A DNA stretch of 64,000 nt from a plasmid. Of the stretch, positions 1 to 64,000 are shown piece after piece (positions within the stretch are counted from its first letter, which is position 1; each line of letters opens with the position of its first letter). A model generated the notes under the pieces. That model ran no database searches. It worked only from the letters and a program-made list of their open reading frames with translations, and was not told the DNA's origin. Made by a program: the position numbers and the translations under genes. The DNA lies in sequence record NZ_CP084013.1. One strand, 5' to 3'.

Positions 1-31
1 CCCGATCACACTGCCGGCAGGTGCAGTCGCA

Positions 32-472
32 TTGGGCAAGCTCGCCACCAACCGTGACTTCTGGCATGGAGCCAAGGTCGGAATCGGCGCACTGGGAGCC
101 AGAGTGGAGAAGAGCCGCAACGAAATCCTAAGCCTGGGCAACAGGCCCACGACGGTCATGACTCCGATTGCTCCGGTCGAAGACAATCCGTTCGATCTCG
201 ATGAATCATTGAACGAGATGCACTCCGAGGACGGAAGTCTCAACTCCGATGGAGACAAGGCGTTCGGGGTGGTGGAGAACAGCATGATGCACAACTTCCG
301 GCAACAGGGCCACATGAGCGAGCAGGAAGCCGCCGACGCATTGGAGAGCGCGCGTATCACGGGAGAGGTCAAGGAAGCAGCGGCGAAATACCATGCGAAC
401 CTCAACGCGCCGAAGAACCCACCTCGCCAGAAAACGTCTGATGAGTTCGAAACGGATGGAGATGCATTCTGA
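32..472 (+). CDS. C-terminal part of a hypothetical protein (gene starts upstream of window)
   Basis: Long open frame running in from the window edge; no recognisable motif. Confidence 0.3.
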   Translation: MGKLATNRDFWHGAKVGIGALGARVEKSRNEILSLGNRPTTVMTPIAPVEDNPFDLDESLNEMHSEDGSLNSDGDKAFGVVENSMMHNFRQQGHMSEQEAADALESARITGEVKEAAAKYHANLNAPKNPPRQKTSDEFETDGDAF

Positions 473-816
473 TGGACACCGGCACTGTTACTCAGACGGC
501 TGGGCAGGGAGCCGCCGATTTTCTCACCGTCCTGTTCGCTTGGATGTTCACGCCAACGGGAGCCGTGCTGACCCTGCTCCTGTTGGCGGTCGGCGGCGGC
601 AGCGTCTTCATGAAGATCATGGGACGTTCGATGAGAATGTTGTCCGTTGCGGCGAGGATATGCGCGGGCCTGTTCTTCGTGTGGGTCATCAGCGGCGTCC
701 TGGAGGCGATGGGCATTCCCATCCGTGAATGGATGCAGGGGATCGCTAGTCAGCTCCCGGATTTGGGCGTGTTGCTCAAAGCGTTTTTGGAGAGGCTGTT
801 GTTTACGGCATCCTAA
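472..816 (+). CDS. small integral membrane protein (2-3 TM helices)
   Basis: Hydrophobic stretches LTLLLLAVGGGSVF and ICAGLFFVWVISGVL; start overlaps stop of the preceding ORF. Confidence 0.35.
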   Translation: MDTGTVTQTAGQGAADFLTVLFAWMFTPTGAVLTLLLLAVGGGSVFMKIMGRSMRMLSVAARICAGLFFVWVISGVLEAMGIPIREWMQGIASQLPDLGVLLKAFLERLLFTAS

Positions 817-952
817 AATTTTCGCAAAGAACTGTGGGAATGCGGGAATGGTTTGGCAGATGAATGCGGAAGCGTTTCTCTGCCTGATCATTCCCGCATT
901 GTGTTGTTTTCCTGTTGATTGGGAGAGCTGGTTCCACAAAAAAATGCGCCTC

Positions 953-982
953 TGCTACACTGAATGTGGCCACATAAAAAAA
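953..982 (+). promoter_or_regulatory. degenerate copy of the recurrent promoter-like motif (TGCTACACTGAATGTGGCCACATAAAAA) upstream of parA
   Basis: About 20/26 matches to the TGTTATACTGAATATATCCACATAGA consensus seen at five other sites; lies 57 bp upstream of the parA ATG. Confidence 0.4.
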
Positions 983-1038
983 GCGCGTCCCACGCCTCCA
1001 CCTTGGCGGCGGAAAACGTGAACAGAGGAGAAAACAGC

Positions 1039-1701
1039 ATGCTGAAAAGCACGATTCTTGTCGCGGTCGCCGACATCAAAGGCGGCGTCGGAAAAACGAC
1101 GACAGCCATGCTCATCGCCGGATGCCTCGCCCGACGCGGCGAACACGTCACGGTTCTGGACGCCGACAACACCGGTGGCGCGACGCTCTGGGACGAATAC
1201 GTGCGAATCGAGGACGATCGTCGTCGCAAAGAAGACGAAGCCAACGGGACTCCGCACAAACCCTACAAGCTGGGTTTCGACGTGATCCAAACCAATGACG
1301 TGATCCTCGGAATGCCCGACAGGATTCGCGAACGCTACAAAGGATGGGTCATCATCGACACGCCTCCATCCGATGCGGGAACGGTGCAGACGGCACTCCA
1401 GGCGGCCGACGTGTCAATCATCCCCTGCCAGCCGTCCATCAGCGATTTGAGCCATGCAGGGAAAACCTATGCGGCCGCCAGAAACGGCATCATCCTGCTC
1501 ACGCGAGTGAAAGCGCGAACCAAACTCGCGCGTGACGCAGTGAAACAATTGGATGAGCTGGAGGCAACACGATTCGAAACGGTCATCCACGAGAGGGAAG
1601 CCATCAAGAATCTGTACGGAACCAACCAGATAGACAACAGGGATTACGCTTCCGTCACCCAAGAGCTCATTGACCTCGTCAAACAGTTCGGCATCGAGTA
1701 G
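1039..1701 (+). CDS. parA: ParA/Soj-family partition ATPase
   Basis: Deviant Walker A KGGVGKTT near the N-terminus, size about 220 aa, RBS GAGGAG before the ATG. Confidence 0.8.
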   Translation: MLKSTILVAVADIKGGVGKTTTAMLIAGCLARRGEHVTVLDADNTGGATLWDEYVRIEDDRRRKEDEANGTPHKPYKLGFDVIQTNDVILGMPDRIRERYKGWVIIDTPPSDAGTVQTALQAADVSIIPCQPSISDLSHAGKTYAAARNGIILLTRVKARTKLARDAVKQLDELEATRFETVIHEREAIKNLYGTNQIDNRDYASVTQELIDLVKQFGIE

Positions 1702-1711
1702 GAGTTGAAAC

Positions 1712-2095
1712 ATGGTAAAGAATATCAACAGCGCTTTCGGACGCGGCCTGCAGGACACTCGCGACATGGGGCGTCGGCCTCTCCTATCCGAACCCCCCGA
1801 ACCGAAGATGACGGTCGAGGCTCCCGAGCAGAAAGCAGTCTCTGAAGCAATCCCGGAAGATCATGAGACGAAAACGAATGAAGCATCCGGGAGGGCCGGC
1901 CGGAGGAAGCCCGTGTATTCGTTCGACCGGAGGCTCGGCACGAACCTGACGGATGAAAACTATCTCGCGCTGCGAATCAAGTCGGTCGAGACGAACATGA
2001 CCACGCAGGCTCTTCTTAACGCTGCGGTGGAACAATGCTTCGTCAACGGAGGACTTGACATGGAGCTGGCCAGAAAATACGCGCAGACCCGCTGA
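1712..2095 (+). CDS. putative small centromere-binding partner of ParA (RHH/ParG-like)
   Basis: 127-aa gene immediately after parA; disordered N-terminus and a C-terminal beta-alpha-alpha-like segment (VYSFDRRLGTNLTDENYLALRIKSVE...); followed by a terminator. Confidence 0.4.
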   Translation: MVKNINSAFGRGLQDTRDMGRRPLLSEPPEPKMTVEAPEQKAVSEAIPEDHETKTNEASGRAGRRKPVYSFDRRLGTNLTDENYLALRIKSVETNMTTQALLNAAVEQCFVNGGLDMELARKYAQTR

Positions 2096-2100
2096 CACAA

Positions 2101-2137
2101 AAAGAGACTCGGCAGTATCCGAGTCTCTTTTTTCTTT
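2101..2137 (+). terminator. rho-independent terminator
   Basis: Perfect hairpin AAAGAGACTCGG-CAGTAT-CCGAGTCTCTTT followed by TTTCTTTT. Confidence 0.6.
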
Positions 2138-2217
2138 TCCCGACTTCCACCGCTTTCACGCTGAGACTCCGGATAGTCTGACACTAGATAACACGTTCAG
2201 ATTCTCAAGGAGACGAA

Positions 2218-3432
2218 GTGGCACGAAAAGCATCCGTTGAATCTCCAATGGACATCACCGAAGACAAACGGAAGAACGAAGTCGAACTGACGGCAATCAA
2301 ACGCGCCATGCGAAACACCCGCTGGTGGAAAGTTTTCATCACCGTGTTCATGATCGCCGGAATCGTCGCTCCCGTCATCAGCATTCACGCAATCAGCACG
2401 CTGCAGGACATGGGTTCCATGTTGAGCGCGAAATACAAGGAGATCAGCGTAGACAAACCAGGGAAACAGGCAGCCTTGGCGTCCGTCAACAAATGGTTGG
2501 ACACAAACAAAGGACCATTCCGTTACGGGACCACGAACCTGTTATGGGATTCGGCGACAAAAGTCGGATCCAGTGACGAGGACACCGGAACAGGAAAGGA
2601 ACATACCGACTGGTGGAGCCACCAGTTCTCCCTGACCGACCTGTCCGACGGATCCACCCGCGACGTAACCCAGCTCATTTCATGGAAGAACAACGTGGCC
2701 ACCGCCGTGGGAGAGCCAACAGTGCTGCCGTTGAAAGCAAGCGGCGCTGGCGGAGCCCAATCCTATACGCCATCCGGATACTCTCGCATCGACCAGGCGT
2801 CCAGCTTCCAGAACGTCGTCAACGCTTGGGCGAAAGCCTACATCGGGAAAGACAGCAACGCGTTCACCGTGCTGGTCGGGGACCCGAACAGCGAGCACGC
2901 CTACCAGCCAGCAGCCATCGGAACATTCAAAAACGTGAGCATCAACTGGCTTGTGGAGTGCGACAAGAACGGGCAATCCGTACCAAAGGAACAATCCAGC
3001 GACACGCCTCCCTATGCTGCGGCGTCGATCAGCATCACATTCGAACCGTATGCCGCGATGCAAGACAGTTCCGATAAGGGAAGCGACACGTCATCTTCGG
3101 ACAACACCGGCGGCTCGACCGTCAAGACGAACATCACCGTACTGGTCAAGAACCCTACATCCGGCAACGCGAAGATCATCGACTGGGGAGCGGATGGCAG
3201 CGTCAGGACGTTGAGACCCTATGCGAACGCACTGAACAAAAGCGACGTGACCTCGGCGAACTCCGACGACGAGACCGGCGGCACCGATTCCGCCGGGACC
3301 ACATCGCAGGACACCCAGTCCGACGATTCCACCGCCGACGGTTCCAAGGCATCATCGGGCAACGGCACGTCGGACAACACCTCAGACGGCACATCGTCGG
3401 ACGGTACGGCATCCGACAGCCAAAACAACTAA
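2218..3432 (+). CDS. membrane protein with Ser/Thr/Asp-rich C-terminal tail
   Basis: GTG start after AAGGAGA RBS; one N-terminal TM segment (VFITVFMIAGIVAPVI); low-complexity S/T/D-rich C-terminus. Confidence 0.5.
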   Translation: MARKASVESPMDITEDKRKNEVELTAIKRAMRNTRWWKVFITVFMIAGIVAPVISIHAISTLQDMGSMLSAKYKEISVDKPGKQAALASVNKWLDTNKGPFRYGTTNLLWDSATKVGSSDEDTGTGKEHTDWWSHQFSLTDLSDGSTRDVTQLISWKNNVATAVGEPTVLPLKASGAGGAQSYTPSGYSRIDQASSFQNVVNAWAKAYIGKDSNAFTVLVGDPNSEHAYQPAAIGTFKNVSINWLVECDKNGQSVPKEQSSDTPPYAAASISITFEPYAAMQDSSDKGSDTSSSDNTGGSTVKTNITVLVKNPTSGNAKIIDWGADGSVRTLRPYANALNKSDVTSANSDDETGGTDSAGTTSQDTQSDDSTADGSKASSGNGTSDNTSDGTSSDGTASDSQNN

Positions 3433-3442
3433 GGAGACCATC

Positions 3443-3577
3443 ATGGCCAATGACAAGAAACCGGAACTTCCCCCATTTGCGGAATTCGTCAACAGCAACG
3501 CCGACCTGTTCGGAGCGATCATCGTCATCCTATTCGGCATCGCGGTCGTCTGGACCATCATCAGCGGACTGTTCTAG
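3443..3577 (+). CDS. small membrane protein (44 aa)
   Basis: ATG after AAGGAGA; single TM helix AIIVILFGIAVVWTIISGLF. Confidence 0.3.
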   Translation: MANDKKPELPPFAEFVNSNADLFGAIIVILFGIAVVWTIISGLF

Positions 3578-3591
3578 AAGAGGAAACCGTC

Positions 3592-4584
3592 GTGGCATCG
3601 AGAAAAAACAAGACCGGCATAACCGTCGCCGGCATCCTTGGCGGCTTGGCCATCGTGCTCATAACCATCATCGTCATCATCCAAACCGGAGTATGGGCCA
3701 CGGTCGCCCCACAATTCGGGTTGCCTGCAATAACCAGCATCAGTCAGATACTTCCGAGCGAAGACTCCATGCAGAAAACAAACATCGGCTTGGGGTTGAA
3801 AAAACCGGACCTGTCGAAAAACGAAGGCCAGATCAAAGACGGTCTGACCTCCTCGGGGAACACCGGAGAAAAGGATTCCACGAACACGGATATGGGAGCG
3901 AGCGGACTGCCGGCTTCCGCAGCAAGCCCCATGAGCGTGTCCGAAGCCATCACAGCCGCCCGGAACCTCCCGACCGAAACACCCCATACGAAGGGCTACA
4001 ATCGCGCCGAGGATTTCGGGGACTGGCAGAACAGCGACCAGCTTTGCGGATACGGAACCACCCGCGACTACATTCTCAACCGTGACCTGACCAATCCGGT
4101 CATGGACTCCAATTGCAAGGTGCAATCCGGGACACTGCATGACCCCTATACGGGCCAGACCATCAACTTCCGGAAGAGCGTCGTGAAGAATGGGAAGACC
4201 GTCAGCGGAGACAGCACCGCAGTGCAGATCGACCATGTGGTCGCCTTGAACGACGCATGGGCCTCCGGCCTGTGGAAGAACTCAAGGAAAAACGATCGCG
4301 TGAAATACGCAAACGATCCGGACGTGCTGCTTGCCAGCCAAGGGGATGCCAACAATGCGAAAAGCGAGGGCATCAACCTGTACGGGAGCGGTGTCCCCAA
4401 GAAGTCCGTCGGACGATGGGCCGCATCCACCCCATCCGTCTGGCTGCCAAGCAACAGCGGCTACCAGTGCTCCTACATGGCCAAGCGCGTCTACATCAAA
4501 GACAAGTATGGACTTTCCATGAGCAGCTGGGAGAAAAGCGAGACGATTGGATTCCTGCAGCAATGCCAGGCGAAAGAAAATTAA
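3592..4584 (+). CDS. secreted/membrane-anchored HNH endonuclease (DUF1524 / GmrSD C-terminal-domain type)
   Basis: N-terminal TM/signal segment; motif IDHVVALNDAWASG...N typical of DUF1524 HNH nucleases. Confidence 0.55.
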   Translation: MASRKNKTGITVAGILGGLAIVLITIIVIIQTGVWATVAPQFGLPAITSISQILPSEDSMQKTNIGLGLKKPDLSKNEGQIKDGLTSSGNTGEKDSTNTDMGASGLPASAASPMSVSEAITAARNLPTETPHTKGYNRAEDFGDWQNSDQLCGYGTTRDYILNRDLTNPVMDSNCKVQSGTLHDPYTGQTINFRKSVVKNGKTVSGDSTAVQIDHVVALNDAWASGLWKNSRKNDRVKYANDPDVLLASQGDANNAKSEGINLYGSGVPKKSVGRWAASTPSVWLPSNSGYQCSYMAKRVYIKDKYGLSMSSWEKSETIGFLQQCQAKEN

Positions 4585-4808
4585 GCCATTCCGAAGAAAA
4601 CTAGGAATTATCTGATTGTTTCAATATATTGCCTGTTGTTTCGGAAACACTACGGTAGGTTGAGATATCAGGATGAGGGCCTACGTTCTCTCGACCCGAA
4701 TCCTCTCGGTGGTAATCCTGTTTTTCCTCGGATTCTCCTATGGTGCGGCTTCCCCTTGTGGACTTTTTGGGTGAGCCGCACCTTTTCTTTTTTCTGAAAC
4801 AATTCTGT

Positions 4809-4840
4809 TATGCCTGTTAAACTGAATATATCTACATAGA
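4809..4840 (+). promoter_or_regulatory. recurrent promoter-like motif copy (TATGCCTGTTAAACTGAATATATCTACATAGA)
   Basis: Extended -10 like TGTTAAACT; ATG of ORF 4843 lies immediately downstream. Confidence 0.5.
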
Positions 4841-4842
4841 GT

Positions 4843-5136
4843 ATGGAACAGCAAGGAGATCCATTGTCTGAAGACAAGACCGAAAAACTCGGCGACTTTA
4901 TGCGCCGCGTAAAAGACGACACGGTGCTCAACCTGTACTTCGTCACGGAGACCGGGTCGAAAAGAATACCGACACCACTGTTCGGCAACCCCACTGCGGA
5001 ACAGCTGAGGGACAACAGGTACCTGCAATCCCAGGTGGTCGCATCCCGCAAGCACTATTGCAATGAGGTGATCAGCAGCGGATGGACCGTCCACGTGGAT
5101 ACCAAGTTCGATCAGGAGGCTTTCGAGAATGCCTAG
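4843..5136 (+). CDS. hypothetical protein (97 aa)
   Basis: ORF directly behind a motif copy; no recognisable domain. Confidence 0.4.
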   Translation: MEQQGDPLSEDKTEKLGDFMRRVKDDTVLNLYFVTETGSKRIPTPLFGNPTAEQLRDNRYLQSQVVASRKHYCNEVISSGWTVHVDTKFDQEAFENA

Positions 5137-5242
5137 AGCGGATAGAGGCTGGAGAATCTGCGGGCGTCGGTTCGGCTTTCTCGGTACTAGGCACCTGTCT
5201 TAAACCTTGGATATCTTTCATTGGGATTTTCTTCTACGATAT

Positions 5243-5274
5243 ATGCCTGTTATACTGAATATATCCACATAGAT
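5243..5274 (+). promoter_or_regulatory. recurrent promoter-like motif copy (consensus: TATGCCTGTTATACTGAATATATCCACATAGA)
   Basis: Extended -10 TGTTATACT; RBS GAAGGAAGA and ATG 5295 downstream. Confidence 0.55.
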
Positions 5275-5294
5275 AATTGAAGGAAGACCCACCA

Positions 5295-5585
5295 ATGAGC
5301 CACGCAGCCAACACAAGCATCCAAGACATCCAAAACGGAATAGGAGACTTCGTGCTCCGTCCCGAAGCAGACCGCAACAGCCTCGACGGCTATATGAAAC
5401 TACCCGAACAAAACCGTCTCAACACCTGCTCCCATGGATGTCTCATCGAACAAGGCGTGAAATCACACATGACCTACCACGATGACGGCAGCGGAGACTG
5501 GACACTCTGCAAAGACGACCCGGACTATGGGCAGTATGTCGCAGCAGGCAATCCAACGAGCGTTCCCGCGAATCCCGTCATCTGA
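5295..5585 (+). CDS. hypothetical protein (about 96 aa)
   Basis: ATG 8 nt after GAAGGAAGA; the ORF track extends the frame to a TTG at 5277. Confidence 0.4.
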   Translation: MSHAANTSIQDIQNGIGDFVLRPEADRNSLDGYMKLPEQNRLNTCSHGCLIEQGVKSHMTYHDDGSGDWTLCKDDPDYGQYVAAGNPTSVPANPVI

Positions 5586-5602
5586 ATAGAAAGAACGAAA
5601 TC

Positions 5603-6355
5603 ATGTCCATTAAGTCAACGCAAGCGAAACAACAGCTCAGAAACAGCGATGGCACATTCGCCAACGAGAACAAGAAGGCGGGACTTCCCTCCAACGACAT
5701 GATTCAGCGTGCCTCCAAATTGTTAGCGAAAAGCTCGGCGACCGTTGATGAGCCGATCATCAAGCCCTCCGTGAAGTCGGAAGGCTACATGGGATCCACC
5801 GCCATCACCGGCGGCAAATACGATGCCAGTCGCAGTCCGGCGGAAAACGCGAAACTCATGCGCGCGGACATCAAAGCATTGCGGAAGAACGGTCAACTTC
5901 CAAAAGATTGGAAGATCGGAGTCCGAACAAGTACAGGTTCCGCAAGTTGGAGAGCCCGATTCACCATCCAACTGCCGGAAGGCGAATCCTCCACATACGT
6001 GCCGACCCACGCCGAATATATGGCTGCGGATTCCGAAGACCGGATCATCGGTCCGGAACACAGGGCCGGACGAGGAATCATCGAAGCTCATGGAGGAAGC
6101 GCCTCCTCCGACGAATGGGATGAAACAGCACGGCGAATCAACCAGAAAATCCAGAACAACGAACAGCTGACCGTAGAAGAGCAAGCCTGCGTCATCGAAA
6201 CTCCAAAAGTCCGCAACGCAAAGAAACTCTGCCAGCAGGTCGGCGACCAGTACACGTATCAGAACAACAACGCCATGGTCGACTACTTCGACACGGACGG
6301 ATACGTCACCGTGCAAGCCGTGACCGGAATCAAGAAACCAGAAAACAATGAGTGA
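5603..6355 (+). CDS. hypothetical protein with N-terminal R-x-SDG-x-FA-x-E-x-K motif
   Basis: 250-aa ORF; N-terminus resembles that of the partial ORF at 63771. Confidence 0.45.
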   Translation: MSIKSTQAKQQLRNSDGTFANENKKAGLPSNDMIQRASKLLAKSSATVDEPIIKPSVKSEGYMGSTAITGGKYDASRSPAENAKLMRADIKALRKNGQLPKDWKIGVRTSTGSASWRARFTIQLPEGESSTYVPTHAEYMAADSEDRIIGPEHRAGRGIIEAHGGSASSDEWDETARRINQKIQNNEQLTVEEQACVIETPKVRNAKKLCQQVGDQYTYQNNNAMVDYFDTDGYVTVQAVTGIKKPENNE

Positions 6356-6728
6356 ACCAGTACGAAACTTCAAACAAATCATTCGGATCAAAGGCACCGG
6401 CGATGACGCTTACCCAAATCCCGGAACGTTGATGCTATGGGGAGACAACTGGACGTTGTTGGATTGGATCCGGCAACACACGGACTACAGCAAGGACACC
6501 AGAACAACCCCCGTTGACGTTGACGTGCTGACTCGGCTTCACGAGTATGCGACCGGTATCGCCAACCAGAACGGGCGCCATGATGTTCGACGTGGTGAGG
6601 CCGCGTGCATCGTCGCCGGAGTGGAATCCGTGCAATCCTATCTGCGACGCAACCCTGGCGTGGAACTCGAATTCGCATTGATTCAAACGGATTCGCATCC
6701 ATCAGCCCACATCGAAGAAGGAGCCTAA
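6348..6728 (+). CDS. hypothetical protein
   Basis: 126-aa ORF overlapping the stop of the previous gene (operon-like). Confidence 0.4.
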   Translation: MSEPVRNFKQIIRIKGTGDDAYPNPGTLMLWGDNWTLLDWIRQHTDYSKDTRTTPVDVDVLTRLHEYATGIANQNGRHDVRRGEAACIVAGVESVQSYLRRNPGVELEFALIQTDSHPSAHIEEGA

Positions 6729-6730
6729 TC

Positions 6731-6987
6731 GTGTCCGAGAAAATCGACCTGCAGCAGGAAGCATTGAATGCCTTGAAGGATGCAGGCCTTGGAAGTAACA
6801 GCCTCAGACAAGCATTCATCAAAGGTTATCGCGCTCACGCCTACCGTCAGCCCAGCCAGGAAGAGGAACATGTTGCGGCCGTCACGATGTCTGGACGCAT
6901 GCGTTCCATCTTCCACTTGGAAGAATCGGATGAAGACAATCTGACCAGCAAGTGTTCCTGCATCTATTCTGATATTCAAACCGCTTT
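6731..6987 (+). pseudogene. 5' part of a gene interrupted by an IS200/IS605 insertion (3' part resumes around 8381..8700)
   Basis: GTG start after GAAGGAG RBS; reading frame runs into the IS right-end hairpin; a coding-looking 100-aa C-terminal frame without a start resumes right after the IS left end. Confidence 0.35.
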
Positions 6988-7200
6988 GCTTGACATCCTC
7001 CCCCGCATGAATGCGGGGGATTCCCGAATCTTACGGTTCGGGTTTCTGTTCGCTACGACAAAACAAGAAAGGAGGGGACGCTAATGCGAGACCTTGGTTC
7101 CGGTTCTGCCGTCCTTGCAGACGCTAACCGCAAGCCCTGCGGCGAGGATGTTTTCGGCTGCGTTCAAATCCCTGTCATGGGTTGTTCCGCAGTCCGGGCA
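6988..7200 (-). ncRNA. predicted omega-RNA (guide-RNA scaffold) overlapping the tnpB 3' end and RE
   Basis: Inferred from the known TnpB architecture; RE hairpin present; not verified structurally. Confidence 0.3.
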
Positions 7201-8310
7201 CGTCCATGCCCTGACTTTGAGGCCGGGCATGCCCTTCGGCCCGGTCTTCGCCCCGCAGTGGGAGCAGATTTGCGTGCTCGGATAATACCTATCGATGGTT
7301 ATGAGCTGTCGCCCGTACCATTCGGCCTTGTATTCGAGCATTCGACGGAACTCCGACCATCCGGCGTCCATGATGCTTCCGTTCAGCCCGTTTTTCGCGG
7401 ACTGGCCGTTGGGGAGCCAATGGTTCGGATTGTCCGGGTCGGGTTTCGGCGCGCATCTTTTGGCCATGTTCTTCACGTTGAGGTCTTCGAGTACCACCGT
7501 TTGGTTCTCGCGGATTATCCTCGTGCTCAACTTGTGGAGGAAGTCACGGCGCATGTCCGTGATTCTGGCGTAGGTGCGGGCCACCTTGAGGGCGGCTTTC
7601 CGACGATTGTTGCTGCCTTTGGTTTTGCGGGACAGCGTCCGTTGCTCCCGTTCCAACCGTTCGGCGAGTTTCTTGTAGTGGCGTGGGTTCGCTATGGTCT
7701 CCCCGTCGCTGGTGACGGCGTAGCTGTCCACTCCCAAGTCGATTCCGATTGCGTTCCTTCGGGCGGGGAGAGGGCGGATGGTCTCCTCCACGAGGATGCT
7801 GACGTGCCATCGTCCGGCGGCGTCCAAGCTTACGGTCACGGTGCTCGGCTCCGTCTTGCGGGGCAGTGTTCTGGACCATCGTATCGGCAATGGTTCGCGC
7901 ATCTTGGCGAGCGTGAGTTCATTGCGTTTGGCGTCCCATTTGAACGCGCTTCGAGTGTATTCGGCGCTTCCGCCGTGGGATTTGGCCTTGAATCTCGGAT
8001 AGTCGCCGGTCTGCTTGAAGAAGTTGGAGAACGCCGTCTGCAAGTGTCTCAACGCCTGTTGCAGTGGCACGCAGGACACTTCGTTCATGTACGAGTATTC
8101 AGCTGTTTTCTTCCATTGGGTGAGCATGGCGCTGGTCTGGACGTAGGTGACGCTCCTGTGCTCCGCCGTCCATGCGACGGAACGGGCTTCCAACGCGAGA
8201 TTGTAGACCTTTCGGCAGCAGCCGACCGTGCGCCTGAGCAGTTGTTCCTGCTCGGGTGTCGGGTAGAAGCGGAACCTGTACGCCCGCTTGCATGCATGCC
8301 TTCTGACCAT
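7081..8310 (-). CDS. tnpB: TnpB (IS605 OrfB-family RNA-guided nuclease homologue)
   Basis: 409 aa; RuvC-like core with C-terminal zinc ribbon CSHCG...CPDCG; similarity to the other tnpB copies in the window. Confidence 0.85.
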   Translation of the reverse strand: MVRRHACKRAYRFRFYPTPEQEQLLRRTVGCCRKVYNLALEARSVAWTAEHRSVTYVQTSAMLTQWKKTAEYSYMNEVSCVPLQQALRHLQTAFSNFFKQTGDYPRFKAKSHGGSAEYTRSAFKWDAKRNELTLAKMREPLPIRWSRTLPRKTEPSTVTVSLDAAGRWHVSILVEETIRPLPARRNAIGIDLGVDSYAVTSDGETIANPRHYKKLAERLEREQRTLSRKTKGSNNRRKAALKVARTYARITDMRRDFLHKLSTRIIRENQTVVLEDLNVKNMAKRCAPKPDPDNPNHWLPNGQSAKNGLNGSIMDAGWSEFRRMLEYKAEWYGRQLITIDRYYPSTQICSHCGAKTGPKGMPGLKVRAWTCPDCGTTHDRDLNAAENILAAGLAVSVCKDGRTGTKVSH

Positions 8311-8380
8311 GTTTCACATTATATCATATCAATCTGTGAAAGGAGGACGGTTTGCTTCCTCCCCGCCCTAAAGGACAGGG

Positions 8381-8700
8381 TCTCCGCAAACCAAAAAAAA
8401 GATGACATACGTATCCGATTCGAAGGGAAAACGGTAGAAGTCGAATTCAATGACACAGCCCCGAAGCCACTGCAAGGCTTTACAGTCACCGCGCCCGTTC
8501 AGATTCTGGAACACAACACCGGATGCTGGTGGGAGAGAACAATCACGGCACGAATCAGAGACAGCTCAACCATTCCCGTCGTGCTGGATCACGTGTATTG
8601 GAATTGGATCACCGGCACACCCATGCACATTCATCTCGACGGCATTCAACGCATCCGGGTCATCGAAGACAAGCATCATCAAAGAGAGGAAAACAATTGA
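8381..8700 (+). pseudogene. 3' part of the gene split by the IS at 6988..8380
   Basis: Open frame with no start codon beginning exactly at the IS left-end boundary. Confidence 0.3.
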
Positions 8701-8703
8701 GCG

Positions 8704-9026
8704 TGAACCAACCGTTGACGGACAGCGAAGCCAGGAACATCTTCATAAACGGCGCGGAGGACTTCTATTCACTGTCGGCAAACCCGCAATTCTCCAACGT
8801 AGCCGAACTGTTTGACGCCTGGCTTACCGAGCATGATCGCCAACTGCTGGCCAAAACAGAAACCGAAGCAGGGAAACGAATCTCCAGCGAACTCAAACTC
8901 GAACATGCAAGCGACGCCCACGCCCGAACAGAACCATCCCGCGCATACATTCAAGGATGCAAGGCCGCGAGAAGCCTGCTCGAGGACGCCATCCGAGACA
9001 TGACGCAAGAACAAGGGACGCTATGA
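8704..9026 (+). CDS. hypothetical protein
   Basis: GTG after GAGGAA RBS; 107 aa. Confidence 0.4.
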
Positions 9027-9307
9027 GTTTCACCGAGAAGAAATTCGTCACAATCCACTGCGACGAATGCGATGAACAATACGAGCCCGAAGACGGCAGC
9101 GCTTATTACACAGACAAAGACGACGCAGACGATGACGCCAGTTCCGACGGATGGCAATTGGATGGAGACGAAAACCACTACTGTCCGCAACACTGGCATC
9201 TGACCTGCAGCAAATGCGGGAAAACAGCAATGGGAAACCATGACGAACTCATTGAAAACGGATGGGACTGCGCCACAGACGAGTGGCTGTGCCCGGAATG
9301 TCATTAA
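9023..9307 (+). CDS. small zinc-ribbon protein
   Basis: ATGA overlap with the upstream stop; CDECDEQ...CPQH and CSKCG...CPEC cysteine pairs. Confidence 0.45.
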   Translation: MSFTEKKFVTIHCDECDEQYEPEDGSAYYTDKDDADDDASSDGWQLDGDENHYCPQHWHLTCSKCGKTAMGNHDELIENGWDCATDEWLCPECH

Positions 9308-9316
9308 GGAGAAAAA

Positions 9317-9694
9317 TTGAGCAAATTCTACGAACCATTAAAAACAATCGTCGAAAAGGATGATTGGAAGATCGTCGAGGAGAACGAACACACTCTGGCC
9401 TGTTCCTGTAACGGGTTGAACGGCTGGGCTATCAGCGGCATGAGTGTGGTGGAATATTCGCAACGACGTTTGGCTTTCTTCCGGGACAATAGGCTGATCG
9501 GTGAAATCAAACTGTATGACCTTGACCTGGCGGGACGAGTCGTTGATGAATACATGACCGGCGGGTTCACTCCGACCATGTTCATTTCCTTGGATACGAC
9601 GATGGAACAGTGGTGCCAGCAAATCGAAGACGCCTATGCAGGAGTGCTGACTGGACTTGAAGAGGAGGAAGATGCTGATGCCGGAAGCCAATGA
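9317..9694 (+). CDS. hypothetical protein
   Basis: TTG after AAGGAGA RBS; 125 aa. Confidence 0.4.
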   Translation: MSKFYEPLKTIVEKDDWKIVEENEHTLACSCNGLNGWAISGMSVVEYSQRRLAFFRDNRLIGEIKLYDLDLAGRVVDEYMTGGFTPTMFISLDTTMEQWCQQIEDAYAGVLTGLEEEEDADAGSQ

Positions 9695-9925
9695 GAGCAT
9701 TGCACCTTTCACTCTGCTGGGTGGAATCCTGTATCTAAACGAGTTCGAACTGTTGCCGGGACTGTCGGCTGACGCTTGCCGGAATATCGGACGACTGCGG
9801 CGTAAAGCCGTATCAGCTCATCTGGTAGGTGACAGGAAAACGGTTGTCTCCTGTGCCAGACAGATCAACCGTGTGGTCGAAGCAGACAAGCGACGCCGAG
9901 AACGACTCTCCTCCAACACCGGTTT
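9675..9925 (+). pseudogene. 5' part of a gene apparently interrupted by the IS at 9925..11700 (possible 3' part 11705..11901)
   Basis: ORF reads into the IS left-end hairpin; a second ORF begins inside the RE hairpin and continues 200 bp beyond it. Confidence 0.3.
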
Positions 9926-9974
9926 GTCAAGGGTTCGCCCGCCTCTAAGGCGGGTGGTGAATTGACATAATCCT

Positions 9975-10430
9975 ATGCTATACTGGTATTCAGTCGTACT
10001 CATCAGGAACGAGGTGATTACTGTGAAACTTGAATCAAATCATCATTCGGTGTTCCTCATGCATTATCATCTCGTGCTCGTCGTGAAATACCGTCGCAAA
10101 GTCTTTGATGACGAGATGTCGAACCGGGCTAGGGAGATTTTCGAGTACATCGCCCCGAAGTACGGCATCACATTGGAGGAATGGAACCACGACGTAGACC
10201 ACGTGCATGTCCTGTTCCGCGCCCAACCGAAAAGCGAACTGTCGAAGTTCATCAACGCTTACAAGAGCGCCAGCAGCCGCCTGTTGAAACAGGAGTATCC
10301 GCAAATCAGACAAAAACTCTGGAAAGAGTATTTCTGGAGCCGTAGCTTCTGCCTGCTCACAACTGGCAGCACACCTATTGAAGTGATACGGAAGTACATT
10401 GAGAACCAAGGTGAGAAAGGGGTGGAATAA
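9975..10430 (+). CDS. tnpA: IS200-family Y1 (HuH) transposase TnpA
   Basis: MHYHLVLVVKYRRKVF... and HVHVLF HuH motif; 151 aa. Confidence 0.85.
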   Translation: MLYWYSVVLIRNEVITVKLESNHHSVFLMHYHLVLVVKYRRKVFDDEMSNRAREIFEYIAPKYGITLEEWNHDVDHVHVLFRAQPKSELSKFINAYKSASSRLLKQEYPQIRQKLWKEYFWSRSFCLLTTGSTPIEVIRKYIENQGEKGVE

Positions 10431-10432
10431 GT

Positions 10433-11602
10433 ATGAGAACCCATACGGCGGTCAGATTCCGCGCCTATCCGACCGAAGAACAGGCACGGCAGGTAAACCG
10501 TACCATCGGTTGCGTCAGGTTCGTATACAATCTCATGCTCGAAACCCGCATCGCCCACTACCAGACCACTTGGGAGCCATGCTATCCCACCCCAGCCTTG
10601 TACAAGGACACGTATCCGTTCCTGCGCGAAGTGGATAGCTTCGCTCTTTGCAACGCGCAACTCGCATTGGAGAAGGCGTACAAGAGGTTCTTCGAGGACA
10701 GGAAAACAGGTTTTCCGAAGTACAAGTCGAAACGTCGGGGCAGGAAGACATACACGACGAACCTGTCCCACGGCAACATCGAATTGGATGACAAGGCAAG
10801 GAGGTTGAAACTACCCAAGCTCGGATGGTTGGCGGTCCGCCAACACAAGCGTATCCCCGACGATTGGAAACTGAAATCCGTCACCGTGGAGCATTGCCCT
10901 TCCGGAAGATACACCGCGACAATCCTTTTCGAGTACGAGACCCAAATACCCGAAAAAGTGAAGCCGGTGAAGACTGTCGGATTGGACTACGCGTCTCACG
11001 GCCTGTATGTTTCCAGTGACGGGGAGCACGCCGAATATCCGGGATACTATCGAAAAATGCAGGACAAGCTCGCCAGAGAGCAATGCAAGCTTTCCCATAT
11101 GGTCAAAGGTTCCGCCAACTGGCGTAAACAGTGCAAGCGGGTCGCCCGACTGTATGAGAAGACCGCCAATCAAAGACGCGACTACCAGCATAAGAAAGCC
11201 AACAGGATTGTCGCATCATACGATATGGTCGGCGTGGAGGCTCTGAGCATGAAAAGCATGATGAAGAAACCCGAGCCGAAACCAGACCCCGAACGTCAGG
11301 GACATTATCTTCCCAATGGTCGCAAAGCGAAAAGCGGACTGGCGAAAAGCACGTCGGACAACGGGTACGGCATGTTCTGCACCATGTTGGAATACAAGCT
11401 CGCCCGTCAAGGCAAACGGTTGGTTCATGTGGACAAATGGTATCCGTCCAGCCAACTATGCCACGACTGCGGTTACAAGAATCCTCTGGTCAAGGATTTA
11501 AGCGTCCGCGAATGGGCGTGCCCATCATGTGGAGTGTTGCATGACCGTGACGTGAACGCCGCCCGGAATATTCGGGATGAGGCAATGAGAATCATCGAGT
11601 AG
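10433..11602 (+). CDS. tnpB: TnpB (IS605 OrfB family)
   Basis: 389 aa; zinc ribbon CHDCGYKN...CPSCG; immediately downstream of tnpA. Confidence 0.85.
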   Translation: MRTHTAVRFRAYPTEEQARQVNRTIGCVRFVYNLMLETRIAHYQTTWEPCYPTPALYKDTYPFLREVDSFALCNAQLALEKAYKRFFEDRKTGFPKYKSKRRGRKTYTTNLSHGNIELDDKARRLKLPKLGWLAVRQHKRIPDDWKLKSVTVEHCPSGRYTATILFEYETQIPEKVKPVKTVGLDYASHGLYVSSDGEHAEYPGYYRKMQDKLAREQCKLSHMVKGSANWRKQCKRVARLYEKTANQRRDYQHKKANRIVASYDMVGVEALSMKSMMKKPEPKPDPERQGHYLPNGRKAKSGLAKSTSDNGYGMFCTMLEYKLARQGKRLVHVDKWYPSSQLCHDCGYKNPLVKDLSVREWACPSCGVLHDRDVNAARNIRDEAMRIIE

Positions 11603-11700
11603 CACGACTCATAAATCGTGCGAACCACAGGGCATGTGGGGATAGCCTGTCGATACTGAACCCACTGGGGTTCTTGAGCAGGAAGCCCCCGCCTCTACAG
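11480..11700 (+). ncRNA. predicted omega-RNA region of the tnpB at 10433..11602
   Basis: Inferred from TnpB biology; RE hairpin at the 3' end. Confidence 0.3.
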
Positions 11701-12005
11701 GCGGGGGAGAATGTCACGAAAGGTCGGCCGACACCGAAACAGAAACCGGCACAAAAGAAGAAGAACACTGGTTCCGGATACGATGCCGAATACCGGCGCT
11801 TCAGGGAACAGTTCATGCGTGATGTGACCGATCCGAAGAAAATCCGTGAAGCAGACCGTCTCGCATTCTTCAGTGGCACGCAAATCATTCTTGAAAACTA
11901 GCAAAAGGAAAGAATCTTGAAACATCCAATCCTTATCAGCCTCAGCATCATGCTGGCCGCAATCATCGCAGTCGCCGTGCGCCTTGCAAAAGACCCAGTC
12001 TGATC

Positions 12006-12863
12006 ATGCCCCGATATCACAGTCGAGCCGAACGAGCAGCCGACCTGCTCCAGTCGCGTCGTTCCACGGTGGAATCCGTTGCCAAGCAGACCGGTTTGCC
12101 CGTCGATATCGTTCGCCAGATCAACGAGCCTATCGCCAAACGTCTGGCGGAGCAGGATGCGGTGGATGCCGCGGAACGTAGCATGAGGAAAGCCGAAGCG
12201 AAGATAATGCGCGAACAGTATCCGTGCCCGCTTTGCTCCACTGGTCATGCGGAACCGCATGACTGCGACACGTTCCTTCCCCTCGGGTTCATACACGGTG
12301 GCGAACGTGACGGACAAATGGACGGCTTCTGGTGCCACCCGTACTTCTGCTCCTGTTCGAACCAACGGTGCATCGCCTGTAATATTTTCCCCAGCAAAAG
12401 CAGAGAGGAAGCCGTCGAACGGTTCTGCGCCGGAGACTTCGCCCACGAAGACGATTTCATCGAACTGAAAACCGGCAAACGTTACCACTATTCGCAATAC
12501 GGTATCGAACAGCAGATCCTCCGGTACCTAGCACATTGGAGCGCGGAGCAGGTCAAAAGGCTCGGCTTCGACCCGAAGCTCGTGGACACCCTGGCCATGC
12601 AACGGACATTGGATCGCATGGGCGACAAATACGTTGACGTGTTCGACACGACGCTACTATGCCCTAACTGCGGGATGAAAGGCGAATATCGGAAAGCCGT
12701 CAGCCCGATCACTCATACGAAAACATGGTGGCGGGTCGGCTGCCCATACTGCAAAACCCGCACCAGATACTCGTTTCCCTCTCAGAGAGAAGCTGCGGAA
12801 AAATTCGAATCCGCCCAACTGGATACCAAACCATCAATCCTTAACGAAAAGAGCAAATTATGA
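12006..12863 (+). CDS. tandem zinc-ribbon protein (two Lar-like Cys-cluster + S-REEAVERF / S-QREAAEKF repeats)
   Basis: CPLCS...HDC and CPNCG...CPYC clusters, each followed by a similar acidic helix motif. Confidence 0.45.
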   Translation: MPRYHSRAERAADLLQSRRSTVESVAKQTGLPVDIVRQINEPIAKRLAEQDAVDAAERSMRKAEAKIMREQYPCPLCSTGHAEPHDCDTFLPLGFIHGGERDGQMDGFWCHPYFCSCSNQRCIACNIFPSKSREEAVERFCAGDFAHEDDFIELKTGKRYHYSQYGIEQQILRYLAHWSAEQVKRLGFDPKLVDTLAMQRTLDRMGDKYVDVFDTTLLCPNCGMKGEYRKAVSPITHTKTWWRVGCPYCKTRTRYSFPSQREAAEKFESAQLDTKPSILNEKSKL

Positions 12864-12864
12864 A

Positions 12865-14199
12865 CTACCGTGAGGCTGAAGCCGTCACGGTTTCCTGCTT
12901 CGCCGAACGCATGGAGAACATACGCAGATTGTCCACGTATGACTCCGATGCGCTCTCCACAGGCTTGTATTCCCCTCGTTCCAAGGGTATTTTGTCCGAA
13001 TATTCGGATTGTCCAAGCCAGACCATGGTCTGAGCGGCTTTGACGTCTCTTGGGGCCGTATAACCACAGTCGGCGCACTTGTATATGCGCCGTCCCAGCG
13101 GGATTCTGGTTTTCGTCCCGCAGACAGGGCACAGTTGCGTGGTCGGCTCCCACTTGGAGAGCACCACCACCTGTCCCGCGTGGCGGGTCAGTCTGTTTTT
13201 GACGCGGCCGAGGATGCTGTGCTGTATTTTTCGGCCATAACGGCGGTGCCATGCTTTGACCTGTTCATCCTGCATGAAGATGGTCTCATTGCGCAGCAGT
13301 TCCGCCGCTGTCTTGTTGGCGGCATCGTTCAGTCGATTCTGCTGTTTCGTATATGCCCGACGGATTCTCATGCGATTGCGTTGCCGGTTGTTCGACCCCT
13401 TCTTCTTGCGGTTCAGTTTTCGCTGTTCCCGTTTGAGGCGGTCGGTTTCTCCAACCATGACGTCGCATTCCGTTCCGTCCGAACATGTGATGGCGGTCTT
13501 CACGCCCATGTCCAGTCCGATGATGGTGTTCTTCACCGGCGCTAGTCTCTTGGCTTCACGTCGCTTGCGGTGTTCCTCCTTGTCCATGTAGCAGGTGACA
13601 TGCAGATGCCACCCGTCCGCTTCGCTGGTGAGAACGGCCTTTGCCTGTTCCCATCCCTCCAATTGTCCGACGCCGCGCACCCGGACCCAGCCGGGGATGT
13701 TCTGTATCCTCGCCTTCTGTCCGCGTATGCGGTACGTGGTCTCCGGTTGTGGGAGTCCGAGCGACTTGACCTCGCTCGTGAACCCGACCGTTCCGGTCTT
13801 GCGGCCTTGTTTCTTGAGGGTTGCGAGTGTTTTGATGTTGGATCGGATGGTCTTGACGAGGGACTGCTTCATCTGGGAGCCGAGCACGCGGTATTCGCGT
13901 TCGTCCATCGTGTCGTCCTTGGTTTTCACGAGGACGTTTTTTCTTGGCTTGTAGGAGAACGGGTCTCCGCTGGCGATGCATTCGTTCCATAGCCATTTGG
14001 CTTCCAAGAACACGCGAACCAGTGCCTCGCGTTGGGTGCTGGAGAGTTTGTTGCCCACTATTTTCAGGTCGAACGTGGAACAGGTCTGGGTTTTCCTCTT
14101 GGCTTTGGTCGCCTTGATGGATTCCTTGATTCTTCGGTTCTTGTCCAGTCTCGCCTCTTCGGAGGTTCTGCGTGGCGAGCCGATGAGACTGACCGTCAT
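12865..14199 (-). CDS. tnpB: TnpB-like (IS605 OrfB family); C-terminal end of ORF probably reads through into the IS end
   Basis: Zinc ribbon CPVCGTKT...CADCGYTAP; HTH/RuvC-like layout; 444-aa ORF. Confidence 0.7.
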   Translation of the reverse strand: MTVSLIGSPRRTSEEARLDKNRRIKESIKATKAKRKTQTCSTFDLKIVGNKLSSTQREALVRVFLEAKWLWNECIASGDPFSYKPRKNVLVKTKDDTMDEREYRVLGSQMKQSLVKTIRSNIKTLATLKKQGRKTGTVGFTSEVKSLGLPQPETTYRIRGQKARIQNIPGWVRVRGVGQLEGWEQAKAVLTSEADGWHLHVTCYMDKEEHRKRREAKRLAPVKNTIIGLDMGVKTAITCSDGTECDVMVGETDRLKREQRKLNRKKKGSNNRQRNRMRIRRAYTKQQNRLNDAANKTAAELLRNETIFMQDEQVKAWHRRYGRKIQHSILGRVKNRLTRHAGQVVVLSKWEPTTQLCPVCGTKTRIPLGRRIYKCADCGYTAPRDVKAAQTMVWLGQSEYSDKIPLERGEYKPVESASESYVDNLRMFSMRSAKQETVTASASR

Positions 14200-14251
14200 G
14201 CTAACACCTCCGAATCTGCTAAACTGTTGTTAGCATGATTATAGCATAGAG

Positions 14252-14698
14252 GTGTGCGACATGGAACCCGACGAATACAAGCCAAAGGCTTCCGCGAAAG
14301 TGCGGACCAGATACCATATCGTGCTGGTCACGAAATACCGCAAACACGCTCTCGCAGGAATAGAGGCGGACGTGCTCGACAGCATCCGCGACGCCGAACG
14401 ACGCTCACGGTTCGCAATCCATCGAATCAACACGGGCGACGGCAACCACGTGCATATGCTCGTCAGCATCCCACCCGACATGACCATCAGCGGGACAGTC
14501 AGCCGAATCAAACAGCTCACCACACGTGAACTGTGGAGCAAGCACCCCGATCATCTCAAACGCTACTACTGGGGAAAGCGCCACAAGCTATGGTCCGCCG
14601 GATACTATTGCGAAACCGTGGGAAGGAACAGCGAAAGCATAGTCGAACGCTACATAGACAACCAAAGACAAGCGGAGGCGATTCATCCGCGACACTGA
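14252..14698 (+). CDS. tnpA: IS200-family TnpA
   Basis: YHIVLVTKYRKHAL and HVHMLVSIPP HuH motif. Confidence 0.85.
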   Translation: MCDMEPDEYKPKASAKVRTRYHIVLVTKYRKHALAGIEADVLDSIRDAERRSRFAIHRINTGDGNHVHMLVSIPPDMTISGTVSRIKQLTTRELWSKHPDHLKRYYWGKRHKLWSAGYYCETVGRNSESIVERYIDNQRQAEAIHPRH

Positions 14699-14734
14699 AG
14701 ATGACGAGGCTTTCTCGCCAAAACAAAAACGGTA

Positions 14735-15187
14735 ATGGCAAGCAACTTCTACAAGGCGGGTGCGGCTGCGATGACCTCGAACAAGGACGATTGGGAAACC
14801 CCGCAATCCTTGTTCGATCAGCTGGACGAGGAATTCCACTTCATCCTCGACGCGGCATCCAGCGACCAGAACGCAAAATGCGAACACCACTACACAGCCG
14901 AAAACAGTGGCCTAGAACACTCATGGGAAGGGGAGACGGTTTTCTGCAATCCTCCCTACGGCCGCAACATCGGTGATTGGATACGCAAAGCCTCACAGGA
15001 AGCCAGCAAACCTGACACTCTCGTAGTCCTATTGGTTCCCGCACGCACTGACACCCGCTGGTTCCAGAACCATATCCTGCACCGTGCGGAAGTCCGGTTT
15101 CTGCCCGGACGTTTGAAGTATGAGGTGAATGGGCAGGCCGGTGAAGCGGCGCCATCGTTTTGGCGTGAGGGTACACCGTCCTTTTAG
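14735..15187 (+). CDS. phage-type DNA N6-adenine methyltransferase (Dam family, pfam05869-like); C-terminus altered by IS insertion
   Basis: DDWETPQSLFDQLDEEF...FILDAAS...FCNPPYG motifs; stop codon TAG lies inside the IS left end (GTCCTTTTAGGGCGG). Confidence 0.65.
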   Translation: MASNFYKAGAAAMTSNKDDWETPQSLFDQLDEEFHFILDAASSDQNAKCEHHYTAENSGLEHSWEGETVFCNPPYGRNIGDWIRKASQEASKPDTLVVLLVPARTDTRWFQNHILHRAEVRFLPGRLKYEVNGQAGEAAPSFWREGTPSF

Positions 15188-15199
15188 GGCGGTGGGGAA

Positions 15200-15721
15200 T
15201 CACGCTGGTCTGTTCTGGTTCTCGATATACCGTTTCAGCGTGTCCAACGGCGCACCGCCCGCCGTGCCCGCGTAGTAGCTGGGCGACCAGAGGCGTTGCG
15301 CCCTCCAATAGTGTCGGGCGAGTTCGGGGTAGTCGCGTCTCAGGTATCGGCTGGACACTCCCTTGAGGCTGTTGACGAGTCGGCTGAGTTCCACGGTCGG
15401 GGGAAACGATACGAGCAGGTGCACGTGGTCGGTTTCGCCGTTGAACTCCTCCAACCGGCAGTCGAACGAGGCGCACACGTCGGAGAATATGCGTTCCAAC
15501 GCCTTCAGGTGCTCGTCGGTGAACACGTCGTGCCGGTATTTGGTGACGAAGACCAAGTGCGCATGCAAATCGTAGACGCAGTGCCGTCCCTTACGAATAT
15601 CGTTTGTCTTATCCATGAAGACCAAGTATAATACCAAACATGAGTTCCTACAGGCGATACAACTACCGCGCCTACCCAACGCAAGGGCAGCGCGAGGCAT
15701 TGTCATGCCTGTACGGCGCAT
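15200..15721 (-). CDS. tnpA: IS200-family TnpA
   Basis: HLVFVTKYRHDVF and DHVHLLVSFPP HuH motif. Confidence 0.8.
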   Translation of the reverse strand: MRRTGMTMPRAALALGRRGSCIACRNSCLVLYLVFMDKTNDIRKGRHCVYDLHAHLVFVTKYRHDVFTDEHLKALERIFSDVCASFDCRLEEFNGETDHVHLLVSFPPTVELSRLVNSLKGVSSRYLRRDYPELARHYWRAQRLWSPSYYAGTAGGAPLDTLKRYIENQNRPA

Positions 15722-16926
15722 GCCGGTACGCGTACAATTGGACGCTCGACCAGCGGGAGCTTATGCGTCGCCGACATGGGCGAATGCAGTCCTGCACGCA
15801 GTTGAGCAACATGTTCACCCTATGGAAGCGAGAACCCGGCATGGAATGGCTTCTGGCCGTATCATCCACGCCTTTACAGCAGTCGATACGCCACGCGGAC
15901 ATGGCCTACCGGAACTTCCTTCGCCTCTACAAGGCGGGCAGGACGCATATTGTGACCAACCGCCGTACCGGGAAGAAGCGTCGCACGGGGCTGCCCCGGT
16001 ACAAGAGCCGCAGGGACGGGGAGCAGTCGGCCGAGTTCACCAAGTCCGCGCGATTCAAGGTCGGGCATGCGGACGGATGCAAGTGGGCGTTCCTCACGCT
16101 CCCGAAAATCGGGCGGGTCAAGCTCCGTTGGACTCGCGAACTGCCGTCCAAGCCGAACACCGTCACCATCATGAGGCATGCGGACGGCTCTTACGAGGCG
16201 AGCTTCACCGTGCAAGTCGATGACAAGGCCGACGCGCCCGAGCCGCTGCATGAGGCGTGCGGCATCGACATGGGGCTTGACTCGCTCATGAGCATCGTCT
16301 ATACGGACGGCACACGCGAGAAGATACCCCACCCGCGCACCCTGAACCGCAAGATGCGCAGACTGCGCAAACTCGACAAACAACTGGCAAGGGAAACGAA
16401 AGGCTCGAACAACCATGCGAAGACACGACTTCTGAAGGCCAAGACCTACGGTCGGATACGGAACCAACGCCGGGACGTGGCGTACAAGCTGGCATCCAAG
16501 GTGGCGGGCGAGAACCAAGCCGTCGCCTTGGAGACCCTGAACGTCAAAGGACTTGCCCGCACCTGCATGGCGAAGAGCCTGTTGGATGCGAACTGGACGC
16601 GTATCATCGACCGCATCCAACAATTGGGCGTCCAATATGGCAGAACCGTCAAACGCATCGACCGCTGGTATCCCAGCAGCCAAATCTGCTCCCAATGCGG
16701 ACGCCGCGACGGACGGAAACCGTTGGACATACGCGAATGGGAATGCCCGCAATGCGGCATACGGCTCGACCGTGATTGGAACGCCGCACTGAACATCCTC
16801 GACGCCGCGGGACTCGCGGAGTCGCTAAACGCCCGTGGAGGCGACGTAAGACGGAGACTGGCGCAAACCGGTCGCAACGCGGACGCCCGTGAAGCGGGAA
16901 CCCGCCGAACCGCAAGGCTTCATTAA
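15640..16926 (+). CDS. tnpB: TnpB (IS605 OrfB family)
   Basis: 428 aa; zinc ribbon CSQCGRRDG...CPQCG; 5' end overlaps the divergent tnpA. Confidence 0.85.
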   Translation: MSSYRRYNYRAYPTQGQREALSCLYGACRYAYNWTLDQRELMRRRHGRMQSCTQLSNMFTLWKREPGMEWLLAVSSTPLQQSIRHADMAYRNFLRLYKAGRTHIVTNRRTGKKRRTGLPRYKSRRDGEQSAEFTKSARFKVGHADGCKWAFLTLPKIGRVKLRWTRELPSKPNTVTIMRHADGSYEASFTVQVDDKADAPEPLHEACGIDMGLDSLMSIVYTDGTREKIPHPRTLNRKMRRLRKLDKQLARETKGSNNHAKTRLLKAKTYGRIRNQRRDVAYKLASKVAGENQAVALETLNVKGLARTCMAKSLLDANWTRIIDRIQQLGVQYGRTVKRIDRWYPSSQICSQCGRRDGRKPLDIREWECPQCGIRLDRDWNAALNILDAAGLAESLNARGGDVRRRLAQTGRNADAREAGTRRTARLH

Positions 16927-16977
16927 GCTGACCGGCGTAGGAATCCCCCGCCTTCAGGCGGGGGAGGATGTCAAGCT
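16800..16977 (+). ncRNA. predicted omega-RNA region of the tnpB at 15640..16926
   Basis: Inferred; RE hairpin at 16941..16960. Confidence 0.3.
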
Positions 16978-16988
16978 TGACCTCCTGA

Positions 16989-18302
16989 TTAGGCGTTGAG
17001 CGGTGTGCCGCAGTTTGGGCAGAAGTTGGTTTGTCCGTTCAATGGCTGACCGCATTTGGGGCAGTTGTTCGTTATTGCCGGCTGGGGGATAGGGGCTGGG
17101 ACGGGTGAGGTCGCAGGCATCGGCACAGTGTTCGTCGCCGGCGCTGCTGGCGCAGGAGTCTGTTGCTTGACTGCCGAGGTGAACAGTCTGACGACACGTG
17201 GCGGAATATTGTCCACCGGCAGCAGGCTCAGGGATTGGATTTCCGCAACCAACTGTCCAGGCGTCACGACACGAACATTGCCCGGCCATGCGGCTTCGCT
17301 GACATCCGGGTTGCCGTTATGTCCGCCCGGTACCATGCAGACCATCCATTGGGCCGCCACGTGATAGGTTTCGAGCGTGGACGCCCAATTATCGCGTTGG
17401 GTTGCCATGTTCTCGCTCATCTTGACCACGGGTGTTCCGTCCGAGCCTTTGATGAGGGCTCGACGGCTGATGCTCATGCGCACCAGGTTTCGTGGATCCA
17501 GGTTCACGTATTTGGTGTCGCTGCCGCCCTTGTAGTTCTTCGCGTCCACGAACCAGGCATGCACCTGCTGTTGCGGGTCTATGCCGACCAGCACGCAGTC
17601 GATGTCCGCGTTGATGGGCTGGCGGTTCTCGTTGAGCCCGTACAGGGACCAGAAGGAGATGACGTTGAGCCGCATGTAGGCGATGATTCTGGCCAATGCG
17701 GATTCGCCCTGCTGGCCGGCCTGTACGGCCGTGTTTCCGAAAGCGGAATAGTCCAAGCCGGAACCCGGATCGCCGTACAGTTTCCCGAGCTGGCGTTCCT
17801 GTTGCAGGTTCGCGTTGAGACTGGCCTCATACAACGGGTCGGGGGAGCCGCCGTTGTCGTGGTCTATCACGAACCAGCCATAATAGGAGTCCTCGTTGCT
17901 CATGGCGGCCACCAGCCCGTATCGGGGTGCAAGACGGTTCAGCTCCGTCTGCGTGTCCATAATGAGGGAATTGCTTGTCGGCTGTGGTTCGCCATCGTCA
18001 AGACTCAGGATGCCGCGCAAAACGGCACCTCCGATAAGCGCGATAACCACACCTATCATGAGCTGGACGAACCCCAGTCCATTCGTCGCAGTCGATTCAC
18101 CAGTACCGGCGAATGGCCGTATCGCATAATCAATACCCAGCGACATGACGATCGCGGATATTAATCCCCCCACGCCCGTATAGATTCTGTCCCGCATGGT
18201 CTTGCAGAAAACCACGCGGACTATCACTGCACTGATGCCTACCATCATGGCGATGATTCCGATACCATTGAGGTCTTGCAGGAACGGGTCCAGATGTCCC
18301 AT
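16989..18302 (-). CDS. membrane protein with NERD-like nuclease-related domain and C-terminal double zinc ribbon
   Basis: Two N-terminal TM helices; GE...DIDCVLVG...VDAKNYKGG NERD-like motifs; CPKCGQPLNGQTNFCPNCGTPL at the C-terminus. Confidence 0.5.
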   Translation of the reverse strand: MGHLDPFLQDLNGIGIIAMMVGISAVIVRVVFCKTMRDRIYTGVGGLISAIVMSLGIDYAIRPFAGTGESTATNGLGFVQLMIGVVIALIGGAVLRGILSLDDGEPQPTSNSLIMDTQTELNRLAPRYGLVAAMSNEDSYYGWFVIDHDNGGSPDPLYEASLNANLQQERQLGKLYGDPGSGLDYSAFGNTAVQAGQQGESALARIIAYMRLNVISFWSLYGLNENRQPINADIDCVLVGIDPQQQVHAWFVDAKNYKGGSDTKYVNLDPRNLVRMSISRRALIKGSDGTPVVKMSENMATQRDNWASTLETYHVAAQWMVCMVPGGHNGNPDVSEAAWPGNVRVVTPGQLVAEIQSLSLLPVDNIPPRVVRLFTSAVKQQTPAPAAPATNTVPMPATSPVPAPIPQPAITNNCPKCGQPLNGQTNFCPNCGTPLNA

Positions 18303-18315
18303 GATTTATCTCTCC

Positions 18316-18834
18316 TCAGCTATGCAATGGCTGGCTATATTCCAAAATCCGACGGTAGTCCTCCAAAAGGAATACCGTGACATCCATCTCACAGGACATC
18401 TGATAGATCTCGCCATCATATTCCCGTTCGGCCTGCACATAGTCCGCCGGGTCGATCAGAAACATGGCGGTTTCACGGCGCACACGCCATTCGGCATGGC
18501 TTTTCCCGTATTCCGCATGCGAATCATCGGCGTGCAGCCAGTGGAACAATTCATGGGTGAGAGAGCATCGTTTCTGCACGTCGGTCATATGCTCGTCGAT
18601 GATTATGGTCTGGATAGCCTCACAGTAGAGGCCTGAAGTGTCATCGTCAAGCGTGGCTTCGATGACGTGGACTGGCTGGGTTTCCACGGCATCGAGCATC
18701 TGCTCGTAGGTCATGCCACGGTTGATGGGCATGTGGCGGTCGAATTGTGCGGCCGTTAGCACGGTTGAATATCCTCCTATCGAATCGGTTCGAGAAGAGG
18801 ATACTCTGACAGAACAGGGGCGAGCAGTCGTCAC
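18316..18834 (-). CDS. ImmA/IrrE-family metallopeptidase
   Basis: HEXXH zinc-binding motif HELFHWLH in a 172-aa protein directly downstream of, and overlapping, an XRE regulator gene. Confidence 0.7.
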   Translation of the reverse strand: MTTARPCSVRVSSSRTDSIGGYSTVLTAAQFDRHMPINRGMTYEQMLDAVETQPVHVIEATLDDDTSGLYCEAIQTIIIDEHMTDVQKRCSLTHELFHWLHADDSHAEYGKSHAEWRVRRETAMFLIDPADYVQAEREYDGEIYQMSCEMDVTVFLLEDYRRILEYSQPLHS

Positions 18835-19406
18835 TAGCGGCCGTCACCGCCTTCCATTTCCGCGAGCTTATGCGGATCCTTGTTCGCCGCCAGGGACACG
18901 TCGCCCCTACGTAGTTTCTCCAATACGATACGCTTACGCTCCTCATCGGTGAGGGAGTCCGGCCTAGTGGCACCCTCACCTGCGTTCCCGGATTCAATTT
19001 CGGTTGACGGGGAATGTTTCCGTATTGGCCGTCTTTCTTCGTCGCTGACGAGCAGCGGGGATGACGATCCGTCGAGGATTTGAACGATATCATCACCGTC
19101 CATGACCGCGACGAACTGATACGAGGAGAACGAGTCGGCTCCCGTGGCTTCGGGGTGCGAATGGTCGGCTTTGAAATCGACATATGAAGTCAGCTGGCCG
19201 AATGTCATCCTCCAAAGCTCGCACATGCGTTCGAGGTCGGCTATACGCCATTCCTGCTCGTCGTTTACCCGTTCTCGGACGTATTTTTCGCTGCGCTTGA
19301 TTCCACGCGCCAACGCACGGTTGGATAAACGACGTATGCCCATCTGGGATTTGACGCCGATGTTGATTCGTCGAGCGAATTCGCTGACCTCGATCTTCGT
19401 TGCCAT
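18834..19406 (-). CDS. XRE-family HTH transcriptional regulator (cI/ImmR-like)
   Basis: N-terminal HTH (LSNRALARGIKRSEKYVRERVN); divergent from a cro-like gene; ATG-TGA overlap with the ImmA gene. Confidence 0.65.
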   Translation of the reverse strand: MATKIEVSEFARRINIGVKSQMGIRRLSNRALARGIKRSEKYVRERVNDEQEWRIADLERMCELWRMTFGQLTSYVDFKADHSHPEATGADSFSSYQFVAVMDGDDIVQILDGSSSPLLVSDEERRPIRKHSPSTEIESGNAGEGATRPDSLTDEERKRIVLEKLRRGDVSLAANKDPHKLAEMEGGDGR

Positions 19407-19425
19407 GTCTCTATTCTACAGCTTT

Positions 19426-19520
19426 TTGCGTCTATTTAATGCGTCACGCCGACACGCCGATACTATTTGCGCCTACATGGACGCACCTGTATAACCTTAA
19501 ATGCGCCCACATAGACGCAA
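19426..19520. promoter_or_regulatory. three 18-20 bp operator-like repeats in the divergent intergenic region (TGCGYC-N6/7-GACGCA) with a TATAAC -10-like element
   Basis: R1 19426..19447 TTGCGTCTATTTAATGCGTCAC; R2 19468..19487 TTGCGCCTACATGGACGCAC; R3 19501..19520 ATGCGCCCACATAGACGCAA. Confidence 0.55.
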
Positions 19521-19545
19521 CGGATACATAGGAGACCTTTTCAAA

Positions 19546-19809
19546 ATGACAAACCGCAAGGAAACACCATCAAGAACCGGAAAAGCGATCCGCGACCGGA
19601 TAAACGCGATTATCGGAATCAACCGACATTCGAACTACGAAGTCGCCCGCATCATCGACAAATCCGAACGCTACGTGCGTGTCCACCGCAAGGGCGATCT
19701 CGAATGGAGCCTGGGGGATGTTGAACGATACGGGGCGGCCACCGGCTACACGCCAGGCGAAATCATGGCGGACACGTTCGCAATAAAGCCGGCCATGAAC
19801 AAGCGGTAG
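19546..19809 (+). CDS. small Cro-like HTH protein
   Basis: ATG after AGGAGA RBS; HTH-like NYEVARIIDKSERYVRVHRKG; divergent from the XRE repressor. Confidence 0.5.
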   Translation: MTNRKETPSRTGKAIRDRINAIIGINRHSNYEVARIIDKSERYVRVHRKGDLEWSLGDVERYGAATGYTPGEIMADTFAIKPAMNKR

Positions 19810-19835
19810 CGCTGGTCCATCGCTAAGGAGCTTAT

Positions 19836-21077
19836 ATGAGGCAATATGCTCTAATACATCGGGCCATCCTAGACGATCCGAGCTGGCGATGCCTGACACG
19901 TTCGCAGCAGAACCTGTATCTCCTGCTGCTACTGAAACTTTCGACCAATCTCTGCGGCATCGTTGACTGGCGTCCTAAAAAGCTTGCCGTTAACGCTTCG
20001 GATATGACTGTCGAGACGATAGAAGCCGATGCCGTCGTCTTGGAGAAGAAACTCTATATCGTACGAGATGAGGACACCGATGAAGTGCTGATACGTTCCT
20101 TCTTACGAAACGACGCGCCTCTCAAAAGCAGTAAGACAGCCATCGCTGTTCGCTCTAGCTACACGGATACAGCTTCGTCGAAACTGCGTGGAGTCATCGT
20201 TTTCGAATTGCAGCGGCTGTACAAGGAGCAGCGTGACTGGCAGGGATGGGATCAGGTTAGGGACCTGCTTGACCTGCCATCAATCGACCCCCGGAGAATT
20301 GTGTCAGGAGGTGAAGAAGCGGTATCCGATGCTCTCAACCGGTATCAGGAAAGCTCTTTCTCTCCTCCACGGGATACCTCATTCGATACCCCATCGGATG
20401 GGGTATCTCAAGGGGTATCTCAAGGGGTGTTGGATACTCCATCGGATGGGGTATCTCAAGGGGTATCGGATACCCAATCCGATTCATATTCTCCCCTTAT
20501 ACCTAATACCTTATACCCAATACCTAATTCCTCTTTCCGTGCAAAAAATGAAAAATCGGCGGACGAGTCCGCCTCAGAGCCTGAAAACGAGAATGCTTCT
20601 TTCGAAGCTTCTCAGAGTTCCAGCAGGGTTGAGGAAACCTCTCCGATTCAGAAGAAACCGTCCGCGGTTTCTTCGAAGAAGAGAAAAGTTCCGAAAAAAG
20701 AGAAGAAGCCCGCGACCCGTCAGACCGTGTTGGCTCCCGACTGGAAGCCCTCGCCCGAACTGCGCATCGCCACGGCCAAGGCGGGAGTCAACCTGATCCG
20801 CGAAGTCACCCTGTTCGTCGCCTACTACACGCAGGAGAAACCCGAACACCGCAGCGCCAACTGGGATGCCACATACAGGCGTTGGCTCGAACGGGACATC
20901 CAAAACCTGAAAATGGGGCGCGACCCCAACAACATCGCGCTACACCCGGAGAACCTGCCGACGAACGGCAGGCTGCCGAAGAGCATGCTGAACGACATGC
21001 ACAATGCGGAAGTCCAAGCGCGGGCCGCCGCCTGGGACGAAGCCCATCCGCGAGAGGAGGAATTCGATGAACTTTAA
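19836..21077 (+). CDS. replication initiator / replisome-organiser-like protein with an origin-like iteron array inside the ORF
   Basis: 413 aa; structured N- and C-terminal domains separated by a low-complexity linker encoded by the repeats at 20371..20530. Confidence 0.45.
   Translation: MRQYALIHRAILDDPSWRCLTRSQQNLYLLLLLKLSTNLCGIVDWRPKKLAVNASDMTVETIEADAVVLEKKLYIVRDEDTDEVLIRSFLRNDAPLKSSKTAIAVRSSYTDTASSKLRGVIVFELQRLYKEQRDWQGWDQVRDLLDLPSIDPRRIVSGGEEAVSDALNRYQESSFSPPRDTSFDTPSDGVSQGVSQGVLDTPSDGVSQGVSDTQSDSYSPLIPNTLYPIPNSSFRAKNEKSADESASEPENENASFEASQSSSRVEETSPIQKKPSAVSSKKRKVPKKEKKPATRQTVLAPDWKPSPELRIATAKAGVNLIREVTLFVAYYTQEKPEHRSANWDATYRRWLERDIQNLKMGRDPNNIALHPENLPTNGRLPKSMLNDMHNAEVQARAAAWDEAHPREEEFDEL
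20371..20530. repeat. iteron array / putative replication origin
   Basis: Five GGGGTATC iterons, two 23-bp near-palindromes GATACCCCATCGGATGGGGTATC, then five 7-bp tandem repeats (T/C)AATACC. Confidence 0.55.
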
Positions 21078-21603
21078 CGAAGCTCTGCAGGTGCTGCGCC
21101 GCATCAACGTACATCACGGGAACGCGCCAATCAGCGACGCGCAGGCCCAATGCTTCTACGAGGAGCTGTCCAGATCGGTGTCGTTCGACGAGGCCAACGC
21201 CGCGGTACGGGAATTCTACGCATTGCATCCTCACGGCGAATGGATGACGGTGGGGGATATCAACCTCGCCGTGAGAAGGAAACGACGGCAGTCGATGCCA
21301 TCGGAGGCGACCATCACCCGGCTGATGGAGGAGAACCAGATTTCCGACCCCGACGAGATGTGGCAGTTCCGACGCTCTCTGCTCAAATCATTGGGCCGTG
21401 GCCGTCCCGCCACGCAGGCGGTGCAGCGTGCGTTGGAATTGTCCCGTCACCCGATGCTGGGCGGCCCGAGGGACGGGGCGACGAAAAGCCTGCCGCAGAC
21501 ACGGCCGGGGGGAAACCCCGATCCACGCGATCCGGCCCCGGTCACGACCGTCGTCCAAAGCATCATCGGCGGACTCTCGGCTCGGCCGCATCGGGCGGAA
21601 TAG
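21067..21603 (+). CDS. hypothetical protein
   Basis: ATG 21067 overlapping the end of the upstream gene; 178 aa. Confidence 0.35.
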   Translation: MNFNEALQVLRRINVHHGNAPISDAQAQCFYEELSRSVSFDEANAAVREFYALHPHGEWMTVGDINLAVRRKRRQSMPSEATITRLMEENQISDPDEMWQFRRSLLKSLGRGRPATQAVQRALELSRHPMLGGPRDGATKSLPQTRPGGNPDPRDPAPVTTVVQSIIGGLSARPHRAE

Positions 21604-21674
21604 CCCCCCGGACATCGCAAGAACATCGAATCAAAAAAACGCCATCAGAAAAAACCGATTGGAGAAAAAAACAA

Positions 21675-22115
21675 ATGGCAGACATCACCACACAAACAAT
21701 CCGAGACACCTTCTTGGACAACCTTCCCGAAAACGTGACGCGCGAGGAGGGGGAGGAGTTCTGGAACGCATGGCTGGACAGGCAGCGCGAAGGGCATGAA
21801 CCGGACATGCCGACACCTCCGGTCGGATTCCAGTACGCACCGGGCGAAGTGGACGAATTCGACTACGGCGAACCGGACTTGGAAGACGAGCAGCTGACTG
21901 AGGACCAGAAGCGAGACATGCTGGGACTGGTGCATGATTATGCGATGAACACGTCGGAACTGGCACGCACCATGCTGGACTGCCAGCATTTCGACGACCC
22001 GCAGGTCCGGGAGCTCGTACGTCAGACGTTCAAGGATCTCGAATGCGCCGGAAGCCACGTGTCTGACGCTTTGAAGCTGATGGGTTGGACCGCGGACGAT
22101 GCGACGGTCGGCTGA
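21675..22115 (+). CDS. highly acidic hypothetical protein (146 aa)
   Basis: ATG 21675; strongly D/E-rich composition. Confidence 0.4.
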   Translation: MADITTQTIRDTFLDNLPENVTREEGEEFWNAWLDRQREGHEPDMPTPPVGFQYAPGEVDEFDYGEPDLEDEQLTEDQKRDMLGLVHDYAMNTSELARTMLDCQHFDDPQVRELVRQTFKDLECAGSHVSDALKLMGWTADDATVG

Positions 22116-22256
22116 CTTCGCTTCCGTTGCCGTCGATGCCGGGCCATGCGGCAACGGAAGAAAATCGGTTATTTTCAATAAAAAACCGGTTAATTACAAA
22201 CCCTGAGGTTACAGTGGGAACTGTTTGAGAAAACTCAGGCAAGGAGAACCCTCGAA

Positions 22257-24584
22257 ATGACCAAACGTAACAGCAGCGGTCTGCGCAATGCGGGCACCAT
22301 CGCCACCGTCGCGGCATTGACCCTCGGCATGGCGGGGCCCGGCGTCATGACGGCCACCGCCGACGAAAACACCGCGAACGGCAACACCGGCACCAGCGCC
22401 GCCCAAGCCACGCAGGAAGTCAAATACACGACCACCGTGGCAGGCACGCCAGTCAACTTCACGAAGGACAGCAAAGGCGATTACACGGCAACCGTCCCCA
22501 AGGTCACAGGCAAGTTCCAAAACCAGGTGATCGTGTCCGGCACAGACAAGTCCCAGACCACTCTGACCACCAGCCAGAAACCTACGGACGGGAAAATCAG
22601 CGGCCCCGTCGTCTACACCAGTGCCGACGATTCCGCGCCCAAGTTCACGCTGACCGTCACGGATTATGAAATCGTCGAAGACCAAGCGGCCCAATGGAAC
22701 GCCACCGTTGAAGGCGAGACATACCCTCTCGACGTGAACGGTGACACCGCATCCAAGGACCTGCCCGAAGTCGCCTCCTATCCGGGCGACATCACCGTCA
22801 CCGACGGGACAACCACCATCACGCTGACACCCGAGTGCCAGAACGTCACCGTGAAATCCGGCGACAAGCTGGGCCAGCTGAACGTATCCGGCACCGCCGT
22901 CTACAAGCATGCCGCCGACGCGACGAAGAACACTCCGGCATTCAACGTGACACTGCCGTTCGCCTACACCTCGGGCACCCCGGTGACCGTGGACGGCACC
23001 GAAACGGAACTCACCAAGTCTGATGACGGAAAATACCATGCGGATTACGCCGGTCCGACATTGGACGAATCCAACAAGCCCAGCACGGACACGGTGACCC
23101 TCACCGGCATCAAGACCACACTGCCCATCCAATGGGGCAAAGACGTGCAGGTTGTCGATAAGGGAACCGGCGACACCGCCAGCAAGTTCGTACGCCTCAC
23201 CGGAACAGCTTCCGGCGAAGTCACCATCCAGGATGACGCCAGCGGGGAAAACGTCACCGTGCCGGTGGAAGTGGATGTCACCGCGGATCGAGCCCAGGAC
23301 AAGAGCTTTACCGGCCTGACCGTGACCCGCACCAACGCTAAAGGCGAAACCACCGTATACGACGGGGCCAAAGACTTCAATGCGAAATTCAACCCCAGCA
23401 CCCATGAATACACGCTGACCCTACCGGCCGATGCGGTCGGCGACAGCTACACGCTGGGCCTCACCCACGGTGTCGACGCCCAGGCATCCAAGCCGACGCT
23501 CGCGCTCGGAGAGGGAGCCTCCCGCGTGCTCAAGGTGAACGTGAACGGAGCCGACTACACGGTTAACGTGAAATTCCAGCCGGCCGACCTGAAAGCAGAT
23601 TCCCCTGCGAAACTCACCGGACTGTACGTGAACAAGACCGGCGAGAACACGAAGGGCCAGCTCATCGACAACTGGGATCCGAACCGGCTCGACTACGTGC
23701 TCGCACTGGGGGAGAAGGATCCAAGCCCGTATGTGCTGCCCGAAGCGCCTGACGGAGTCACCATCAAGGGCGGCAACATCACGCAGAACGCGCAATCCAC
23801 CCGCCAGGAATGGATCGTCACCGACACCGCAACCGGCGTAAGCCGCACCTACAGCCTGACAGTGACCAGGCCGGTGAAAACCGCCGTCACCGAATTCAAG
23901 CCGGCAGACCCAGCGAAGCAGGATTCCACGGTGGACCCGGAAAGCCAGCAGGACACCAATCTTGCATCGCACGGCTACACCGGCAAGGACGGCAAATACG
24001 TCGTATCAGACAAGGGTTCCTACGAGATTCCCGAGGGTGGAACATTCGCCTATGAGCCGAAGAACGGGCAATCCGCGACCGTCACCGTCGCACATGAGGG
24101 CATGACCTACACGTACACGGTCAACGTGCTCGCGCCGGACGGTTCGACCTTCGCGCAACACACGTACACCGTCACCTACATCACGGCGGCCACGCACAAG
24201 GCGCAGCTCACAGGCATCCTCGTGGACGGTACGGCCGTCAAGGGCTTCGACCCGGCCAGACACGAGTACAACGCATCCGTGAACGATCCGGACGAATGGA
24301 TGGTCTCCCCGCAGTACGACAAGGCAAGCGGCATGACCGTCAGCACCGAGAAGAAGGGTGCGGACGCCACCATCACCGTCACATCCGGTGACGGATTGGT
24401 CAAGACCACCTACAAGGTGCATGTCACCCGCAAACCATTCGGCGGCAACGGGAACAATGCGCTCGGACTCGCCTCCACGGGCGTCGGCGGCGGAACCGTA
24501 GCGTTCCTGTCGATGGCGTTGATGGCTATGGGAGCGGTTCTCGGACTCGTTGCACGTCGGCGCCAGCGCGGACGCAGCTTCTAA
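22257..24584 (+). CDS. cell-wall-anchored surface protein (LAXTG sorting signal)
   Basis: N-terminal signal peptide; C-terminal LASTG + hydrophobic helix + RRRQRGR tail. Confidence 0.7.
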   Translation: MTKRNSSGLRNAGTIATVAALTLGMAGPGVMTATADENTANGNTGTSAAQATQEVKYTTTVAGTPVNFTKDSKGDYTATVPKVTGKFQNQVIVSGTDKSQTTLTTSQKPTDGKISGPVVYTSADDSAPKFTLTVTDYEIVEDQAAQWNATVEGETYPLDVNGDTASKDLPEVASYPGDITVTDGTTTITLTPECQNVTVKSGDKLGQLNVSGTAVYKHAADATKNTPAFNVTLPFAYTSGTPVTVDGTETELTKSDDGKYHADYAGPTLDESNKPSTDTVTLTGIKTTLPIQWGKDVQVVDKGTGDTASKFVRLTGTASGEVTIQDDASGENVTVPVEVDVTADRAQDKSFTGLTVTRTNAKGETTVYDGAKDFNAKFNPSTHEYTLTLPADAVGDSYTLGLTHGVDAQASKPTLALGEGASRVLKVNVNGADYTVNVKFQPADLKADSPAKLTGLYVNKTGENTKGQLIDNWDPNRLDYVLALGEKDPSPYVLPEAPDGVTIKGGNITQNAQSTRQEWIVTDTATGVSRTYSLTVTRPVKTAVTEFKPADPAKQDSTVDPESQQDTNLASHGYTGKDGKYVVSDKGSYEIPEGGTFAYEPKNGQSATVTVAHEGMTYTYTVNVLAPDGSTFAQHTYTVTYITAATHKAQLTGILVDGTAVKGFDPARHEYNASVNDPDEWMVSPQYDKASGMTVSTEKKGADATITVTSGDGLVKTTYKVHVTRKPFGGNGNNALGLASTGVGGGTVAFLSMALMAMGAVLGLVARRRQRGRSF

Positions 24585-24591
24585 TAGCAAC

Positions 24592-24634
24592 GGCTTGCGA
24601 CCTGATGCGGTCGCAAGCCTTCCATTATTTTTTC
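24592..24634 (+). terminator. rho-independent terminator
   Basis: GGCTTGCGACC-TGATGC-GGTCGCAAGCC then TTCCATTATTTTTTC. Confidence 0.55.
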
Positions 24635-24680
24635 TGACTCGGCGTGAAATGTCGGGCAAAAAACAAGAAAAGGAAAGAAC

Positions 24681-26225
24681 ATGATGAAACAAAAACGGAT
24701 TGTCGCCGTAGCGCTTGGCCTGGCCCTGTCCGTAAGCCCCATGATCGTGTTGCCCACCGCTTTCGCGGATCAGGTATCGGGGAACCCGTCCTCGTCGATT
24801 TCGGCCCGTTCGACGGCTCCGAATCCGCTCGACAAGTTCAGCACCGAAGAGAAGGCGTTCCTCAACAATCACAAGGACAAGATCGCATCCGCCCTGGGCA
24901 TCGACGGGTTCGACCCATCCACCACCGACTATTACGGCGTCAAGGAATCGGCACTCGACACGGTCGCAGGCAAGATCCCCACCTCGAACACGGGACTGCT
25001 GAAGCCGATGGGCGCGCCGCTCGAGATTGACACGAACGCCGCCGGCTGGCTCGTCGACGGGAAGATCACGCAGTCCAAGTCTACCTCCGGCGACCTGGCG
25101 TACCGGGTCACGATCAAGGGCAAGAGCGGCGGCACCGTCGCATACACGCTGCACACCGCCTCACAGGATGCGAGCAGCAAAGCCGATCCGGGCGAGCTGA
25201 AGGGCGTGACCGCCACCGCCAATGGCACCGCCGTCAAGGACTTCAATCCGGTGAAGGACGGCACATACACCGTGCCCGACGACGCGGAGGTGAAGATCGG
25301 CGACGTGCCCGACGGATGGAAGCTCGACCATAAGACGGATTCGAAGACCGGCACGCTCACCTTCACCTGCACGAAGGATGATGTGACCGTCACCTGGACG
25401 TTCAAGTACGATGACGGAACCACCACGCCGAGCACCGGGGACAAGGCCGATCCAAGCGAACTGGCGGGGGTGACCGCCACCGCCGACGGGAAACCGGTCG
25501 ACGGGTTCGCCCCGACGAAGACCGGCACATGGACCGTTCCCGACGGCGCGGAGGTGAAACTCTCCGGCCTGCCCGACGGTTGGGCGAGCTATAAGAATCT
25601 TGACGCGAAACCCGGCACCCTGTCCTACGACATCAAGAAGGGCGACGTCACCGTCGTCACGTGGACGTTCACATACGATTCCACGACCGATCCGGACAAG
25701 CCCGCCACGGGCGTGGACGCATTGAAGGGCGTGGCAGCCACCGTTGACGGGAAACCGCTCCCGAGCTTCGACCCGACGAAATCCGGCACCTACAGGGTCG
25801 CCACGGGCGCCGAGGTGAAGATCTTGAACGTCCCGTCCGATTGGAAGCTTGACAAGACCGCATCCGATTCGAAGCTGGTGTTCGCCGCTTCCAAGGACGG
25901 CACGACCGTCACTTGGACGTTCGAATACCAAGGCAAGGATGATGGCGGAGCCACCACCAACCCTGATGACAATGCCGGAAACAAAAGCCAGAACAACAAT
26001 GACGGCACGGCTTCCAAGCCGCCGGTGAACGGCGCGAACCCGCTCGCCTCCACCGGCGTGGGAATCGGCTGGGTTGGTTGGCTTATCGGCATTCTCGCCA
26101 TCATCGGCGGAGCATTGGGAATCACGGTCGCTGTCCGCAAGCCGAAGGGCAAGGCCACGGACGAGACCCCGGCCCCGGAAGCCGATGACAGCGAAGCGTC
26201 ATCCGATCAGCCGCTAAACTCCTGA
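24681..26225 (+). CDS. cell-wall-anchored surface protein with three about 83-aa tandem repeats (LAXTG)
   Basis: Signal peptide; repeats KADPGELKGVTATA...TWTF; C-terminal LASTG + TM + KPKGK. Confidence 0.7.
   Translation: MMKQKRIVAVALGLALSVSPMIVLPTAFADQVSGNPSSSISARSTAPNPLDKFSTEEKAFLNNHKDKIASALGIDGFDPSTTDYYGVKESALDTVAGKIPTSNTGLLKPMGAPLEIDTNAAGWLVDGKITQSKSTSGDLAYRVTIKGKSGGTVAYTLHTASQDASSKADPGELKGVTATANGTAVKDFNPVKDGTYTVPDDAEVKIGDVPDGWKLDHKTDSKTGTLTFTCTKDDVTVTWTFKYDDGTTTPSTGDKADPSELAGVTATADGKPVDGFAPTKTGTWTVPDGAEVKLSGLPDGWASYKNLDAKPGTLSYDIKKGDVTVVTWTFTYDSTTDPDKPATGVDALKGVAATVDGKPLPSFDPTKSGTYRVATGAEVKILNVPSDWKLDKTASDSKLVFAASKDGTTVTWTFEYQGKDDGGATTNPDDNAGNKSQNNNDGTASKPPVNGANPLASTGVGIGWVGWLIGILAIIGGALGITVAVRKPKGKATDETPAPEADDSEASSDQPLNS
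25180..25950 (+). repeat. in-frame tandem repeats (about 250 bp x3) inside the surface-protein gene
   Basis: Repeated peptide modules visible in the translation. Confidence 0.5.
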
Positions 26226-26340
26226 CCACCCATCGAAGGTTTGGCGGGAGATGCAAATACCCTCCCCTGTCAAACCCCACGTTGAATCTTGATGCCATGC
26301 GGGACCCTCCTGCAAACCGGCCTATAGCATGACATCAACA

Positions 26341-26372
26341 AGGGATGCCGAAAGGCATCCCTATTTTTTATT
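26341..26372 (+). terminator. rho-independent terminator
   Basis: AGGGATGCC-GAAA-GGCATCCCT followed by ATTTTTTATT. Confidence 0.5.
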
Positions 26373-26871
26373 CAAAAACTTTGGTAAATACCGAGAAAAT
26401 GTTGGAATCAACCGATTTTGCATGTACGTTGAAGGAAACGAAGACGACCATTCCCCATCAGCCGTACGCCGAAGCCGATAAGCGAGTTCGGTCTGAAGCC
26501 GGGCAAATACAGGCCGTCCGCGGTGAAAGTCGCCGGATTCGACCCGTTGGACGCCAACCATGCCGCATCTACCGGTGTGGGGTCGTTTCCCGTCCTCGAC
26601 AGGACGTGCAAACAAGGAAAGGAAAACACTGGAATGAGAGACAACCAAACGACACGGCGCATGCCAATGATCGTGACGGCAATGGCCTGCGCGGCCGCGA
26701 GCATGCTGGCCGGCCTGACACTGGCTCCATCCCCGCCGTCCGACCGTCACCCGACCGGAGACGGTCGGACGGCGTGAGCCGGGAACTCTCCTGCAAACCG
26801 TACTTGGGACCCATCCCCCACACCATTGGAACAGCCGTATTCATTCACGGCACATCCCCGAAAGGAACCGA

Positions 26872-27657
26872 AAGACGATGAAACCCGGTCTGAGAAAGGT
26901 CGCCGCGCTCATACTCGCGTCCGCGATGCTGTTCGGTTCAGGCGCGTCGGTCGTGTCCGCCGCGTATGCGGACGATACGACCATGGGCACGTCCACGCGA
27001 ATCCAAGCCGAACCCGACAAGACGACCACAGGCGGCGACGAGGCCGCGACGAAACCCGACGCCGGTTCCGGCGACGAGGCCGGAACCGGTGCGGACAAAC
27101 AATCCGGCACCGGTGCGCCCGCGCAATCCGCTCCGCAGGCGGACGCGGGCCAGGCCGCGCCGGACGTGACCATCCACGACATGCTCGACACGGACAGCGC
27201 CGCCGTGAGCAGGCTCAGGCTCACCGACCGCATCACCGGCACCGCGCCGTTCGACAAGGACAACGAGCGCGGCGACGACAAGGACGAAACCAACGACATC
27301 GTCCGCTCCTACGATACGGTGACCTACGACTACGAGTACACGCTCACCCCCGACTCGACCATGGACTACTATCGGCGCACGCGCGTCGGCTTCCGGTTCG
27401 AACTGCCCTACCCGAAGGACAAGGTCACGTTCGACGCGGAGAAGATGGGCTGGGTGGACCACACGCCCGGCTACGAGCCGAAACTCACCACGGAAACCAT
27501 CGACGGGACCGTCACGCAGGTGTACACCTGCTACCGTCTGTTGGAGCCGACCAGCCAGTCGCCGACAGTGAACCCCGGCACCGGTTCCATCGGCCTGTCG
27601 GTCGCCGTCAAGGGCGCGCCCCACGGCTACCGGTTCCATCCGACCGTCAAGGCGTGG
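26872..27657 (+). repeat. segmental duplication copy A (786 bp, 5' end of the giant adhesin gene)
   Basis: Near-identical to 35240..36025 (single K/E codon difference observed in the first 230 nt compared). Confidence 0.8.
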
Positions 27658-30600
27658 CCCGCATGGGACGCCTCGAACCCGACGAACACGGGCACGCACA
27701 AACGGGCCGAGGACACGCCCGCCGATGTGACCGTCAGCGCGAAACTCAACCTGAACGTGCGCATGGTCAACTACGGCAACGTGGACAGGGGCGTGTTCGA
27801 CTTCTCCTCGGGTGCGGCGAACGCGCCCAACAAGGACGAGGGCAAGGTGACCGGCTTGGGTTCGGGCATCGCATTGGTCACGGAGATGCGTTGGCCCGAC
27901 CGGACGAAGGGGTTGAAGGGTTTGGAGGCCCCGTCCGGCAGGATCACCTATAGGCTTCGCCTGTCCAACCAGTATTCGGATGATACGAAGACCGGGACGA
28001 AGCATCCGATGGAACGCCGTTGGCAGCCGTTGCTCTACGATTACGGGCATATCGACAACGAAGATTCGAAGTATGGGCGGACGTTCGCCTGGATGGGCGA
28101 CCTACGGTATCAGGCTCCGGGCGTCGCCGACCATGCCGACGGGAACGACCGTGTGGCGCGTGGCAACACGACAATCACGACCACGACCGGCGGGCAGGGC
28201 ACGGACGTGACCGTCTCGTTCGACGGGTACGACACGTCCGTCTTCCCCATCCACAATAAACTGAACGGCACACATAATAAATGCAGCACGGATTACATGA
28301 CGTCGGACTGTTCCACCATGCAGGTCGGAGCCATCCACACGGACGTATTGCAGTTCATCACGCCCACCAGCCGTGACGGCCGGACCGTCGCGCAATATTA
28401 CGGGAACGTGGACCAGACGGCCAACATCACCATGGACGACATGGGATTGACGGCCACCGGCGTCAGCGGAGACCGTCTCGCCACGGCGGAAGACAATTCG
28501 AACCAGGCCTCCACCGGTGACGACCATGCGGGTTCGGCCACGACCGTCCGCATATCGGGCACGTACAGTACGCGCATCCGATACACGCACTGGAGCAACG
28601 AAAAGTCATGGAACGATGCGGGCACGAGCGGCGACTGGACGATGCCCGACTACGGCAACGGGTCCGACAGTCTCATACAGGGGTCGAAACTACGCCTCCA
28701 AATAGGCCACAACATCATCATCAACTCCGAAGGCGACGCCGAAGTGATGGGCATGGGCCTGGTCAAATTCGACCCGAACAGCATCGAACCGGTGGACGAC
28801 CATCCCGACACGCAGCCGACCATCCCCATGAACGTTTTCACGTGGGGCGCGAGGGCAGCCAAACGGGGGAACGCAATCCCTTACTGGTATGCCGTCAAAA
28901 AGGACGGCACCAACTGGAAGGACTACAGGGAACAGCGCGACACGAAAATCAGCGGACTCGACTACTATCCGACCCTCAACGAGGCGAAACGGCATGGCAC
29001 GATAGTCGGCATGCTGTTCGAAGACCACAACACGGTGGACCCGACCGGCACGAGCTTCAACCGAACATTCACGCCCCTCGTCTCCCTGCCCGCCCGCATC
29101 CTCGACACCGCGAGAATCGGCACGGTCACACCCATCGTCGCCGAAACCGCCTACTGGACGCGCAACAGCCTCGCCCGGACCGCGAACCTGAACGCGGACG
29201 CGCCGGACACGCAATGGCAGCGATGGTCCGACAGTCTCGCCACCCGACTGCCCGAATACGCGAACGGCGTGAAACCCGACCTGACCTACAGCGGCGACAC
29301 GTACCGTCCCGCCACGTTCGACGACAACGGCGTCTATCAGGGCGGCGACACCGCCGACTTCTTGAAAGGCGACAGCCTGTACATAGCCGGCGAAACACCG
29401 CACATCGCCAAACAGGTCGCGCAAACCAACGAGGCAGGCAACACTAAAACCGTCTACGATTTGGACAAGGAACAGCGTACGGTGGACTGGAAGCTCACCG
29501 CCACCGCCGACACGTCCACGACCACGGACGGCGGACAATACACGACCGACTACATCATCACCGACACGCTGCCCAAGGGCCTGACCTACGTGGACGGTTC
29601 CATGACGGTCGGCGGCCAGTACACGCAGCATACGCCCGACAAAGGCACGGTCACCGGCGGCACCCCCGTCACGCCGACGATCGTCGTGAACAAGGACGGC
29701 GCCACCACCATGACCATCAGGGTGAACGGTGCGCGCGCCGATTCGGGCACGCAGACCGTCATCCACTATTCCACCACCATCGGGGACGCGTCAGACCCCG
29801 ACCATGACGTGAGGAACAACGATTCGTTCACGAACCATGCGACCATCCAGTCGAAACGCAACATGGCTCCCCCCATATCCTCAAAAGCGCAGATAGCCGA
29901 CATGACGGTTCGCGTGTCCCGCACGCGCGCGACCGCGCTGGCGACCCGTGCCGACCCGCTGCTGAACGACATCAACCGCCCGTTGGGATTCAGGAACATG
30001 CTGGGCAATTTCTCCAAGGATGAGAAAACCGACCCGTATGCGGTGGACGTCATGCCTTACACGGGCTTGAACCAGTCCAACTATCACGGCGACTACGTGA
30101 TGGCCGGACTCACCGTCAAGGCGGGTGCGGGTGCGAGCATGAACGGCGTCAAAGTCTACTTCACGACCGACCAGAAGTGGCGCAACGTGGACGCGACGAA
30201 GATAACCCGCGAACAGGTCACACAATGGACCGAAGCCACGGTGAATGCGACCACAGGCAAGGTGACCATCCCCGACGGCTACAGCAAGCCGGTGGCATGG
30301 GCGTTCACCTCGCCAAGCCTGCCCGCCAACGCCCGCTACGATTTCAGCCTGAGCATCAAGCCTACAGGCAACAAGGCGGCGGACTCGTACGTGAACCGTT
30401 GGGCGGACGGCGACAACACGGTGGACGCGGTCACGCAGGTCGTGGAACGCAAGGTCAACGGCGTCGCATGGTTCGACACCAATCATGACGGCATCCGACA
30501 GGATTCGGACCGGCTTCTCGCGGACGTGACCGTCACCCTCGTGGATGGCAACGGCAGGACAGTCACCAGTGTGAGCGGCAAACCCTGCACCGCCACAACC

Positions 30601-33600
30601 GACAGGAACGGCCACTACGAAATCGGTTCCATTCCGGCAGGTTCCGGGTTCAAGCTCAGGTTCACGCCGAAAACCGGCACCGCTTGGCACGGGCGGAACG
30701 TCACCGTCAAGAACGCGAAGGACGCCAGCGAGGCGACCGACTCCGACAGCGACCGAGAGGACGATTCGCACGGCAACATGGTCGCCGGCGTCATCACGCT
30801 GAAACCGTTCCCCGCGTTGGACGAGATGACGTCCGCCGTGTACGAGGACCCGAACGAGGACCACGGCATGAGCGGCACGCTCATGCCCGCCACGCCCGCC
30901 ACGTTCAAGGCGGTCAAAGTATTGGACGGGCGTCCGAACGGCGCTTGGACCGACAGGGACAGGTACGTCGCGGACATCACCGCGTTGGACGGCGCGCCCG
31001 CGAACGCGGTGCCCTCCACCATCACGTTCGCCGACAACAGGACGCAGACGCTCCAAATCAACTCCAACGCGTTCCCCACGGACGGCGTCTACCGGTATCA
31101 GGTCAAGGAACGCAAGGGAGACAATGCGGGAGTCACCTACGACGACCGCACGTGGGTCCTGACCGTCACCGTCACGGACGATTTGACCACGTTCACCCGT
31201 CGCATCACCGCCAACACGACGTGCGACGGCGTCCAATCCGACGCCATCCAGTTCACGAACACGTACGCGCCGAAGGACGTGACCGTAAGCCTGACGGCGC
31301 GCAAGACGTTCGACAACGCGGACGCCAGCCACGCGAAGCTCACCGACTTCCAATTCCAACTGTTCGACAACGAGCGGGCGGTCGGCGTGCCCGTGCAGAC
31401 CGTCAACGCCGACCGGAACGGTGACGTCCGCTTCCAGCCGTTGACGTTCACCGCCAGCCAGCTGAAAGGCAACAAGTCCAAGACGTTCACCTATACGGTG
31501 CGTGAAATCCGCCAGTCGGCGGGCGGCGTCAACTACGATTCCCACATGGGAATGTGGCAAATCACCGTCACCGACGATTTGACCGGACAGTTGAAAGCCC
31601 AAACCAGAACGAACGCGGCCTATCCGACTACGTTCACGAACACGTATCAGGCGAAGCCGGTCAGCGTGCAATTCCGTGCGCACAAGACCCTCAACGACCC
31701 CGACCATACAGGCATCCAACTGCAAGCCGGACAATACGAGTTCAAATGCGTCGAGGACAAGACAGGCGGCCAGGTCGGCACGGCGAAGACCAACGACCAG
31801 CGAGGCGACGTCCTGTTCGACGCCATCTCATACACGCGGCCGGGAACGTACGACTACACCATCCGGGAAACCCCCGGCGACAGGGGCGGCATCACGTACG
31901 ACACCACGAAACACCACGTGAGGGTCACCGTCACCGACGATGGGGAGGGACGGCTGCTCGCCGACGTGAAATACGACGGCGGGACCGCCATCCCCGAATT
32001 CACGAACACGTACCGGGCGCAGCCCGCCACGGACACGCCGACCGCAGTGAAGGCCGTCTCCGCGTCCGAAGGCAACCACTATAAGCTCAAGGGCGATGAT
32101 TTCACGTTCACGCTCCACCGCGTGACCGCGCCCGACGGCGTCACGGCCGAAGCCGACCAGACGAAGACCAACGACGCCCGGGGCAACATCAGGTTCGACC
32201 AACTGTCGTTCCCGTTGCCCGGAACCTACGTGTACACCGTTTCGGAACGGGACGTCACCGTCCCCGGCGTCACCAAGGACGGCACCGTCACCACCATCAC
32301 CTACACGGTCAAGGACGTCGGCCATGCCGGACGGTTGAAGGTCGTCGATAAGACCATCACCCGTTCGGACGGCAAGACCGCGAACGGCATCCGATTCGAC
32401 AACACGTACAATCCGAAAGGCGTCGGCTGCACGCTTGGCGGCGTGAAGACCATCATCAACGCGGATACGGCGACCAACCGCATCCCACAGGATGGCGAGT
32501 TCACGTTCGCACTCACCTCGCATGACGGCGCGCCGATGCCCGAGGGGTCGAAGGACGGCGTGAAGACCGTCACCAACACCGGCACCGGTTTCACGTTCGG
32601 ACGAATGGACTACGACAAGCCCGGAACCTACGTGTACACCGTCACCGAACAGGCCGGACGTGACCCAACCATCGGGTATTCCACCCAAGCCTATGACGTG
32701 ACCGTCACCGTCACCGACCAAGGCGGCATGCTCTCGGCCACCGCCGACCGTCAGGCCAACGACATCCGCTTCGACAACACGTACACGCCGACACCCGTTG
32801 ACGTGACCGTGAAGGCGGACAAGCACCTGACCGGACGTGATCTGAACGATGGCGAGTTCGCCGCCGAATTGAAGGATTCCGACGGCAACCTCCTCCAGAC
32901 CAAACGGTTCGCCCGCGTTCCACGCGACGCGCAATCCGACAAGGCGACGGACGTCCGCGAAGGGGAAGGAACCCTCGAATTCGACAAGCTCACGTTCGAC
33001 CGGGCCGGCGTGTACACGTACACCGTGACCGAACAGGACGGCAATCTGGGCGGCGTCACCTACGACAGGACCGTCCACACCGTCACCGTCACCGTCACCG
33101 AGGACACGAAGACCCATCGGCTCGTCGCCGCCGTCTCCTACTCCAACGGCGAGGGCGGCGAGGATGGCATCCTCTTCCGCAACACGTACCAGCCGGGGAA
33201 CGTCATGGTCGAACTCGCGGCCAGGAAGAACCTGACCGGACGCGGGCTGAAGGCCGACGAATTCGAGTTCGAACTCGTGGACAAGGACGGCAAGGTCATC
33301 GACAGCGCGAGGAACGACAAGGACGGCGACATCCGGTTCAAGCCGCTCACCTACGGTCGTGACAACAACGGCATCGACGATTGCGGCGAACACCGGTACG
33401 TGATTCGGGAAAGGAACACCGGCGAGAAGAACGTCACCTACGACAGGACGGAACACCACGTGACCGTCACCGTGGGCGACGACCTGCAAGGCAACCTGAC
33501 CGCCAAAGTCGAATACGACCCGACGGACGATACGGCGAAGGATTCCAGCGCCATGCCCGCCACGCCGACCGACAAGACCGACAAGACCGATGGGGATGCC

Positions 33601-33840
33601 GTCGGGGACAAGCCGTCCACGACCCCCGGCGTGGTCACAACCACCGGAACCCGACCCGAGTTCACCAACTCGTACATCCCACCGGCGACCCCGGCCATCG
33701 TGAAGACGATTCGCCAACTCGCCAAGACCGGCGTATCCACGCCGACCGTGGCGTTGGCCGCGTTCACGCTCTTGGGAGTGGGATTGATGCTGTTCCGCCG
33801 TCGCGGAAACCAAACCGAGACCGCGCGACACAGGAAGTAA
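26878..33840 (+). CDS. giant (2320 aa) cell-wall-anchored adhesin with many repeated Ig-like (CnaB/SpaA-type) domains, LAKTG sorting signal
   Basis: Signal peptide; more than 10 repeats of ...TVTVTD...FTNTY... modules; C-terminal LAKTG + TM + RRRGN. Confidence 0.8.
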   Translation: MKPGLRKVAALILASAMLFGSGASVVSAAYADDTTMGTSTRIQAEPDKTTTGGDEAATKPDAGSGDEAGTGADKQSGTGAPAQSAPQADAGQAAPDVTIHDMLDTDSAAVSRLRLTDRITGTAPFDKDNERGDDKDETNDIVRSYDTVTYDYEYTLTPDSTMDYYRRTRVGFRFELPYPKDKVTFDAEKMGWVDHTPGYEPKLTTETIDGTVTQVYTCYRLLEPTSQSPTVNPGTGSIGLSVAVKGAPHGYRFHPTVKAWPAWDASNPTNTGTHKRAEDTPADVTVSAKLNLNVRMVNYGNVDRGVFDFSSGAANAPNKDEGKVTGLGSGIALVTEMRWPDRTKGLKGLEAPSGRITYRLRLSNQYSDDTKTGTKHPMERRWQPLLYDYGHIDNEDSKYGRTFAWMGDLRYQAPGVADHADGNDRVARGNTTITTTTGGQGTDVTVSFDGYDTSVFPIHNKLNGTHNKCSTDYMTSDCSTMQVGAIHTDVLQFITPTSRDGRTVAQYYGNVDQTANITMDDMGLTATGVSGDRLATAEDNSNQASTGDDHAGSATTVRISGTYSTRIRYTHWSNEKSWNDAGTSGDWTMPDYGNGSDSLIQGSKLRLQIGHNIIINSEGDAEVMGMGLVKFDPNSIEPVDDHPDTQPTIPMNVFTWGARAAKRGNAIPYWYAVKKDGTNWKDYREQRDTKISGLDYYPTLNEAKRHGTIVGMLFEDHNTVDPTGTSFNRTFTPLVSLPARILDTARIGTVTPIVAETAYWTRNSLARTANLNADAPDTQWQRWSDSLATRLPEYANGVKPDLTYSGDTYRPATFDDNGVYQGGDTADFLKGDSLYIAGETPHIAKQVAQTNEAGNTKTVYDLDKEQRTVDWKLTATADTSTTTDGGQYTTDYIITDTLPKGLTYVDGSMTVGGQYTQHTPDKGTVTGGTPVTPTIVVNKDGATTMTIRVNGARADSGTQTVIHYSTTIGDASDPDHDVRNNDSFTNHATIQSKRNMAPPISSKAQIADMTVRVSRTRATALATRADPLLNDINRPLGFRNMLGNFSKDEKTDPYAVDVMPYTGLNQSNYHGDYVMAGLTVKAGAGASMNGVKVYFTTDQKWRNVDATKITREQVTQWTEATVNATTGKVTIPDGYSKPVAWAFTSPSLPANARYDFSLSIKPTGNKAADSYVNRWADGDNTVDAVTQVVERKVNGVAWFDTNHDGIRQDSDRLLADVTVTLVDGNGRTVTSVSGKPCTATTDRNGHYEIGSIPAGSGFKLRFTPKTGTAWHGRNVTVKNAKDASEATDSDSDREDDSHGNMVAGVITLKPFPALDEMTSAVYEDPNEDHGMSGTLMPATPATFKAVKVLDGRPNGAWTDRDRYVADITALDGAPANAVPSTITFADNRTQTLQINSNAFPTDGVYRYQVKERKGDNAGVTYDDRTWVLTVTVTDDLTTFTRRITANTTCDGVQSDAIQFTNTYAPKDVTVSLTARKTFDNADASHAKLTDFQFQLFDNERAVGVPVQTVNADRNGDVRFQPLTFTASQLKGNKSKTFTYTVREIRQSAGGVNYDSHMGMWQITVTDDLTGQLKAQTRTNAAYPTTFTNTYQAKPVSVQFRAHKTLNDPDHTGIQLQAGQYEFKCVEDKTGGQVGTAKTNDQRGDVLFDAISYTRPGTYDYTIRETPGDRGGITYDTTKHHVRVTVTDDGEGRLLADVKYDGGTAIPEFTNTYRAQPATDTPTAVKAVSASEGNHYKLKGDDFTFTLHRVTAPDGVTAEADQTKTNDARGNIRFDQLSFPLPGTYVYTVSERDVTVPGVTKDGTVTTITYTVKDVGHAGRLKVVDKTITRSDGKTANGIRFDNTYNPKGVGCTLGGVKTIINADTATNRIPQDGEFTFALTSHDGAPMPEGSKDGVKTVTNTGTGFTFGRMDYDKPGTYVYTVTEQAGRDPTIGYSTQAYDVTVTVTDQGGMLSATADRQANDIRFDNTYTPTPVDVTVKADKHLTGRDLNDGEFAAELKDSDGNLLQTKRFARVPRDAQSDKATDVREGEGTLEFDKLTFDRAGVYTYTVTEQDGNLGGVTYDRTVHTVTVTVTEDTKTHRLVAAVSYSNGEGGEDGILFRNTYQPGNVMVELAARKNLTGRGLKADEFEFELVDKDGKVIDSARNDKDGDIRFKPLTYGRDNNGIDDCGEHRYVIRERNTGEKNVTYDRTEHHVTVTVGDDLQGNLTAKVEYDPTDDTAKDSSAMPATPTDKTDKTDGDAVGDKPSTTPGVVTTTGTRPEFTNSYIPPATPAIVKTIRQLAKTGVSTPTVALAAFTLLGVGLMLFRRRGNQTETARHRK

Positions 33841-33854
33841 GGCCACGGTAGGAC

Positions 33855-33912
33855 AGTAGAAAGGCCGGGCAGGGGAGCGGATTCCCCGCCCTGCCTTTCT
33901 ACTGTTTTCTTA
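33855..33912 (+). terminator. rho-independent terminator (long GC stem)
   Basis: GTAGAAAGGCCGGGCAGGGG...CCCCGCCCTGCCTTTCTAC followed by TGTTTTCT. Confidence 0.5.
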
Positions 33913-33913
33913 A

Positions 33914-34891
33914 ATGTCGGATACCCTGTTTGTGAGTGGCATTCAGGAGAACGGGAAAAACGTGGAAGACAATCAGCTTAAACGTGGCATGATGCCGCCT
34001 CTGATCGCGGCCGTCTGCGCGGTGATTCTGGTCGCGGCCGGCATCATCGGCTGGAACGCTTACAGCGGCGCGAAGCTCGCGCAGGCGAAGGAAACGTGCG
34101 CCGCCGCCGCCGACACCGTGCGCAACAATGCCAACGAATACAACGCGCTGCTCAACGGCGATGCCGCCGATGCCGCCGCCGTCAAGGCCGAACAGGTCGA
34201 GGACTCGAAGACCGTCGAATCCTTGGGCAAGGAGCTCAAGGCCATGGCACCCGAATACGAGGGCTGCGTGGCCGAAGACGCGCAAGGACTGGATGCCGCC
34301 ACCGTGAAGCTCAATGAACAGGCCGACTGGTACGAGACCCACGAGAAGAGCCTGTCGAAGGCGGTGAGGGCCGTCACCGAATCCAAGGCAGCGAAGAGGC
34401 TGGATGACGCGAAAACGAATCTGACGGCGAAGCTGGACGAGGCGTCGAAGCTGCTCGCGGATTCGGACGGCAAGGTCGCGGACAACGCCACCCGCGACGC
34501 ATTGTCGAACGCCATCGACGCGGCGAACGGGCTGAAGGACGGGAACGATCCGGCGAAGATCGACGGGGCGCGCAAAACGCTGGAGGATGCCATCAACGGC
34601 GTGAACGCGAGCGTCCAGGCAAAGACGGACGCGGATGCGCAAGCCGCCGCAGCGGCCGCAGCGGCAGCCCAGGCTCAGGCGCAGGCCCAATCCACCTACA
34701 GCGGCGTCTCCTCCTACTCCGGAGGCGCGTACAGGCGCACGGAAGGCTCCACTTCCGGCTCCAACACATACCGTGGCACCACATCGGGCGGCTCCGGCCC
34801 GGCCGCCGCCGCCCCAAAGCCGAACCTCAACGGCGCATACGGCTGCGGCAACAGCTGCACCGGCAAGGATGATGGCTATTACCATCACTGA
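33914..34891 (+). CDS. membrane-anchored coiled-coil protein with Ala/Gln and Gly/Ser-rich C-terminal region and terminal Cys pair
   Basis: N-terminal TM (LIAAVCAVILVAAGIIGW); Ala-rich helical segment; C-terminal YGCGNSCTG. Confidence 0.5.
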   Translation: MSDTLFVSGIQENGKNVEDNQLKRGMMPPLIAAVCAVILVAAGIIGWNAYSGAKLAQAKETCAAAADTVRNNANEYNALLNGDAADAAAVKAEQVEDSKTVESLGKELKAMAPEYEGCVAEDAQGLDAATVKLNEQADWYETHEKSLSKAVRAVTESKAAKRLDDAKTNLTAKLDEASKLLADSDGKVADNATRDALSNAIDAANGLKDGNDPAKIDGARKTLEDAINGVNASVQAKTDADAQAAAAAAAAAQAQAQAQSTYSGVSSYSGGAYRRTEGSTSGSNTYRGTTSGGSGPAAAAPKPNLNGAYGCGNSCTGKDDGYYHH

Positions 34892-35239
34892 TCGATGAAT
34901 GGCTGATTATGGCTCGTATCGGGAAACCGGTACGGGCCTTTTTCATGGATTTCGCAAAGGAAAGCCATGTCCCTGTGAACCTGTGCCCCCGCATTCCCGT
35001 GTACCCGTATTGCCGGGAAATACTTCCGGATTTTTTGTAGACGCCATGCTCCGTGGTTCGGCGTGTCGTCTGTGAGGCTTGTTGGTGGCTGCCGGGCCAA
35101 CCGGCGGCTACCTCCCGTTATTCCTGCGGTCGGAAGCCCCGCCACCCCTTGAAAAAAGGCGGCGGGGCCATGACCGGAAAGTTTGAGGGGAGGGGATGAA
35201 CAGACAAGGTTAACGGAGGTTCATTTGAACTTTGGCAGG

Positions 35240-36025
35240 AAGACGATGAAACCCGGTCTGAGAAAGGTCGCCGCGCTCATACTCGCGTCCGCGATGCTGT
35301 TCGGTTCAGGCGCGTCGGTCGTGTCCGCCGCGTATGCGGACGATACGACCATGGGCACGTCCACGCGAATCCAAGCCGAACCCGACAAGACGACCACAGG
35401 CGGCGACGAGGCCGCGACGAAACCCGACGCCGGTTCCGGCGACGAGGCCGGAACCGGTGCGGACGAACAATCCGGCACCGGTGCGCCCGCGCAATCCGCT
35501 CCGCAGGCGGATGCGGGTCAGGCCGCACCGGCCGTGACCGTCCACGACATGCTCGACACGGACAGCGCCGCCGTGAGCAGGCTCAGGCTCATCGACCGCA
35601 TCACCGGCACCGCGCCGTTCGACAAGGACAATGAGCGCGGCGATGACAAGGACGAGAACAACGACATCGTCCGCTCCTACGATACGGTGACCTACGACTA
35701 CGAGTACACGCTCACCCCCGACTCGACCATGGACTACTATCGGCGCACGCGCGTCGGCTTCCGGTTCGAACTGCCCTACCCGAAGGACAAGGTCACGTTC
35801 GACGCGGAGAAGATGGGCTGGGTGGACCATACGCCCGGCTACGAGCCGAAACTCACCACGGAAACCATCGACGGGATTGTCACGCAGGTGTACACCTGCT
35901 ACCGTCTGTTGGAGCCGACCAGCCAGTCGCCGACCGTGAACCCCGGCACCGGTTCCATCGGCCTGTCGGTCGCCGTCAAGGGCGCGCCCCACGGCTACCG
36001 GTTCCATCCGACCGTCAAGGCGTGG
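35240..36025 (+). repeat. segmental duplication copy B
   Basis: See 26872..27657. Confidence 0.8.
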
Positions 36026-36271
36026 ACCCTGACGGTCTCACGGCCGACTGACGAAGCCATCCTTCGGCCGGCCCATGCGCCGGCCGAAGCGCTTTACGAC
36101 AACGGTGGAACCGTCTGGGCTTCATGGACGAGTTCATCCGCACTTCATCCATCGGCCTTCAGCCGTCCGGCATCACGTCCGGCAACGGCATTTCGCTGCG
36201 CTTGCGCGCCTTGCTATTTCTTGATCCCGGGATGCACGAACCTCGATAGGTCGAGGCCGGCGACGGCATGA
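35246..36271 (+). pseudogene. truncated paralog: signal peptide + first about 260 aa of the giant adhesin, then an unrelated out-of-context tail
   Basis: Translation identical to the adhesin N-terminus up to ...HPTVKAW, then diverges. Confidence 0.6.
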
Positions 36272-36427
36272 CCGGAATGAATCGTCGGCGTCATGGGAAT
36301 CGTTTGCCGATGGCCATTCCCTGTCGGCAAACGGCCCCTTTCCTCTACGTGAAATGCGCAACCTCCTGAGACATCATGAAGGCTGGGACCATCATCCCCC
36401 GGGAGACGACAGTCCCAGCCTTGGCTA

Positions 36428-36793
36428 TCAGTCGAAGATGGATTCCCCATCACCCAATACGCCCAGGGAGCGGAGCTCGCCGTCGAACCGGTCATGTTCC
36501 GCCTGCTCGCGCAGTTCCCTCTCCCATATCTCGTAGTCGTCGGCGTGCAGCCCCTCGTCGGGCCCGACCTTCCAGTCGAAGCGTCGCAGCCGGCTGATGC
36601 CGGGCATGACGGTGCCGTCCGGTCGGGTCAGCGGATGGTTGACGACGACCTTGCTGCAGGTAGACCACTCGTCGGTGACGGCGAACCCGGATCCGTCGGC
36701 CAGCGTCTCGTATTCGCCCACGAGCCTCCTGCCTTGCTCGTACCATTCGCACATGTGCAGCGTGAACGACCCGTCCTCATGCTCCTCGTACAT
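36428..36793 (-). CDS. hypothetical protein
   Basis: 121-aa ORF; no motif. Confidence 0.3.
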   Translation of the reverse strand: MYEEHEDGSFTLHMCEWYEQGRRLVGEYETLADGSGFAVTDEWSTCSKVVVNHPLTRPDGTVMPGISRLRRFDWKVGPDEGLHADDYEIWERELREQAEHDRFDGELRSLGVLGDGESIFD

Positions 36794-36815
36794 GACCGTC
36801 TCCTCTTCCGCAATC

Positions 36816-37196
36816 CTAGAGCTCGATGTCCTGGGCGAGCATGGTGGCCGCGTCGTTTTTGTGTTCGATCCACCATGCCGCGTCGTTCATCCGCAGCACC
36901 TGCCTGCGCAGTTCGGCGAACGCGTCACGGTCCTCGATGCGCGCGTGGCGGGCGAGCACGTCGACCTGGCTGAGGGTGCGGCGTCGTATCGGCTCCGCCC
37001 GGTCGCACTGGGATTTCGAGCCCCACAGTTCGCAGAACCCGTCAAGCCTGTTGCGCTGCCGGGACGCGATGCCGATGCAGGCGGGACATGACACCCGTTC
37101 CGCGTTCCTCACCCGCTGTTCGACGACCACGTACGGGCCGTCCACGTTGATCCGCTCCTGGTGCCCGCATGCGTGCGTGACGAATCTCCAAGCCAT
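36816..37196 (-). CDS. hypothetical Cys/His-containing protein
   Basis: 126-aa ORF; CGH...CPAC. Confidence 0.3.
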   Translation of the reverse strand: MAWRFVTHACGHQERINVDGPYVVVEQRVRNAERVSCPACIGIASRQRNRLDGFCELWGSKSQCDRAEPIRRRTLSQVDVLARHARIEDRDAFAELRRQVLRMNDAAWWIEHKNDAATMLAQDIEL

Positions 37197-37375
37197 GACC
37201 TACCGCCTTCCCGGAACAAAACCGAACCAATATTCGAACAAATGTTCTATTAAGGCGGGGACATGCACCCGTTTGACGCCCGGCGGGAACGCTACGACCG
37301 ACACGGGGCGCGCCGCGACTCCGGCCCGTATTCCGACGATGTCATGGTACAATTTATTGTACAAACAGGAGGTGC

Positions 37376-37645
37376 GTGATGACACAGGCCGTGGCCTACA
37401 GCAATTTCAGGGCGAATCTCAAGACCTATATGCGCAAGGTCAACGAGGACGCCGACACCCTTCTCGTGACCAACGCGGACCCGGAGGACAACGTGGTCGT
37501 GATGAGCGCCGACGACTACGATTCGCTCATGGAGACGCTGCGCGTCTACCAGAACCCGTATCTAAGCGACAAGGTGATGCGCGGCATGGCGCAGGTCCGG
37601 CAGGGCCAGACGATGGCCCATGACCTTATCGAAGCGGGCGCGTGA
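37376..37645 (+). CDS. yefM: Phd/YefM-family antitoxin
   Basis: MTQAVAYSNFRANLKTYM...VVMSADDYDSLMETL signature; 4-nt overlap with yoeB. Confidence 0.8.
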   Translation: MMTQAVAYSNFRANLKTYMRKVNEDADTLLVTNADPEDNVVVMSADDYDSLMETLRVYQNPYLSDKVMRGMAQVRQGQTMAHDLIEAGA

Positions 37646-37899
37646 TGCTGCTCTGCTGGACCGAAGACGCCTGGGCCGACTACCTGTACTGGCAGGCTCA
37701 GGACCGCAAGACCCTCAAGCGCGTCAACACGCTCATCCGGGACATGCAGCGAACCCCGTTCGAAGGCATCGGCAAGCCCGAACCCCTCAAATGGGGCCTG
37801 TCCGGCGCATGGTCGCGGCGTATCGATTCGGCCAACCGTATCATCTATACCGTCGCCGACGACAGGCTCTGCATCCTCTCCGCGAAGGACCACTACTGA
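37642..37899 (+). CDS. yoeB: YoeB/Txe-family toxin (ribosome-dependent mRNA interferase)
   Basis: ...YLYWQAQDRKTLKRVNTLIRDMQRTPFEGIGKPEPLKWGLSGAWSRRID...RIIY..., a close match to the YoeB consensus. Confidence 0.85.
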   Translation: MMLLCWTEDAWADYLYWQAQDRKTLKRVNTLIRDMQRTPFEGIGKPEPLKWGLSGAWSRRIDSANRIIYTVADDRLCILSAKDHY

Positions 37900-37935
37900 A
37901 TTGCGTGGGACGGAGTTGCTTGCGCCTATTACCAG

Positions 37936-40900
37936 GTGCCCGAAGGACAGAAGAACACGGTATTCATGTTCAAGAGCCTCGAAGGCTTCAAAGAGGTTGA
38001 GACCCTGCCCGGCAACAACGTCGGCAATCTCGTGGACGACATCGAGTTCTCCCGTTCCTACAAGTTGACCTATGACAAGAACGCGTCCGACGCGACCGGC
38101 AAGGTCCCGTCGAATCAGCGTGGCAGGGAGAACGCCGTCGAGCCCGCCGAATCGAAGACTACCGGAAACGTGAAGACGGTGGCGGATAATACGTCGAATC
38201 TGCCGGACCATCTGGTGAACGGCACGTTCGATTATCGCGGCAACGAGATCATCAACGAGAACCAGAGGGTCTACGGCGGGCACGACACAACCTACCTCGC
38301 CATGATCAGCGCGAAGACCGGCATCATCGGCAACCCGCTGCACAGCAAGCTCGACAATTGGGATTCCGGCAAGTTCGGCTGGAAATCCAACGACGACACC
38401 GCCGGCGTCGACGCCGTCGAGGTGCAGCGCCGCAACCACACCCCGTATCCGACCAACGCGGGCAACGTGTGGGGCGAGATCGCCGCAGCCAAGCGAGGCA
38501 AGTACATCTACCAGGACATCGCCACCACGCCCGGCGTCGTGTACAGGTGGAGCCTCAAGCACGCGTCCCGCAACTCGGACCAGGACGACAGCATGCAGGT
38601 CATGATCGGCGAACCCGGAGCCGAGGCCGTGCAGGAGGCAACCCGCACCACATCCAACGGCACCGACAAAGTCGGCGAGAAGTCCACCACGATCACCACG
38701 CACGGCACCGCGCAGGACGGCAGATGGGAGACCTATACCGGCGACTACCTCGCCACCTCGACCACGACCCGCTTCACGTTCAGGAGCGTCAGGGACTCCA
38801 ACGGTCAGGGCCTCGACTTCACCGCCGAAGGCAACTGCGTCGACGACCTAAGCTTCGACAAGGCGTACAAGCTCTCTTACGACAAGAATTCTTCGGACGC
38901 GACCGGCAGCGTGCCATCCAATCAATACGGCAAGGAGAACACCGTACAGCCCGCCAAGTCCAAGACCACGGGCAGTGTCGGACTCGCGGCTGACAAAACC
39001 GCTTCCGGCCTGACGGTGCATGATCTGAAGAAGAACGACAAGGGCAAGGTGCCCTCCAATTCGAAGGCGGATTCCACGCAGCCGGCCGCGTTCAAGGCTC
39101 CGGACGCCAAGGTGGAGACCATCGCCTCCAGGGCCGCGGGCGACGAGCTGGCCGTGAACGGCGGGTTCGACACCCCGAAGTGGACGATCGCCAAGGAGGG
39201 GCAGGGCCTGCCCTGGGTGTATGTGAAGCCCAATGCGGGCACGATCCGCTCCTACGCGCAGGCCATGGCCGGACAGACGGGCGTGAAGGCCGGCGGCCTG
39301 ATCGCCGGCGCCTCCACCAAATACCCGTGGGACGACTGGACCGTCGTCGACCCGATCAACGGCAGATACGCGCGGCACATCGGCGTCGATAAGGACCCCT
39401 GGGCGCCAATCCCGGGATGGGACGCCTCCAAATTCGCATGGAAGTCAACCCAGACCAAGGGAACCAACTGGCAGCAGATCGCACAGGGAGTCGAACTACA
39501 GAAGGACTCCAAGACCGGCAACCAGTACGCGGAACTCGTCGCGGGACAGGCGGGCACCGCCCTCTACCAGGACATCGCCACCATCCCGGGCGTGTCCTAC
39601 CGCTGGGAGTTGAAACACGCCAGCCTCGACAGGACCCACCTCGACGGGATGAGCGTCATGATCGGCGAACCCGGCAAGGAATCCGCCCAAGACGCGACGC
39701 GAACCACCGTCAACGGCAACGGCGACCAGCCGGGCGACGTCGGCAAGGTCATCTCCACGAAGGTGCGCAACAAAGCCGAACTGGGCGGCAGCTCGAACCA
39801 TTCCAGCCGTAACCATGACGGGCAGTGGGAGACCTACACCGGCACGTACATCGCCACCGGGACGGTCACCCGCTTCACCTTCAAATCGGTAAGCTCCAGC
39901 AACAACGTCAACGGCAACATCCTCGACGATCTGAGCTTCACCAAGGCCTACAGGCTCGGCTACGACGCGAACGGCGGAACCGGCCAAGTGCCCTCGCGCA
40001 CCGAGACGGGCAGGACCGAAACCGCCGCATCCGGGACGGATGGCACGGTCAGGCTTGCGGCCGACAAGAGCGCCGGACCGGAATCCGGAACCATCGCGGA
40101 CGACCGCAGGGTGCTGACCGACACGACCGCCAGACAGGATGACGGGACCAGCCAGCGGACGATCACCCGATCCGACGGTTCCGTGCGCGTGGAGACCATC
40201 GCCACGACGGGCGCCGTATCCGGCTGCCAGGTCTATTATCCGGCCGGCACCAGGATCACATTGGCGACCGCGAAGGCCGACTCCGACTGCTGGGATTCCA
40301 GCCAGATCGGCAAGACCAACCGCACGTTCTACGGTTGGAGCGCGAACACGGACGCCAACGACAGGGACGTGCCCGTCGGCGACACCATGGACCGGAACAC
40401 GCTGAACGCGAACGTCAGGACGGAAATCGTCATGCCCGCCAGGGCGAAGACCGTATACGCGTTGTGGGCCATCAACCCCACGCTCTCCTACAACGTGAAC
40501 GCGCCCGCCGGCAGCAACGCGCCCGGCACGCCCGCATCGCAGACCGTGCCCTACAACACGGCCGCCGCCGACAAATCCGGTTGGGCGGCCGGCGACACGG
40601 GCAAGATTCCCGGCTACCGGTTCGACGGCTGGTACACGGCCCCGAACGGCGGAAACAAATACGATTTCAACACGCCGCTCACCGGCAACGTGACCGTGTA
40701 CGCGCACTGGGTCGGCAACGGGTACACAGTCAGATTCGCCGGCAACGGGGCGACCGGCGGCGGCACCCCGGATCAGGCGTTCCAATACAACATCGGCCAG
40801 AACCTGCACCGGAACGGGTTCGTCCGCGACGGATACACGTTCACCGGGTGGAAGCGCGCCGACAACCAGCAGGCGTACGGCGACGGCCAGTGGGTCACGA

Positions 40901-42588
40901 ACCTGACCACGCAGCCGAACGGGATCGTCACCATGGTCGCCCAATGGTCGGCCAACGAGGCCCACATCCGCTACAATCCGAACCCGCCCGCGGGCAAGAC
41001 CACGGGAGGCCAGGGCACCCCCAACTGGGATGGCCACACCGGAGACACGCCGACCATCGGCCAGAACGGCTGGACGATCGACGGGTACACGTTCGCCGGC
41101 TGGGCCACCAGCCCGGACGGGAGCGGCGCCAGGTACGCGCCGGGAGCCAGGTGGACGGCGAACGGCACGCTCACCCTGTACGCGCAGTGGACGCCCGGCC
41201 AGGCCAGCCTCACCTACGACGGCAACGGGGCGACCGGCGGCAAGACCGACCCGCAGACTGGCAAGACCGACGAGAAGATCAACGTGCGCGACAACGGATT
41301 CACCCGCGACGGCTACACGTTCGTCACGTGGAACACTCAGGCCGACTGCAAGGGCAATGCAGTGAAACCTAACAGCGAGTGGACGTTGCGTGGTTCCAGC
41401 ACCCTATATGCCTGCTGGGCCGGTAACGCACAAACCCTCACCTATCACGGCAACGGCGCAACCGGAGGCAACACGGCTGTACAATCCGGCAAGACCGGTG
41501 ACGAACTGACCACAAACGCCAATGGTTTCACCCGCGACGGATACACGTTCGTTCGTTGGGACACCGCCAAGGACGGTTCCGGCACCGCATACGGCGAAGG
41601 CAAGAACGGCGTCAGCCAGTACGTGATGAAGCCAGCAGGCAACGACCTGTACGCCATCTGGAAGGCAAACCCGGCAACCATCCAGTACCGCAACGACTGG
41701 CCGAACACCACAGGCAGCACACCCGACACCACCGGCAACACCGGCGACACGGTGACCATCAGCCAGAACAGCTTCGACCGTCCAGGCTACACGTTCACCG
41801 GCTGGAGCACCAGCAAACGCGGCGACCCAAGCCTGCAACCGGGCGACAAACACACGCTTGAACCGAGAACCACCACCGTGTGGGCCCAATGGAAGGCCGA
41901 CCCCGCACACCTGGTGTACAACAGCAACATCGGAACCGTCGGCTCGGAAACCAAGACGGTGGACGGTGTTGTCGACCAGACCGTGAAGACCATCACGAAC
42001 CCGTTCGACCGTCCTGGTTACACATTCTCCGGCTGGAACACGCAGGCCGACGGCAAGGGCAAGGCATACGCCACGGGAGCCGACTACGTGCTGACGGCCA
42101 ACGACAAGTCCACGCCGAAGAACACCTCCGTGCTCTACGCGCAGTGGAAAATCAACGGTGCCAGCCTGAAGTTCAACCCGAACGGCGGCATCGGCCATGT
42201 CGATGACGTGACCGGCGACGCCTTCTCCACCGTCACCATCCCCGGTGACGCGAAGGAGCCGAAGATCACCCGACCCGGCTACCGGTTCGTCGGATGGAGC
42301 ACGGAGAAGAACCCGCCCGCAGGGAGCACTTTCCTGCAGCCGGGCGAAGGCAAGGTCACACTGCCCGCCGAAGGCAGCACCACCGTGTACGCCCAGTGGG
42401 AGCCGAGCCTGACCACCCTGCCGTTCACGGGCGGACAGGCCCAGGTGCCGACCATCTGGCTGTACGCCGGATTCGCGCTCATGCTGATCGCGCTCGGCGT
42501 GATGATGCCGATGCTACGCATGCGCATGGCCGCAACCAAGCGCACCGGTAAGCACATGCCGATCACCGGCGGAAAGCACGCGAAGTGA
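37936..42588 (+). CDS. Listeria-Bacteroides (Flg_new) repeat surface protein with LPXTG signal; N-terminus missing (no signal peptide; frame begins mid-domain)
   Basis: More than 10 GYTF(T/S)GW repeats; C-terminal LPFTG + TM + KRTGKH; the first residues align to the end of an internal repeat domain. Confidence 0.65.
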   Translation: MPEGQKNTVFMFKSLEGFKEVETLPGNNVGNLVDDIEFSRSYKLTYDKNASDATGKVPSNQRGRENAVEPAESKTTGNVKTVADNTSNLPDHLVNGTFDYRGNEIINENQRVYGGHDTTYLAMISAKTGIIGNPLHSKLDNWDSGKFGWKSNDDTAGVDAVEVQRRNHTPYPTNAGNVWGEIAAAKRGKYIYQDIATTPGVVYRWSLKHASRNSDQDDSMQVMIGEPGAEAVQEATRTTSNGTDKVGEKSTTITTHGTAQDGRWETYTGDYLATSTTTRFTFRSVRDSNGQGLDFTAEGNCVDDLSFDKAYKLSYDKNSSDATGSVPSNQYGKENTVQPAKSKTTGSVGLAADKTASGLTVHDLKKNDKGKVPSNSKADSTQPAAFKAPDAKVETIASRAAGDELAVNGGFDTPKWTIAKEGQGLPWVYVKPNAGTIRSYAQAMAGQTGVKAGGLIAGASTKYPWDDWTVVDPINGRYARHIGVDKDPWAPIPGWDASKFAWKSTQTKGTNWQQIAQGVELQKDSKTGNQYAELVAGQAGTALYQDIATIPGVSYRWELKHASLDRTHLDGMSVMIGEPGKESAQDATRTTVNGNGDQPGDVGKVISTKVRNKAELGGSSNHSSRNHDGQWETYTGTYIATGTVTRFTFKSVSSSNNVNGNILDDLSFTKAYRLGYDANGGTGQVPSRTETGRTETAASGTDGTVRLAADKSAGPESGTIADDRRVLTDTTARQDDGTSQRTITRSDGSVRVETIATTGAVSGCQVYYPAGTRITLATAKADSDCWDSSQIGKTNRTFYGWSANTDANDRDVPVGDTMDRNTLNANVRTEIVMPARAKTVYALWAINPTLSYNVNAPAGSNAPGTPASQTVPYNTAAADKSGWAAGDTGKIPGYRFDGWYTAPNGGNKYDFNTPLTGNVTVYAHWVGNGYTVRFAGNGATGGGTPDQAFQYNIGQNLHRNGFVRDGYTFTGWKRADNQQAYGDGQWVTNLTTQPNGIVTMVAQWSANEAHIRYNPNPPAGKTTGGQGTPNWDGHTGDTPTIGQNGWTIDGYTFAGWATSPDGSGARYAPGARWTANGTLTLYAQWTPGQASLTYDGNGATGGKTDPQTGKTDEKINVRDNGFTRDGYTFVTWNTQADCKGNAVKPNSEWTLRGSSTLYACWAGNAQTLTYHGNGATGGNTAVQSGKTGDELTTNANGFTRDGYTFVRWDTAKDGSGTAYGEGKNGVSQYVMKPAGNDLYAIWKANPATIQYRNDWPNTTGSTPDTTGNTGDTVTISQNSFDRPGYTFTGWSTSKRGDPSLQPGDKHTLEPRTTTVWAQWKADPAHLVYNSNIGTVGSETKTVDGVVDQTVKTITNPFDRPGYTFSGWNTQADGKGKAYATGADYVLTANDKSTPKNTSVLYAQWKINGASLKFNPNGGIGHVDDVTGDAFSTVTIPGDAKEPKITRPGYRFVGWSTEKNPPAGSTFLQPGEGKVTLPAEGSTTVYAQWEPSLTTLPFTGGQAQVPTIWLYAGFALMLIALGVMMPMLRMRMAATKRTGKHMPITGGKHAK

Positions 42589-43562
42589 CGGCAGCGGCCG
42601 AAACCGACGTGTGGGAGAGCGTCGCGGATGCGGTTCGCGACAAGCGGGCGCGCGACAATCGCGCCCGCCGGCTCGTCCGCCATTCCCGGATCTACGCGGT
42701 CGCCGCAGTCATCTGCCTGATCGCGGGCATGGTGCTTGTCGCCATGCCCCGCATCCAGCAGACGCTCGGCGACCGCGCCGTTGACGAGCAGGCGCGATCC
42801 GTCAGCCAGACGGCCGCGCTGTTTCCGGAATCCTCCCGTCAAAGCGTCATCCAATCTGCCATCGCATATAATCAGCGTCTTTATGAAGGCGGTCAGCCAC
42901 AGATAGGCGAACCTGTGTTCGATGGGAAGACCGAGGGCAATTTCGAGGGCGATGCCGAATACCGGCGTCAACTGTCCGTGAATGGGTTGGATGCCATGGG
43001 TGAGATTCTGATTCCGAAGATCAGCGTCGACATGCCCATCCTCCACGGAGCTGGTCAAGATGTGCTCGAACATGCGGCCGGCCATCTGGCGGGCACCAGT
43101 CTGCCTATCGGTGGCAAGAATACGCGCACCGTAATCACCGGTCATTCGAATCTGAAAGGCGCGACCCTGTTCACCCGGCTCGGTGAACTCGAAGACGGCG
43201 ACCCGTTCTATATCAAGGTCATGGGTAACACGCTCGCCTATCGAGTCACCAGCAAACGCATCGTCTCTCCTACCGACACGAAATCGTTGCGTGTCCATAA
43301 GGGGAAGGACGAGGTCACGCTCCTCACCTGTACGGGGCAGGGCAATACGCTGCGACTGCTTGTCACGGGGGAGCGCAACAGCATGCCCGATCAGGCCCCC
43401 TTGCCCGGAGATGCCACGGGGGACGTAAAAAAGGCGGCTTTTGTTTCGGGCGTCACCGTGACGGGGATATTGGCTGTCGGATTTTCGCTTTGTCGCAGTC
43501 GGCGTGCCGTGGGTCATCATATAGGTTTGCCACAGACACACGATAGCGACAATTTGCGTTAG
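42585..43562 (+). CDS. sortase (class C-like, with C-terminal membrane anchor)
   Basis: TLLTCTG catalytic Cys motif, VITGHSN His motif, N- and C-terminal TM segments; 4-nt overlap with the LPFTG-protein gene. Confidence 0.75.
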   Translation: MTAAAETDVWESVADAVRDKRARDNRARRLVRHSRIYAVAAVICLIAGMVLVAMPRIQQTLGDRAVDEQARSVSQTAALFPESSRQSVIQSAIAYNQRLYEGGQPQIGEPVFDGKTEGNFEGDAEYRRQLSVNGLDAMGEILIPKISVDMPILHGAGQDVLEHAAGHLAGTSLPIGGKNTRTVITGHSNLKGATLFTRLGELEDGDPFYIKVMGNTLAYRVTSKRIVSPTDTKSLRVHKGKDEVTLLTCTGQGNTLRLLVTGERNSMPDQAPLPGDATGDVKKAAFVSGVTVTGILAVGFSLCRSRRAVGHHIGLPQTHDSDNLR

Positions 43563-43668
43563 TAAAAAAAAGTGTTACTATATGTTTGTGAAACAAAAAC
43601 ACGTAATCTCCCGACATCGGGGTAAACCCGAAAAGGAAGACACATACACGAGAAAGAAGAAACTCCCC

Positions 43669-46617
43669 ATGACACACGGCATCACCAAGATCACAGTGGC
43701 AACCACCGCCGTGATGGCAACCCTTGCCGCTCCGGCAGTCGCAATGGCCAACGAAACCACAACCACCGGCGACCAAACCAATCAGGCAATCACACAGGCC
43801 CAAGACAGCATCCAGCAGGCACAGCAGAGCACCACCGAAGCCAACCAGGCCATCGCACAGGCATCCCCGACCGGCGTGACCGAAGCACAGGCCAAGGCCG
43901 ACGCCGCCGCAGCCGCACTGGACACCGCCAAGCAGAACCTCGACGCCGCCGCCGCCCAGCAGCAGACAGCCGCGAACGGCCAGCAGCAGGCCCAGAAGAA
44001 TTATGACGACGCCAACAAGGCCCAGCAGCAGGCCGCACAGGATGCGACTGGCACGGCCGACAAGATCGCGGCCGCGCAGCAGGCCGCGAACGCCGCGTCC
44101 AACGCCATCGACGACGCCAACAAGGCCATGCAGCAGGCCTCCGACAACCAGTCGAAGGGCGAAACCGACAAGCAGGCCGCACAGGCCGCGAAGGATGAGG
44201 CCACGGCCGAATCCGCCTCCCATCAGCAGGCTGCCGACAAGGCCCAGACCGATATCGATGCGGCCGACAGGCAGGCCACGGACGCGCAGAAGAAGGCCGA
44301 TGCGGCGGATACCGCCATCAGTGATGCGCAGAAGAAGGCCGACCGGGCCGATGCGGACGCGAAGAAGGCCGCGAGTGACAAGGCCGCCGCCGAGAAGGAG
44401 CTGACGGAAGCCAGGAGGCAGCAGGCTTCGGCGACCGGCGACAAGACGAAGGCCGACGAGGCGGTGAACGCCGCGCAGGCCAAGCTGGATGCGGCCCGGC
44501 AGGCCGAGGCCAAGGCGCTTGAAGCCAAGCGGAAGGCCGACGCCAAGGTCGAGCAATTGTCCAAGGATGATGGAGGTCTTTCCGACCTGGCCGCGAAGCT
44601 CGAAGCGGCGAAGAAGGCCGCAGCCGATGCCGCGGCCGCCCAGCAGAAGGCGGAACAGGCGCAGAAGGATGCCGATAAGGCGGTGTCCGACTCCTCTTCC
44701 AACGCCGAGGCGAAGCAGCAGGCCGCCGCCGATGCCAAGAGCGAGGCCGACGCCAAGAAGGAAGCGGCAGACGAGGCTCAGGACAAGCTGTCTCAGGGCG
44801 CAGTGGCCTACTTCGGCGACAAGGGTGCCTCTCAGGCAGTCAAGGTTCTCACCGATCCGACCGTCACCGAGTATCTTGACGCCATTCATAATGGCGCCAA
44901 GGGTGATGCGACCACGTTGGACAACATGATCGAGGCCCTGAAGTTCATCCAGGAAGCCAATCAGCTTCGCGCGAAGGAAGGCCTGCAGCCCCTCAAGGTC
45001 AGTGACACCCTGATGGCACAGGCCATGGCGGATGCGGATTATGCCAACAACAACGTGAACCATCCACTTCAATTCCCCGCCAGCGAAAACCTCGCCTGGG
45101 GTTACACTGATCCCTTTAAGGGCTGGTACGACACGGAGAAGTCCATGTATGAGAAGGACATGTCCGACGGTGTCCTGGATTGCAAGGCCTCGGACGGCAA
45201 GCCCGTCAAACCCTGCGCTTATGGCCATTACACCACGCTGGTCAACCCCGATTTGACCCTCACCGGTTTCGGCGTCAGCCAGAACGGCAACATCACGGGT
45301 ATCGGCGGGAACACCCATAGTCAGCTGTTCACCGAAAACGCTAACGGAATCGGCTCCGACGCGGGCCGCATCATGGACGTTGACGCATACCTGACTGATT
45401 TGACTGCCTACCGTGATTCCCTGACCGGAGCCGACGCCGCATACCAGACCGCATTGTCCAAGAGCAAGCAGGCCGCACAGGACGCTTCCGATGCGGCCAA
45501 GGCGCTGGCCGCCGCCCAGCAGTCCGCGCAAAAGGCCGCTGAGGAAGCCCAGCAGGCCGCTCAGAAGGCCAGGGATTTGCAGGCTGCCGCCGACGAGGCG
45601 CAGAAAGCGTATGACGAGGCCGTGAAGGCGAACGAGGACAAGGCCAAGGCGTTGGAGGAAGCCAGGAAGGATCAGACGGCGAAGAACGAAGCGTACTCCG
45701 CCGCCCAGCAGTCCACCAAGGAAGCCCGGTCCGAAGCCGACGCCGCCACCGACGCCCAGACCGCAGCCCAGACGGCAGTGGACAAGGCGAACACGGCAGT
45801 CACCGCCGCACAGGCGAAGATCGATACCGCCGACAAGCTGGCCCAGACCGCCGCCAAGAACAAGACGGATGCGGAAGCCGCGATCAAGCAGGCGAACACG
45901 GACAAGACGAAGGCCGCAGCCGACCTGGCCGACGCCAAGGCAGCCAAGGCCGAGGCCGAGAAGGTCAAGCAGGCCGCGCTCGACGCCAAGACCGTTTCCG
46001 ACGCGAAGGTTGAAGCCGCCGCCAAGCAGGTCAAGGCCGCCGACGAGGCCATCGCCGACGCCAAGGCCGCATACGCGAAGGCGAAGGACGACCTCAACAC
46101 GGCCACCGGCAAGCTCAACGACGCCCAGAACACCATCAAGCGTCTGCAGAACGCCGAGGAGAACCTCAAGAAGGCGAACGCGAAGCTGACGGAAGCGCAG
46201 TCCAAGCTGGACGAGGCGAACAAGGCCAAGGATGAGGCCGACAAGGCATACGAGAAAGCCAAGGCCGACTATGATGCCAAGCTCGCCGACAAGCAGGCGT
46301 CCGACAAGGAGCTCGCCGCCGCCAAGCAGGCCGAAGCCGAAGCCAAGAAGCAGGCCGAGGAGGAAGCCAAGAAGCAGCAGGCGGCCCAGCAGAAGGCCGA
46401 CCAAGCCAAGAAGGATGCCGAAGCCAAGAAGCAGAAGGCCGAACAGGCCAAGAAGCAGGCTGCAGGTGTGACGAACAATGGTCTGGCCTCCACCGGATCG
46501 GACACCACCGCAATCGCCACGCTGGCGGCGATCATGACCATCGCCGGTGCTGGCTGCGTGCTCGTGCGTGTACGTTCCGCCAAACATGCCGATGGATGGC
46601 ATGCAGTCGAGGACTGA
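43669..46617 (+). CDS. M-protein-like Ala/Gln/Lys-rich coiled-coil surface protein containing a CAP/SCP (PR-1-like) domain, LAXTG signal
   Basis: Signal peptide; long AQKADA.. heptad-like repeats; GHYTTLVNP CAP motif; C-terminal LASTG + TM. The ORF may instead start at 43582. Confidence 0.65.
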   Translation: MTHGITKITVATTAVMATLAAPAVAMANETTTTGDQTNQAITQAQDSIQQAQQSTTEANQAIAQASPTGVTEAQAKADAAAAALDTAKQNLDAAAAQQQTAANGQQQAQKNYDDANKAQQQAAQDATGTADKIAAAQQAANAASNAIDDANKAMQQASDNQSKGETDKQAAQAAKDEATAESASHQQAADKAQTDIDAADRQATDAQKKADAADTAISDAQKKADRADADAKKAASDKAAAEKELTEARRQQASATGDKTKADEAVNAAQAKLDAARQAEAKALEAKRKADAKVEQLSKDDGGLSDLAAKLEAAKKAAADAAAAQQKAEQAQKDADKAVSDSSSNAEAKQQAAADAKSEADAKKEAADEAQDKLSQGAVAYFGDKGASQAVKVLTDPTVTEYLDAIHNGAKGDATTLDNMIEALKFIQEANQLRAKEGLQPLKVSDTLMAQAMADADYANNNVNHPLQFPASENLAWGYTDPFKGWYDTEKSMYEKDMSDGVLDCKASDGKPVKPCAYGHYTTLVNPDLTLTGFGVSQNGNITGIGGNTHSQLFTENANGIGSDAGRIMDVDAYLTDLTAYRDSLTGADAAYQTALSKSKQAAQDASDAAKALAAAQQSAQKAAEEAQQAAQKARDLQAAADEAQKAYDEAVKANEDKAKALEEARKDQTAKNEAYSAAQQSTKEARSEADAATDAQTAAQTAVDKANTAVTAAQAKIDTADKLAQTAAKNKTDAEAAIKQANTDKTKAAADLADAKAAKAEAEKVKQAALDAKTVSDAKVEAAAKQVKAADEAIADAKAAYAKAKDDLNTATGKLNDAQNTIKRLQNAEENLKKANAKLTEAQSKLDEANKAKDEADKAYEKAKADYDAKLADKQASDKELAAAKQAEAEAKKQAEEEAKKQQAAQQKADQAKKDAEAKKQKAEQAKKQAAGVTNNGLASTGSDTTAIATLAAIMTIAGAGCVLVRVRSAKHADGWHAVED

Positions 46618-46636
46618 TTCTCACCGCACCAAACGT

Positions 46637-46681
46637 GTTTTGCCCGCCTTCGACCCGAAACAGGGGAGAGGCGGGCAAAAC
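46637..46681. terminator. strong bidirectional hairpin terminator
   Basis: 13-bp perfect stem GTTTTGCCCGCCT / AGGCGGGCAAAAC. Confidence 0.5.
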
Positions 46682-46766
46682 CGTATTCCCACATACCGAA
46701 GCAAAACGGTAGCTTCTTTTGTTACTATCAGAAAAAAGTCAGTGAATTGCGTGAAAGGGTCTGGCT

Positions 46767-47084
46767 ATGAACGATGTGGGCCATGCGCCACTCCCAGGCG
46801 ACGTGCTGCTACACCAATACCTGCAACCAAACAACATCACCATGTACCGTCTGGCGAAAGCCATGAACCTGCCACAAACCACCATCAGTGGCCTGATACA
46901 CGGGAAAAGACGCATCACCACAAGCCTCGCATACCATCTCGCCTACGTGTTGGGCACATCACCGGAATACTGGCTGGAATTGCAGATGAATTACGACATT
47001 GAAAACTACGACAAATTCAACGAAAGCGGACTGACGGTCCTCATTGATAATACGGTCGGCGACACTGTCCAATCAGAACGATGA
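46767..47084 (+). CDS. HigA-type HTH antitoxin-like protein (orphan)
   Basis: ...ITMYRLAKAMNLPQTTISGLIHGKRRITTSLAYHLAYVLGTSPEYWLELQ; no higB-like ORF immediately upstream. Confidence 0.55.
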   Translation: MNDVGHAPLPGDVLLHQYLQPNNITMYRLAKAMNLPQTTISGLIHGKRRITTSLAYHLAYVLGTSPEYWLELQMNYDIENYDKFNESGLTVLIDNTVGDTVQSER

Positions 47085-47379
47085 CGAGCAGAAGAATCCG
47101 CTAACGCCAGTTTCGTCCATGCCCACTTTGATGGCCTCGATTCCGCCAATTCGTTTTCCGCTGCCGCGCATTGTACTGCTGAGAATATTCTGTGCCGGCG
47201 CTTGTCCTTGTATTTTCTCCCTCGGAGTGGCTGAATAGGGCTCGTTTCCATTGGTTTGCGTTCATAGAATTCTTTCTTAGTTGGGAGAGGGGACTTCTTA
47301 TTGAGAACTATTCCTATCTGACATAAGATACATTATCGGCTAAAAAACGATTTTAGGATAATGCTTGTTTCGCTTCCCC

Positions 47380-48645
47380 CTAGAAGAGCTCGTTTTGTAT
47401 TGGTTTGCTGAGTCGTGCGTGGATCAGCTTGATATAGTCGGGATCGAGTTCGCTTGCCGTGCATTGCATGTGTTCGAGCAGACATGCTTCCAATGTGGTG
47501 CCGCTTCCGGCGAACGGCTCCAGCACGAGACCATCCGCCGGGGTGACGAGACGGACAAGCCAGCGCATGAGTTCGACCGGTTTGACTGTCGGATGGAGGA
47601 TGCCGTCGACTTTCGGCCGTTCAGACGGTGAGGCTTTCGGACAATACCTGAAAACCGGGTAGAATCGACTCGCGCCGCCCATATCGTCATATTCGGCGCC
47701 GGTATGGGTCATGCCCCAGCCGTCACCGGGTTTCGTGCTTGCGCGTGGTTTGCCTTTTCGACTGACGGTGACGCCGGACTGTCGGTCGAGTTCCTTGGCC
47801 GTGGACTGGTCGAACAGCATGTTCGGCGTGAAACGGGCGGCAGCCGTGTAGTCGGTGCGATTCGCTTTGTCCGCACCATATACATGGTTGTCTCTCGGCC
47901 CGGAGCCGAACCGTCCATGCTGGTTCTTGCCCTTCGACTCCGCCTCGTCCGCCGTGTTGCGGAATGGGACGCGGCATGCGTCGATATGCAACGCGCCTGT
48001 CCCGTGTCCGAGCAGATTGTGGGCGAGATTCCCGTCCAACGGCTTGCGGGCCAGACAGATGGGTTCGTGCGCGGGCTTCAGCTGGCTGTACCAGCCTTTG
48101 AACGGTTTCGCCGTCTCGGATCGCGTCGGCTCCACATCCTCGCGGCGTTCCCGGTCGATCATGAGCGTCGCATCCGAACCGTGTGGCATGCCGGACGCGT
48201 ACACCCAGTCGATCTGGTCGCGGATTTCGAAGCCCGCATCCTCGATCGCGCCGGCGAGCCGATGATAGGTGCGGCTCGCGGCGAACGCGGCAACATGCCC
48301 GCCCGGCTTCAGAACGCGCAGGATATCCTTCCACAGGTCCACGTCGAACGCGATGCCTGTGGAATCGAAGCTGCGGTTCATGAAACCGATCTCATACGGC
48401 GGGTCGGTGACGACGGAATCCACGCTGTTGTCCGGTAAGGAGGCGATGAGTCGGCGACAATCCCCCTTGTATAGGCGGAGGTTGTCGCCCAGATCTTCCA
48501 GCTCGTTGACACTCCCGTGGTTGAAACCACGGGATTCCTGCGAACTGGGCTTGCTTGGATTCAGACGATACGCCTGAATCCAGAGGCTTCCCATTTTTAG
48601 CGGGCTATCCCCGGTTGTCGGCCGGTTCCTCTTCTCTTTCGTCAT
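47380..48645 (-). CDS. DNA methyltransferase, N4-cytosine/N6-adenine beta class (orphan)
   Basis: DPPY motif IV (VVTDPPY) preceding FAGSGTT motif I; 421 aa; N-terminal about 20 codons may derive from the adjacent IS end. Confidence 0.75.
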   Translation of the reverse strand: MTKEKRNRPTTGDSPLKMGSLWIQAYRLNPSKPSSQESRGFNHGSVNELEDLGDNLRLYKGDCRRLIASLPDNSVDSVVTDPPYEIGFMNRSFDSTGIAFDVDLWKDILRVLKPGGHVAAFAASRTYHRLAGAIEDAGFEIRDQIDWVYASGMPHGSDATLMIDRERREDVEPTRSETAKPFKGWYSQLKPAHEPICLARKPLDGNLAHNLLGHGTGALHIDACRVPFRNTADEAESKGKNQHGRFGSGPRDNHVYGADKANRTDYTAAARFTPNMLFDQSTAKELDRQSGVTVSRKGKPRASTKPGDGWGMTHTGAEYDDMGGASRFYPVFRYCPKASPSERPKVDGILHPTVKPVELMRWLVRLVTPADGLVLEPFAGSGTTLEACLLEHMQCTASELDPDYIKLIHARLSKPIQNELF

Positions 48646-49814
48646 GCTTCTTCCCGGCTGAGCCGCAATGCCTCGTCGCGGATGTTCAACGCGGCGTTCA
48701 CGTCCCTGTCATGCCGGATATGGCAGTTTTCGCAGGTCCATTCGCGTTCGGACAGCCGCAACTCCTTGTACTTGTGCCCGCAGTCGTGGCAGAGTTTGGA
48801 ACTCGGGTAGAACCTGTCCACTTGGACGAGGGTGCGACCATACCATTCCGCCTTGTGGGAGAGCTTGGCCACGAGGCCGCTCCACCCGTCGCGGAGTATG
48901 GAACGGTTCATCGCGCGTTTGCGTGACTGGCCGTTGCGCATGGGTCTGCCTTCGGCGTCCAGCCTCTTGCGTGCCTTCCGTGTCATGTTCCGTACCATCA
49001 GGGTCTCCATGCCGATGAATTGGTTCTCTTCTATCAGCCTGTGGGACAGTTGGTGCTGGAAGTTATCGCGGTAGTGGCGGAGCTTGGCGTACGCCTTGGC
49101 TACGATCGCCCTCTGCTTGCGGTAGTTGTTCGACCCTTTCGTTCTGTGGGACAGTTTGCGCTGCTCCCATCTGACGTCCTCCTCCAATCGGCGCAGCCGG
49201 TTCGGATAGTCGATTTTCTCGCCGGTGGACAATGTGAGGAGATTCTTGACACCCAAGTCGATGCCGATACGGCCTTCGGCCCGCGTTTTCGGCTGGATGT
49301 CCACGTCGAACAGGAGCACGAGATAGTATGTGCGGTTCTCGCGTTTCACCGTCCAGCTGGACAATGATTCGATTGGATGGCGGAGCCGGTCGCGTTTGCG
49401 GATGCGCACCGAGCCGAGCTTCTTGGTCAACGGGTACCGGTTGCCGTTCATACGGCGTATCGGCATGGTGTTGCGGAACGATTGGATGCTGTCGTTCCTT
49501 GAGGCGAAACGGGGACGATGCTTCTCGTACTGGGCTTTGCGGAAGTACGCGGATTGCGCCTTGCGGAAGTCCATGATGGCGTTGCTCAACGCGTTCGACG
49601 GGATCGGACTGTCCTTGAGCCATCCGTTCGCGTTCTTCATGCCGGTCACGTTCGGATATTCGGGTTTCGGGTTCGTTTCCTTGTCGTACGTGTTGAACGC
49701 CTCGACCTGCTGGTTGTAGGCGAAACGCCTGTCGCCGAAGCATCGTTCCAGCAACGCGGCTTGGGTCTTGGACGGCGTGAACGGTATGCGCTGCGCCACC
49801 TTGCGCATGGTCAT
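48642..49814 (-). CDS. tnpB: TnpB (IS605 OrfB family)
   Basis: 390 aa; zinc ribbon CHDCGHKY...CENCH; 4-nt overlap with tnpA. Confidence 0.85.
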   Translation of the reverse strand: MTMRKVAQRIPFTPSKTQAALLERCFGDRRFAYNQQVEAFNTYDKETNPKPEYPNVTGMKNANGWLKDSPIPSNALSNAIMDFRKAQSAYFRKAQYEKHRPRFASRNDSIQSFRNTMPIRRMNGNRYPLTKKLGSVRIRKRDRLRHPIESLSSWTVKRENRTYYLVLLFDVDIQPKTRAEGRIGIDLGVKNLLTLSTGEKIDYPNRLRRLEEDVRWEQRKLSHRTKGSNNYRKQRAIVAKAYAKLRHYRDNFQHQLSHRLIEENQFIGMETLMVRNMTRKARKRLDAEGRPMRNGQSRKRAMNRSILRDGWSGLVAKLSHKAEWYGRTLVQVDRFYPSSKLCHDCGHKYKELRLSEREWTCENCHIRHDRDVNAALNIRDEALRLSREEA

Positions 49815-50254
49815 TGCGATTCACGCTCCTTAGACCGTTGGTCGTCGATGTATTTGGCCACCGCCTGCTCGTTGACCGAGCCGATGCTTTCCGCGAAATA
49901 GCTGGGCGACCACAGGCTCCGTTCGCCCTTGCGTTTCCAGTACTGGCTTTTCAGTTCGGGGTGCATGGCGAACAGTCGTAGACTGGATGTGCCCTTCAAT
50001 TGTTTGACGATGCTGCTCACGCTGATTTTCGGCGGCGCTGACACGAACAGGTGGATGTGGTCGTCCAAGCCGACCTCCATATGGGGAATGCGGTAGCCGT
50101 GCTCGTCGGCTATCTCCCTGAGAATCGTCTTCAAATCCGAGTCGATTCCGTTCTTGAGCACCTTGCGGCGGTATTTCGTGCACCAGATGATGTGGTAGTT
50201 CAGATTGTACACCGAAGTCCTACCATGTGTGAACCGTTCATCGCTTGCGCTCAT
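49811..50254 (-). CDS. tnpA: IS200-family TnpA
   Basis: YHIIWCTKYRRKVL and DHIHLFVSAPP HuH motif. Confidence 0.85.
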   Translation of the reverse strand: MSASDERFTHGRTSVYNLNYHIIWCTKYRRKVLKNGIDSDLKTILREIADEHGYRIPHMEVGLDDHIHLFVSAPPKISVSSIVKQLKGTSSLRLFAMHPELKSQYWKRKGERSLWSPSYFAESIGSVNEQAVAKYIDDQRSKERESQ

Positions 50255-50361
50255 GGGAATAATCGTAGCACATTCGCTACCATATGTAAACTTCGGTACG
50301 CCCTAACCCGGCATTGAAATACCGGGTTTGCGGGCTAAAACCTCATCAATGTCGGAACCGT

Positions 50362-50952
50362 TTAGAATTCCGGGTCGGTGCCGTCGCCGTTCGGATCCGT
50401 GCTGGCTGGCGTGGTCGTAGCCCACGGATCCATTGCGGGCTGTGAGGGTGCCGCAGGTTGCGCCGGTGTCTGTGCGGGAGCCTGTTGGCTGTAACCCTGC
50501 TGCTGGTAGTTGTTGTATGCGCCTTGCTGATAGCCGTTGTTCGGCTGCTGGTATCCGCCGCCGTAATTGTTCTGCCGGTAGCCGTTGCCGTTGGACTGTT
50601 GGCCGCTGGTCTTCTGAAATTGCGCGACGCCGAACCGGAGGCTGGGGCCAAGGTCGGTGACGATCATTTCAAGATTGCTGCGCTGTTGGCCGGTGTTCTT
50701 GTCCGTCCAGCTGTTGGTTTTCATGTATCCGGTGGCTACCACGCGCATGCCCTTATAGCAGGAGCGCATGATGTTCTGGGCAAGGTCTCCGAATGCGGCG
50801 CACCGCATGAATACGGCATCCCCATCCACTGTCTGCCCGTTACGGTCACGTCGACGCGTATTGTGCGCGATGGTGAAAGTGACCGTATCTCCCCTCTGCT
50901 CGGGGTTTGCGGTGATATTGCCTACGAGTGTGAGTGTCGGCTCTCCTGCCAT
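50362..50952 (-). CDS. ssb: single-stranded DNA-binding protein
   Basis: OB-fold N-terminus (LVGNITANPE...), Gly/Gln/Asn-rich linker, acidic C-terminal tail DGTDPEF. Confidence 0.85.
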   Translation of the reverse strand: MAGEPTLTLVGNITANPEQRGDTVTFTIAHNTRRRDRNGQTVDGDAVFMRCAAFGDLAQNIMRSCYKGMRVVATGYMKTNSWTDKNTGQQRSNLEMIVTDLGPSLRFGVAQFQKTSGQQSNGNGYRQNNYGGGYQQPNNGYQQGAYNNYQQQGYSQQAPAQTPAQPAAPSQPAMDPWATTTPASTDPNGDGTDPEF

Positions 50953-50966
50953 GGGTTCCTGGTCTC

Positions 50967-50998
50967 CTTATTTTTTCTATGTGAACATATTCAGTATA
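50967..50998 (-). promoter_or_regulatory. recurrent promoter-like motif copy driving ssb (rc: TATGCTTGTTATACTGAATATGTTCACATAGA)
   Basis: Extended -10 TGTTATACT; RBS AAGGAGA and ssb ATG downstream on the minus strand. Confidence 0.55.
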
Positions 50999-51152
50999 AC
51001 AAGCATATACGAAGAAAAGGCATGTCGGATAAGCATCAGGACAGAGGAGAAAAACCTGACACCAATCCGACATACCCCTTTTAGCAGGATGGGCTCACTC
51101 CACTACGGCGGAATGAGCCCATCAAGGTTTCTATCCGATCAGCGTGACCGTC

Positions 51153-54128
51153 TTACAGGCGGATACGCTTCCTCGAACCAGCCAGAGCGAGAGCGATACC
51201 AGCTCCGGCGAGGACCCCGGCCCACAGGAGCATCGGGGTGCCGACACCAGTGGAGGCGAGACCCTTCTCCTTGACGAGCACAGTCTCGTTCGACTTGCGC
51301 GCGTCACCGTAGGAGATAAGCTTGCCGGACTTGTCGTACACCTTCTCACGCCAGTAGTAGGTGCCGGTTTCATGCACGGTCACGGTCGGCGAGTGGGCGC
51401 CGTCCACGGCGTCGACCTTACCGGTGACGGTGATGAGCACGTCTCCCGACTGGTCTCCGTTGGCCTGCTTCCACAGTTCGAATTCGGCCTTGGCTGCCTG
51501 CTCGCAGTTCTTGAGCAGGAGCTCGTCGTGCAGGTCGGCCTTACCGTTCTCGAACGTGACCTCACCCTGGCTCTTGGTGGACACCTCGCACTTCGGCACG
51601 TTGGGCTTCTTGCCTTGGACGCGCACGATTTCGGATGCGAGTCCGAAAGCGTGCTGCACCTTGCCGTGGGTGAGCTGACGCCATGCGAGGGCGGTGAGCG
51701 GATTATGGTTCTGGTCGCCGGTCAGACTCGGTGTCATGACCCAATGCCAGGCGTAGGTGCCGGTGTCAGTCAACGTGAACGAGTCGGTCGTGTAGGTGCC
51801 GAACTTGGTGACGTCCTTGATGTCGGCCTCGTGAACCTTCACCGCGTTTTCGGGCACGGTGTCGGTTTCCTCGATCGCGGCGGACGGGTCGTCACTCACC
51901 TTGTAGAGGACGCCGTGGAAGTCGAGGCTGAGCGGGGTGCTCTTCGCGGTCTCGCCTTCGGTGACGTTGGTCTCCGGGTAGGTGGGCCACACGTCCTTTT
52001 CGTTGGTCTTGGCGACGACGAGCTTGTCGATGGTGGTCTCCCCCGCCTTGACTTCCTTGCTGGACACCGTGGAGTCGAGCTTCGGGGTGAGGCGGATCAT
52101 GACGGTCTCATCCGCAGTGAACGGAGCCTCATGAACATCCTTGGCGAACGGATAGTCCTTGGACGGTTTGATACCGGTCTGGCTTTCCGTGTCCTGATCC
52201 TTGTTCGCGATGTCGAACACGAACGTGGCGTATCCGGATGGCAGGTTCGTCAGATCCACACCATCCTCGGCCTTCCATTGGGCGACAGGCTTGTCCTCGT
52301 CACTGCTGGAAATCAGGTAGTCGCCGGCCTTGTTCGTGGTGAACGTCGCGGTGGCGAGCTTCACGGCCTGTTTGGGTAGTTCGACGGTCTTGCCTGCGGC
52401 GGTATCCTTCTGAGCCTGTTCGGCCTGTTCGCGGGTCATACCACCGTAGATGGAGCCATTCACGGTAAGCGTGATCTGGTTGTCTTCCGTTTCCTTGCCT
52501 TCGCCCTGACCGTCCTTGGTGTGCAGCCAGTCCTGGGTGTCGACCTTGCCGTCACCGTTCACGTCGGTCACGCCCAGCGTGACCTTATCACGGATGATGC
52601 TGCCTTTTTCAAGGTAGACGACATCGGTCTTGTCGGATGCCTGAGCGGAACCGATTTGCACGCTCGGACGTTCGGTGCCGTCGGCGCCGGCCACCGTGCT
52701 CTGATCATTCTTGTAGGCGCCGCTCACACTCGACTTGATGGTCGGCTGCATGTTGCGCACATGCTGAGTGGATTCCGCTTCCAGCACGTTGTCAGACCAG
52801 TCGTAGTCCGTGGACAGGTACTGCCTCATGTTGGCGTCCTGCATGTCGGGCGTGATCTGCCACACCCACGTGTACCAGCCGGTGTCCGGCAGGCTCGACG
52901 GGGTGGCTCCCGGGTGCGTCTTCACGAAGTCGGGGTCCATGGTGATGGAGGCGGCGTCCACGTGATTGGTGGCGCCGTCCTTGTCGCCGGTGACGGTCGC
53001 GGTCGCGGCCTTCACCCCATCCTTGACGGTCGTCTGGCCTTCGACCGGCTTTTTCGCGAAGTAGTAGAGGGTGCCGGTGCTCTTGATGGTCGCGCCTTCA
53101 ATCCAGTCGCCACCGGACGGGTCCACATGCCAGGTCAGATCATCTTCGGGCGCATGCCCGTATTCGATGCGATGATCGGTCTGGTTGGATTCGATGGTCG
53201 GCTTGAAGTTGTTCAGCACCTCGAACTGGATGTTCTTCGACACGGTCTCGGGATCGGTAGCTGCCATCAGGTTCTGGTTCGGCGAGGACAGTTTGGCGGC
53301 CTTCGGAACCTTGTAATTAAAAACAGGCATAACCTTGCCATTGCCGGTTGCGGTCCACGCGACATGCTGCGCAGAATTCGTGGTGGTGCCGCTGATCGTG
53401 TTCTTGCCGGTCTGGTCGAACACGGCCGGGCCCTTCAGGGTCGCGGTGTACGTGATTCCTGAAAGGAAGCCGCCGTTCCCGTTCTGGATGCCGACATCGA
53501 TGGTGCCTTTGCGTTGGCCGATCGTGTACTGGTATCTCATGTCGAGGTTCGAGGGCGTGTTGGCGACCGCCTCATTCCACAACTCGTTCATCTTCTTCGT
53601 GTACGTGTCCCAGCTGGTGCCGTCCTTCCAGCCGAGGCGTTCGATGCCTTTCAGGTATTCTTCACCCATCGGATCGAGCTTCTGGTGGATGAGGCCCGCG
53701 ATCGCGGCCTGCGTGAGGTCGTCCGCGTTCCCGTTGTACTTGTCGGTCAGCCATGCGAGCCGTTGCGCGTCCGGTTTCGTCTTCGCGTCGGTCCACTCGC
53801 CCCACGTGCCCGCCGTGCCCGTGTAGAGCGTGTCGGCCTGGATGCAGTACACGTTCTTCCCGTTGACCTTGTCGACCACGCCGAGCGACTGCTCCATGTC
53901 CTCGTACTTGTGTCCGTTGCTGAACGTGATCGTACCCATGTTCGCCCACAAGCCCGGGTTGCCGTTCTGAATGGAGCGCTCAAACGGATCACGCATGTCG
54001 GCCGCGTCCGCCGTGCCCGCGACGAGCATGCCCGCCGCCAGGGTGGCGGCTGCCGCGACGCCCGCGGCGATCGTGCGGACCACATGCCGGATTGTGGAAC
54101 CGCGAGTGGGATTGTTGTTTCTCCCCAT
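51153..54128 (-). CDS. large cell-wall-anchored surface protein (LAXTG)
   Basis: Signal peptide; 991 aa; C-terminal LASTG + TM + SRKRIRL. Confidence 0.65.
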   Translation of the reverse strand: MGRNNNPTRGSTIRHVVRTIAAGVAAAATLAAGMLVAGTADAADMRDPFERSIQNGNPGLWANMGTITFSNGHKYEDMEQSLGVVDKVNGKNVYCIQADTLYTGTAGTWGEWTDAKTKPDAQRLAWLTDKYNGNADDLTQAAIAGLIHQKLDPMGEEYLKGIERLGWKDGTSWDTYTKKMNELWNEAVANTPSNLDMRYQYTIGQRKGTIDVGIQNGNGGFLSGITYTATLKGPAVFDQTGKNTISGTTTNSAQHVAWTATGNGKVMPVFNYKVPKAAKLSSPNQNLMAATDPETVSKNIQFEVLNNFKPTIESNQTDHRIEYGHAPEDDLTWHVDPSGGDWIEGATIKSTGTLYYFAKKPVEGQTTVKDGVKAATATVTGDKDGATNHVDAASITMDPDFVKTHPGATPSSLPDTGWYTWVWQITPDMQDANMRQYLSTDYDWSDNVLEAESTQHVRNMQPTIKSSVSGAYKNDQSTVAGADGTERPSVQIGSAQASDKTDVVYLEKGSIIRDKVTLGVTDVNGDGKVDTQDWLHTKDGQGEGKETEDNQITLTVNGSIYGGMTREQAEQAQKDTAAGKTVELPKQAVKLATATFTTNKAGDYLISSSDEDKPVAQWKAEDGVDLTNLPSGYATFVFDIANKDQDTESQTGIKPSKDYPFAKDVHEAPFTADETVMIRLTPKLDSTVSSKEVKAGETTIDKLVVAKTNEKDVWPTYPETNVTEGETAKSTPLSLDFHGVLYKVSDDPSAAIEETDTVPENAVKVHEADIKDVTKFGTYTTDSFTLTDTGTYAWHWVMTPSLTGDQNHNPLTALAWRQLTHGKVQHAFGLASEIVRVQGKKPNVPKCEVSTKSQGEVTFENGKADLHDELLLKNCEQAAKAEFELWKQANGDQSGDVLITVTGKVDAVDGAHSPTVTVHETGTYYWREKVYDKSGKLISYGDARKSNETVLVKEKGLASTGVGTPMLLWAGVLAGAGIALALAGSRKRIRL

Positions 54129-54398
54129 ATCGTCTCCTCTGATAAGAAGGATATTTTGTCGCCAGAGATATTCACTGGACTCTTGCGGTTTTTACTGTAA
54201 CGTCAAATCTTGTAATTAACCGGTTTTTTATTGAAATTGACCGATATTTTTTGTGAGCGGCCACCTTGCCGTTGCGCTTGCAAGCTCATACCATTGGATG
54301 CACTCTGAAATTGTCCACGAAACAAGGCCTATCGGCGACCGTGTATTGGAAGCACGGTTCAGCCTGACAGTCAACGACATAGTATAAGGAAAATACAA

Positions 54399-55427
54399 AT
54401 GAACGAGAAAGAAGGACCTATGAACATGAACGTCACGCCACCGGTTGAGCCGGTGACGGAATTCGAAGTCCCCCTGCCTCCGGATCGTAAGCGTCCGAAG
54501 TGGCTGGTTCCGTTGATTGCGGGGAGTACTGCCGTCGTTGTTTTAGCGGCTGTCGGCACCGGTGGATACCTGTATTGGAACCATGATCGGTTGACGGCGG
54601 CTTCAGAGGAATGCGCCACCTCATACGACAGGGCGGTGAAGGCGCGGAAGAAGCTGACGGAGTATCTGGAGTCGGATGCGGTGAAGACCGCAATCAGGGT
54701 CAAGGATTCGGAGGTCAAGGACGCGAAAACGGTCGGGACGTTGGCTTCGACGGTGAAGGCTGTCGAGAAGACGAAGACCGATATCCCCGAATGCCCGGCG
54801 GATGGGTTGAAGGACATCAAGGCCGTGACCGCGCGGCTCGACAAGACCGCGACCGCGTATGAGAAGACCGTGAACGAGGTCAGGGGCAAGGCGAATGCGG
54901 TCAACGCCTCGAAGACCGACAAGACCGTCGCCGACGCGACCAAGGTCCTGGACGACTCCAAGGGCAGGGTGAAGGACGACAAGGTTCGCACCGCATTGGA
55001 GAACGCCATCAAATCGAAGGACGGGAAGGCGATCTCGGACGCCATGAAGGCGGTCAACGACTCCATCAAGGCGAAGTCGGATGCGGACGCGAATGCCAGG
55101 GCCGAAAAGGAGAAGCAGGCGGCGGAGAACACGGCCCAGGCGCCGGACAACGGCTCCTACACGGGCGGAACAACCGGAGGATACACCGGATACACCGGTG
55201 GTGGCTACACGCAATCCCAGGGCGGCGGCTACACGTACACTCCACAGCAGTCCACAGGTGGTTCGACCGGCGGCGGTTATACGCCGACGCCACAGCCGCA
55301 GCCACAGCAGCCTTCCCAGGGCGGTGGCAACGGAGGCGGTTCCACGGGAGGGGGCGACGGATATGAAAATATGTGTTTCGCATATCCCACTGACGGTTCG
55401 CCCGCAATCCAGGTTCCCTGCAGTTAA
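54399..55427 (+). CDS. membrane-anchored coiled-coil protein with Gly/Tyr/Thr-rich repeats (GGYTGYTGGGYT) and C-terminal Cys pair
   Basis: N-terminal TM; Lys/Ala-rich helical region; architecture parallels 33914..34891. Confidence 0.5.
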   Translation: MNEKEGPMNMNVTPPVEPVTEFEVPLPPDRKRPKWLVPLIAGSTAVVVLAAVGTGGYLYWNHDRLTAASEECATSYDRAVKARKKLTEYLESDAVKTAIRVKDSEVKDAKTVGTLASTVKAVEKTKTDIPECPADGLKDIKAVTARLDKTATAYEKTVNEVRGKANAVNASKTDKTVADATKVLDDSKGRVKDDKVRTALENAIKSKDGKAISDAMKAVNDSIKAKSDADANARAEKEKQAAENTAQAPDNGSYTGGTTGGYTGYTGGGYTQSQGGGYTYTPQQSTGGSTGGGYTPTPQPQPQQPSQGGGNGGGSTGGGDGYENMCFAYPTDGSPAIQVPCS

Positions 55428-55444
55428 CCTATCCTTTTCAGGAG

Positions 55445-55496
55445 CGAGGGCGACGCATCCTATTCTCATGGGATGTGCCGCCCTCGTCTTTTATGG
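55445..55496. terminator. hairpin terminator between convergent genes
   Basis: GAGGGCGACGCATCC...GGATGTGCCGCCCTC then TCTTTTAT. Confidence 0.45.
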
Positions 55497-55519
55497 GACT
55501 GTCGTTTCGGTTTGTCTCT

Positions 55520-55932
55520 TTAGTAGGAGCCGGATGCGGCGAATAGGATGCCTGCGAATACGATCCATAGGATGAAGAGTACGACGTTGATGATCACTGA
55601 AACCAGTGCGCCCTTGCCTGCCATGCCCGCATCACCAGGACGGTCGTTCTTCCAGATCATCCACAGAATAAGCCCGACCAGAGGAATGAAGAAGCCGAGA
55701 ACAGCCCAAACCGAAGGAGCCTGTGTCGGAGGGAGTTCTCCCATAGGATGCCGTGGGCTGCGGGTATACGGGGTTGAACTGGCGGCGCATAGTTCGGCTG
55801 CCCGTAGGCTGGTTGCGGTTGCGCGTATTGAGATTGGTTGGGTGAAGCGTATTGGACTGGCTGTGACGGCTGGACTGGCTGCCCGTAGGCGGGCTGTGGT
55901 GGTTGGGTTGGATATGGTGTTGGATTGCTCAA
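55520..55932 (-). pseudogene. DUF4190-like small membrane protein with Pro/Gln-rich N-terminus, apparently frameshifted
   Basis: PQ-rich N-terminal ORF (55657..55932) and 2-TM C-terminal ORF (55520..55744) lie in different frames and overlap. Confidence 0.35.
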
Positions 55933-55974
55933 GTGGGTTCTTGTTGACTATCTTAGGACTTTAGGAACTCCTCT

Positions 55975-56424
55975 TTGTTTGTGACTGGTTCAATGGGAGT
56001 CATGGGAGTTCTTTGGAAAATCAGCAAATGGTATAACCGGTATCAGTTCTTCATGTGGGCTTCAGGAGTACTGACCGCGATAGCCGCTCCCCTGATCGGC
56101 TACGCCGCCTATTTCCTCGGTATCAACAACCAGCATGCGGAACTCGTCTCGGACAGTCCCGAATACGCGAATGATATAACGGCCGGCAGCCTCATCCAAT
56201 GGTTGACCGGCCAAGCACACAGCTACGGTCGAATCCTCGGCATCATCGCCATCATCGGCATCCTGCTCATCATCTTCTGCATCACCTTCACCATCATCGG
56301 ATGGATCAGCCAAAGAACCGAAATCAGCGGCACCGACCAGGTTGACGAAGTACAGGAGAAAGGCCGACGCAAAGCCGAAACGGAAGAACAATACGACGAC
56401 TACGGGCAAACCATGGAGTATTAA
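55975..56424 (+). CDS. integral membrane protein (3-4 TM)
   Basis: 149-aa hydrophobic ORF. Confidence 0.4.
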   Translation: MFVTGSMGVMGVLWKISKWYNRYQFFMWASGVLTAIAAPLIGYAAYFLGINNQHAELVSDSPEYANDITAGSLIQWLTGQAHSYGRILGIIAIIGILLIIFCITFTIIGWISQRTEISGTDQVDEVQEKGRRKAETEEQYDDYGQTMEY

Positions 56425-56452
56425 TCATCGGCAAGCGGATTGCACGCCGCTT

Positions 56453-57505
56453 TTAGCGCGAACGTCTCCGATTGTATCCCCGCACAACGGTGCCATCCGC
56501 TTTCCGGTACGGATCGACATGAATCTCCCCACCCGGTTCCGGCATGCCGGCGGCAATCCGCTTGGCTGCAGCACGCATCTGCTCACTGCGAATCCGATCA
56601 GTTTCAGCTTGCTCGGCTTCAGCAAGATCAGCAGAGTCCTCCAAAAGCGGCGCATTCTCTCCCCAATACTCATGCCATTCGTCGGAACAATCTAGGTCGA
56701 CTTCAGAGAGGAGTCGCTGTGCAAGTGTCCAGCACTGTTCTTTGTTTCTGCCTCCAGCTCTGGTATACGTTGCTAGATATTCCGCTTTTTTGCTATCTGG
56801 TATGATTTTCGTGTCATGCCCTTGGTCTCTACGTTCCGCAATCCGGCTGTTATCCCGCAATAAACCCAAATCAGGAGTGTGATGACGCATGATTGTTTCT
56901 ATATCATAGAGATCTTTGCCGTTTCGATTTTCACGGGACAGACCGTTGAGTTTTTCCGCAAGCTGAGCATCGATATCCATCATCCTGGCGGGAGCCATAT
57001 CGAAACCCATGCTTTGGAATATCTCTCGCATGTCGTTGTCCATACGGTATTCAGCATCCGGCAGATGGTCACCTAGGTCGGGTGATGCTTCAAAGTTGAT
57101 GGTGGCGAACCTGATTCCCATGTAGTCTAGGTGGACGCTTAGCGTATCCAACTGGATTCCTGCCGGTGTATGTTTCCTCTCTGCGTGTTCAAACGAACCA
57201 GCGAATCCTTGCCAACCTTCCTGAAGCTTCTTGGCGAATGACTCCTCAAACTCTTCTTCGGAACCCGAGTAAGCCGTATCTATATCACGGGATACTCTCG
57301 ATTCAGACAACGGATACCGCAACGAGATAGCGGAACCTCCTTTGAGGTAGGCTCCATCTGGAATCATCTGTCCCAGCACCCCGGCGATGAAGCTCTTCCT
57401 GAAGGTTTTTGCTTTTGCCGTGTCTGAAAGGCGTATAGTCTGCCTGTCGATCAGCTGTTTAAGTCGCTTAAAGGAATTTGGTCGTTTTGGTTCATTCGAT
57501 CCCAT
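56453..57505 (-). CDS. abiEii: AbiEii/AbiGii-family nucleotidyltransferase toxin (type IV TA / abortive infection)
   Basis: NTase signature YLKGGSAISLRYPLSESRVSRDIDTAY; 350 aa; 14-nt overlap with the upstream abiEi-like gene. Confidence 0.65.
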   Translation of the reverse strand: MGSNEPKRPNSFKRLKQLIDRQTIRLSDTAKAKTFRKSFIAGVLGQMIPDGAYLKGGSAISLRYPLSESRVSRDIDTAYSGSEEEFEESFAKKLQEGWQGFAGSFEHAERKHTPAGIQLDTLSVHLDYMGIRFATINFEASPDLGDHLPDAEYRMDNDMREIFQSMGFDMAPARMMDIDAQLAEKLNGLSRENRNGKDLYDIETIMRHHTPDLGLLRDNSRIAERRDQGHDTKIIPDSKKAEYLATYTRAGGRNKEQCWTLAQRLLSEVDLDCSDEWHEYWGENAPLLEDSADLAEAEQAETDRIRSEQMRAAAKRIAAGMPEPGGEIHVDPYRKADGTVVRGYNRRRSR

Positions 57506-58106
57506 ATTCCGCGCCGACCTTTCTTAAAAAATCCTTGATTCTCGGATATCTTTGCGCAGCGTCATCCAGTACCGTGCGACGTTTGTCATCATCCAGTATC
57601 GGCATGGAGGAAACAATGGCATCCTTCAACGACTGGATAGGCATGCCTTTGTATTTGGAGCGCGTCTTCTTCTTGGTGACGACCCATTTCACGGAGAGCT
57701 GGGGATATCGGCGTGTGGGAACCGCAATATAGAACCCCGGTTCGCCCACGTCGCCTAATTCCATGAACTCCAGTACGCTTGGCCCCCAGAGGAATGCGTC
57801 TTTCCCTGCTTTCGCGAGATATCTGGCGGTTTCGCATACGTCCCAATCGATTTTGTCATCGTCCGTATACCAGACGTATACGCCTCTGGTTCCGTTTTCC
57901 ACGTCAGGGTTGTCTTTGGCCCAGTGACGCAGGGTTGAGGCTTCGACTCCGGCCTCCCGGGCGGCCCACACCGGTATGTTTCCAGCCCACTTGCGCGCTA
58001 TGGGTAGCAGTTTTTGTTCCAGTTTCTTCATGCTTAATATTTTACCACGCTTCATTACATAAGAAGCGGTAATGAAGCGTGATGAAAAACGATGATAAGA
58101 CTGCAA
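57492..58106 (-). CDS. abiEi: AbiEi-family antitoxin/transcriptional regulator-like protein
   Basis: 204-aa protein immediately upstream of and overlapping abiEii; N-terminal wHTH-like region. Confidence 0.55.
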   Translation of the reverse strand: MQSYHRFSSRFITASYVMKRGKILSMKKLEQKLLPIARKWAGNIPVWAAREAGVEASTLRHWAKDNPDVENGTRGVYVWYTDDDKIDWDVCETARYLAKAGKDAFLWGPSVLEFMELGDVGEPGFYIAVPTRRYPQLSVKWVVTKKKTRSKYKGMPIQSLKDAIVSSMPILDDDKRRTVLDDAAQRYPRIKDFLRKVGAEYGIE

Positions 58107-58471
58107 TCACTTCATACAGCGACAGGTGTCTTGATGATGGGACGATGCTGATAGCCCACGACCTTGAAATCCTCGTACTGGTAGTCGAACAGGGAATCCG
58201 CCTTGCGGATCTCGATGGTCGGGTACGGGTAGGGTTCGCGGCCCAGCTGCTCGAGGAACTGGTCGACGTGATTGTCGTAGACGTGGCGGTCGCCGCCAGC
58301 GAGAACGCGGCTACCAGTCCGCCAATCACGGAGACCGCGTGCAACCCGGACGGGAGCCACGGGACGCCGAAGCCCAGCCGGTCGCAAAGGAACGCCACCA
58401 GCGCCGCGGCCAGGGTGACGGCGAGCGCGATCGCGCCGACCGTCAGCAGGCGGCCCAATCCGATGAATCAC
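58042..58471 (-). pseudogene. membrane protein gene with apparent frameshift (TM N-terminus 58458.. in one frame, conserved-looking C-terminus ..58112 in another)
   Basis: Two overlapping ORFs in different frames. Confidence 0.3.
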
Positions 58472-58814
58472 ATAAACCCGCGCATGGTTTCCTTCTCCAT
58501 CTTCCCGTACGGGGTGGGTGTTCGTATCGGATGGGCGCCAGCACTCCGACCTGCCCCAACGCCTCGCTTAACAGGTCGTATGCGAGGAACTTCTCATACT
58601 CGTCGAGGCCCGGCGGCTCGTCGTACTGGCATTCGGAACCCGTCCAGCATCCGTGCAGATGCCAGTCCAACGCGGTGAACCAGCGGCCGCACGAGCATTG
58701 GGACTTGAACGGACGCTCCGGATCCGTGACGCCCGTATCCCGGTGCAGGATGAACGTGGAGAGTTCTCTGGACGGAACGGATTCGCGTCGGACATGCGCA
58801 CTTGACGTTTTCAT
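58443..58814 (-). CDS. hypothetical Cys-rich protein
   Basis: 123 aa from MKTSSAH; CSCGRW...HGCW...C. Confidence 0.3.
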   Translation of the reverse strand: MKTSSAHVRRESVPSRELSTFILHRDTGVTDPERPFKSQCSCGRWFTALDWHLHGCWTGSECQYDEPPGLDEYEKFLAYDLLSEALGQVGVLAPIRYEHPPRTGRWRRKPCAGLCDSSDWAAC

Positions 58815-59089
58815 TATCGTTCGTCCCGTTGTGTTGGTCGTTTCCGTTGGTCTTCCTCCATCACCAGAATCGCGCCGCCGAACAGTTGGCTTCCGATGAA
58901 CGAGCAGATCACGAACGCGGCAACCAGAACGACAAGAGGGATTCCCGTCAGAGGGACACAAGCGCCGAATACCAGCGTTCCCGCCGCAATCAGCATCAGA
59001 ACCGCCCCGGCCTGCGCGAACCGTACGGCATGGGCCTTGTCCCGTTCGATGAGTCCGATGACGGAATCCAGGAAAAAGATGTTCCTCAT
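58814..59089 (-). CDS. small membrane protein (91 aa)
   Basis: ATG after GGAGGA RBS; two TM helices. Confidence 0.4.
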   Translation of the reverse strand: MRNIFFLDSVIGLIERDKAHAVRFAQAGAVLMLIAAGTLVFGACVPLTGIPLVVLVAAFVICSFIGSQLFGGAILVMEEDQRKRPTQRDER

Positions 59090-59100
59090 GATTTCCTCCT

Positions 59101-59367
59101 TCACGCGTTCGTATGGTCGAGGATCCACCGGGCGACGCTTCGGGCGGTCTCCTCCGGCACGTCCATGCGCATGGATGCGTTGCCGGCCTCCATATAGAAG
59201 CGGACGAGCCCGCGGCCCGCGAGCCGGTCGACTTCCAGCAGATTGTCGGCATCCTCGGCACGGCAGTATTCGCTTGTATCGTTCTTCGCCCGTTCGCGCA
59301 GATGTTCGGGCAGATATTGGTTGGCGAGAATATCGCGGCGTAGTTCGTCGCTGTCGGTGAATTCCAT
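59101..59367 (-). CDS. hypothetical protein (88 aa)
   Basis: ORF in an operon-like array. Confidence 0.35.
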   Translation of the reverse strand: MEFTDSDELRRDILANQYLPEHLRERAKNDTSEYCRAEDADNLLEVDRLAGRGLVRFYMEAGNASMRMDVPEETARSVARWILDHTNA

Positions 59368-59370
59368 CGG

Positions 59371-59901
59371 CTACCCTTTCGAATGTTTCGCGCCCGGCTT
59401 CCATACCGGTGTCCCTGGATTCACCGGGGAAACAATCATCCCTTGGTTATCGCGCAGTTCGACGTTTGCCCCGTCGATGCCCAGCGTGCCTTCGACGCGC
59501 CGCCCGTTCCGCTTCCATGAAACCCGGTAGGATCCTTTGATTCGGGGGAAACCGGACAACGGGTCCATATATCCGGGTTCGGCGATCGCGAGACCATCGA
59601 GATTCCACACGTCGCCCACATACTCGTCCATGGTCTTCGGCTTCGGGCCTCGGGGGTTCCAGTTCTCGGCCGGGGACATGAGCGCGAAGGCGACGAACGG
59701 CAGCAGCACCGATGCGCCGACGAGCCTGCCCTCGTCCATCGTGAGATTAGGAAAGCCGTTCCGTGCCATCACCAGGCAATAGGCATACGCCATGAGCGGA
59801 ATGTCCGCGAGGAAGGCATACCAACCGAGAGCATTCAGGACCCTCAACAGCAATGGCATCCGCGAATGGTCCACCGCCTGAGCGTATTCGACAAGCTCCA
59901 T
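59371..59901 (-). CDS. hypothetical membrane protein
   Basis: Start MELVEY...; two TM helices then a soluble domain. Confidence 0.4.
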   Translation of the reverse strand: MELVEYAQAVDHSRMPLLLRVLNALGWYAFLADIPLMAYAYCLVMARNGFPNLTMDEGRLVGASVLLPFVAFALMSPAENWNPRGPKPKTMDEYVGDVWNLDGLAIAEPGYMDPLSGFPRIKGSYRVSWKRNGRRVEGTLGIDGANVELRDNQGMIVSPVNPGTPVWKPGAKHSKG

Positions 59902-60324
59902 CAGCTGAACCTCCAATGCAGTTCGTGCTGGTTTCGCTGACCGATGGCGTCGGGGAGGATGTTCACGCCGAGCGCGGCGTTGTTCTGATGCTTGGTGAGT
60001 GTTACGCCCGTCTGGTCGAATCTGGTCACTTGTCGTTCTCCTGTCTGTATTCGGCCACATGCAGTGGCTTGGCGTCGATTAACCCATGCGTTCTCGCCTG
60101 TTCCAGCAGCCATGCCGCATCTGCCGGACGGCACGCCCCCGTGACGCCCGAACGCCCGTCGGGGACGTGTCCGCGTATCCCGTTCCACCGGTCGGCCACC
60201 GTGTACTCCACCAGCCCGTCCGGCAAGACCAATCGTTCTCGCGCGCACACCAGAAAGCGTCCGTCGCATTCGATTATCGCCCACCAGTACCGGTTCTCAT
60301 GCGCGGGGGAGGAGAACCTGACTC

Positions 60325-60864
60325 TTACTCCGCGAGTTTCCAAGTCCGGCTCCTTTCCAAGACGAGATGCCGCTGGGTCAGTTCGGAAAGCCGGTATGCG
60401 AACTGGTAGACCGCGTTCAACGAATCGTACAGGGCGAACTTCTCCGATTCGCTTACGGCGTCGTTCAGGTCGTCGGCGAGGTCGGCGTACGCCTGACCGA
60501 TGGCGTCGGGACGGTTTTCCACGTACACGATTCCGTTCTTTTCGACGTCCACTTCGACGCAGTCCATCTCCATGTCCACTACCAGCATGTAGACGAACGC
60601 CTCGTCGGGCAGATAGGCCAGCGGGCGCACGTCCGAGATGACGTTCTTTTCCGTGACCGTGGTCGTGCAGATGACCGGCATGTCGCAGGCGGGGGCGAAC
60701 GGTTCGCGCGGGTCGTCTAGAATCCCCGCGTAATCGACCATGCAGCGGGCGGCGTGATGCCAGTCGCATGGCGTGAAAACGTCGATGAACACGCCCGTCC
60801 TGACGTCGGGTGGAATGCTCAGGAACACCTCTCTGGCGACCGTCTCAAGTTTCCTGTCCCCCAT
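60325..60864 (-). CDS. highly acidic hypothetical protein (180 aa)
   Basis: D/E-rich; start MGDRKLE overlaps the upstream gene end. Confidence 0.4.
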   Translation of the reverse strand: MGDRKLETVAREVFLSIPPDVRTGVFIDVFTPCDWHHAARCMVDYAGILDDPREPFAPACDMPVICTTTVTEKNVISDVRPLAYLPDEAFVYMLVVDMEMDCVEVDVEKNGIVYVENRPDAIGQAYADLADDLNDAVSESEKFALYDSLNAVYQFAYRLSELTQRHLVLERSRTWKLAE

Positions 60865-61399
60865 CGGGGAAGTCCTTTCTAATAGTGGATGAATTGCAGT
60901 TGCTTCGCCTGTTCTGCGGTGAACGTACGACTGAACGGCTTGCCGTTGTATGCGGCACCGCACTCGGACGTAGTGAAGGAACCATTATGTCCAGTTCTGC
61001 CCATGCGGACCATTGCTCCCGGTCTGGAACCAGTTGGACGGACAGGATAATCGGGATACGGGCGTCACTCTCCCTTACCGTCTCCATCAAAGCTGAATCG
61101 TCTTCAAGACCCGGATTCACATGGTCGATAATCAGAAAGGAATCCGGCTCTTCCAAGATGGACGTGGGATCGTTCACCGGAATCACACCTTGCACGGGCT
61201 TGGTATAACCTCGATCCACATACCCGTCAAACATATAGACCCGTTGCCCCATTTCGTTGAGACCAGGTATCAGGGTGTGTGTCAGCCACCAGGTCTTGCC
61301 GCATCCCGCGCCACCCGTCACCAGTAGGTTCCCATCGGAAACCGGGTTCCATGTCGCAACGCCATCATCGACCAATCCGATTGTGAGGCTTTTCACCAT
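60845..61399 (-). CDS. small P-loop NTPase (FtsK/UvrD-like Walker A/B)
   Basis: Walker A LLVTGGAGCGKT, Walker B-like FLIIDH. Confidence 0.45.
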   Translation of the reverse strand: MVKSLTIGLVDDGVATWNPVSDGNLLVTGGAGCGKTWWLTHTLIPGLNEMGQRVYMFDGYVDRGYTKPVQGVIPVNDPTSILEEPDSFLIIDHVNPGLEDDSALMETVRESDARIPIILSVQLVPDREQWSAWAELDIMVPSLRPSAVPHTTASRSVVRSPQNRRSNCNSSTIRKDFPDGGQET

Positions 61400-61635
61400 G
61401 CGCAGCTCACCTCCATCCAGATAAGCCCGCGCCCGTCCACAATCGATTTGAACTCGTCTATCCGCCAGCGGAGCGCGGCCGAATCGACCTTGAATGATTC
61501 AAGCCCGCCGTCGCGCAACGATTCGAACAACGCGTCGGCCTCGGCCCGGGTTCCGAACGGTTCCGGCCATGCGACCCATCGGCCGGGGTGGCATGGCAGC
61601 CAGCGTGCCAGCTCTTCGTATTCCTCCTCGTTCAA
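61393..61635 (-). CDS. hypothetical small protein
   Basis: 80-aa ORF, overlapping neighbours. Confidence 0.3.
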   Translation of the reverse strand: MNEEEYEELARWLPCHPGRWVAWPEPFGTRAEADALFESLRDGGLESFKVDSAALRWRIDEFKSIVDGRGLIWMEVSCAW

Positions 61636-62402
61636 TTTTCTGTCTCCTTATCCGCCGGATGCCGGATACCGGCCTCTCGATCCAACCTGTTGACAATGTC
61701 CTGCATGCCCGGGTGGTACCGTTCGATCAGGAGCAGTCCCCGATGATGGTCGTTGCGAATCGAAACCCATGTTGGGCAATAGTCCAAGAACTCGTCGGCC
61801 TGCTCGTTCAGCTTCAGCATCCCATTCCGACGTATGATCGTGTAGCCTTTCGAAGACACGGTGAATATGACCGGCTTGGACCATGGAAGACCGACCCCGA
61901 AAATCGAATCCATACAAACCTGCGCATTCCAGAATTCCGGGACCCCCGGAAGGTCTTCAGGCATCCAAAGCGCAACTATGACAAGAAGAAAAACGCCTGA
62001 GAATAAACCAATGCAGAGCGCGAGTGCGGAATTATCCGGATCCGCTTGGAAAGGCAATACCGCCAAACGCTTTTCCCAGAACGATGGGGGAATCCGTATG
62101 GACAGGATGATGACCCATATCTGGCCCAGTACAAACAGCAGGCGCGATACCGAACCGACGATTTCCGAACCGGACAGAGCTTGTATCAGCAATGCCATGA
62201 CATCATATCTGACGATAACAAAATCGAGGACGAGCAGCGATAGCACTACTGCCGCAATCAGCGTATAAACGGCGATTCCGACAGCCCATTCCCCGATCGT
62301 CCGACCCCACAGCATGAACGCGGGGACGATGGCAGCGCAGACGACTATCGTCAACGCGACGATATGGGGCGGATCAATTCCTTTTCTCATCATGTCTCTC
62401 AT
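61632..62402 (-). CDS. membrane protein (5-6 TM) with soluble C-terminal domain
   Basis: 256-aa ORF; hydrophobic N-terminal two thirds. Confidence 0.45.
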   Translation of the reverse strand: MRDMMRKGIDPPHIVALTIVVCAAIVPAFMLWGRTIGEWAVGIAVYTLIAAVVLSLLVLDFVIVRYDVMALLIQALSGSEIVGSVSRLLFVLGQIWVIILSIRIPPSFWEKRLAVLPFQADPDNSALALCIGLFSGVFLLVIVALWMPEDLPGVPEFWNAQVCMDSIFGVGLPWSKPVIFTVSSKGYTIIRRNGMLKLNEQADEFLDYCPTWVSIRNDHHRGLLLIERYHPGMQDIVNRLDREAGIRHPADKETEN

Positions 62403-62691
62403 TCTTGTGGTCGCGGACGATGAAGATCATCCAGCCGAAGCACGGGAGCATCCGGTATTCGCCGGACCGGGTCAACGCGGCCGCCAGGCGTTCCGCGCCG
62501 GGGCGGGTGGTCCATTCCCGTGAATCCTCGTCGTAGTCCTCGGCGATCCAACCCTTCTTCAACAGGCCGTAATGCGCCTTCTTCCACGCCCAGCTGACGA
62601 TCGCGCCGAACAGATTGCCCGTCAGATACAGGAGCAGGATTCCCAGTATGATCGCGAACGGGGTGAGCACGCCCCACCAGTACCCGTCCAT
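62374..62691 (-). CDS. small membrane protein
   Basis: Start MDGYWW; one TM helix. Confidence 0.35.
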   Translation of the reverse strand: MDGYWWGVLTPFAIILGILLLYLTGNLFGAIVSWAWKKAHYGLLKKGWIAEDYDEDSREWTTRPGAERLAAALTRSGEYRMLPCFGWMIFIVRDHKNERHDEKRN

Positions 62692-63032
62692 CAGAACCGC
62701 CCCAACCGGTGCAGGGCCTCGGCCGAATGGATGCGGGCCTGTTCGCCGCCCGCGCCCTCCGCGGCGTTGACGGCCGTCCCGTTCTCGGCCGGCGAGGCGA
62801 ACATGGGTCGGCGCAGCTCCCCGTACTCCAGCTCGTAATCGGTCGGATCGTGTTGGGCGGCGAGCCGGGCCAATTCCCTGACCTCCTCGCCGGACAGGAT
62901 GATCTGCGCGGTGTCCAGGCCGTCGAGCAATTGGCTTATCGTCCAATCCCCCGTCGCGGGATCCCGCCACGCTTTGCACCATTCGCCCAGATATTCGAAA
63001 TCCTCCGGCGGATGCATGTAGTCGAATGCCAT
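62691..63032 (-). CDS. hypothetical protein
   Basis: Start MAFDYMHPP. Confidence 0.35.
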   Translation of the reverse strand: MAFDYMHPPEDFEYLGEWCKAWRDPATGDWTISQLLDGLDTAQIILSGEEVRELARLAAQHDPTDYELEYGELRRPMFASPAENGTAVNAAEGAGGEQARIHSAEALHRLGRF

Positions 63033-63034
63033 GA

Positions 63035-63391
63035 TCAGTTCCTTTCCGTGGGATCCGGGTCCGGATCCCATCCGCGTATGCGTGCGATGAGCCGGCAGAC
63101 GCCGGCCGGCATGAGCAGTATGAAAAACGTGGCGGCGGCGGCCTGCGAGATGGCGGTCATGATGCGGATGCCGGACAGGAGCCGCAGCAGGAGCGCGCCG
63201 CCCAGGGTGGCGAGGGCGCCGAACGCCATGAGCAGGAGCGCCATGGCGAGGCTGGCTGCCAGCAGTCCCGGCTCCACGCCCGCCGCCGGCCGGGGCTCCC
63301 CCATGTGTCGGGATGATGCGCCGTGCCTCATCGTCGTCCGCCTTTCACATGCCGCCGGCGTCCGGGCTGTCCGATATAGGAGAGCGTCCAT
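63035..63391 (-). CDS. membrane protein
   Basis: Ala/Leu-rich TM segments. Confidence 0.3.
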   Translation of the reverse strand: MDALLYRTARTPAACERRTTMRHGASSRHMGEPRPAAGVEPGLLAASLAMALLLMAFGALATLGGALLLRLLSGIRIMTAISQAAAATFFILLMPAGVCRLIARIRGWDPDPDPTERN

Positions 63392-63429
63392 TCCCCGGCG
63401 TCCCGCGTACGGTCGAGTGAATTTTCAAC

Positions 63430-63562
63430 GTTTGCGTTTTCGTTGTTCGTTGTCGTGTTTGGTGTCCGTCTTGTCGCCTGTTTCTTTTCCGGCGAAGGCG
63501 AGCACTATCGTGCAGATGAGGCACGTGATGAGGATGAGCGTGGTTCCTGGGTCGATTGCCAT
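63430..63562 (-). CDS. very small membrane protein (44 aa), first gene behind the minus-strand motif promoter
   Basis: MAIDPGTTLILITCLICTIVLAFAGKE...; not in the ORF track (under 60 aa). Confidence 0.25.
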
Positions 63563-63622
63563 CAGGCTCGCTGCCCTGTTGTTTGATGTTTTCCGAGCAT
63601 GATTGGTGCCTTCTACGAAAAT

Positions 63623-63654
63623 TTTATGTGGACTAATTCAGTATAACAGGTATT
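63623..63654 (-). promoter_or_regulatory. recurrent promoter-like motif copy (rc: ATACCTGTTATACTGAATTAGTCCACATAAAA)
   Basis: Extended -10 TGTTATACT on the minus strand; heads the minus-strand gene array 63562..58100. Confidence 0.5.
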
Positions 63655-63725
63655 GCCGATTTCGCGACATCACGGCTTCTCGCCAAAACGGGAGGCCGGA
63701 CCCCTAGAATTGTCTCCGAACGACA

Positions 63726-63758
63726 ATATGCCTGTTATGCTGAATATGTCCACATAGA
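63726..63758 (+). promoter_or_regulatory. recurrent promoter-like motif copy (ATATGCCTGTTATGCTGAATATGTCCACATAGA), divergent from the copy at 63623..63654
   Basis: RBS GAAGGAGAG and ATG 63771 downstream. Confidence 0.55.
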
Positions 63759-63770
63759 AGGAGAGTTCCA

Positions 63771-64000
63771 ATGACCAACCAAAACAAGTCAGACCAAGCC
63801 CGCCAACGACGCCGCAGCTCGGACGGACGATTCGCGGACGAAGACAAGCAGGACAGCCTCCCCTCCGACACAAAAATCCAACAGGTGGCCAGCCTCCTCA
63901 CCGACGACACGGAGCCTGACTTCAACCAGCTGCTCACAGCCACCGGCGCATTCGACGACCCCTACGAGGCACGCCATATCGAATTCGACATGCCCGACGG
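63771..64000 (+). CDS. hypothetical protein, N-terminal fragment (continues past window end); R-x-SDG-x-FA-x-E-x-K motif
   Basis: ATG after GAAGGAGAG; N-terminus similar to that of the 5603..6355 protein. Confidence 0.4.
   Translation, partial: MTNQNKSDQARQRRRSSDGRFADEDKQDSLPSDTKIQQVASLLTDDTEPDFNQLLTATGAFDDPYEARHIEFDMPD

What the first reader, a model, noticed from the sequence alone, without database searches (positions are those of the whole stretch)
953..63758. Recurrent ~30-bp promoter/operator-like motif in front of parA, ssb and several unknown gene arrays
Six copies of a block with consensus ATGCCTGTTATACTGAATAT(A/G)TCCACATAGA are present, each followed within 5-60 nt by an RBS and a start codon:
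- 953..982 (+), degenerate, in front of parA
- 4809..4840 (+), in front of ORF 4843
- 5243..5274 (+), in front of ORF 5295 and a 4-gene array
- 50967..50998 (-), in front of ssb
- 63623..63654 (-), in front of a roughly 12-gene minus-strand array
- 63726..63758 (+), in front of ORF 63771
The block contains a textbook extended -10 element (TGnTATACT), so it can act as a promoter without a -35 box. The invariant ~20 nt downstream (GAATATRTCCACATAGA) would then span the transcription start and early leader, which is where a repressor operator or an RNA element would sit. The last two copies form a divergent pair 70 bp apart. Six copies in 64 kb across functionally different genes (partition, SSB, small unknowns) suggests a co-regulated set belonging to one mobile element, for example plasmid or ICE early/leading-region genes.
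Basis: seen in the sequence. Interest (0 to 1): 0.75.

Follow-up and report, generated by a model that had tools for sequence, protein, structure and literature searches.

The report
Known bifidobacterial megaplasmid promoter motif
The repeated ~30-bp block is real, but it is the already published promoter motif of the pMP7017 family of Bifidobacterium conjugative megaplasmids: a -10-type promoter joined to a conserved box at the predicted transcription start, in front of about a quarter of the plasmid's genes, with the factor that reads the box still unknown.

Summary
All six copies exist at the stated places (0 expected by chance). Each lies between genes and points at a start codon 13-71 nt downstream. 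The window is a Bifidobacterium longum megaplasmid of the pMP7017 family (94-97% identical to PLSDB records). Dineen et al. 2024 (PMC10832533) already described this motif: a 34-bp sequence overlapping the -10 of highly transcribed genes, 19 copies, a 'presumed pMP7017-specific regulon' of 56 genes, proposed as a transcription-factor site and also present in pMP7017 homologues. The finding is a correct rediscovery.

What I add:
- Whole-plasmid scans give 27 and 25 copies, on both strands all round the plasmid, so this is not a leading-region feature.
- One copy precedes the tmRNA/tRNA array.
- The motif has two blocks: TGnTATACTG (extended -10) and GTCCACATA at predicted +1..+9.
- The second block is the most conserved part. 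Orthologous promoters are 92% identical there against about 30% in the flanks.
- Leaders are short, A-rich and unstructured.
- The window's XRE/ImmA-type repressor is an unlikely reader.
- A resemblance to the actinobacterial DnaA box is noted but fits imperfectly.

Novelty: already known. The regulator is still open.

The parts
953..978 (+). Motif copy 1 (degenerate), core -15..+11. The -10 is TACACT at 956-961, preceded by TGc. The box GGCCACATA is at 968-976. It lies in front of parA.
   Evidence: PWM 27 bits; orthologous copy in pDS1566 at 137694(-)
1039..1701 (+). parA (ParA/MinD-type ATPase), the first gene after copy 1
   Evidence: Pfam AAA_31/CbiA/ParA
4815..4840 (+). Motif copy 2. The -10 is TAAACT at 4818-4823; the box ATCTACATA is at 4830-4838.
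4867..5136 (+). Small ORF of unknown function after copy 2. The start is probably TTG 4867 after AAGGAG, in frame with ATG 4843.
   Evidence: pMP7017 orthologue annotated with a TTG start
5248..5273 (+). Motif copy 3, the best match. TGTTATACT gives an extended -10 at 5248-5256; the box ATCCACATA is at 5263-5271.
   Evidence: 0 mismatches to the consensus
5295..9026 (+). Array of small plus-strand genes of unknown function behind copy 3 (5295-5585, 5603-6355, 6348-6728, 6605-7084, 7084-8700, 8523-9026). It runs on to an IS200/IS605 insertion at 9975.
   Evidence: no Pfam hits
50976..51001 (-). Motif copy 4. The -10 TATACT is at 50998-50993; the box GTTCACATA is at 50986-50978. It lies in front of ssb.
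50362..50952 (-). ssb (single-strand DNA-binding protein). The pMP7017 ssb (B7017_p0198) is listed in the published regulon.
   Evidence: Pfam SSB
63623..63648 (-). Motif copy 5. The -10 TATACT is at 63645-63640; the box GTCCACATA is at 63633-63625. It drives the minus-strand array of about 10-12 small genes down to roughly 56450.
63733..63758 (+). Motif copy 6, divergent partner of copy 5 and 72 bp away. The -10 is TATGCT at 63736-63741; the box GTCCACATA is at 63748-63756. It lies in front of the ORF starting at 63771.

Best explanation
The blocks are copies of the 34-bp promoter motif of the pMP7017 family of Bifidobacterium conjugative megaplasmids. Each copy is a promoter for the host's principal sigma factor. 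It relies on an extended -10 element (TGnTATACT); a -35 element is optional. Transcription is predicted to start 7 nt after the -10, at the G of a second conserved block, GTCCACATA (+1..+9). This block is the right half of an imperfect dyad, TATGT-CC-ACATA. A short (about 21-36 nt), A-rich, unstructured leader with a Shine-Dalgarno sequence follows. I infer that the second block is a DNA site for a sequence-specific trans-acting protein that sits on the start site and sets the output of all these promoters together. That would make about 25 transcription units per plasmid one plasmid-specific regulon: ssb, parA, DNA methyltransferases, an exonuclease, the cas genes, the tmRNA/tRNA array and many small unknown genes. 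Shown here or in the literature: the copies, their position and orientation, the -10 signature, the family restriction, and transcription of the downstream genes. Inferred: the exact start site, protein binding to the box, and the sign of regulation. I lean towards a plasmid-encoded repressor that damps intrinsically strong promoters only partly.
For: Identity. The window is 94-97% identical to B. longum megaplasmids and 85% to pMP7017. The published consensus AWAYATGY-TATACT-GAATATGTCCACATAAAAWA overlaps the -10 of six highly expressed genes, has 19 copies, covers 56 genes, and is stated to occur in pMP7017 homologues (PMC10832533).
Copy number. PWM scans give 6 copies in the window, 25 in pDS1566 and 27 in pMP7017. 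Shuffled sequence gives none.
Promoter signature. T-7 is present in 52/52 copies, A-11 in 51/52 and TG in 44-46/52. A TTG-type -35 is present in only 12/27, 4/25 and 0/6 copies.
Box. Every position from +1 to +9 is conserved in at least 92% of the 52 copies; T+8 is 52/52. Seven orthologous promoter pairs between the B. breve and B. longum plasmids are 92% identical at +1..+9. The figures are 77% at -15..-6 and about 30% in the flanks.
DNA-level action. One copy precedes the tmRNA plus 23 tRNA genes. Leaders show no structure: mean MFE is -3.5 kcal/mol and z is +0.2. There is no Rfam hit.
Box without a promoter. A box lacking the -10 block is conserved downstream of dnaB in both plasmids.
Trans factor. 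A repB promoter fragment that, by my coordinates, overlaps a motif copy is 1.6-fold more active without the plasmid, and RepB does not bind it (PMC8313286).
Restriction. Among 72,556 plasmids the motif occurs only in the 5 Bifidobacterium megaplasmids. It occurs in none of 50,697 phage genomes.
Against: No binding protein has been identified. The motif-bearing genes include the most highly transcribed plasmid genes in log phase. That fits poorly with tight repression in the established state and would also fit an activator or no factor at all. Start sites were inferred from RNA-seq coverage, not mapped at single-base resolution for these promoters. One orthologous chromosomal copy in B. biavatii and B. 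ramosum hints that a host factor, or RNA polymerase alone, may be enough. Copies may share sequence partly through common descent: a copy with a Shine-Dalgarno-like leader sits in front of RNA genes.
Confidence: 0.6

Rival explanations
1. No dedicated factor. The whole -15..+11 stretch is an optimised promoter-plus-initial-transcribed-sequence cassette. It spread through the plasmid by duplication and recombination, and is kept because it gives strong initiation, fast promoter escape and a good unstructured mRNA 5' end.
For: The best-matching copies belong to the most highly expressed genes. The T-1/G+1 pair fits the usual pyrimidine-purine start rule, and leaders are A-rich and unstructured. 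A copy with a Shine-Dalgarno-like leader precedes RNA genes, which suggests spread as a cassette. A chromosomal copy exists in plasmid-free species genomes.
Against: +1..+9 is more conserved than the -10 hexamer itself: at least 92% per position, and 92% against 77% in orthologue pairs. That is more than promoter-escape effects usually demand. A box without any -10 is conserved in both plasmids.
Confidence: 0.2
2. The box is a DnaA box. Positions -2..+7 read (A/T)TGTCCACA, 8 of 9 matches to the actinobacterial high-affinity box TTGTCCACA. On this reading the host initiator DnaA binds on the start site of about 25 plasmid promoters, and the plasmid carries a sizeable set of DnaA sites.
For: TTGTCCACA is the high-affinity box of M. 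tuberculosis and S. coelicolor (PMC4285127). The B. longum oriC uses TTGTCCACA, TTATCCACA and TTATTCACA among seven box types (PMC2430713). The window variants ATATCCACA and ATGTTCACA differ at box positions 3 and 5, which are the tolerated ones. A perfect TTATCCACA lies next to two more TCCACA repeats, including a full motif box, downstream of the plasmid dnaB.
Against: Box position 1 is A in 38/52 copies and T in only 4/52; position 2 is T in only 36/52. The two bases after the box (T+8 in 52/52, A+9 in 49/52) are conserved although DnaA should not need them. Canonical TT[AG]TNCACA sites are not enriched on the plasmids compared with shuffles. The published list of host genes changed by plasmid carriage does not include dnaA or dnaN.
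Confidence: 0.12
3. The conserved +1..+11 acts in the RNA. A shared 5'-terminal GUCCACAUAAA would be recognised by an RNA-binding protein, RNase or small RNA to control stability or translation.
For: The block would be the very 5' end of every transcript. The spacing to the -10 is fixed, and the distance to the start codon is tightly clustered at 21-36 nt.
Against: There is no conserved structure (z +0.2) and no Rfam family. One copy precedes tmRNA/tRNA genes rather than an mRNA. A box occurs without any promoter inside an operon. No complementary small-RNA candidate was seen: isolated reverse-complement copies are at chance level.
Confidence: 0.06
4. The block is the terminus of a repeated mobile element (MITE or IS end), or a single-strand (Frpo-type) promoter of a conjugative leading region.
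For: The window carries three IS200/IS605 copies. ssb and methyltransferase genes are typical leading-region cargo.
Against: Information content falls to zero outside -22..+13. There are no inverted repeats or partner ends, and every copy points at a gene start. Copies lie on both strands all round the plasmid, and no long hairpin includes the motif. The hairpins upstream of ssb end before the motif.
Confidence: 0.01

Closest known systems
34-bp motif of the 'presumed pMP7017-specific regulon' (Dineen et al. 2024, Microb Biotechnol 17:e14405, PMC10832533)
   Same: Same sequence (…TGYTATACTGAATATGTCCACATAAAA…), same position overlapping the -10 and within 60 bp of start codons, same plasmid family, and orthologous downstream genes such as ssb. 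The paper states that the motif also precedes comparable genes in pMP7017 homologues.
   Different: The window is a B. longum-type homologue. Its copies read TATGCC upstream of TG and CACATAGA rather than CACATAAAA. My scans find 27 copies in pMP7017 rather than 19, and they split the motif into an extended -10 and a +1..+9 box.
Global repressor operators of IncP-1 plasmids (KorA OA and KorB OB sites of RK2) and similar plasmid backbone regulons (own knowledge)
   Same: A short conserved site, possibly a dyad, is repeated at many promoters of one plasmid and overlaps core promoter elements. It ties replication, partition and establishment genes into one circuit built on intrinsically strong promoters.
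   Different: No cognate repressor gene has been identified here. The box is asymmetrically conserved and lies on the start site. Phylum, plasmid family and sequence are all different. Repression has not been shown.
Stoperators of cluster A mycobacteriophages (L5 gp71 repressor sites) (own knowledge)
   Same: An asymmetric site of about 13 bp in an actinobacterial mobile element, with 20-30 copies in short intergenic spaces, oriented with transcription.
   Different: Stoperators are mostly separate from promoters and block elongation. Here nearly every box is fused at fixed spacing to a -10 element. There is no sequence similarity.
DnaA box (TTGTCCACA / TTATNCACA)
   Same: 8 of 9 identity of positions -2..+7. 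Variants occur at the tolerated box positions. A perfect box lies next to a motif box near the plasmid dnaB.
   Different: The first two box positions are the least conserved. Conservation continues 2-4 nt past the box. There are no clusters at the promoters, and there is no published sign of DnaA titration.
Frpo/ssi single-strand promoters of conjugative leading regions (own knowledge)
   Same: They precede ssb and anti-restriction-type genes on a conjugative plasmid.
   Different: Frpo elements are long hairpins of several hundred nt, active in one transferred strand. These are 30-bp duplex promoters without hairpins, on both strands, all round the plasmid.

Membership tests
pMP7017-family 34-bp promoter motif (Dineen et al. 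2024) | Match to the consensus AWAYATGY-TATACT-GAATATGTCCACATAAAAWA | tested here: met
   5 copies with 0-3 mismatches over 26 nt, plus one degenerate copy. The same PWM recovers 27 copies in pMP7017 itself.
pMP7017-family 34-bp promoter motif (Dineen et al. 2024) | Carried by a pMP7017-type megaplasmid | tested here: met
   Window 47000-55000 is 94-97% identical to four B. longum megaplasmid records and 85% to pMP7017. The motif copies are orthologous to those of pDS1566.
pMP7017-family 34-bp promoter motif (Dineen et al. 2024) | Lies within about 60 bp upstream of a translation start and overlaps a -10 element | tested here: met
   From the predicted +1, start codons lie at +23 to +37 for five copies and +71 for parA.
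pMP7017-family 34-bp promoter motif (Dineen et al. 2024) | Absent from chromosomes and from other replicons | tested here: met
   Found only in the 5 Bifidobacterium megaplasmids of PLSDB and in no phage genome. Species-representative genomes give 39 scattered single hits, which is chance level. The one exception is an orthologous site in B. biavatii and B. ramosum.
Principal-sigma extended -10 promoter | TGn immediately upstream of a TAnnnT hexamer, with A-11 and T-7 most conserved | tested here: met
   TG in 44-46/52 copies, A-11 in 51/52, T-7 in 52/52.
Principal-sigma extended -10 promoter | Transcripts start 6-8 nt downstream of the hexamer | not testable with these tools
   Only RNA-seq-coverage-based start sites for pMP7017 are published. 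No base-resolution mapping exists for these promoters.
DnaA box | 9-mer TTGTCCACA / TTATNCACA with T at positions 1 and 2 | tested here: inconclusive
   Of 52 copies, 32 have one mismatch and one is a perfect match. However, position 1 is A in 38/52 and position 2 is T in only 36/52.
DnaA box | Conservation confined to the 9-mer | tested here: not met
   T+8 is conserved in 52/52 and A+9 in 49/52, beyond the box.
DnaA box | Bound by DnaA | not testable with these tools
   Needs EMSA or ChIP. The published host differential-expression list shows no dnaA/dnaN change.
Plasmid global-repressor operator (KorA/KorB type) | A cognate plasmid-encoded DNA-binding protein, usually autoregulated from a site-bearing promoter | tested here: inconclusive
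   Candidate only: a 215-aa HTH_3 regulator, 79% conserved, divergent from a motif-bearing promoter and outside the window. The ImmR-like protein in the window is disfavoured.
MITE / IS terminus | Conserved flanks, terminal inverted repeats, no bias relative to genes | tested here: not met
   No information outside -22..+13 in 161 unique copies. All copies point at gene starts.
Frpo-type single-strand promoter | Long imperfect hairpin, single orientation, confined to the leading region | tested here: not met
   Leaders are unstructured. Strand counts are 17+/10- and 10+/15- around the whole plasmids.

The most novel reading that the evidence does not exclude
The start-site box is read by the host replication initiator DnaA. 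It matches the actinobacterial DnaA box TTGTCCACA at 8 of 9 positions. A quarter of the megaplasmid's genes would then be wired to the host's replication-initiation state, and the plasmid would carry 25-30 DnaA sites. A second unexcluded reading is that one of the plasmid's many DNA methyltransferases marks the box. The promoters would then behave differently on newly transferred, hemimethylated DNA.
Probability: 0.12. Interest if true: 0.6.

Novelty: already known. Interest (0 to 1): 0.3.

Why it matters
pMP7017-type megaplasmids are reported in about 10% of gut microbiome samples, mostly from infants and mothers (abstract of PMC10832533). They are the only known conjugative plasmids of Bifidobacterium. 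One compact promoter module controls roughly a quarter of their genes, including ssb, partition, methyltransferase, CRISPR-Cas and tmRNA/tRNA loci. Identifying the factor that reads the GTCCACATA box would explain how the plasmid coordinates establishment and maintenance. The module is also a ready-made strong promoter for bifidobacterial genetic tools. As a discovery, the motif and this reading of it are already in the literature. What remains open is the regulator and the sign of control.

Tried and rejected
1. Chance or low complexity. Rejected: no matches in shuffles.
2. MITE or IS end. Rejected: flanks carry no information.
3. RNA element. No Rfam hit, and leaders are unstructured with z +0.2.
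4. Three-codon mini-ORF ATG-TCC-ACA-TAA/TAG across the box. An ATG, GTG or TTG is present in only 33 of 52 copies (my count from the 9-mer list). The ATG would also lie upstream of the predicted start. Dropped.
5. Alternative sigma factor or plasmid RNA polymerase. No sigma or RNAP gene is annotated on either whole plasmid. The A-11/T-7/TG signature is that of the principal sigma factor. The spacing of the two blocks (about 10 nt) fits no sigma-70-family promoter.
6. Sigma-dependent pause or Q-type antiterminator site. The T-7-equivalent position (+13) is not conserved.
7. Its own operator-like repeats differ completely between plasmids, while the box does not.
8. Their published sites are different repeats, and RepB does not bind its promoter region.
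9. LexA, MtrA and MmeI-type recognition sequences compared from memory: no convincing match. A search of the B. breve methylome paper found nothing on this plasmid.
10. More distant relatives, to test whether the box co-varies with the plasmid lineage. An SSB-based locus search returned only relatives 87-98% identical.

Full report
OBSERVATION

The repeated block is real. A search with the 26-nt consensus and up to 3 mismatches gives five copies: 4815-4840(+), 5248-5273(+), 50976-51001(-), 63623-63648(-) and 63733-63758(+). None of 100 shuffles gave any match. An HMM and a position-weight scan recover the same five plus the degenerate copy in front of parA (951-983). They find nothing else in the 64 kb. 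The parA copy aligns without gaps: CTGCTACACTGAATGTGGCCACATAAA.

All six copies lie between genes and point at a start codon. The last two form a divergent pair 72 bp apart. The genes behind them are as follows.
- parA (Pfam ParA/CbiA).
- Two arrays of small ORFs without Pfam hits.
- ssb (Pfam SSB).
- An ORF that runs off the end of the window.

One detail needs correcting. The ORF after the second copy more likely starts at TTG 4867, behind AAGGAG, than at ATG 4843. The orthologue in pMP7017 is annotated with a TTG start at the equivalent place.

WHERE THE WINDOW COMES FROM, AND WHAT IS ALREADY PUBLISHED

Window 47000-55000 is 94-97% identical to four Bifidobacterium longum megaplasmid records and 85% identical to pMP7017 of B. 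breve JCM 7017. pMP7017 is the first conjugative megaplasmid described in the genus.

Its transcriptome paper (Dineen et al. [quoted passage not shown] The paper makes these statements about it.
- There are 13 further copies within 60 bp of start codons, 19 in all.
- The copies are predicted to drive 56 genes, about 24% of coding capacity.
- It calls this a 'presumed pMP7017-specific regulon'.
- It proposes that the motif is a transcription-factor binding site that may inhibit or enhance transcription.
- The motif precedes comparable genes in pMP7017 homologues and is absent from bifidobacterial chromosomes.

The regulon list includes ssb and the methyltransferase behind it.

WHAT THE WIDER SCANS ADD

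I assembled two whole plasmids from the annotated records: pMP7017 and p1 of B. longum DS1566, called pDS1566 here. A weight-matrix scan finds 27 copies in pMP7017 and 25 in pDS1566. Shuffled plasmid sequence gives none.

Copies lie on both strands (17+/10- and 10+/15-) all round the replicons. The motif is therefore not confined to a leading region.

One copy stands divergently next to repB (pMP7017 120535+, pDS1566 189464-). It is followed not by a protein gene but by the tmRNA gene and 23 tRNA genes. This copy still carries the Shine-Dalgarno-like GAAAGAGG.

Distribution elsewhere is as follows.
- Among 72,556 plasmids, the motif occurs only in the five Bifidobacterium megaplasmids, at 12-17 places each by blastn.
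- None of 50,697 phage genomes has it.
- Species-representative genomes give 39 scattered single hits, which is chance level for a 16-base pattern in 596 Gb.
- The one exception is an orthologous chromosomal site in B. biavatii and B. ramosum. It reads TGTTATACTGGATGCGTCCACATA and lies upstream of a 275-aa membrane protein.
- IMG/VR holds many multi-copy contigs of 40-217 kb, evidently megaplasmid fragments filed as viral.

ANATOMY

In 161 unique copies, information content is zero beyond about -22 and +13 (numbered from the predicted start). This rules out a MITE or IS terminus. Within the motif there are two blocks.

Block 1 is TGnTATACTG (-15..-6). In the 52 copies of the two whole plasmids, T-7 is 52/52, A-11 is 51/52, TG is 44-46/52 and G-6 is 51/52. 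This is the signature of an extended -10 promoter for the principal sigma factor. A TTG-type -35 at 16-19 bp is present in only 12/27, 4/25 and 0/6 copies.

Block 2 is GTCCACATA. It starts 7 nt after the hexamer, where a purine preceded by a pyrimidine (T-1, G+1) fits a start site. Every one of its nine positions is conserved in at least 92% of the 52 copies, and T+8 is 52/52.

Seven orthologous promoter pairs between the B. breve and B. longum plasmids give a clear footprint.

| Region | Ungapped identity |
|---|---|
| Flanks | about 30% |
| -15..-6 | 77% |
| -5..-1 | 71% |
| +1..+9 | 92% |
| +10..+13 | 61% |
| Beyond +13 | 37% |

The box at the start site, not the -10 hexamer, is the most constrained part. 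The consensus around it, TATGT-CC-ACATA, is a perfect 5-2-5 dyad, with the left arm (69-94%) weaker than the right (94-100%).

Downstream, the leaders are 51% A and unstructured. For +1..+50 the mean MFE is -3.5 kcal/mol and z is +0.2, and none of the 52 falls below -2. They reach a start codon 21-36 nt from +1 in most cases. Rfam finds nothing in the window.

HOW IT MOST LIKELY WORKS

Each copy is a strong promoter for the host's principal sigma factor. The associated genes are transcribed, and the best copies belong to the most highly expressed plasmid genes. The extra, very strongly conserved box on the start site is best explained as a DNA site for a sequence-specific protein that sets the output of all these promoters together. 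Four observations support this.
- The box is more conserved than the promoter hexamer.
- It works in front of RNA genes as well as mRNAs.
- No RNA structure accompanies it.
- A full box without any -10 block (TGTCCACATAAAAAA), next to two further TCCACA repeats, is conserved downstream of the plasmid dnaB in both plasmids.

There is also one experimental hint. A repB promoter fragment was 1.6-fold more active without the plasmid, and RepB does not bind it (PMC8313286). By my coordinates that fragment overlaps the motif copy at 120535.

The sign of regulation is not settled. Strong expression in log phase argues against tight repression. I lean towards a plasmid-encoded repressor that damps intrinsically strong promoters only partly, as in the global regulons of IncP-type plasmids (own knowledge). 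I rate the whole statement at 0.6. The identity and promoter part is close to certain. Protein binding to the box is roughly even odds or slightly better.

WHO READS THE BOX

Its divergent intergenic region has its own repeats, yACATrGACGCA and TGCGTC. In pMP7017 the same region has quite different repeats (GTGTTCCTCGTCGCA…), and the protein is only 59% identical. The motif box, by contrast, is the same in both plasmids. This module is therefore an unlikely reader.

A better but unproven candidate lies outside the window. It is a 215-aa HTH_3 regulator, 79% identical between the plasmids. It is divergently placed next to a motif-bearing promoter of a DUF2815/Enc34-type ssDNA-binding protein gene.

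No sigma factor or RNA polymerase gene is annotated on either plasmid.

A LEAD NOT IN THE LITERATURE: THE DnaA BOX

Positions -2..+7 read (A/T)TGTCCACA. That is 8 of 9 matches to TTGTCCACA, the high-affinity DnaA box of M. tuberculosis and S. coelicolor and one of seven box types at the B. longum oriC. The window variants ATATCCACA and ATGTTCACA differ at the tolerated box positions 3 and 5. The promoter-less box near dnaB sits beside a perfect TTATCCACA.

The fit is imperfect in four ways.
- Box position 1 is A in 38/52 copies and T in only 4/52, and position 2 is T in only 36/52.
- The two bases after the box are nearly invariant.
- Canonical boxes are not enriched on the plasmids.
- The published list of host genes changed by plasmid carriage does not include dnaA or dnaN.

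I rate this reading at about 0.12. It is a resemblance, not a membership.

OTHER RIVALS
- An intrinsic promoter cassette with no dedicated factor: 0.2.
- An RNA-level leader signal: 0.06.
- A mobile-element end or a single-strand promoter: about 0.01.
- Methylation of the box by one of the plasmid's several DNA methyltransferases is unexcluded and could not be tested.

VERDICT

Novelty is 'already known' and interest is modest (0.3). It rests on the still unidentified regulator, and on the finer anatomy and the DnaA-box lead given here.

Noticed in passing
window 9975-11602 (+); 12865-14698; 48642-50254 (-): Three IS200/IS605 units (Y1 TnpA plus TnpB). The one at 48642-50254 sits between ssb and the N6_N4 methyltransferase gene 47380-48645. 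Those two genes are adjacent in pDS1566, so the insertion splits the motif-driven ssb-methyltransferase operon.
   Followed up: partly
window 16989-19809: An ImmR/ImmA-like module: a 190-aa Cro/CI-type HTH protein, an M78 peptidase and a zinc-ribbon protein on the minus strand, with a divergent 102-aa gene. The intergenic region 19406-19520 holds repeats yACATrGACGCA and TGCGTC. The equivalent region of pMP7017 has different repeats.
   Followed up: partly
window 63600-63420 (-): Behind the minus-strand motif copy there is a 12-codon upstream ORF (MLGKHQTTGQRA). Its stop overlaps the start (TGATG) of a ~45-aa hydrophobic peptide gene. The uORF is conserved in pMP7017 as MLGKHQTTRQQT.
   Followed up: no
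window 51017-51123 (-): Two tandem, very stable hairpins (-66.5 kcal/mol, z -9.1). The second is followed by a U-rich run. They lie between the 991-aa surface-protein gene and the ssb promoter. They are probably terminators that insulate the ssb promoter.
   Followed up: partly
L042 4082-4105 (B. biavatii contig30) and L034 (B. ramosum): A chromosomal, orthologous copy of the core motif (TGTTATACTGGATGCGTCCACATA). It lies upstream of a 275-aa membrane protein, next to a long ORF on the opposite strand whose function I did not check. It is the only convincing non-plasmid occurrence found.
   Followed up: partly
pMP7017 about 60350-60400; pDS1566 about 155590-155640 (L165 5590-5640): The sequence gTTATCCACAaTCCACAacaacTGTCCACATAAAAAAc is a perfect DnaA-type box plus two TCCACA repeats, the last being a full motif box without any -10. 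It lies in a short intergenic gap one gene downstream of the plasmid dnaB and is conserved in both plasmids.
   Followed up: partly
pDS1566 183300-189470 (L165 31311-39108); pMP7017 120535 onwards: A motif copy, back to back with the repB promoter region, precedes a tmRNA gene and 23 tRNA genes. On the opposite strand its TTATAC region reads as a TATAAT-like -10 for repB.
   Followed up: partly
IMG/VR loci L044-L123: Many contigs of 40-217 kb with several motif copies are filed as viral genomes. The megaplasmids carry much phage-like cargo: tail-tip lysozyme, DUF2815/Enc34 SSB, WhiB, Lar, tRNAs and tmRNA.
   Followed up: no
window 56453-58106 (-): An AbiEii-type nucleotidyltransferase toxin gene, with an upstream 204-aa gene that has only a sub-threshold MerR-type HTH match and may be its antitoxin partner. 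The pair lies at the distal end of the minus-strand array.
   Followed up: no
L163 37570-39966 (pDS1566 87570-89966): Five tandem 480-bp genes, four of which encode the identical protein WP_338715618.1, lie inside a motif-driven array of small unknown genes.
   Followed up: no
window 3592-4584 (+): A GmrSD_C/DUF1524-type nuclease gene. In pMP7017 its operon is preceded by a weak motif copy (37510-), which is missing from the B. longum-type sequence.
   Followed up: no

What the first reader, a model, noticed from the sequence alone, without database searches (positions are those of the whole stretch)
19407..19545. Divergent cI-like/cro-like intergenic region with three palindromic operators; one shares a 9-mer with the recurrent promoter motif
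The region between the XRE repressor gene (minus strand) and the cro-like gene (plus strand) carries three 18-20 bp sites: TTGCGTCTATTTAATGCGTCAC, TTGCGCCTACATGGACGCAC and ATGCGCCCACATAGACGCAA. The last two are TGCGYC-N6-GACGCA inverted repeats flanking a TATAAC -10-like element. This is the layout of an OR1-OR3 style genetic switch. Site R3 contains CCACATAGA, the same 9-mer that forms the most conserved downstream part of the six-copy promoter motif (TCCACATAGAA). If this is not coincidence, the Cro/cI-like pair could regulate the distributed motif-bearing promoters as one regulon.
Basis: partly seen in the sequence, partly recalled or inferred. Interest (0 to 1): 0.6.

Follow-up and report, generated by a model that had tools for sequence, protein, structure and literature searches.

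The report
Megaplasmid repressor switch; motif link coincidental
The 139-bp region is the control region of an ordinary ImmR/ImmA-type repressor switch of phage origin on a Bifidobacterium longum megaplasmid, and the 9 bases it shares with the plasmid-wide promoter motif are a coincidence, not a sign of a common regulon.

Summary
The window is part of a pMP7017-family Bifidobacterium longum megaplasmid. The sites are real. Two 18-bp palindromes (19468-19485, 19502-19519; TGCG-N10-CGCA) occur nowhere else in 64 kb and flank a TATAAC -10-like hexamer. The third site (19427-19444) keeps only its left half here, but is a full palindrome in related elements.

The flanking genes are a 190-aa XRE-type HTH repressor followed by an ImmA/IrrE metalloprotease (leftward), and an 87-aa paralogous HTH protein followed by a phage-type replication initiator (rightward).

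Five natural immunity types keep the same architecture. Their palindromes change together with the HTH proteins, not with the replication protein. That supports the operator reading.

The regulon idea fails:
- The recurrent promoter motif is already published (Dineen 2024, 34 bp, regulator unknown).
- Only 9 of 49 copies carry CCACATAGA; the family consensus is CCACATAAA.
- A random 139-nt region shares a 9-mer with the motif about 10% of the time.
- The motif lacks the TGCG/CGCA arms.
- Plasmids with swapped switches keep 21-22 unchanged motif copies and have no 9-mer at the switch.

Verdict: a new member of a known kind, of modest interest.

The parts
18834..19406 (-). ImmR-like repressor gene (190 aa). 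N-terminal XRE-type five-helix HTH (residues about 9-73), a flexible middle part, and a conserved C-terminal tail (LTDEERKRIVLEKLRRGD..GGDGR).
   Evidence: Pfam HTH_26 scores 20.7 bits, just under the 22-bit cutoff. AF2 model has pLDDT about 90 over residues 9-73. Foldseek top hits are C.BclI, ClgR, SinR, DdrO-N and lambda cI NTD. phrog_4583 'transcriptional repressor'. The tail is invariant across immunity types.
18316..18762 (-). ImmA/IrrE-family (M78, COG2856) metalloprotease gene with an HELFH motif. It lies co-directionally downstream of the repressor gene.
   Evidence: PF06114 scores 26.4 bits against a cutoff of 22. phrog_87 metallo-protease, E 3e-16. RefSeq homologues are annotated ImmA/IrrE family metallo-endopeptidase. 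It is 97% / 81% identical between immunity types A/B/C.
16989..18302 (-). Conserved 437-aa protein with a hydrophobic N-terminus and a C-terminal zinc ribbon, 13 nt downstream of the protease gene. Probably in the same leftward operon; role unknown.
   Evidence: Zn-ribbon Pfam hits. Same position in types A, B and C.
19413..19418 (-). Leftward -10 hexamer TAGAAT, 6 nt before the repressor ATG. This predicts a leaderless repressor mRNA.
   Evidence: Read from the sequence. The same arrangement (TAGAAT / TACAAT / TAAGAT, then 6 nt, then ATG) is seen in types A, B, C and D; in type E the called start needs adjusting. Not experimentally mapped.
19427..19444 (.). The left half-site is intact and the right half is degenerate. 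It lies next to the leftward -10, in the -21 to -38 region of P_L.
   Evidence: It is in register, 40 bp from O2, with full palindromes TGCGTCATTCTGAACGCA and TGCGTCATTTTGGTCGCA in types D and E.
19445..19460 (.). Tandem CACGCCGA CACGCCGA repeat containing the box ACACGCC (19452-19458). This box is conserved between O1 and O2 in all five immunity types. Function unexplained.
   Evidence: Anchored comparison of the five intergenic regions.
19468..19485 (.). O2 (R2): TGCGCCTACATGGACGCA, an 18-bp palindrome overlapping the -35-like TTGCGC (19467-19472) and the spacer of the rightward promoter.
19490..19495 (+). Rightward -10-like hexamer TATAAC, 17 nt after TTGCGC.
   Evidence: Identical TATAAC between O2 and O3 in types A, C, D and E. 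Type B has a canonical TTGACA-17-TAATAT at the same position. The consensus scanner did not call it because position 6 is C.
19502..19519 (.). O3 (R3): TGCGCCCACATAGACGCA, an 18-bp palindrome over the predicted rightward transcription start. Its centre holds the 9-mer CCACATAGA (19507-19515).
   Evidence: Counterparts are TGCAACCATATAGACGCA (type D), CGCGACCATACAGACGCA (type E) and TGCGACGAGGAACACGCA (type C).
19546..19809 (+). Cro-like gene (87 aa). An XRE-type five-helix HTH protein, paralogous to the repressor's DNA-binding domain. SD GGAG at 19531-19534.
   Evidence: BLASTP against the repressor N-terminus: 32% identity, E 1e-9. Shared recognition-helix motif (K/R)SE(K/R)Y(V/I)R. AF2 pLDDT 84.9. 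Foldseek hits SinR, ClgR, DdrO-N and C.BclI. phrog_4583.
19836..21077 (+). Phage-type replication-initiation protein gene (413 aa), the first gene after the Cro-like gene. It contains an iteron-like cluster of GGGGTATC/GATACCCC repeats (20370-20470), followed by an AT-rich stretch (about 20480-20560).
   Evidence: phrog_3171 'replication initiation protein', E 5.8e-40. 32-34% identity to RepA-like initiators of Arthrobacter, Gordonia and Mycobacterium phages. Repeats.
21067..22115 (+). Two small genes of unknown function (178 aa, 21067-21603; about 146 aa, 21675-22115). They complete the probable rightward operon, which is followed by a 12-bp-stem hairpin at 22121-22160.
   Evidence: Gene order is conserved in RefSeq relatives. 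Hairpin read from the sequence. No + strand terminator-like site was found before it.

Best explanation
The region 19407-19545 is the operator/promoter region of an ImmR/ImmA-type immunity switch of phage ancestry, carried by a pMP7017-family Bifidobacterium longum megaplasmid.

Leftward, a -10 (TAGAAT) lies 6 nt from the ATG and should give a leaderless mRNA. That mRNA encodes a 190-aa XRE-HTH repressor, an ImmA/IrrE metalloprotease and a zinc-ribbon protein. Rightward, a weak promoter (TTGCGC-17-TATAAC) drives an 87-aa paralogous HTH protein (Cro-like), a phage-type replication initiator with iterons inside its own gene, and two small ORFs.

Inferred mechanism:
- Repressor dimers bind the 18-bp TGCG-N10-CGCA palindromes O2 (over -35 and spacer) and O3 (over the start site), and so occlude the rightward promoter.
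- O1, next to the leftward -10, serves autoregulation.
- On an inducing signal the ImmA-like protease cleaves the repressor. The constant C-terminal tail is the likely recognition or oligomerisation module.
- The Cro-like protein has the same recognition-helix motif. It then occupies the same sites and turns down the repressor promoter.

Shown here: the sites, the folds, the paralogy, and the co-variation of sites with HTH proteins. Inferred: binding, cleavage, promoter positions and direction of regulation.

The 9-mer shared with the plasmid-wide 34-bp promoter motif is the centre of the O3 palindrome and is coincidental. The HTH pair does not control the motif-bearing promoters.
For: Identity of the element: 96-97% identical to B. 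longum megaplasmids and 78% to pMP7017.

Sites: unique and strongly enriched.

Proteins:
- M78/IrrE domain above the Pfam cutoff, with HELFH; phrog_87.
- Both HTH proteins model as five-helix XRE domains.
- They are paralogues.

Natural experiment:
- Five immunity types share the layout ATG / -10 / O1 / ACACGCC / O2 / -10 / O3 / SD / ATG. Spacings are 40 and 34-35 bp (types A, C, D, E) or 41 and 40 bp (type B).
- Type B has an unrelated HTH head (repressor 44% identical overall with a different N-terminus; Cro 16%) and entirely different palindromes (ATCTC-N4-GAGAT, three copies). Its protease is 97% identical and its repressor tail is the same.
- Types A, C, D and E keep the SE(K/R)Y(V/I)R helix and keep the TGCG..CGCA arms.
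- Types B and C share the replication-protein N-domain (90% identical) and its iterons (TCGCGAGA...), yet have different palindromes. Type A has other iterons (GGGGTATC), yet palindromes like type C. So the palindromes follow the HTH pair, not Rep.
- In the whole type B and type C plasmids, exact cognate palindromes occur only at the switch.
- Of 55 metagenome loci, about 22 are type A, 29 type B (one of them a recombined contig) and 4 type C.

Against the regulon link:
- The motif is the published 34-bp pMP7017 motif (PMC10832533).
- 49 copies give the consensus ...GTCCACATAAAA; only 9 of 49 hold CCACATAGA.
- Motif PWM score of the in-register switch segment is 8.3 bits, against 39-48 for true copies. 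Five random coding-sequence sites beat O3 on the downstream-box PWM.
- Chance of a shared 9-mer is 0.096.
- 22 and 21 motif copies persist in the type C and type B plasmids.
- The G/A state of the motif does not track immunity type.
Against: - No binding, cleavage or transcript-start data exist for this module. The two pMP7017 papers do not mention it.
- Pfam HTH hits are all just below the gathering cutoffs. HTH membership therefore rests on predicted structures built from shallow alignments (9 sequences).
- TATAAC lacks the usual T at position 6, and the consensus scan finds no canonical promoter in type A.
- O1 is degenerate in types A and C.
- Sequence diversity within type A is too low to test selection on the centre of O3.
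- Weak affinity of the type A proteins for the minority of motif copies with CCACATAGA cannot be formally excluded in silico.
Confidence: 0.78

Rival explanations
1. One reading: the ImmR-like / Cro-like pair recognises CCACATAGA and also regulates the distributed motif-bearing promoters.
For: The exact 9-mer is shared between O3 and 2 of 6 motif copies. The 9-mer occurs only 3 times in the window against 0.15 expected. With the full motif PWM, the in-register switch segment ranks 7th of about 128,000 positions, directly after the six true copies. The motif's regulator is unknown (PMC10832533).
Against: - The rank-7 score comes entirely from the 9-mer. The other 13 upstream positions contribute about -2 bits.
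- The motif lacks the TGCG/CGCA arms, which are the only bases conserved across operator types A, C, D and E.
- The family consensus is CCACATAAA; only 9 of 49 copies have the 9-mer.
- Type B and type C plasmids have different switch proteins and operators, no 9-mer at the switch, and unchanged motifs in 21 and 22 copies.
- No cognate operator lies at any motif promoter.
- Type D carries a motif variant GTCCACACAAAA while its O3 centre is CCATATAGA, so there is no co-variation.
- Type A plasmid CP146883 has the A variant at an orthologous copy.
- P(chance 9-mer) is about 0.1.
Confidence: 0.04
2. The palindromes are binding sites (origin or autoregulatory sites) of the adjacent phage-type replication initiator, not of the HTH proteins.
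For: The A/B recombination cassette (window 18950-20543) also includes the N-terminal domain of the replication protein. The A-versus-B comparison alone therefore cannot separate the two candidates.
Against: - Types B and C share the Rep N-domain (90% identical) and its iterons but have unrelated palindromes. Types A and C have different Rep N-domains and iterons but related palindromes.
- Distinct iteron clusters plus an AT-rich stretch lie inside the rep genes, as in lambda ori.
- In types D and E other genes separate the Cro-like gene from any rep gene, yet the palindromes stay between the repressor and Cro-like genes.
- The sites overlap -35, -10 and the start site, as operators do.
Confidence: 0.03
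3. The XRE-COG2856 pair is a self-contained two-gene module (toxin-antitoxin-like or defence-like) that only autoregulates. There is no bistable switch and no control of the rightward genes.
For: XRE-COG2856 pairs occur widely outside mobile-element switches (my own knowledge of the comparative-genomics literature). A conserved 437-aa zinc-ribbon protein of unknown role follows the protease gene.
Against: - Two of the three sites bracket the rightward -10 and start, not the repressor promoter.
- The rightward first gene is a paralogous HTH with the same recognition helix, conserved in all five types.
- There are no significant PADLOC hits.
- The gene order repressor | Cro-like - replication initiator is the classic temperate-phage early region. 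Relatives sit in phage-like contexts, including Bro-N/ANT and P22_AR_N genes and phage BigBern1.
Confidence: 0.08
4. O3 acts at the RNA level, as a 5'-UTR hairpin that affects stability or translation of the Cro-like mRNA, rather than as a DNA operator.
For: O3 lies in the predicted 5' UTR and is an inverted repeat.
Against: - The predicted fold is weak and no better than shuffles (-5.4 kcal/mol, z = -0.24).
- There is no Rfam family.
- The sister site O2 has the same sequence family but lies upstream of the predicted start.
- The arms, not the pairing potential as such, change with the HTH type.
Confidence: 0.03

Closest known systems
ImmR/ImmA of ICEBs1 (Bacillus subtilis) and related modules such as TnSmu1
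   Same: An XRE-type five-helix HTH repressor with a short C-terminal helical part. It is co-transcribed with a COG2856/M78 HEXXH metalloprotease that acts as anti-repressor by cleaving the repressor (ImmR is cleaved at F95-M96; PMC8960796). It is divergently arranged from the operon it represses and resides on a conjugative element. The short repressors of types D and E here (123-133 aa) match the size of ImmR (127 aa).
   Different: No integrase follows the protease; a zinc-ribbon protein does. The divergent operon starts with a paralogous Cro-like HTH and a phage-type replication initiator, not xis and conjugation genes. There is no detectable sequence similarity to ImmR beyond the fold. 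Cleavage is untested. The host is an actinobacterial megaplasmid.
Lambdoid phage immunity region (cI-OR-cro, then the O/P replication genes with ori inside O)
   Same: Divergent repressor and Cro genes. Three related operators shared by two proteins. A replication initiator follows cro, with iterons plus an AT-rich stretch inside its own gene. Immunity and replication specificities are exchanged as cassettes between relatives (types A-E here; imm434 / imm21-style mosaics there).
   Different: The repressor has no S24 (LexA-like) self-cleaving domain; a separate protease is encoded. The Cro-like protein is an XRE five-helix paralogue, not the lambda Cro fold. The operators are spaced 34-41 bp centre to centre rather than abutting. 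The repressor mRNA is leaderless from a promoter next to O1.
DdrO/IrrE (PprI) of Deinococcus
   Same: An XRE HTH repressor inactivated by a COG2856 metalloprotease. The DdrO N-domain is among the best structural matches to both HTH models.
   Different: It is a chromosomal stress regulon with a dispersed palindromic motif (RDRM) at many promoters. Here the cognate palindromes are confined to the switch itself.
The 34-bp pMP7017 promoter motif (Dineen et al. 2024, PMC10832533)
   Same: It overlaps an extended -10 (TGnTATACT), is followed by GAATATGTCCACATAAAA and an RBS, and is restricted to this plasmid family. There are 6 copies in the window, 22 in pMP7017 and 21 in CP065398.
   Different: The switch region is not a member. 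It shares only the 7-9 nt core CCACATA(GA). The -10 is 3 nt out of register. The PWM score is 8 bits against 39-48 for true copies.

Membership tests
ImmR/ImmA-type (XRE repressor + COG2856 protease) module | Repressor with an N-terminal XRE/cI-type helix-turn-helix domain | tested here: met
   AF2 model residues 9-73 form five helices at pLDDT about 90. Foldseek probability is 1.0 to C.BclI, ClgR, SinR, DdrO-N and lambda cI NTD. Pfam HTH_26 gives only 20.7 bits against a cutoff of 22, so the sequence evidence alone is sub-threshold.
ImmR/ImmA-type (XRE repressor + COG2856 protease) module | Adjacent co-directional gene for an M78/IrrE metalloprotease with HEXXH | tested here: met
   PF06114 scores 26.4 bits, above the 22-bit cutoff, and the HELFH motif is present. 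phrog_87, E 3e-16. The gene starts 71 nt after the repressor stop.
ImmR/ImmA-type (XRE repressor + COG2856 protease) module | Repressor binding sites in the intergenic region facing a divergent regulated operon | tested here: inconclusive
   Sequence-level support only: unique palindromes over -35, -10 and the start site, which co-vary with the HTH type across five immunity types.
ImmR/ImmA-type (XRE repressor + COG2856 protease) module | Site-specific cleavage of the repressor by the protease upon an inducing signal | not testable with these tools
   Indirect only: the repressor C-terminal tail and the protease stay constant while the DNA-binding head is swapped.
ImmR/ImmA-type (XRE repressor + COG2856 protease) module | immR-immA-int operon and control of excision and conjugation genes (ICEBs1 layout) | tested here: not met
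   No integrase is present; a zinc-ribbon protein follows. The divergent operon encodes the Cro-like protein and a replication initiator. This is a feature of ICEBs1 itself rather than of the wider module class.
Lambda-type cI/OR1-3/Cro switch | Repressor with a C-terminal S24 (LexA-like) autoproteolytic domain | tested here: not met
   No Peptidase_S24 hit. The C-terminal part is a beta-hairpin, a disordered linker and one helix.
Lambda-type cI/OR1-3/Cro switch | Three adjacent operators (3-7 bp apart) overlapping both divergent promoters | tested here: not met
   Start-to-start spacing is 40 bp (O1-O2) and 34 bp (O2-O3). O2 and O3 bracket the rightward -10, and O1 sits by the leftward -10.
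Lambda-type cI/OR1-3/Cro switch | A second small protein binding the same operators, encoded first in the divergent operon | tested here: inconclusive
   The 87-aa protein is a paralogue with the same recognition-helix motif, so shared sites are likely. Binding is untested. The fold is XRE, not lambda Cro.
pMP7017 34-bp promoter motif (Dineen 2024) | Match to TGTTATACTGAATATGTCCACATAAAA with the -10 in register | tested here: not met
   17 of 27 identities. PWM 8.3 bits against 39-48 for true copies. TATAAC is 3 nt out of register. There is no similarity outside the 9-mer.

The most novel reading that the evidence does not exclude
The switch gates a phage-derived, lambda-style replication module: a Cro-like gene followed by a replication initiator with its own iterons and AT-rich stretch. 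This module sits inside a conjugative megaplasmid whose normal replication depends on RepB. Induction through the ImmA-like protease would then fire a second origin. That would make the pMP7017 family a plasmid-phage chimera with an inducible replication mode. The exchangeable immunity types (at least 5) and replication types (at least 2) would govern exclusion or compatibility between co-resident megaplasmids in the infant gut. The ACACGCC box, conserved in all immunity types, would be the docking site of a still unknown common factor.
Probability: 0.25. Interest if true: 0.55.

Novelty: new member of a known kind. Interest (0 to 1): 0.3.

Why it matters
pMP7017-family megaplasmids are common in infant-gut Bifidobacterium longum. 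About a quarter of their genes sit behind a 34-bp promoter motif whose regulator is unknown (PMC10832533). This analysis removes one tempting candidate regulator for that motif.

It also documents a regulatory module that the two pMP7017 papers do not mention: an ImmR/ImmA-type switch with defined candidate operators, at least three immunity types among the megaplasmids (five including related elements), and a downstream phage-type replication initiator with internal iterons.

That gives concrete, cheap experiments: EMSA, reporter fusions, and head-swap between types A and B. It also offers a possible handle on induction, incompatibility or superinfection immunity of these plasmids. As biology it is an expected kind of module, so the value is local rather than general.

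Tried and rejected
- Canonical promoter scan of 19300-19650 found nothing. The promoter assignments therefore rest on position and on conservation across types.
- Rfam search of the region gave only a noise hit, mir-302 (E 0.43). RNA folding of the 5' UTR was not better than shuffles.
- Sequence search of both HTH proteins against PDB chains gave nothing meaningful. NCBIfam gave no hits and PADLOC no significant ones.
- Two genome-contig scans with the protease (alignment A4 and the type D protein) found no loci. The hosts of types D and E therefore remain unknown.
- Within-type-A variation (22 loci) was too low to test selection on the O3 centre. All changes fall outside the half-sites, except one in O1.
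- Locus L064, which looked like a further type, is a type B region truncated or recombined on a low-coverage contig.
- I considered that the G/A difference in the motif (CCACATAGA versus CCACATAAA) might track immunity type. It does not: CP146883 (type A) carries the A form at one orthologous copy.
- I looked for mentions of the switch genes (p0027-p0031) and of expression data in the pMP7017 papers and supplement, and found none.
- I considered the HTH regulator p0129 as a candidate motif binder. It is not encoded in this window and I did not pursue it.

Full report
**What the window is.** The segment 18300-21100 is 96-97% identical to two Bifidobacterium longum megaplasmids (CP143940, CP146883) and partly similar (78%) to pMP7017 of B. 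breve. The window also carries ParA, several IS200/IS605 tnpA/tnpB pairs, FctA-type pilin-like and InlB-repeat surface proteins, and DNA methylases. It is therefore about one third of a pMP7017-family conjugative megaplasmid.

**Checking the observation.**
- R2 (core 19468-19485, TGCGCCTACATGGACGCA) and R3 (core 19502-19519, TGCGCCCACATAGACGCA) are 18-bp inverted repeats flanking TATAAC (19490-19495).
- TGCGYC-N6-GRCGCA, and even TGCG-N10-CGCA, occur nowhere else in 64 kb.
- Five of the eight TGCGYCYAY half-sites in the window lie in these 139 bp. No Markov simulation of the region gave more than one.
- R1 is not palindromic here: TGCGTC TATTTA ATGCGT, followed by a direct-orientation TGCGTCAC.
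- The 9-mer CCACATAGA is shared with the motif copies at 5265 and 63750 only.

**The genes.**
- Leftward: a 190-aa protein (18834-19406), then an M78/IrrE metalloprotease with HELFH (18316-18762; PF06114 above cutoff; phrog_87), then a 437-aa zinc-ribbon protein.
- Rightward: an 87-aa protein (19546-19809), then a 413-aa protein that matches phage replication-initiation families. The matches are phrog_3171 at E 5.8e-40 and 32-34% identity to RepA-like initiators of actinophages. Two small ORFs and a hairpin at 22121-22160 follow.
- Pfam HTH hits are all just below cutoff, so I modelled both small regulators.
- The 87-aa protein (pLDDT 84.9) and residues 9-73 of the 190-aa protein (pLDDT about 90) are five-helix bundles. 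Their best structural matches are XRE-family domains: SinR, ClgR, C.BclI, DdrO N-domain and lambda cI NTD.
- The two are paralogues (32% identity, E 1e-9). They share the recognition-helix motif (K/R)SE(K/R)Y(V/I)R.
- The rest of the repressor is a beta-hairpin, a disordered linker and a C-terminal helix. There is no S24 domain.

**Comparative test of the operator reading.** Complete plasmids and 55 metagenome loci recovered through the conserved protease, plus two relatives found through the repressor, give five immunity types.
- All five share one layout: repressor ATG, 6 nt, -10 (TAGAAT / TACAAT / TAAGAT, which predicts a leaderless mRNA), O1, a conserved ACACGCC box, O2, -10, O3, SD, Cro-like ATG. 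For type E the called repressor start needs adjusting.
- O1-O2 spacing is 40-41 bp. O2-O3 spacing is 34-35 bp, or 40 bp in type B.
- Types A, C, D and E keep the recognition helix and keep TGCG-N10-CGCA arms with different inner bases. In types D and E, O1 is also a full palindrome.
- Type B has an unrelated HTH head in the repressor and an unrelated Cro-like protein (16% identity). It has three ATCTC-N4-GAGAT palindromes around a canonical TTGACA-17-TAATAT. Its protease is nevertheless 97% identical and its repressor C-terminal tail is the same.
- The A/B exchange spans window 18950-20543, which also includes the N-terminal domain of the replication protein.
- That confound is resolved by reassortment. 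Types B and C share the Rep N-domain (90% identity) and its in-gene iterons (TCGCGAGA...), but have different palindromes. Type A has another Rep N-domain and GGGGTATC iterons (20370-20470), but palindromes of the type C family.
- The palindromes therefore follow the HTH pair. In the complete type B and type C plasmids, exact cognate palindromes exist only at the switch.

**Most likely mechanism (inferred).** Repressor dimers at O2 (over the -35-like TTGCGC and the spacer) and at O3 (over the start site) block the rightward promoter. O1, beside the leftward -10, autoregulates. The ImmA-like protease inactivates the repressor on a signal, as ImmA does with ImmR at F95-M96 (PMC8960796). The constant tail paired with a constant protease fits this. 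The Cro-like paralogue then uses the same sites to shut the repressor promoter. The regulated operon is a phage-style replication module. None of these steps has experimental support, and neither pMP7017 paper mentions the module.

**The proposed regulon.** The recurrent motif is real, with six copies in the window. It is also already published: a 34-bp element overlapping the -10 of 19 pMP7017 promoters, called a presumed regulon with an unknown transcription factor (PMC10832533). My scan finds 22 copies in pMP7017 and 21 in CP065398. Seven results count against a link to the switch:
1. The consensus of 49 copies is TGTTATACTGAATATGTCCACATAAAA. Only 9 of 49 contain CCACATAGA.
2. The in-register switch segment scores 8.3 bits against 39-48 for true copies. 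All of that score comes from the 9-mer. Five coding-region sites beat O3 on the downstream-box matrix.
3. A random region of this size and composition shares a 9-mer with some motif copy in 9.6% of trials, and 14 other places in the window do so.
4. The motif has none of the TGCG/CGCA arms that define the operators.
5. Plasmids with type B or type C switches have no 9-mer at the switch, yet keep the motif unchanged.
6. Type D pairs an O3 centre CCATATAGA with a motif variant GTCCACACAAAA.
7. The G/A state of orthologous motif copies does not follow immunity type.

**Comparison with known systems.** The module works like ImmR/ImmA of ICEBs1, and in gene order like a lambdoid immunity-replication region. 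It meets the two testable defining features of the XRE + COG2856 class. It fails the lambda-specific features (S24 domain, abutting operators) and the ICEBs1-specific layout (integrase, xis). A 52%-identical HTH with a divergent Cro-like ORF in Bifidobacterium phage BigBern1 points to phage ancestry.

**Verdict.** The switch interpretation is supported, with corrections. The regulon interpretation is not supported. This is a new member of a known kind, of modest interest.

Noticed in passing
window 953-979 (+), 4815-4841 (+), 5248-5274 (+), 50975-51001 (-), 63622-63648 (-), 63733-63759 (+): Six copies of the published 34-bp pMP7017 promoter motif: an extended -10 TGnTATACT followed by GAATATGTCCACATA(A/G)AA and an RBS. 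Its downstream part contains a 12-bp palindrome, TATGT-CC-ACATA, which would suit a small dimeric binder. The regulator remains unknown.
   Followed up: partly
window 19445-19460 (box ACACGCC at 19452-19458); also L002, L003, L072, L075 intergenic regions: A (CG)ACACGCC box between O1 and O2 is conserved in all five immunity types, including type B, whose surrounding sequence is otherwise unrelated. In this plasmid it is part of a perfect tandem CACGCCGA-CACGCCGA repeat. No explanation was found. It could be the site of a factor common to all types.
   Followed up: partly
window 20370-20470 and about 20480-20560: Inside the 413-aa replication-initiator gene there is a dense cluster of GGGGTATC/GATACCCC repeats followed by an AT-rich stretch, the layout of lambda ori inside gene O. 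Types B and C have a different iteron set (TCGCGAGA(C/G)TGTCGCGAGA plus GGAACAG(G/A)G repeats) in their version of the gene. The pMP7017 replication paper treats only RepA and RepB.
   Followed up: partly
L002 4495-5564 (CP065398) and the metagenome loci: The replication-initiator gene is split by a frameshift in CP065398 (182-aa N-terminal ORF plus a separately annotated C-terminal CDS). Most metagenome loci have intact ORFs of 349-353 aa or 409-421 aa. The internal repeats may make the gene prone to frame changes or assembly errors.
   Followed up: partly
window 16989-18302 (-): A 437-aa protein with hydrophobic N-terminal segments and a C-terminal zinc ribbon lies 13 nt downstream of the protease gene. 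It is conserved in types A, B and C. In type D, toxin-antitoxin pairs take this place. It could be an effector or sensor of the module.
   Followed up: no
window 15200-16926: An IS200/IS605 element (tnpA on the minus strand, tnpB on the plus strand) sits between the N6-adenine methyltransferase gene and the zinc-ribbon gene. The close relative CP143940 lacks it at this spot. At least four tnpB genes are present in the window.
   Followed up: no
window 22121-22160 and 22257-24584: A 12-bp-stem hairpin follows directly after the last small gene of the rightward operon. Downstream is a 775-aa secreted protein ending in an LASTG-type sorting signal, then pilin-like (FctA) and InlB-repeat giants. 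Whether the switch reads through into these surface-protein genes is open.
   Followed up: partly
CP065398 record 58902 (inside the type B Cro-like gene): A fourth near-cognate site, ATCGCTTGGGAGAT (one mismatch to ATCTC-N4-GAGAT), lies about 50 bp beyond O3 within the Cro-like coding region of type B.
   Followed up: no
L072-L075 (metagenome contigs): Short-repressor relatives (123-133 aa: HTH plus the conserved tail, without the middle part) sit with the same protease family in phage-like contexts. These include Bro-N/ANT and P22_AR_N antirepressor-like genes, HipA, and MazEF and YoeB/Phd pairs. L072 also carries one diverged copy of the promoter motif (TGAGATACTGAACATGTCCACACAAAA).
   Followed up: partly
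pMP7017 106600-106900 and CP065398 136700-137010: A 217-aa HTH regulator (p0129-like) is divergent from a DUF2815 gene whose promoter carries a motif-like element. This regulator is conserved in both plasmids but is not encoded in this window. It is a possible lead for the motif's true regulator.
   Followed up: no
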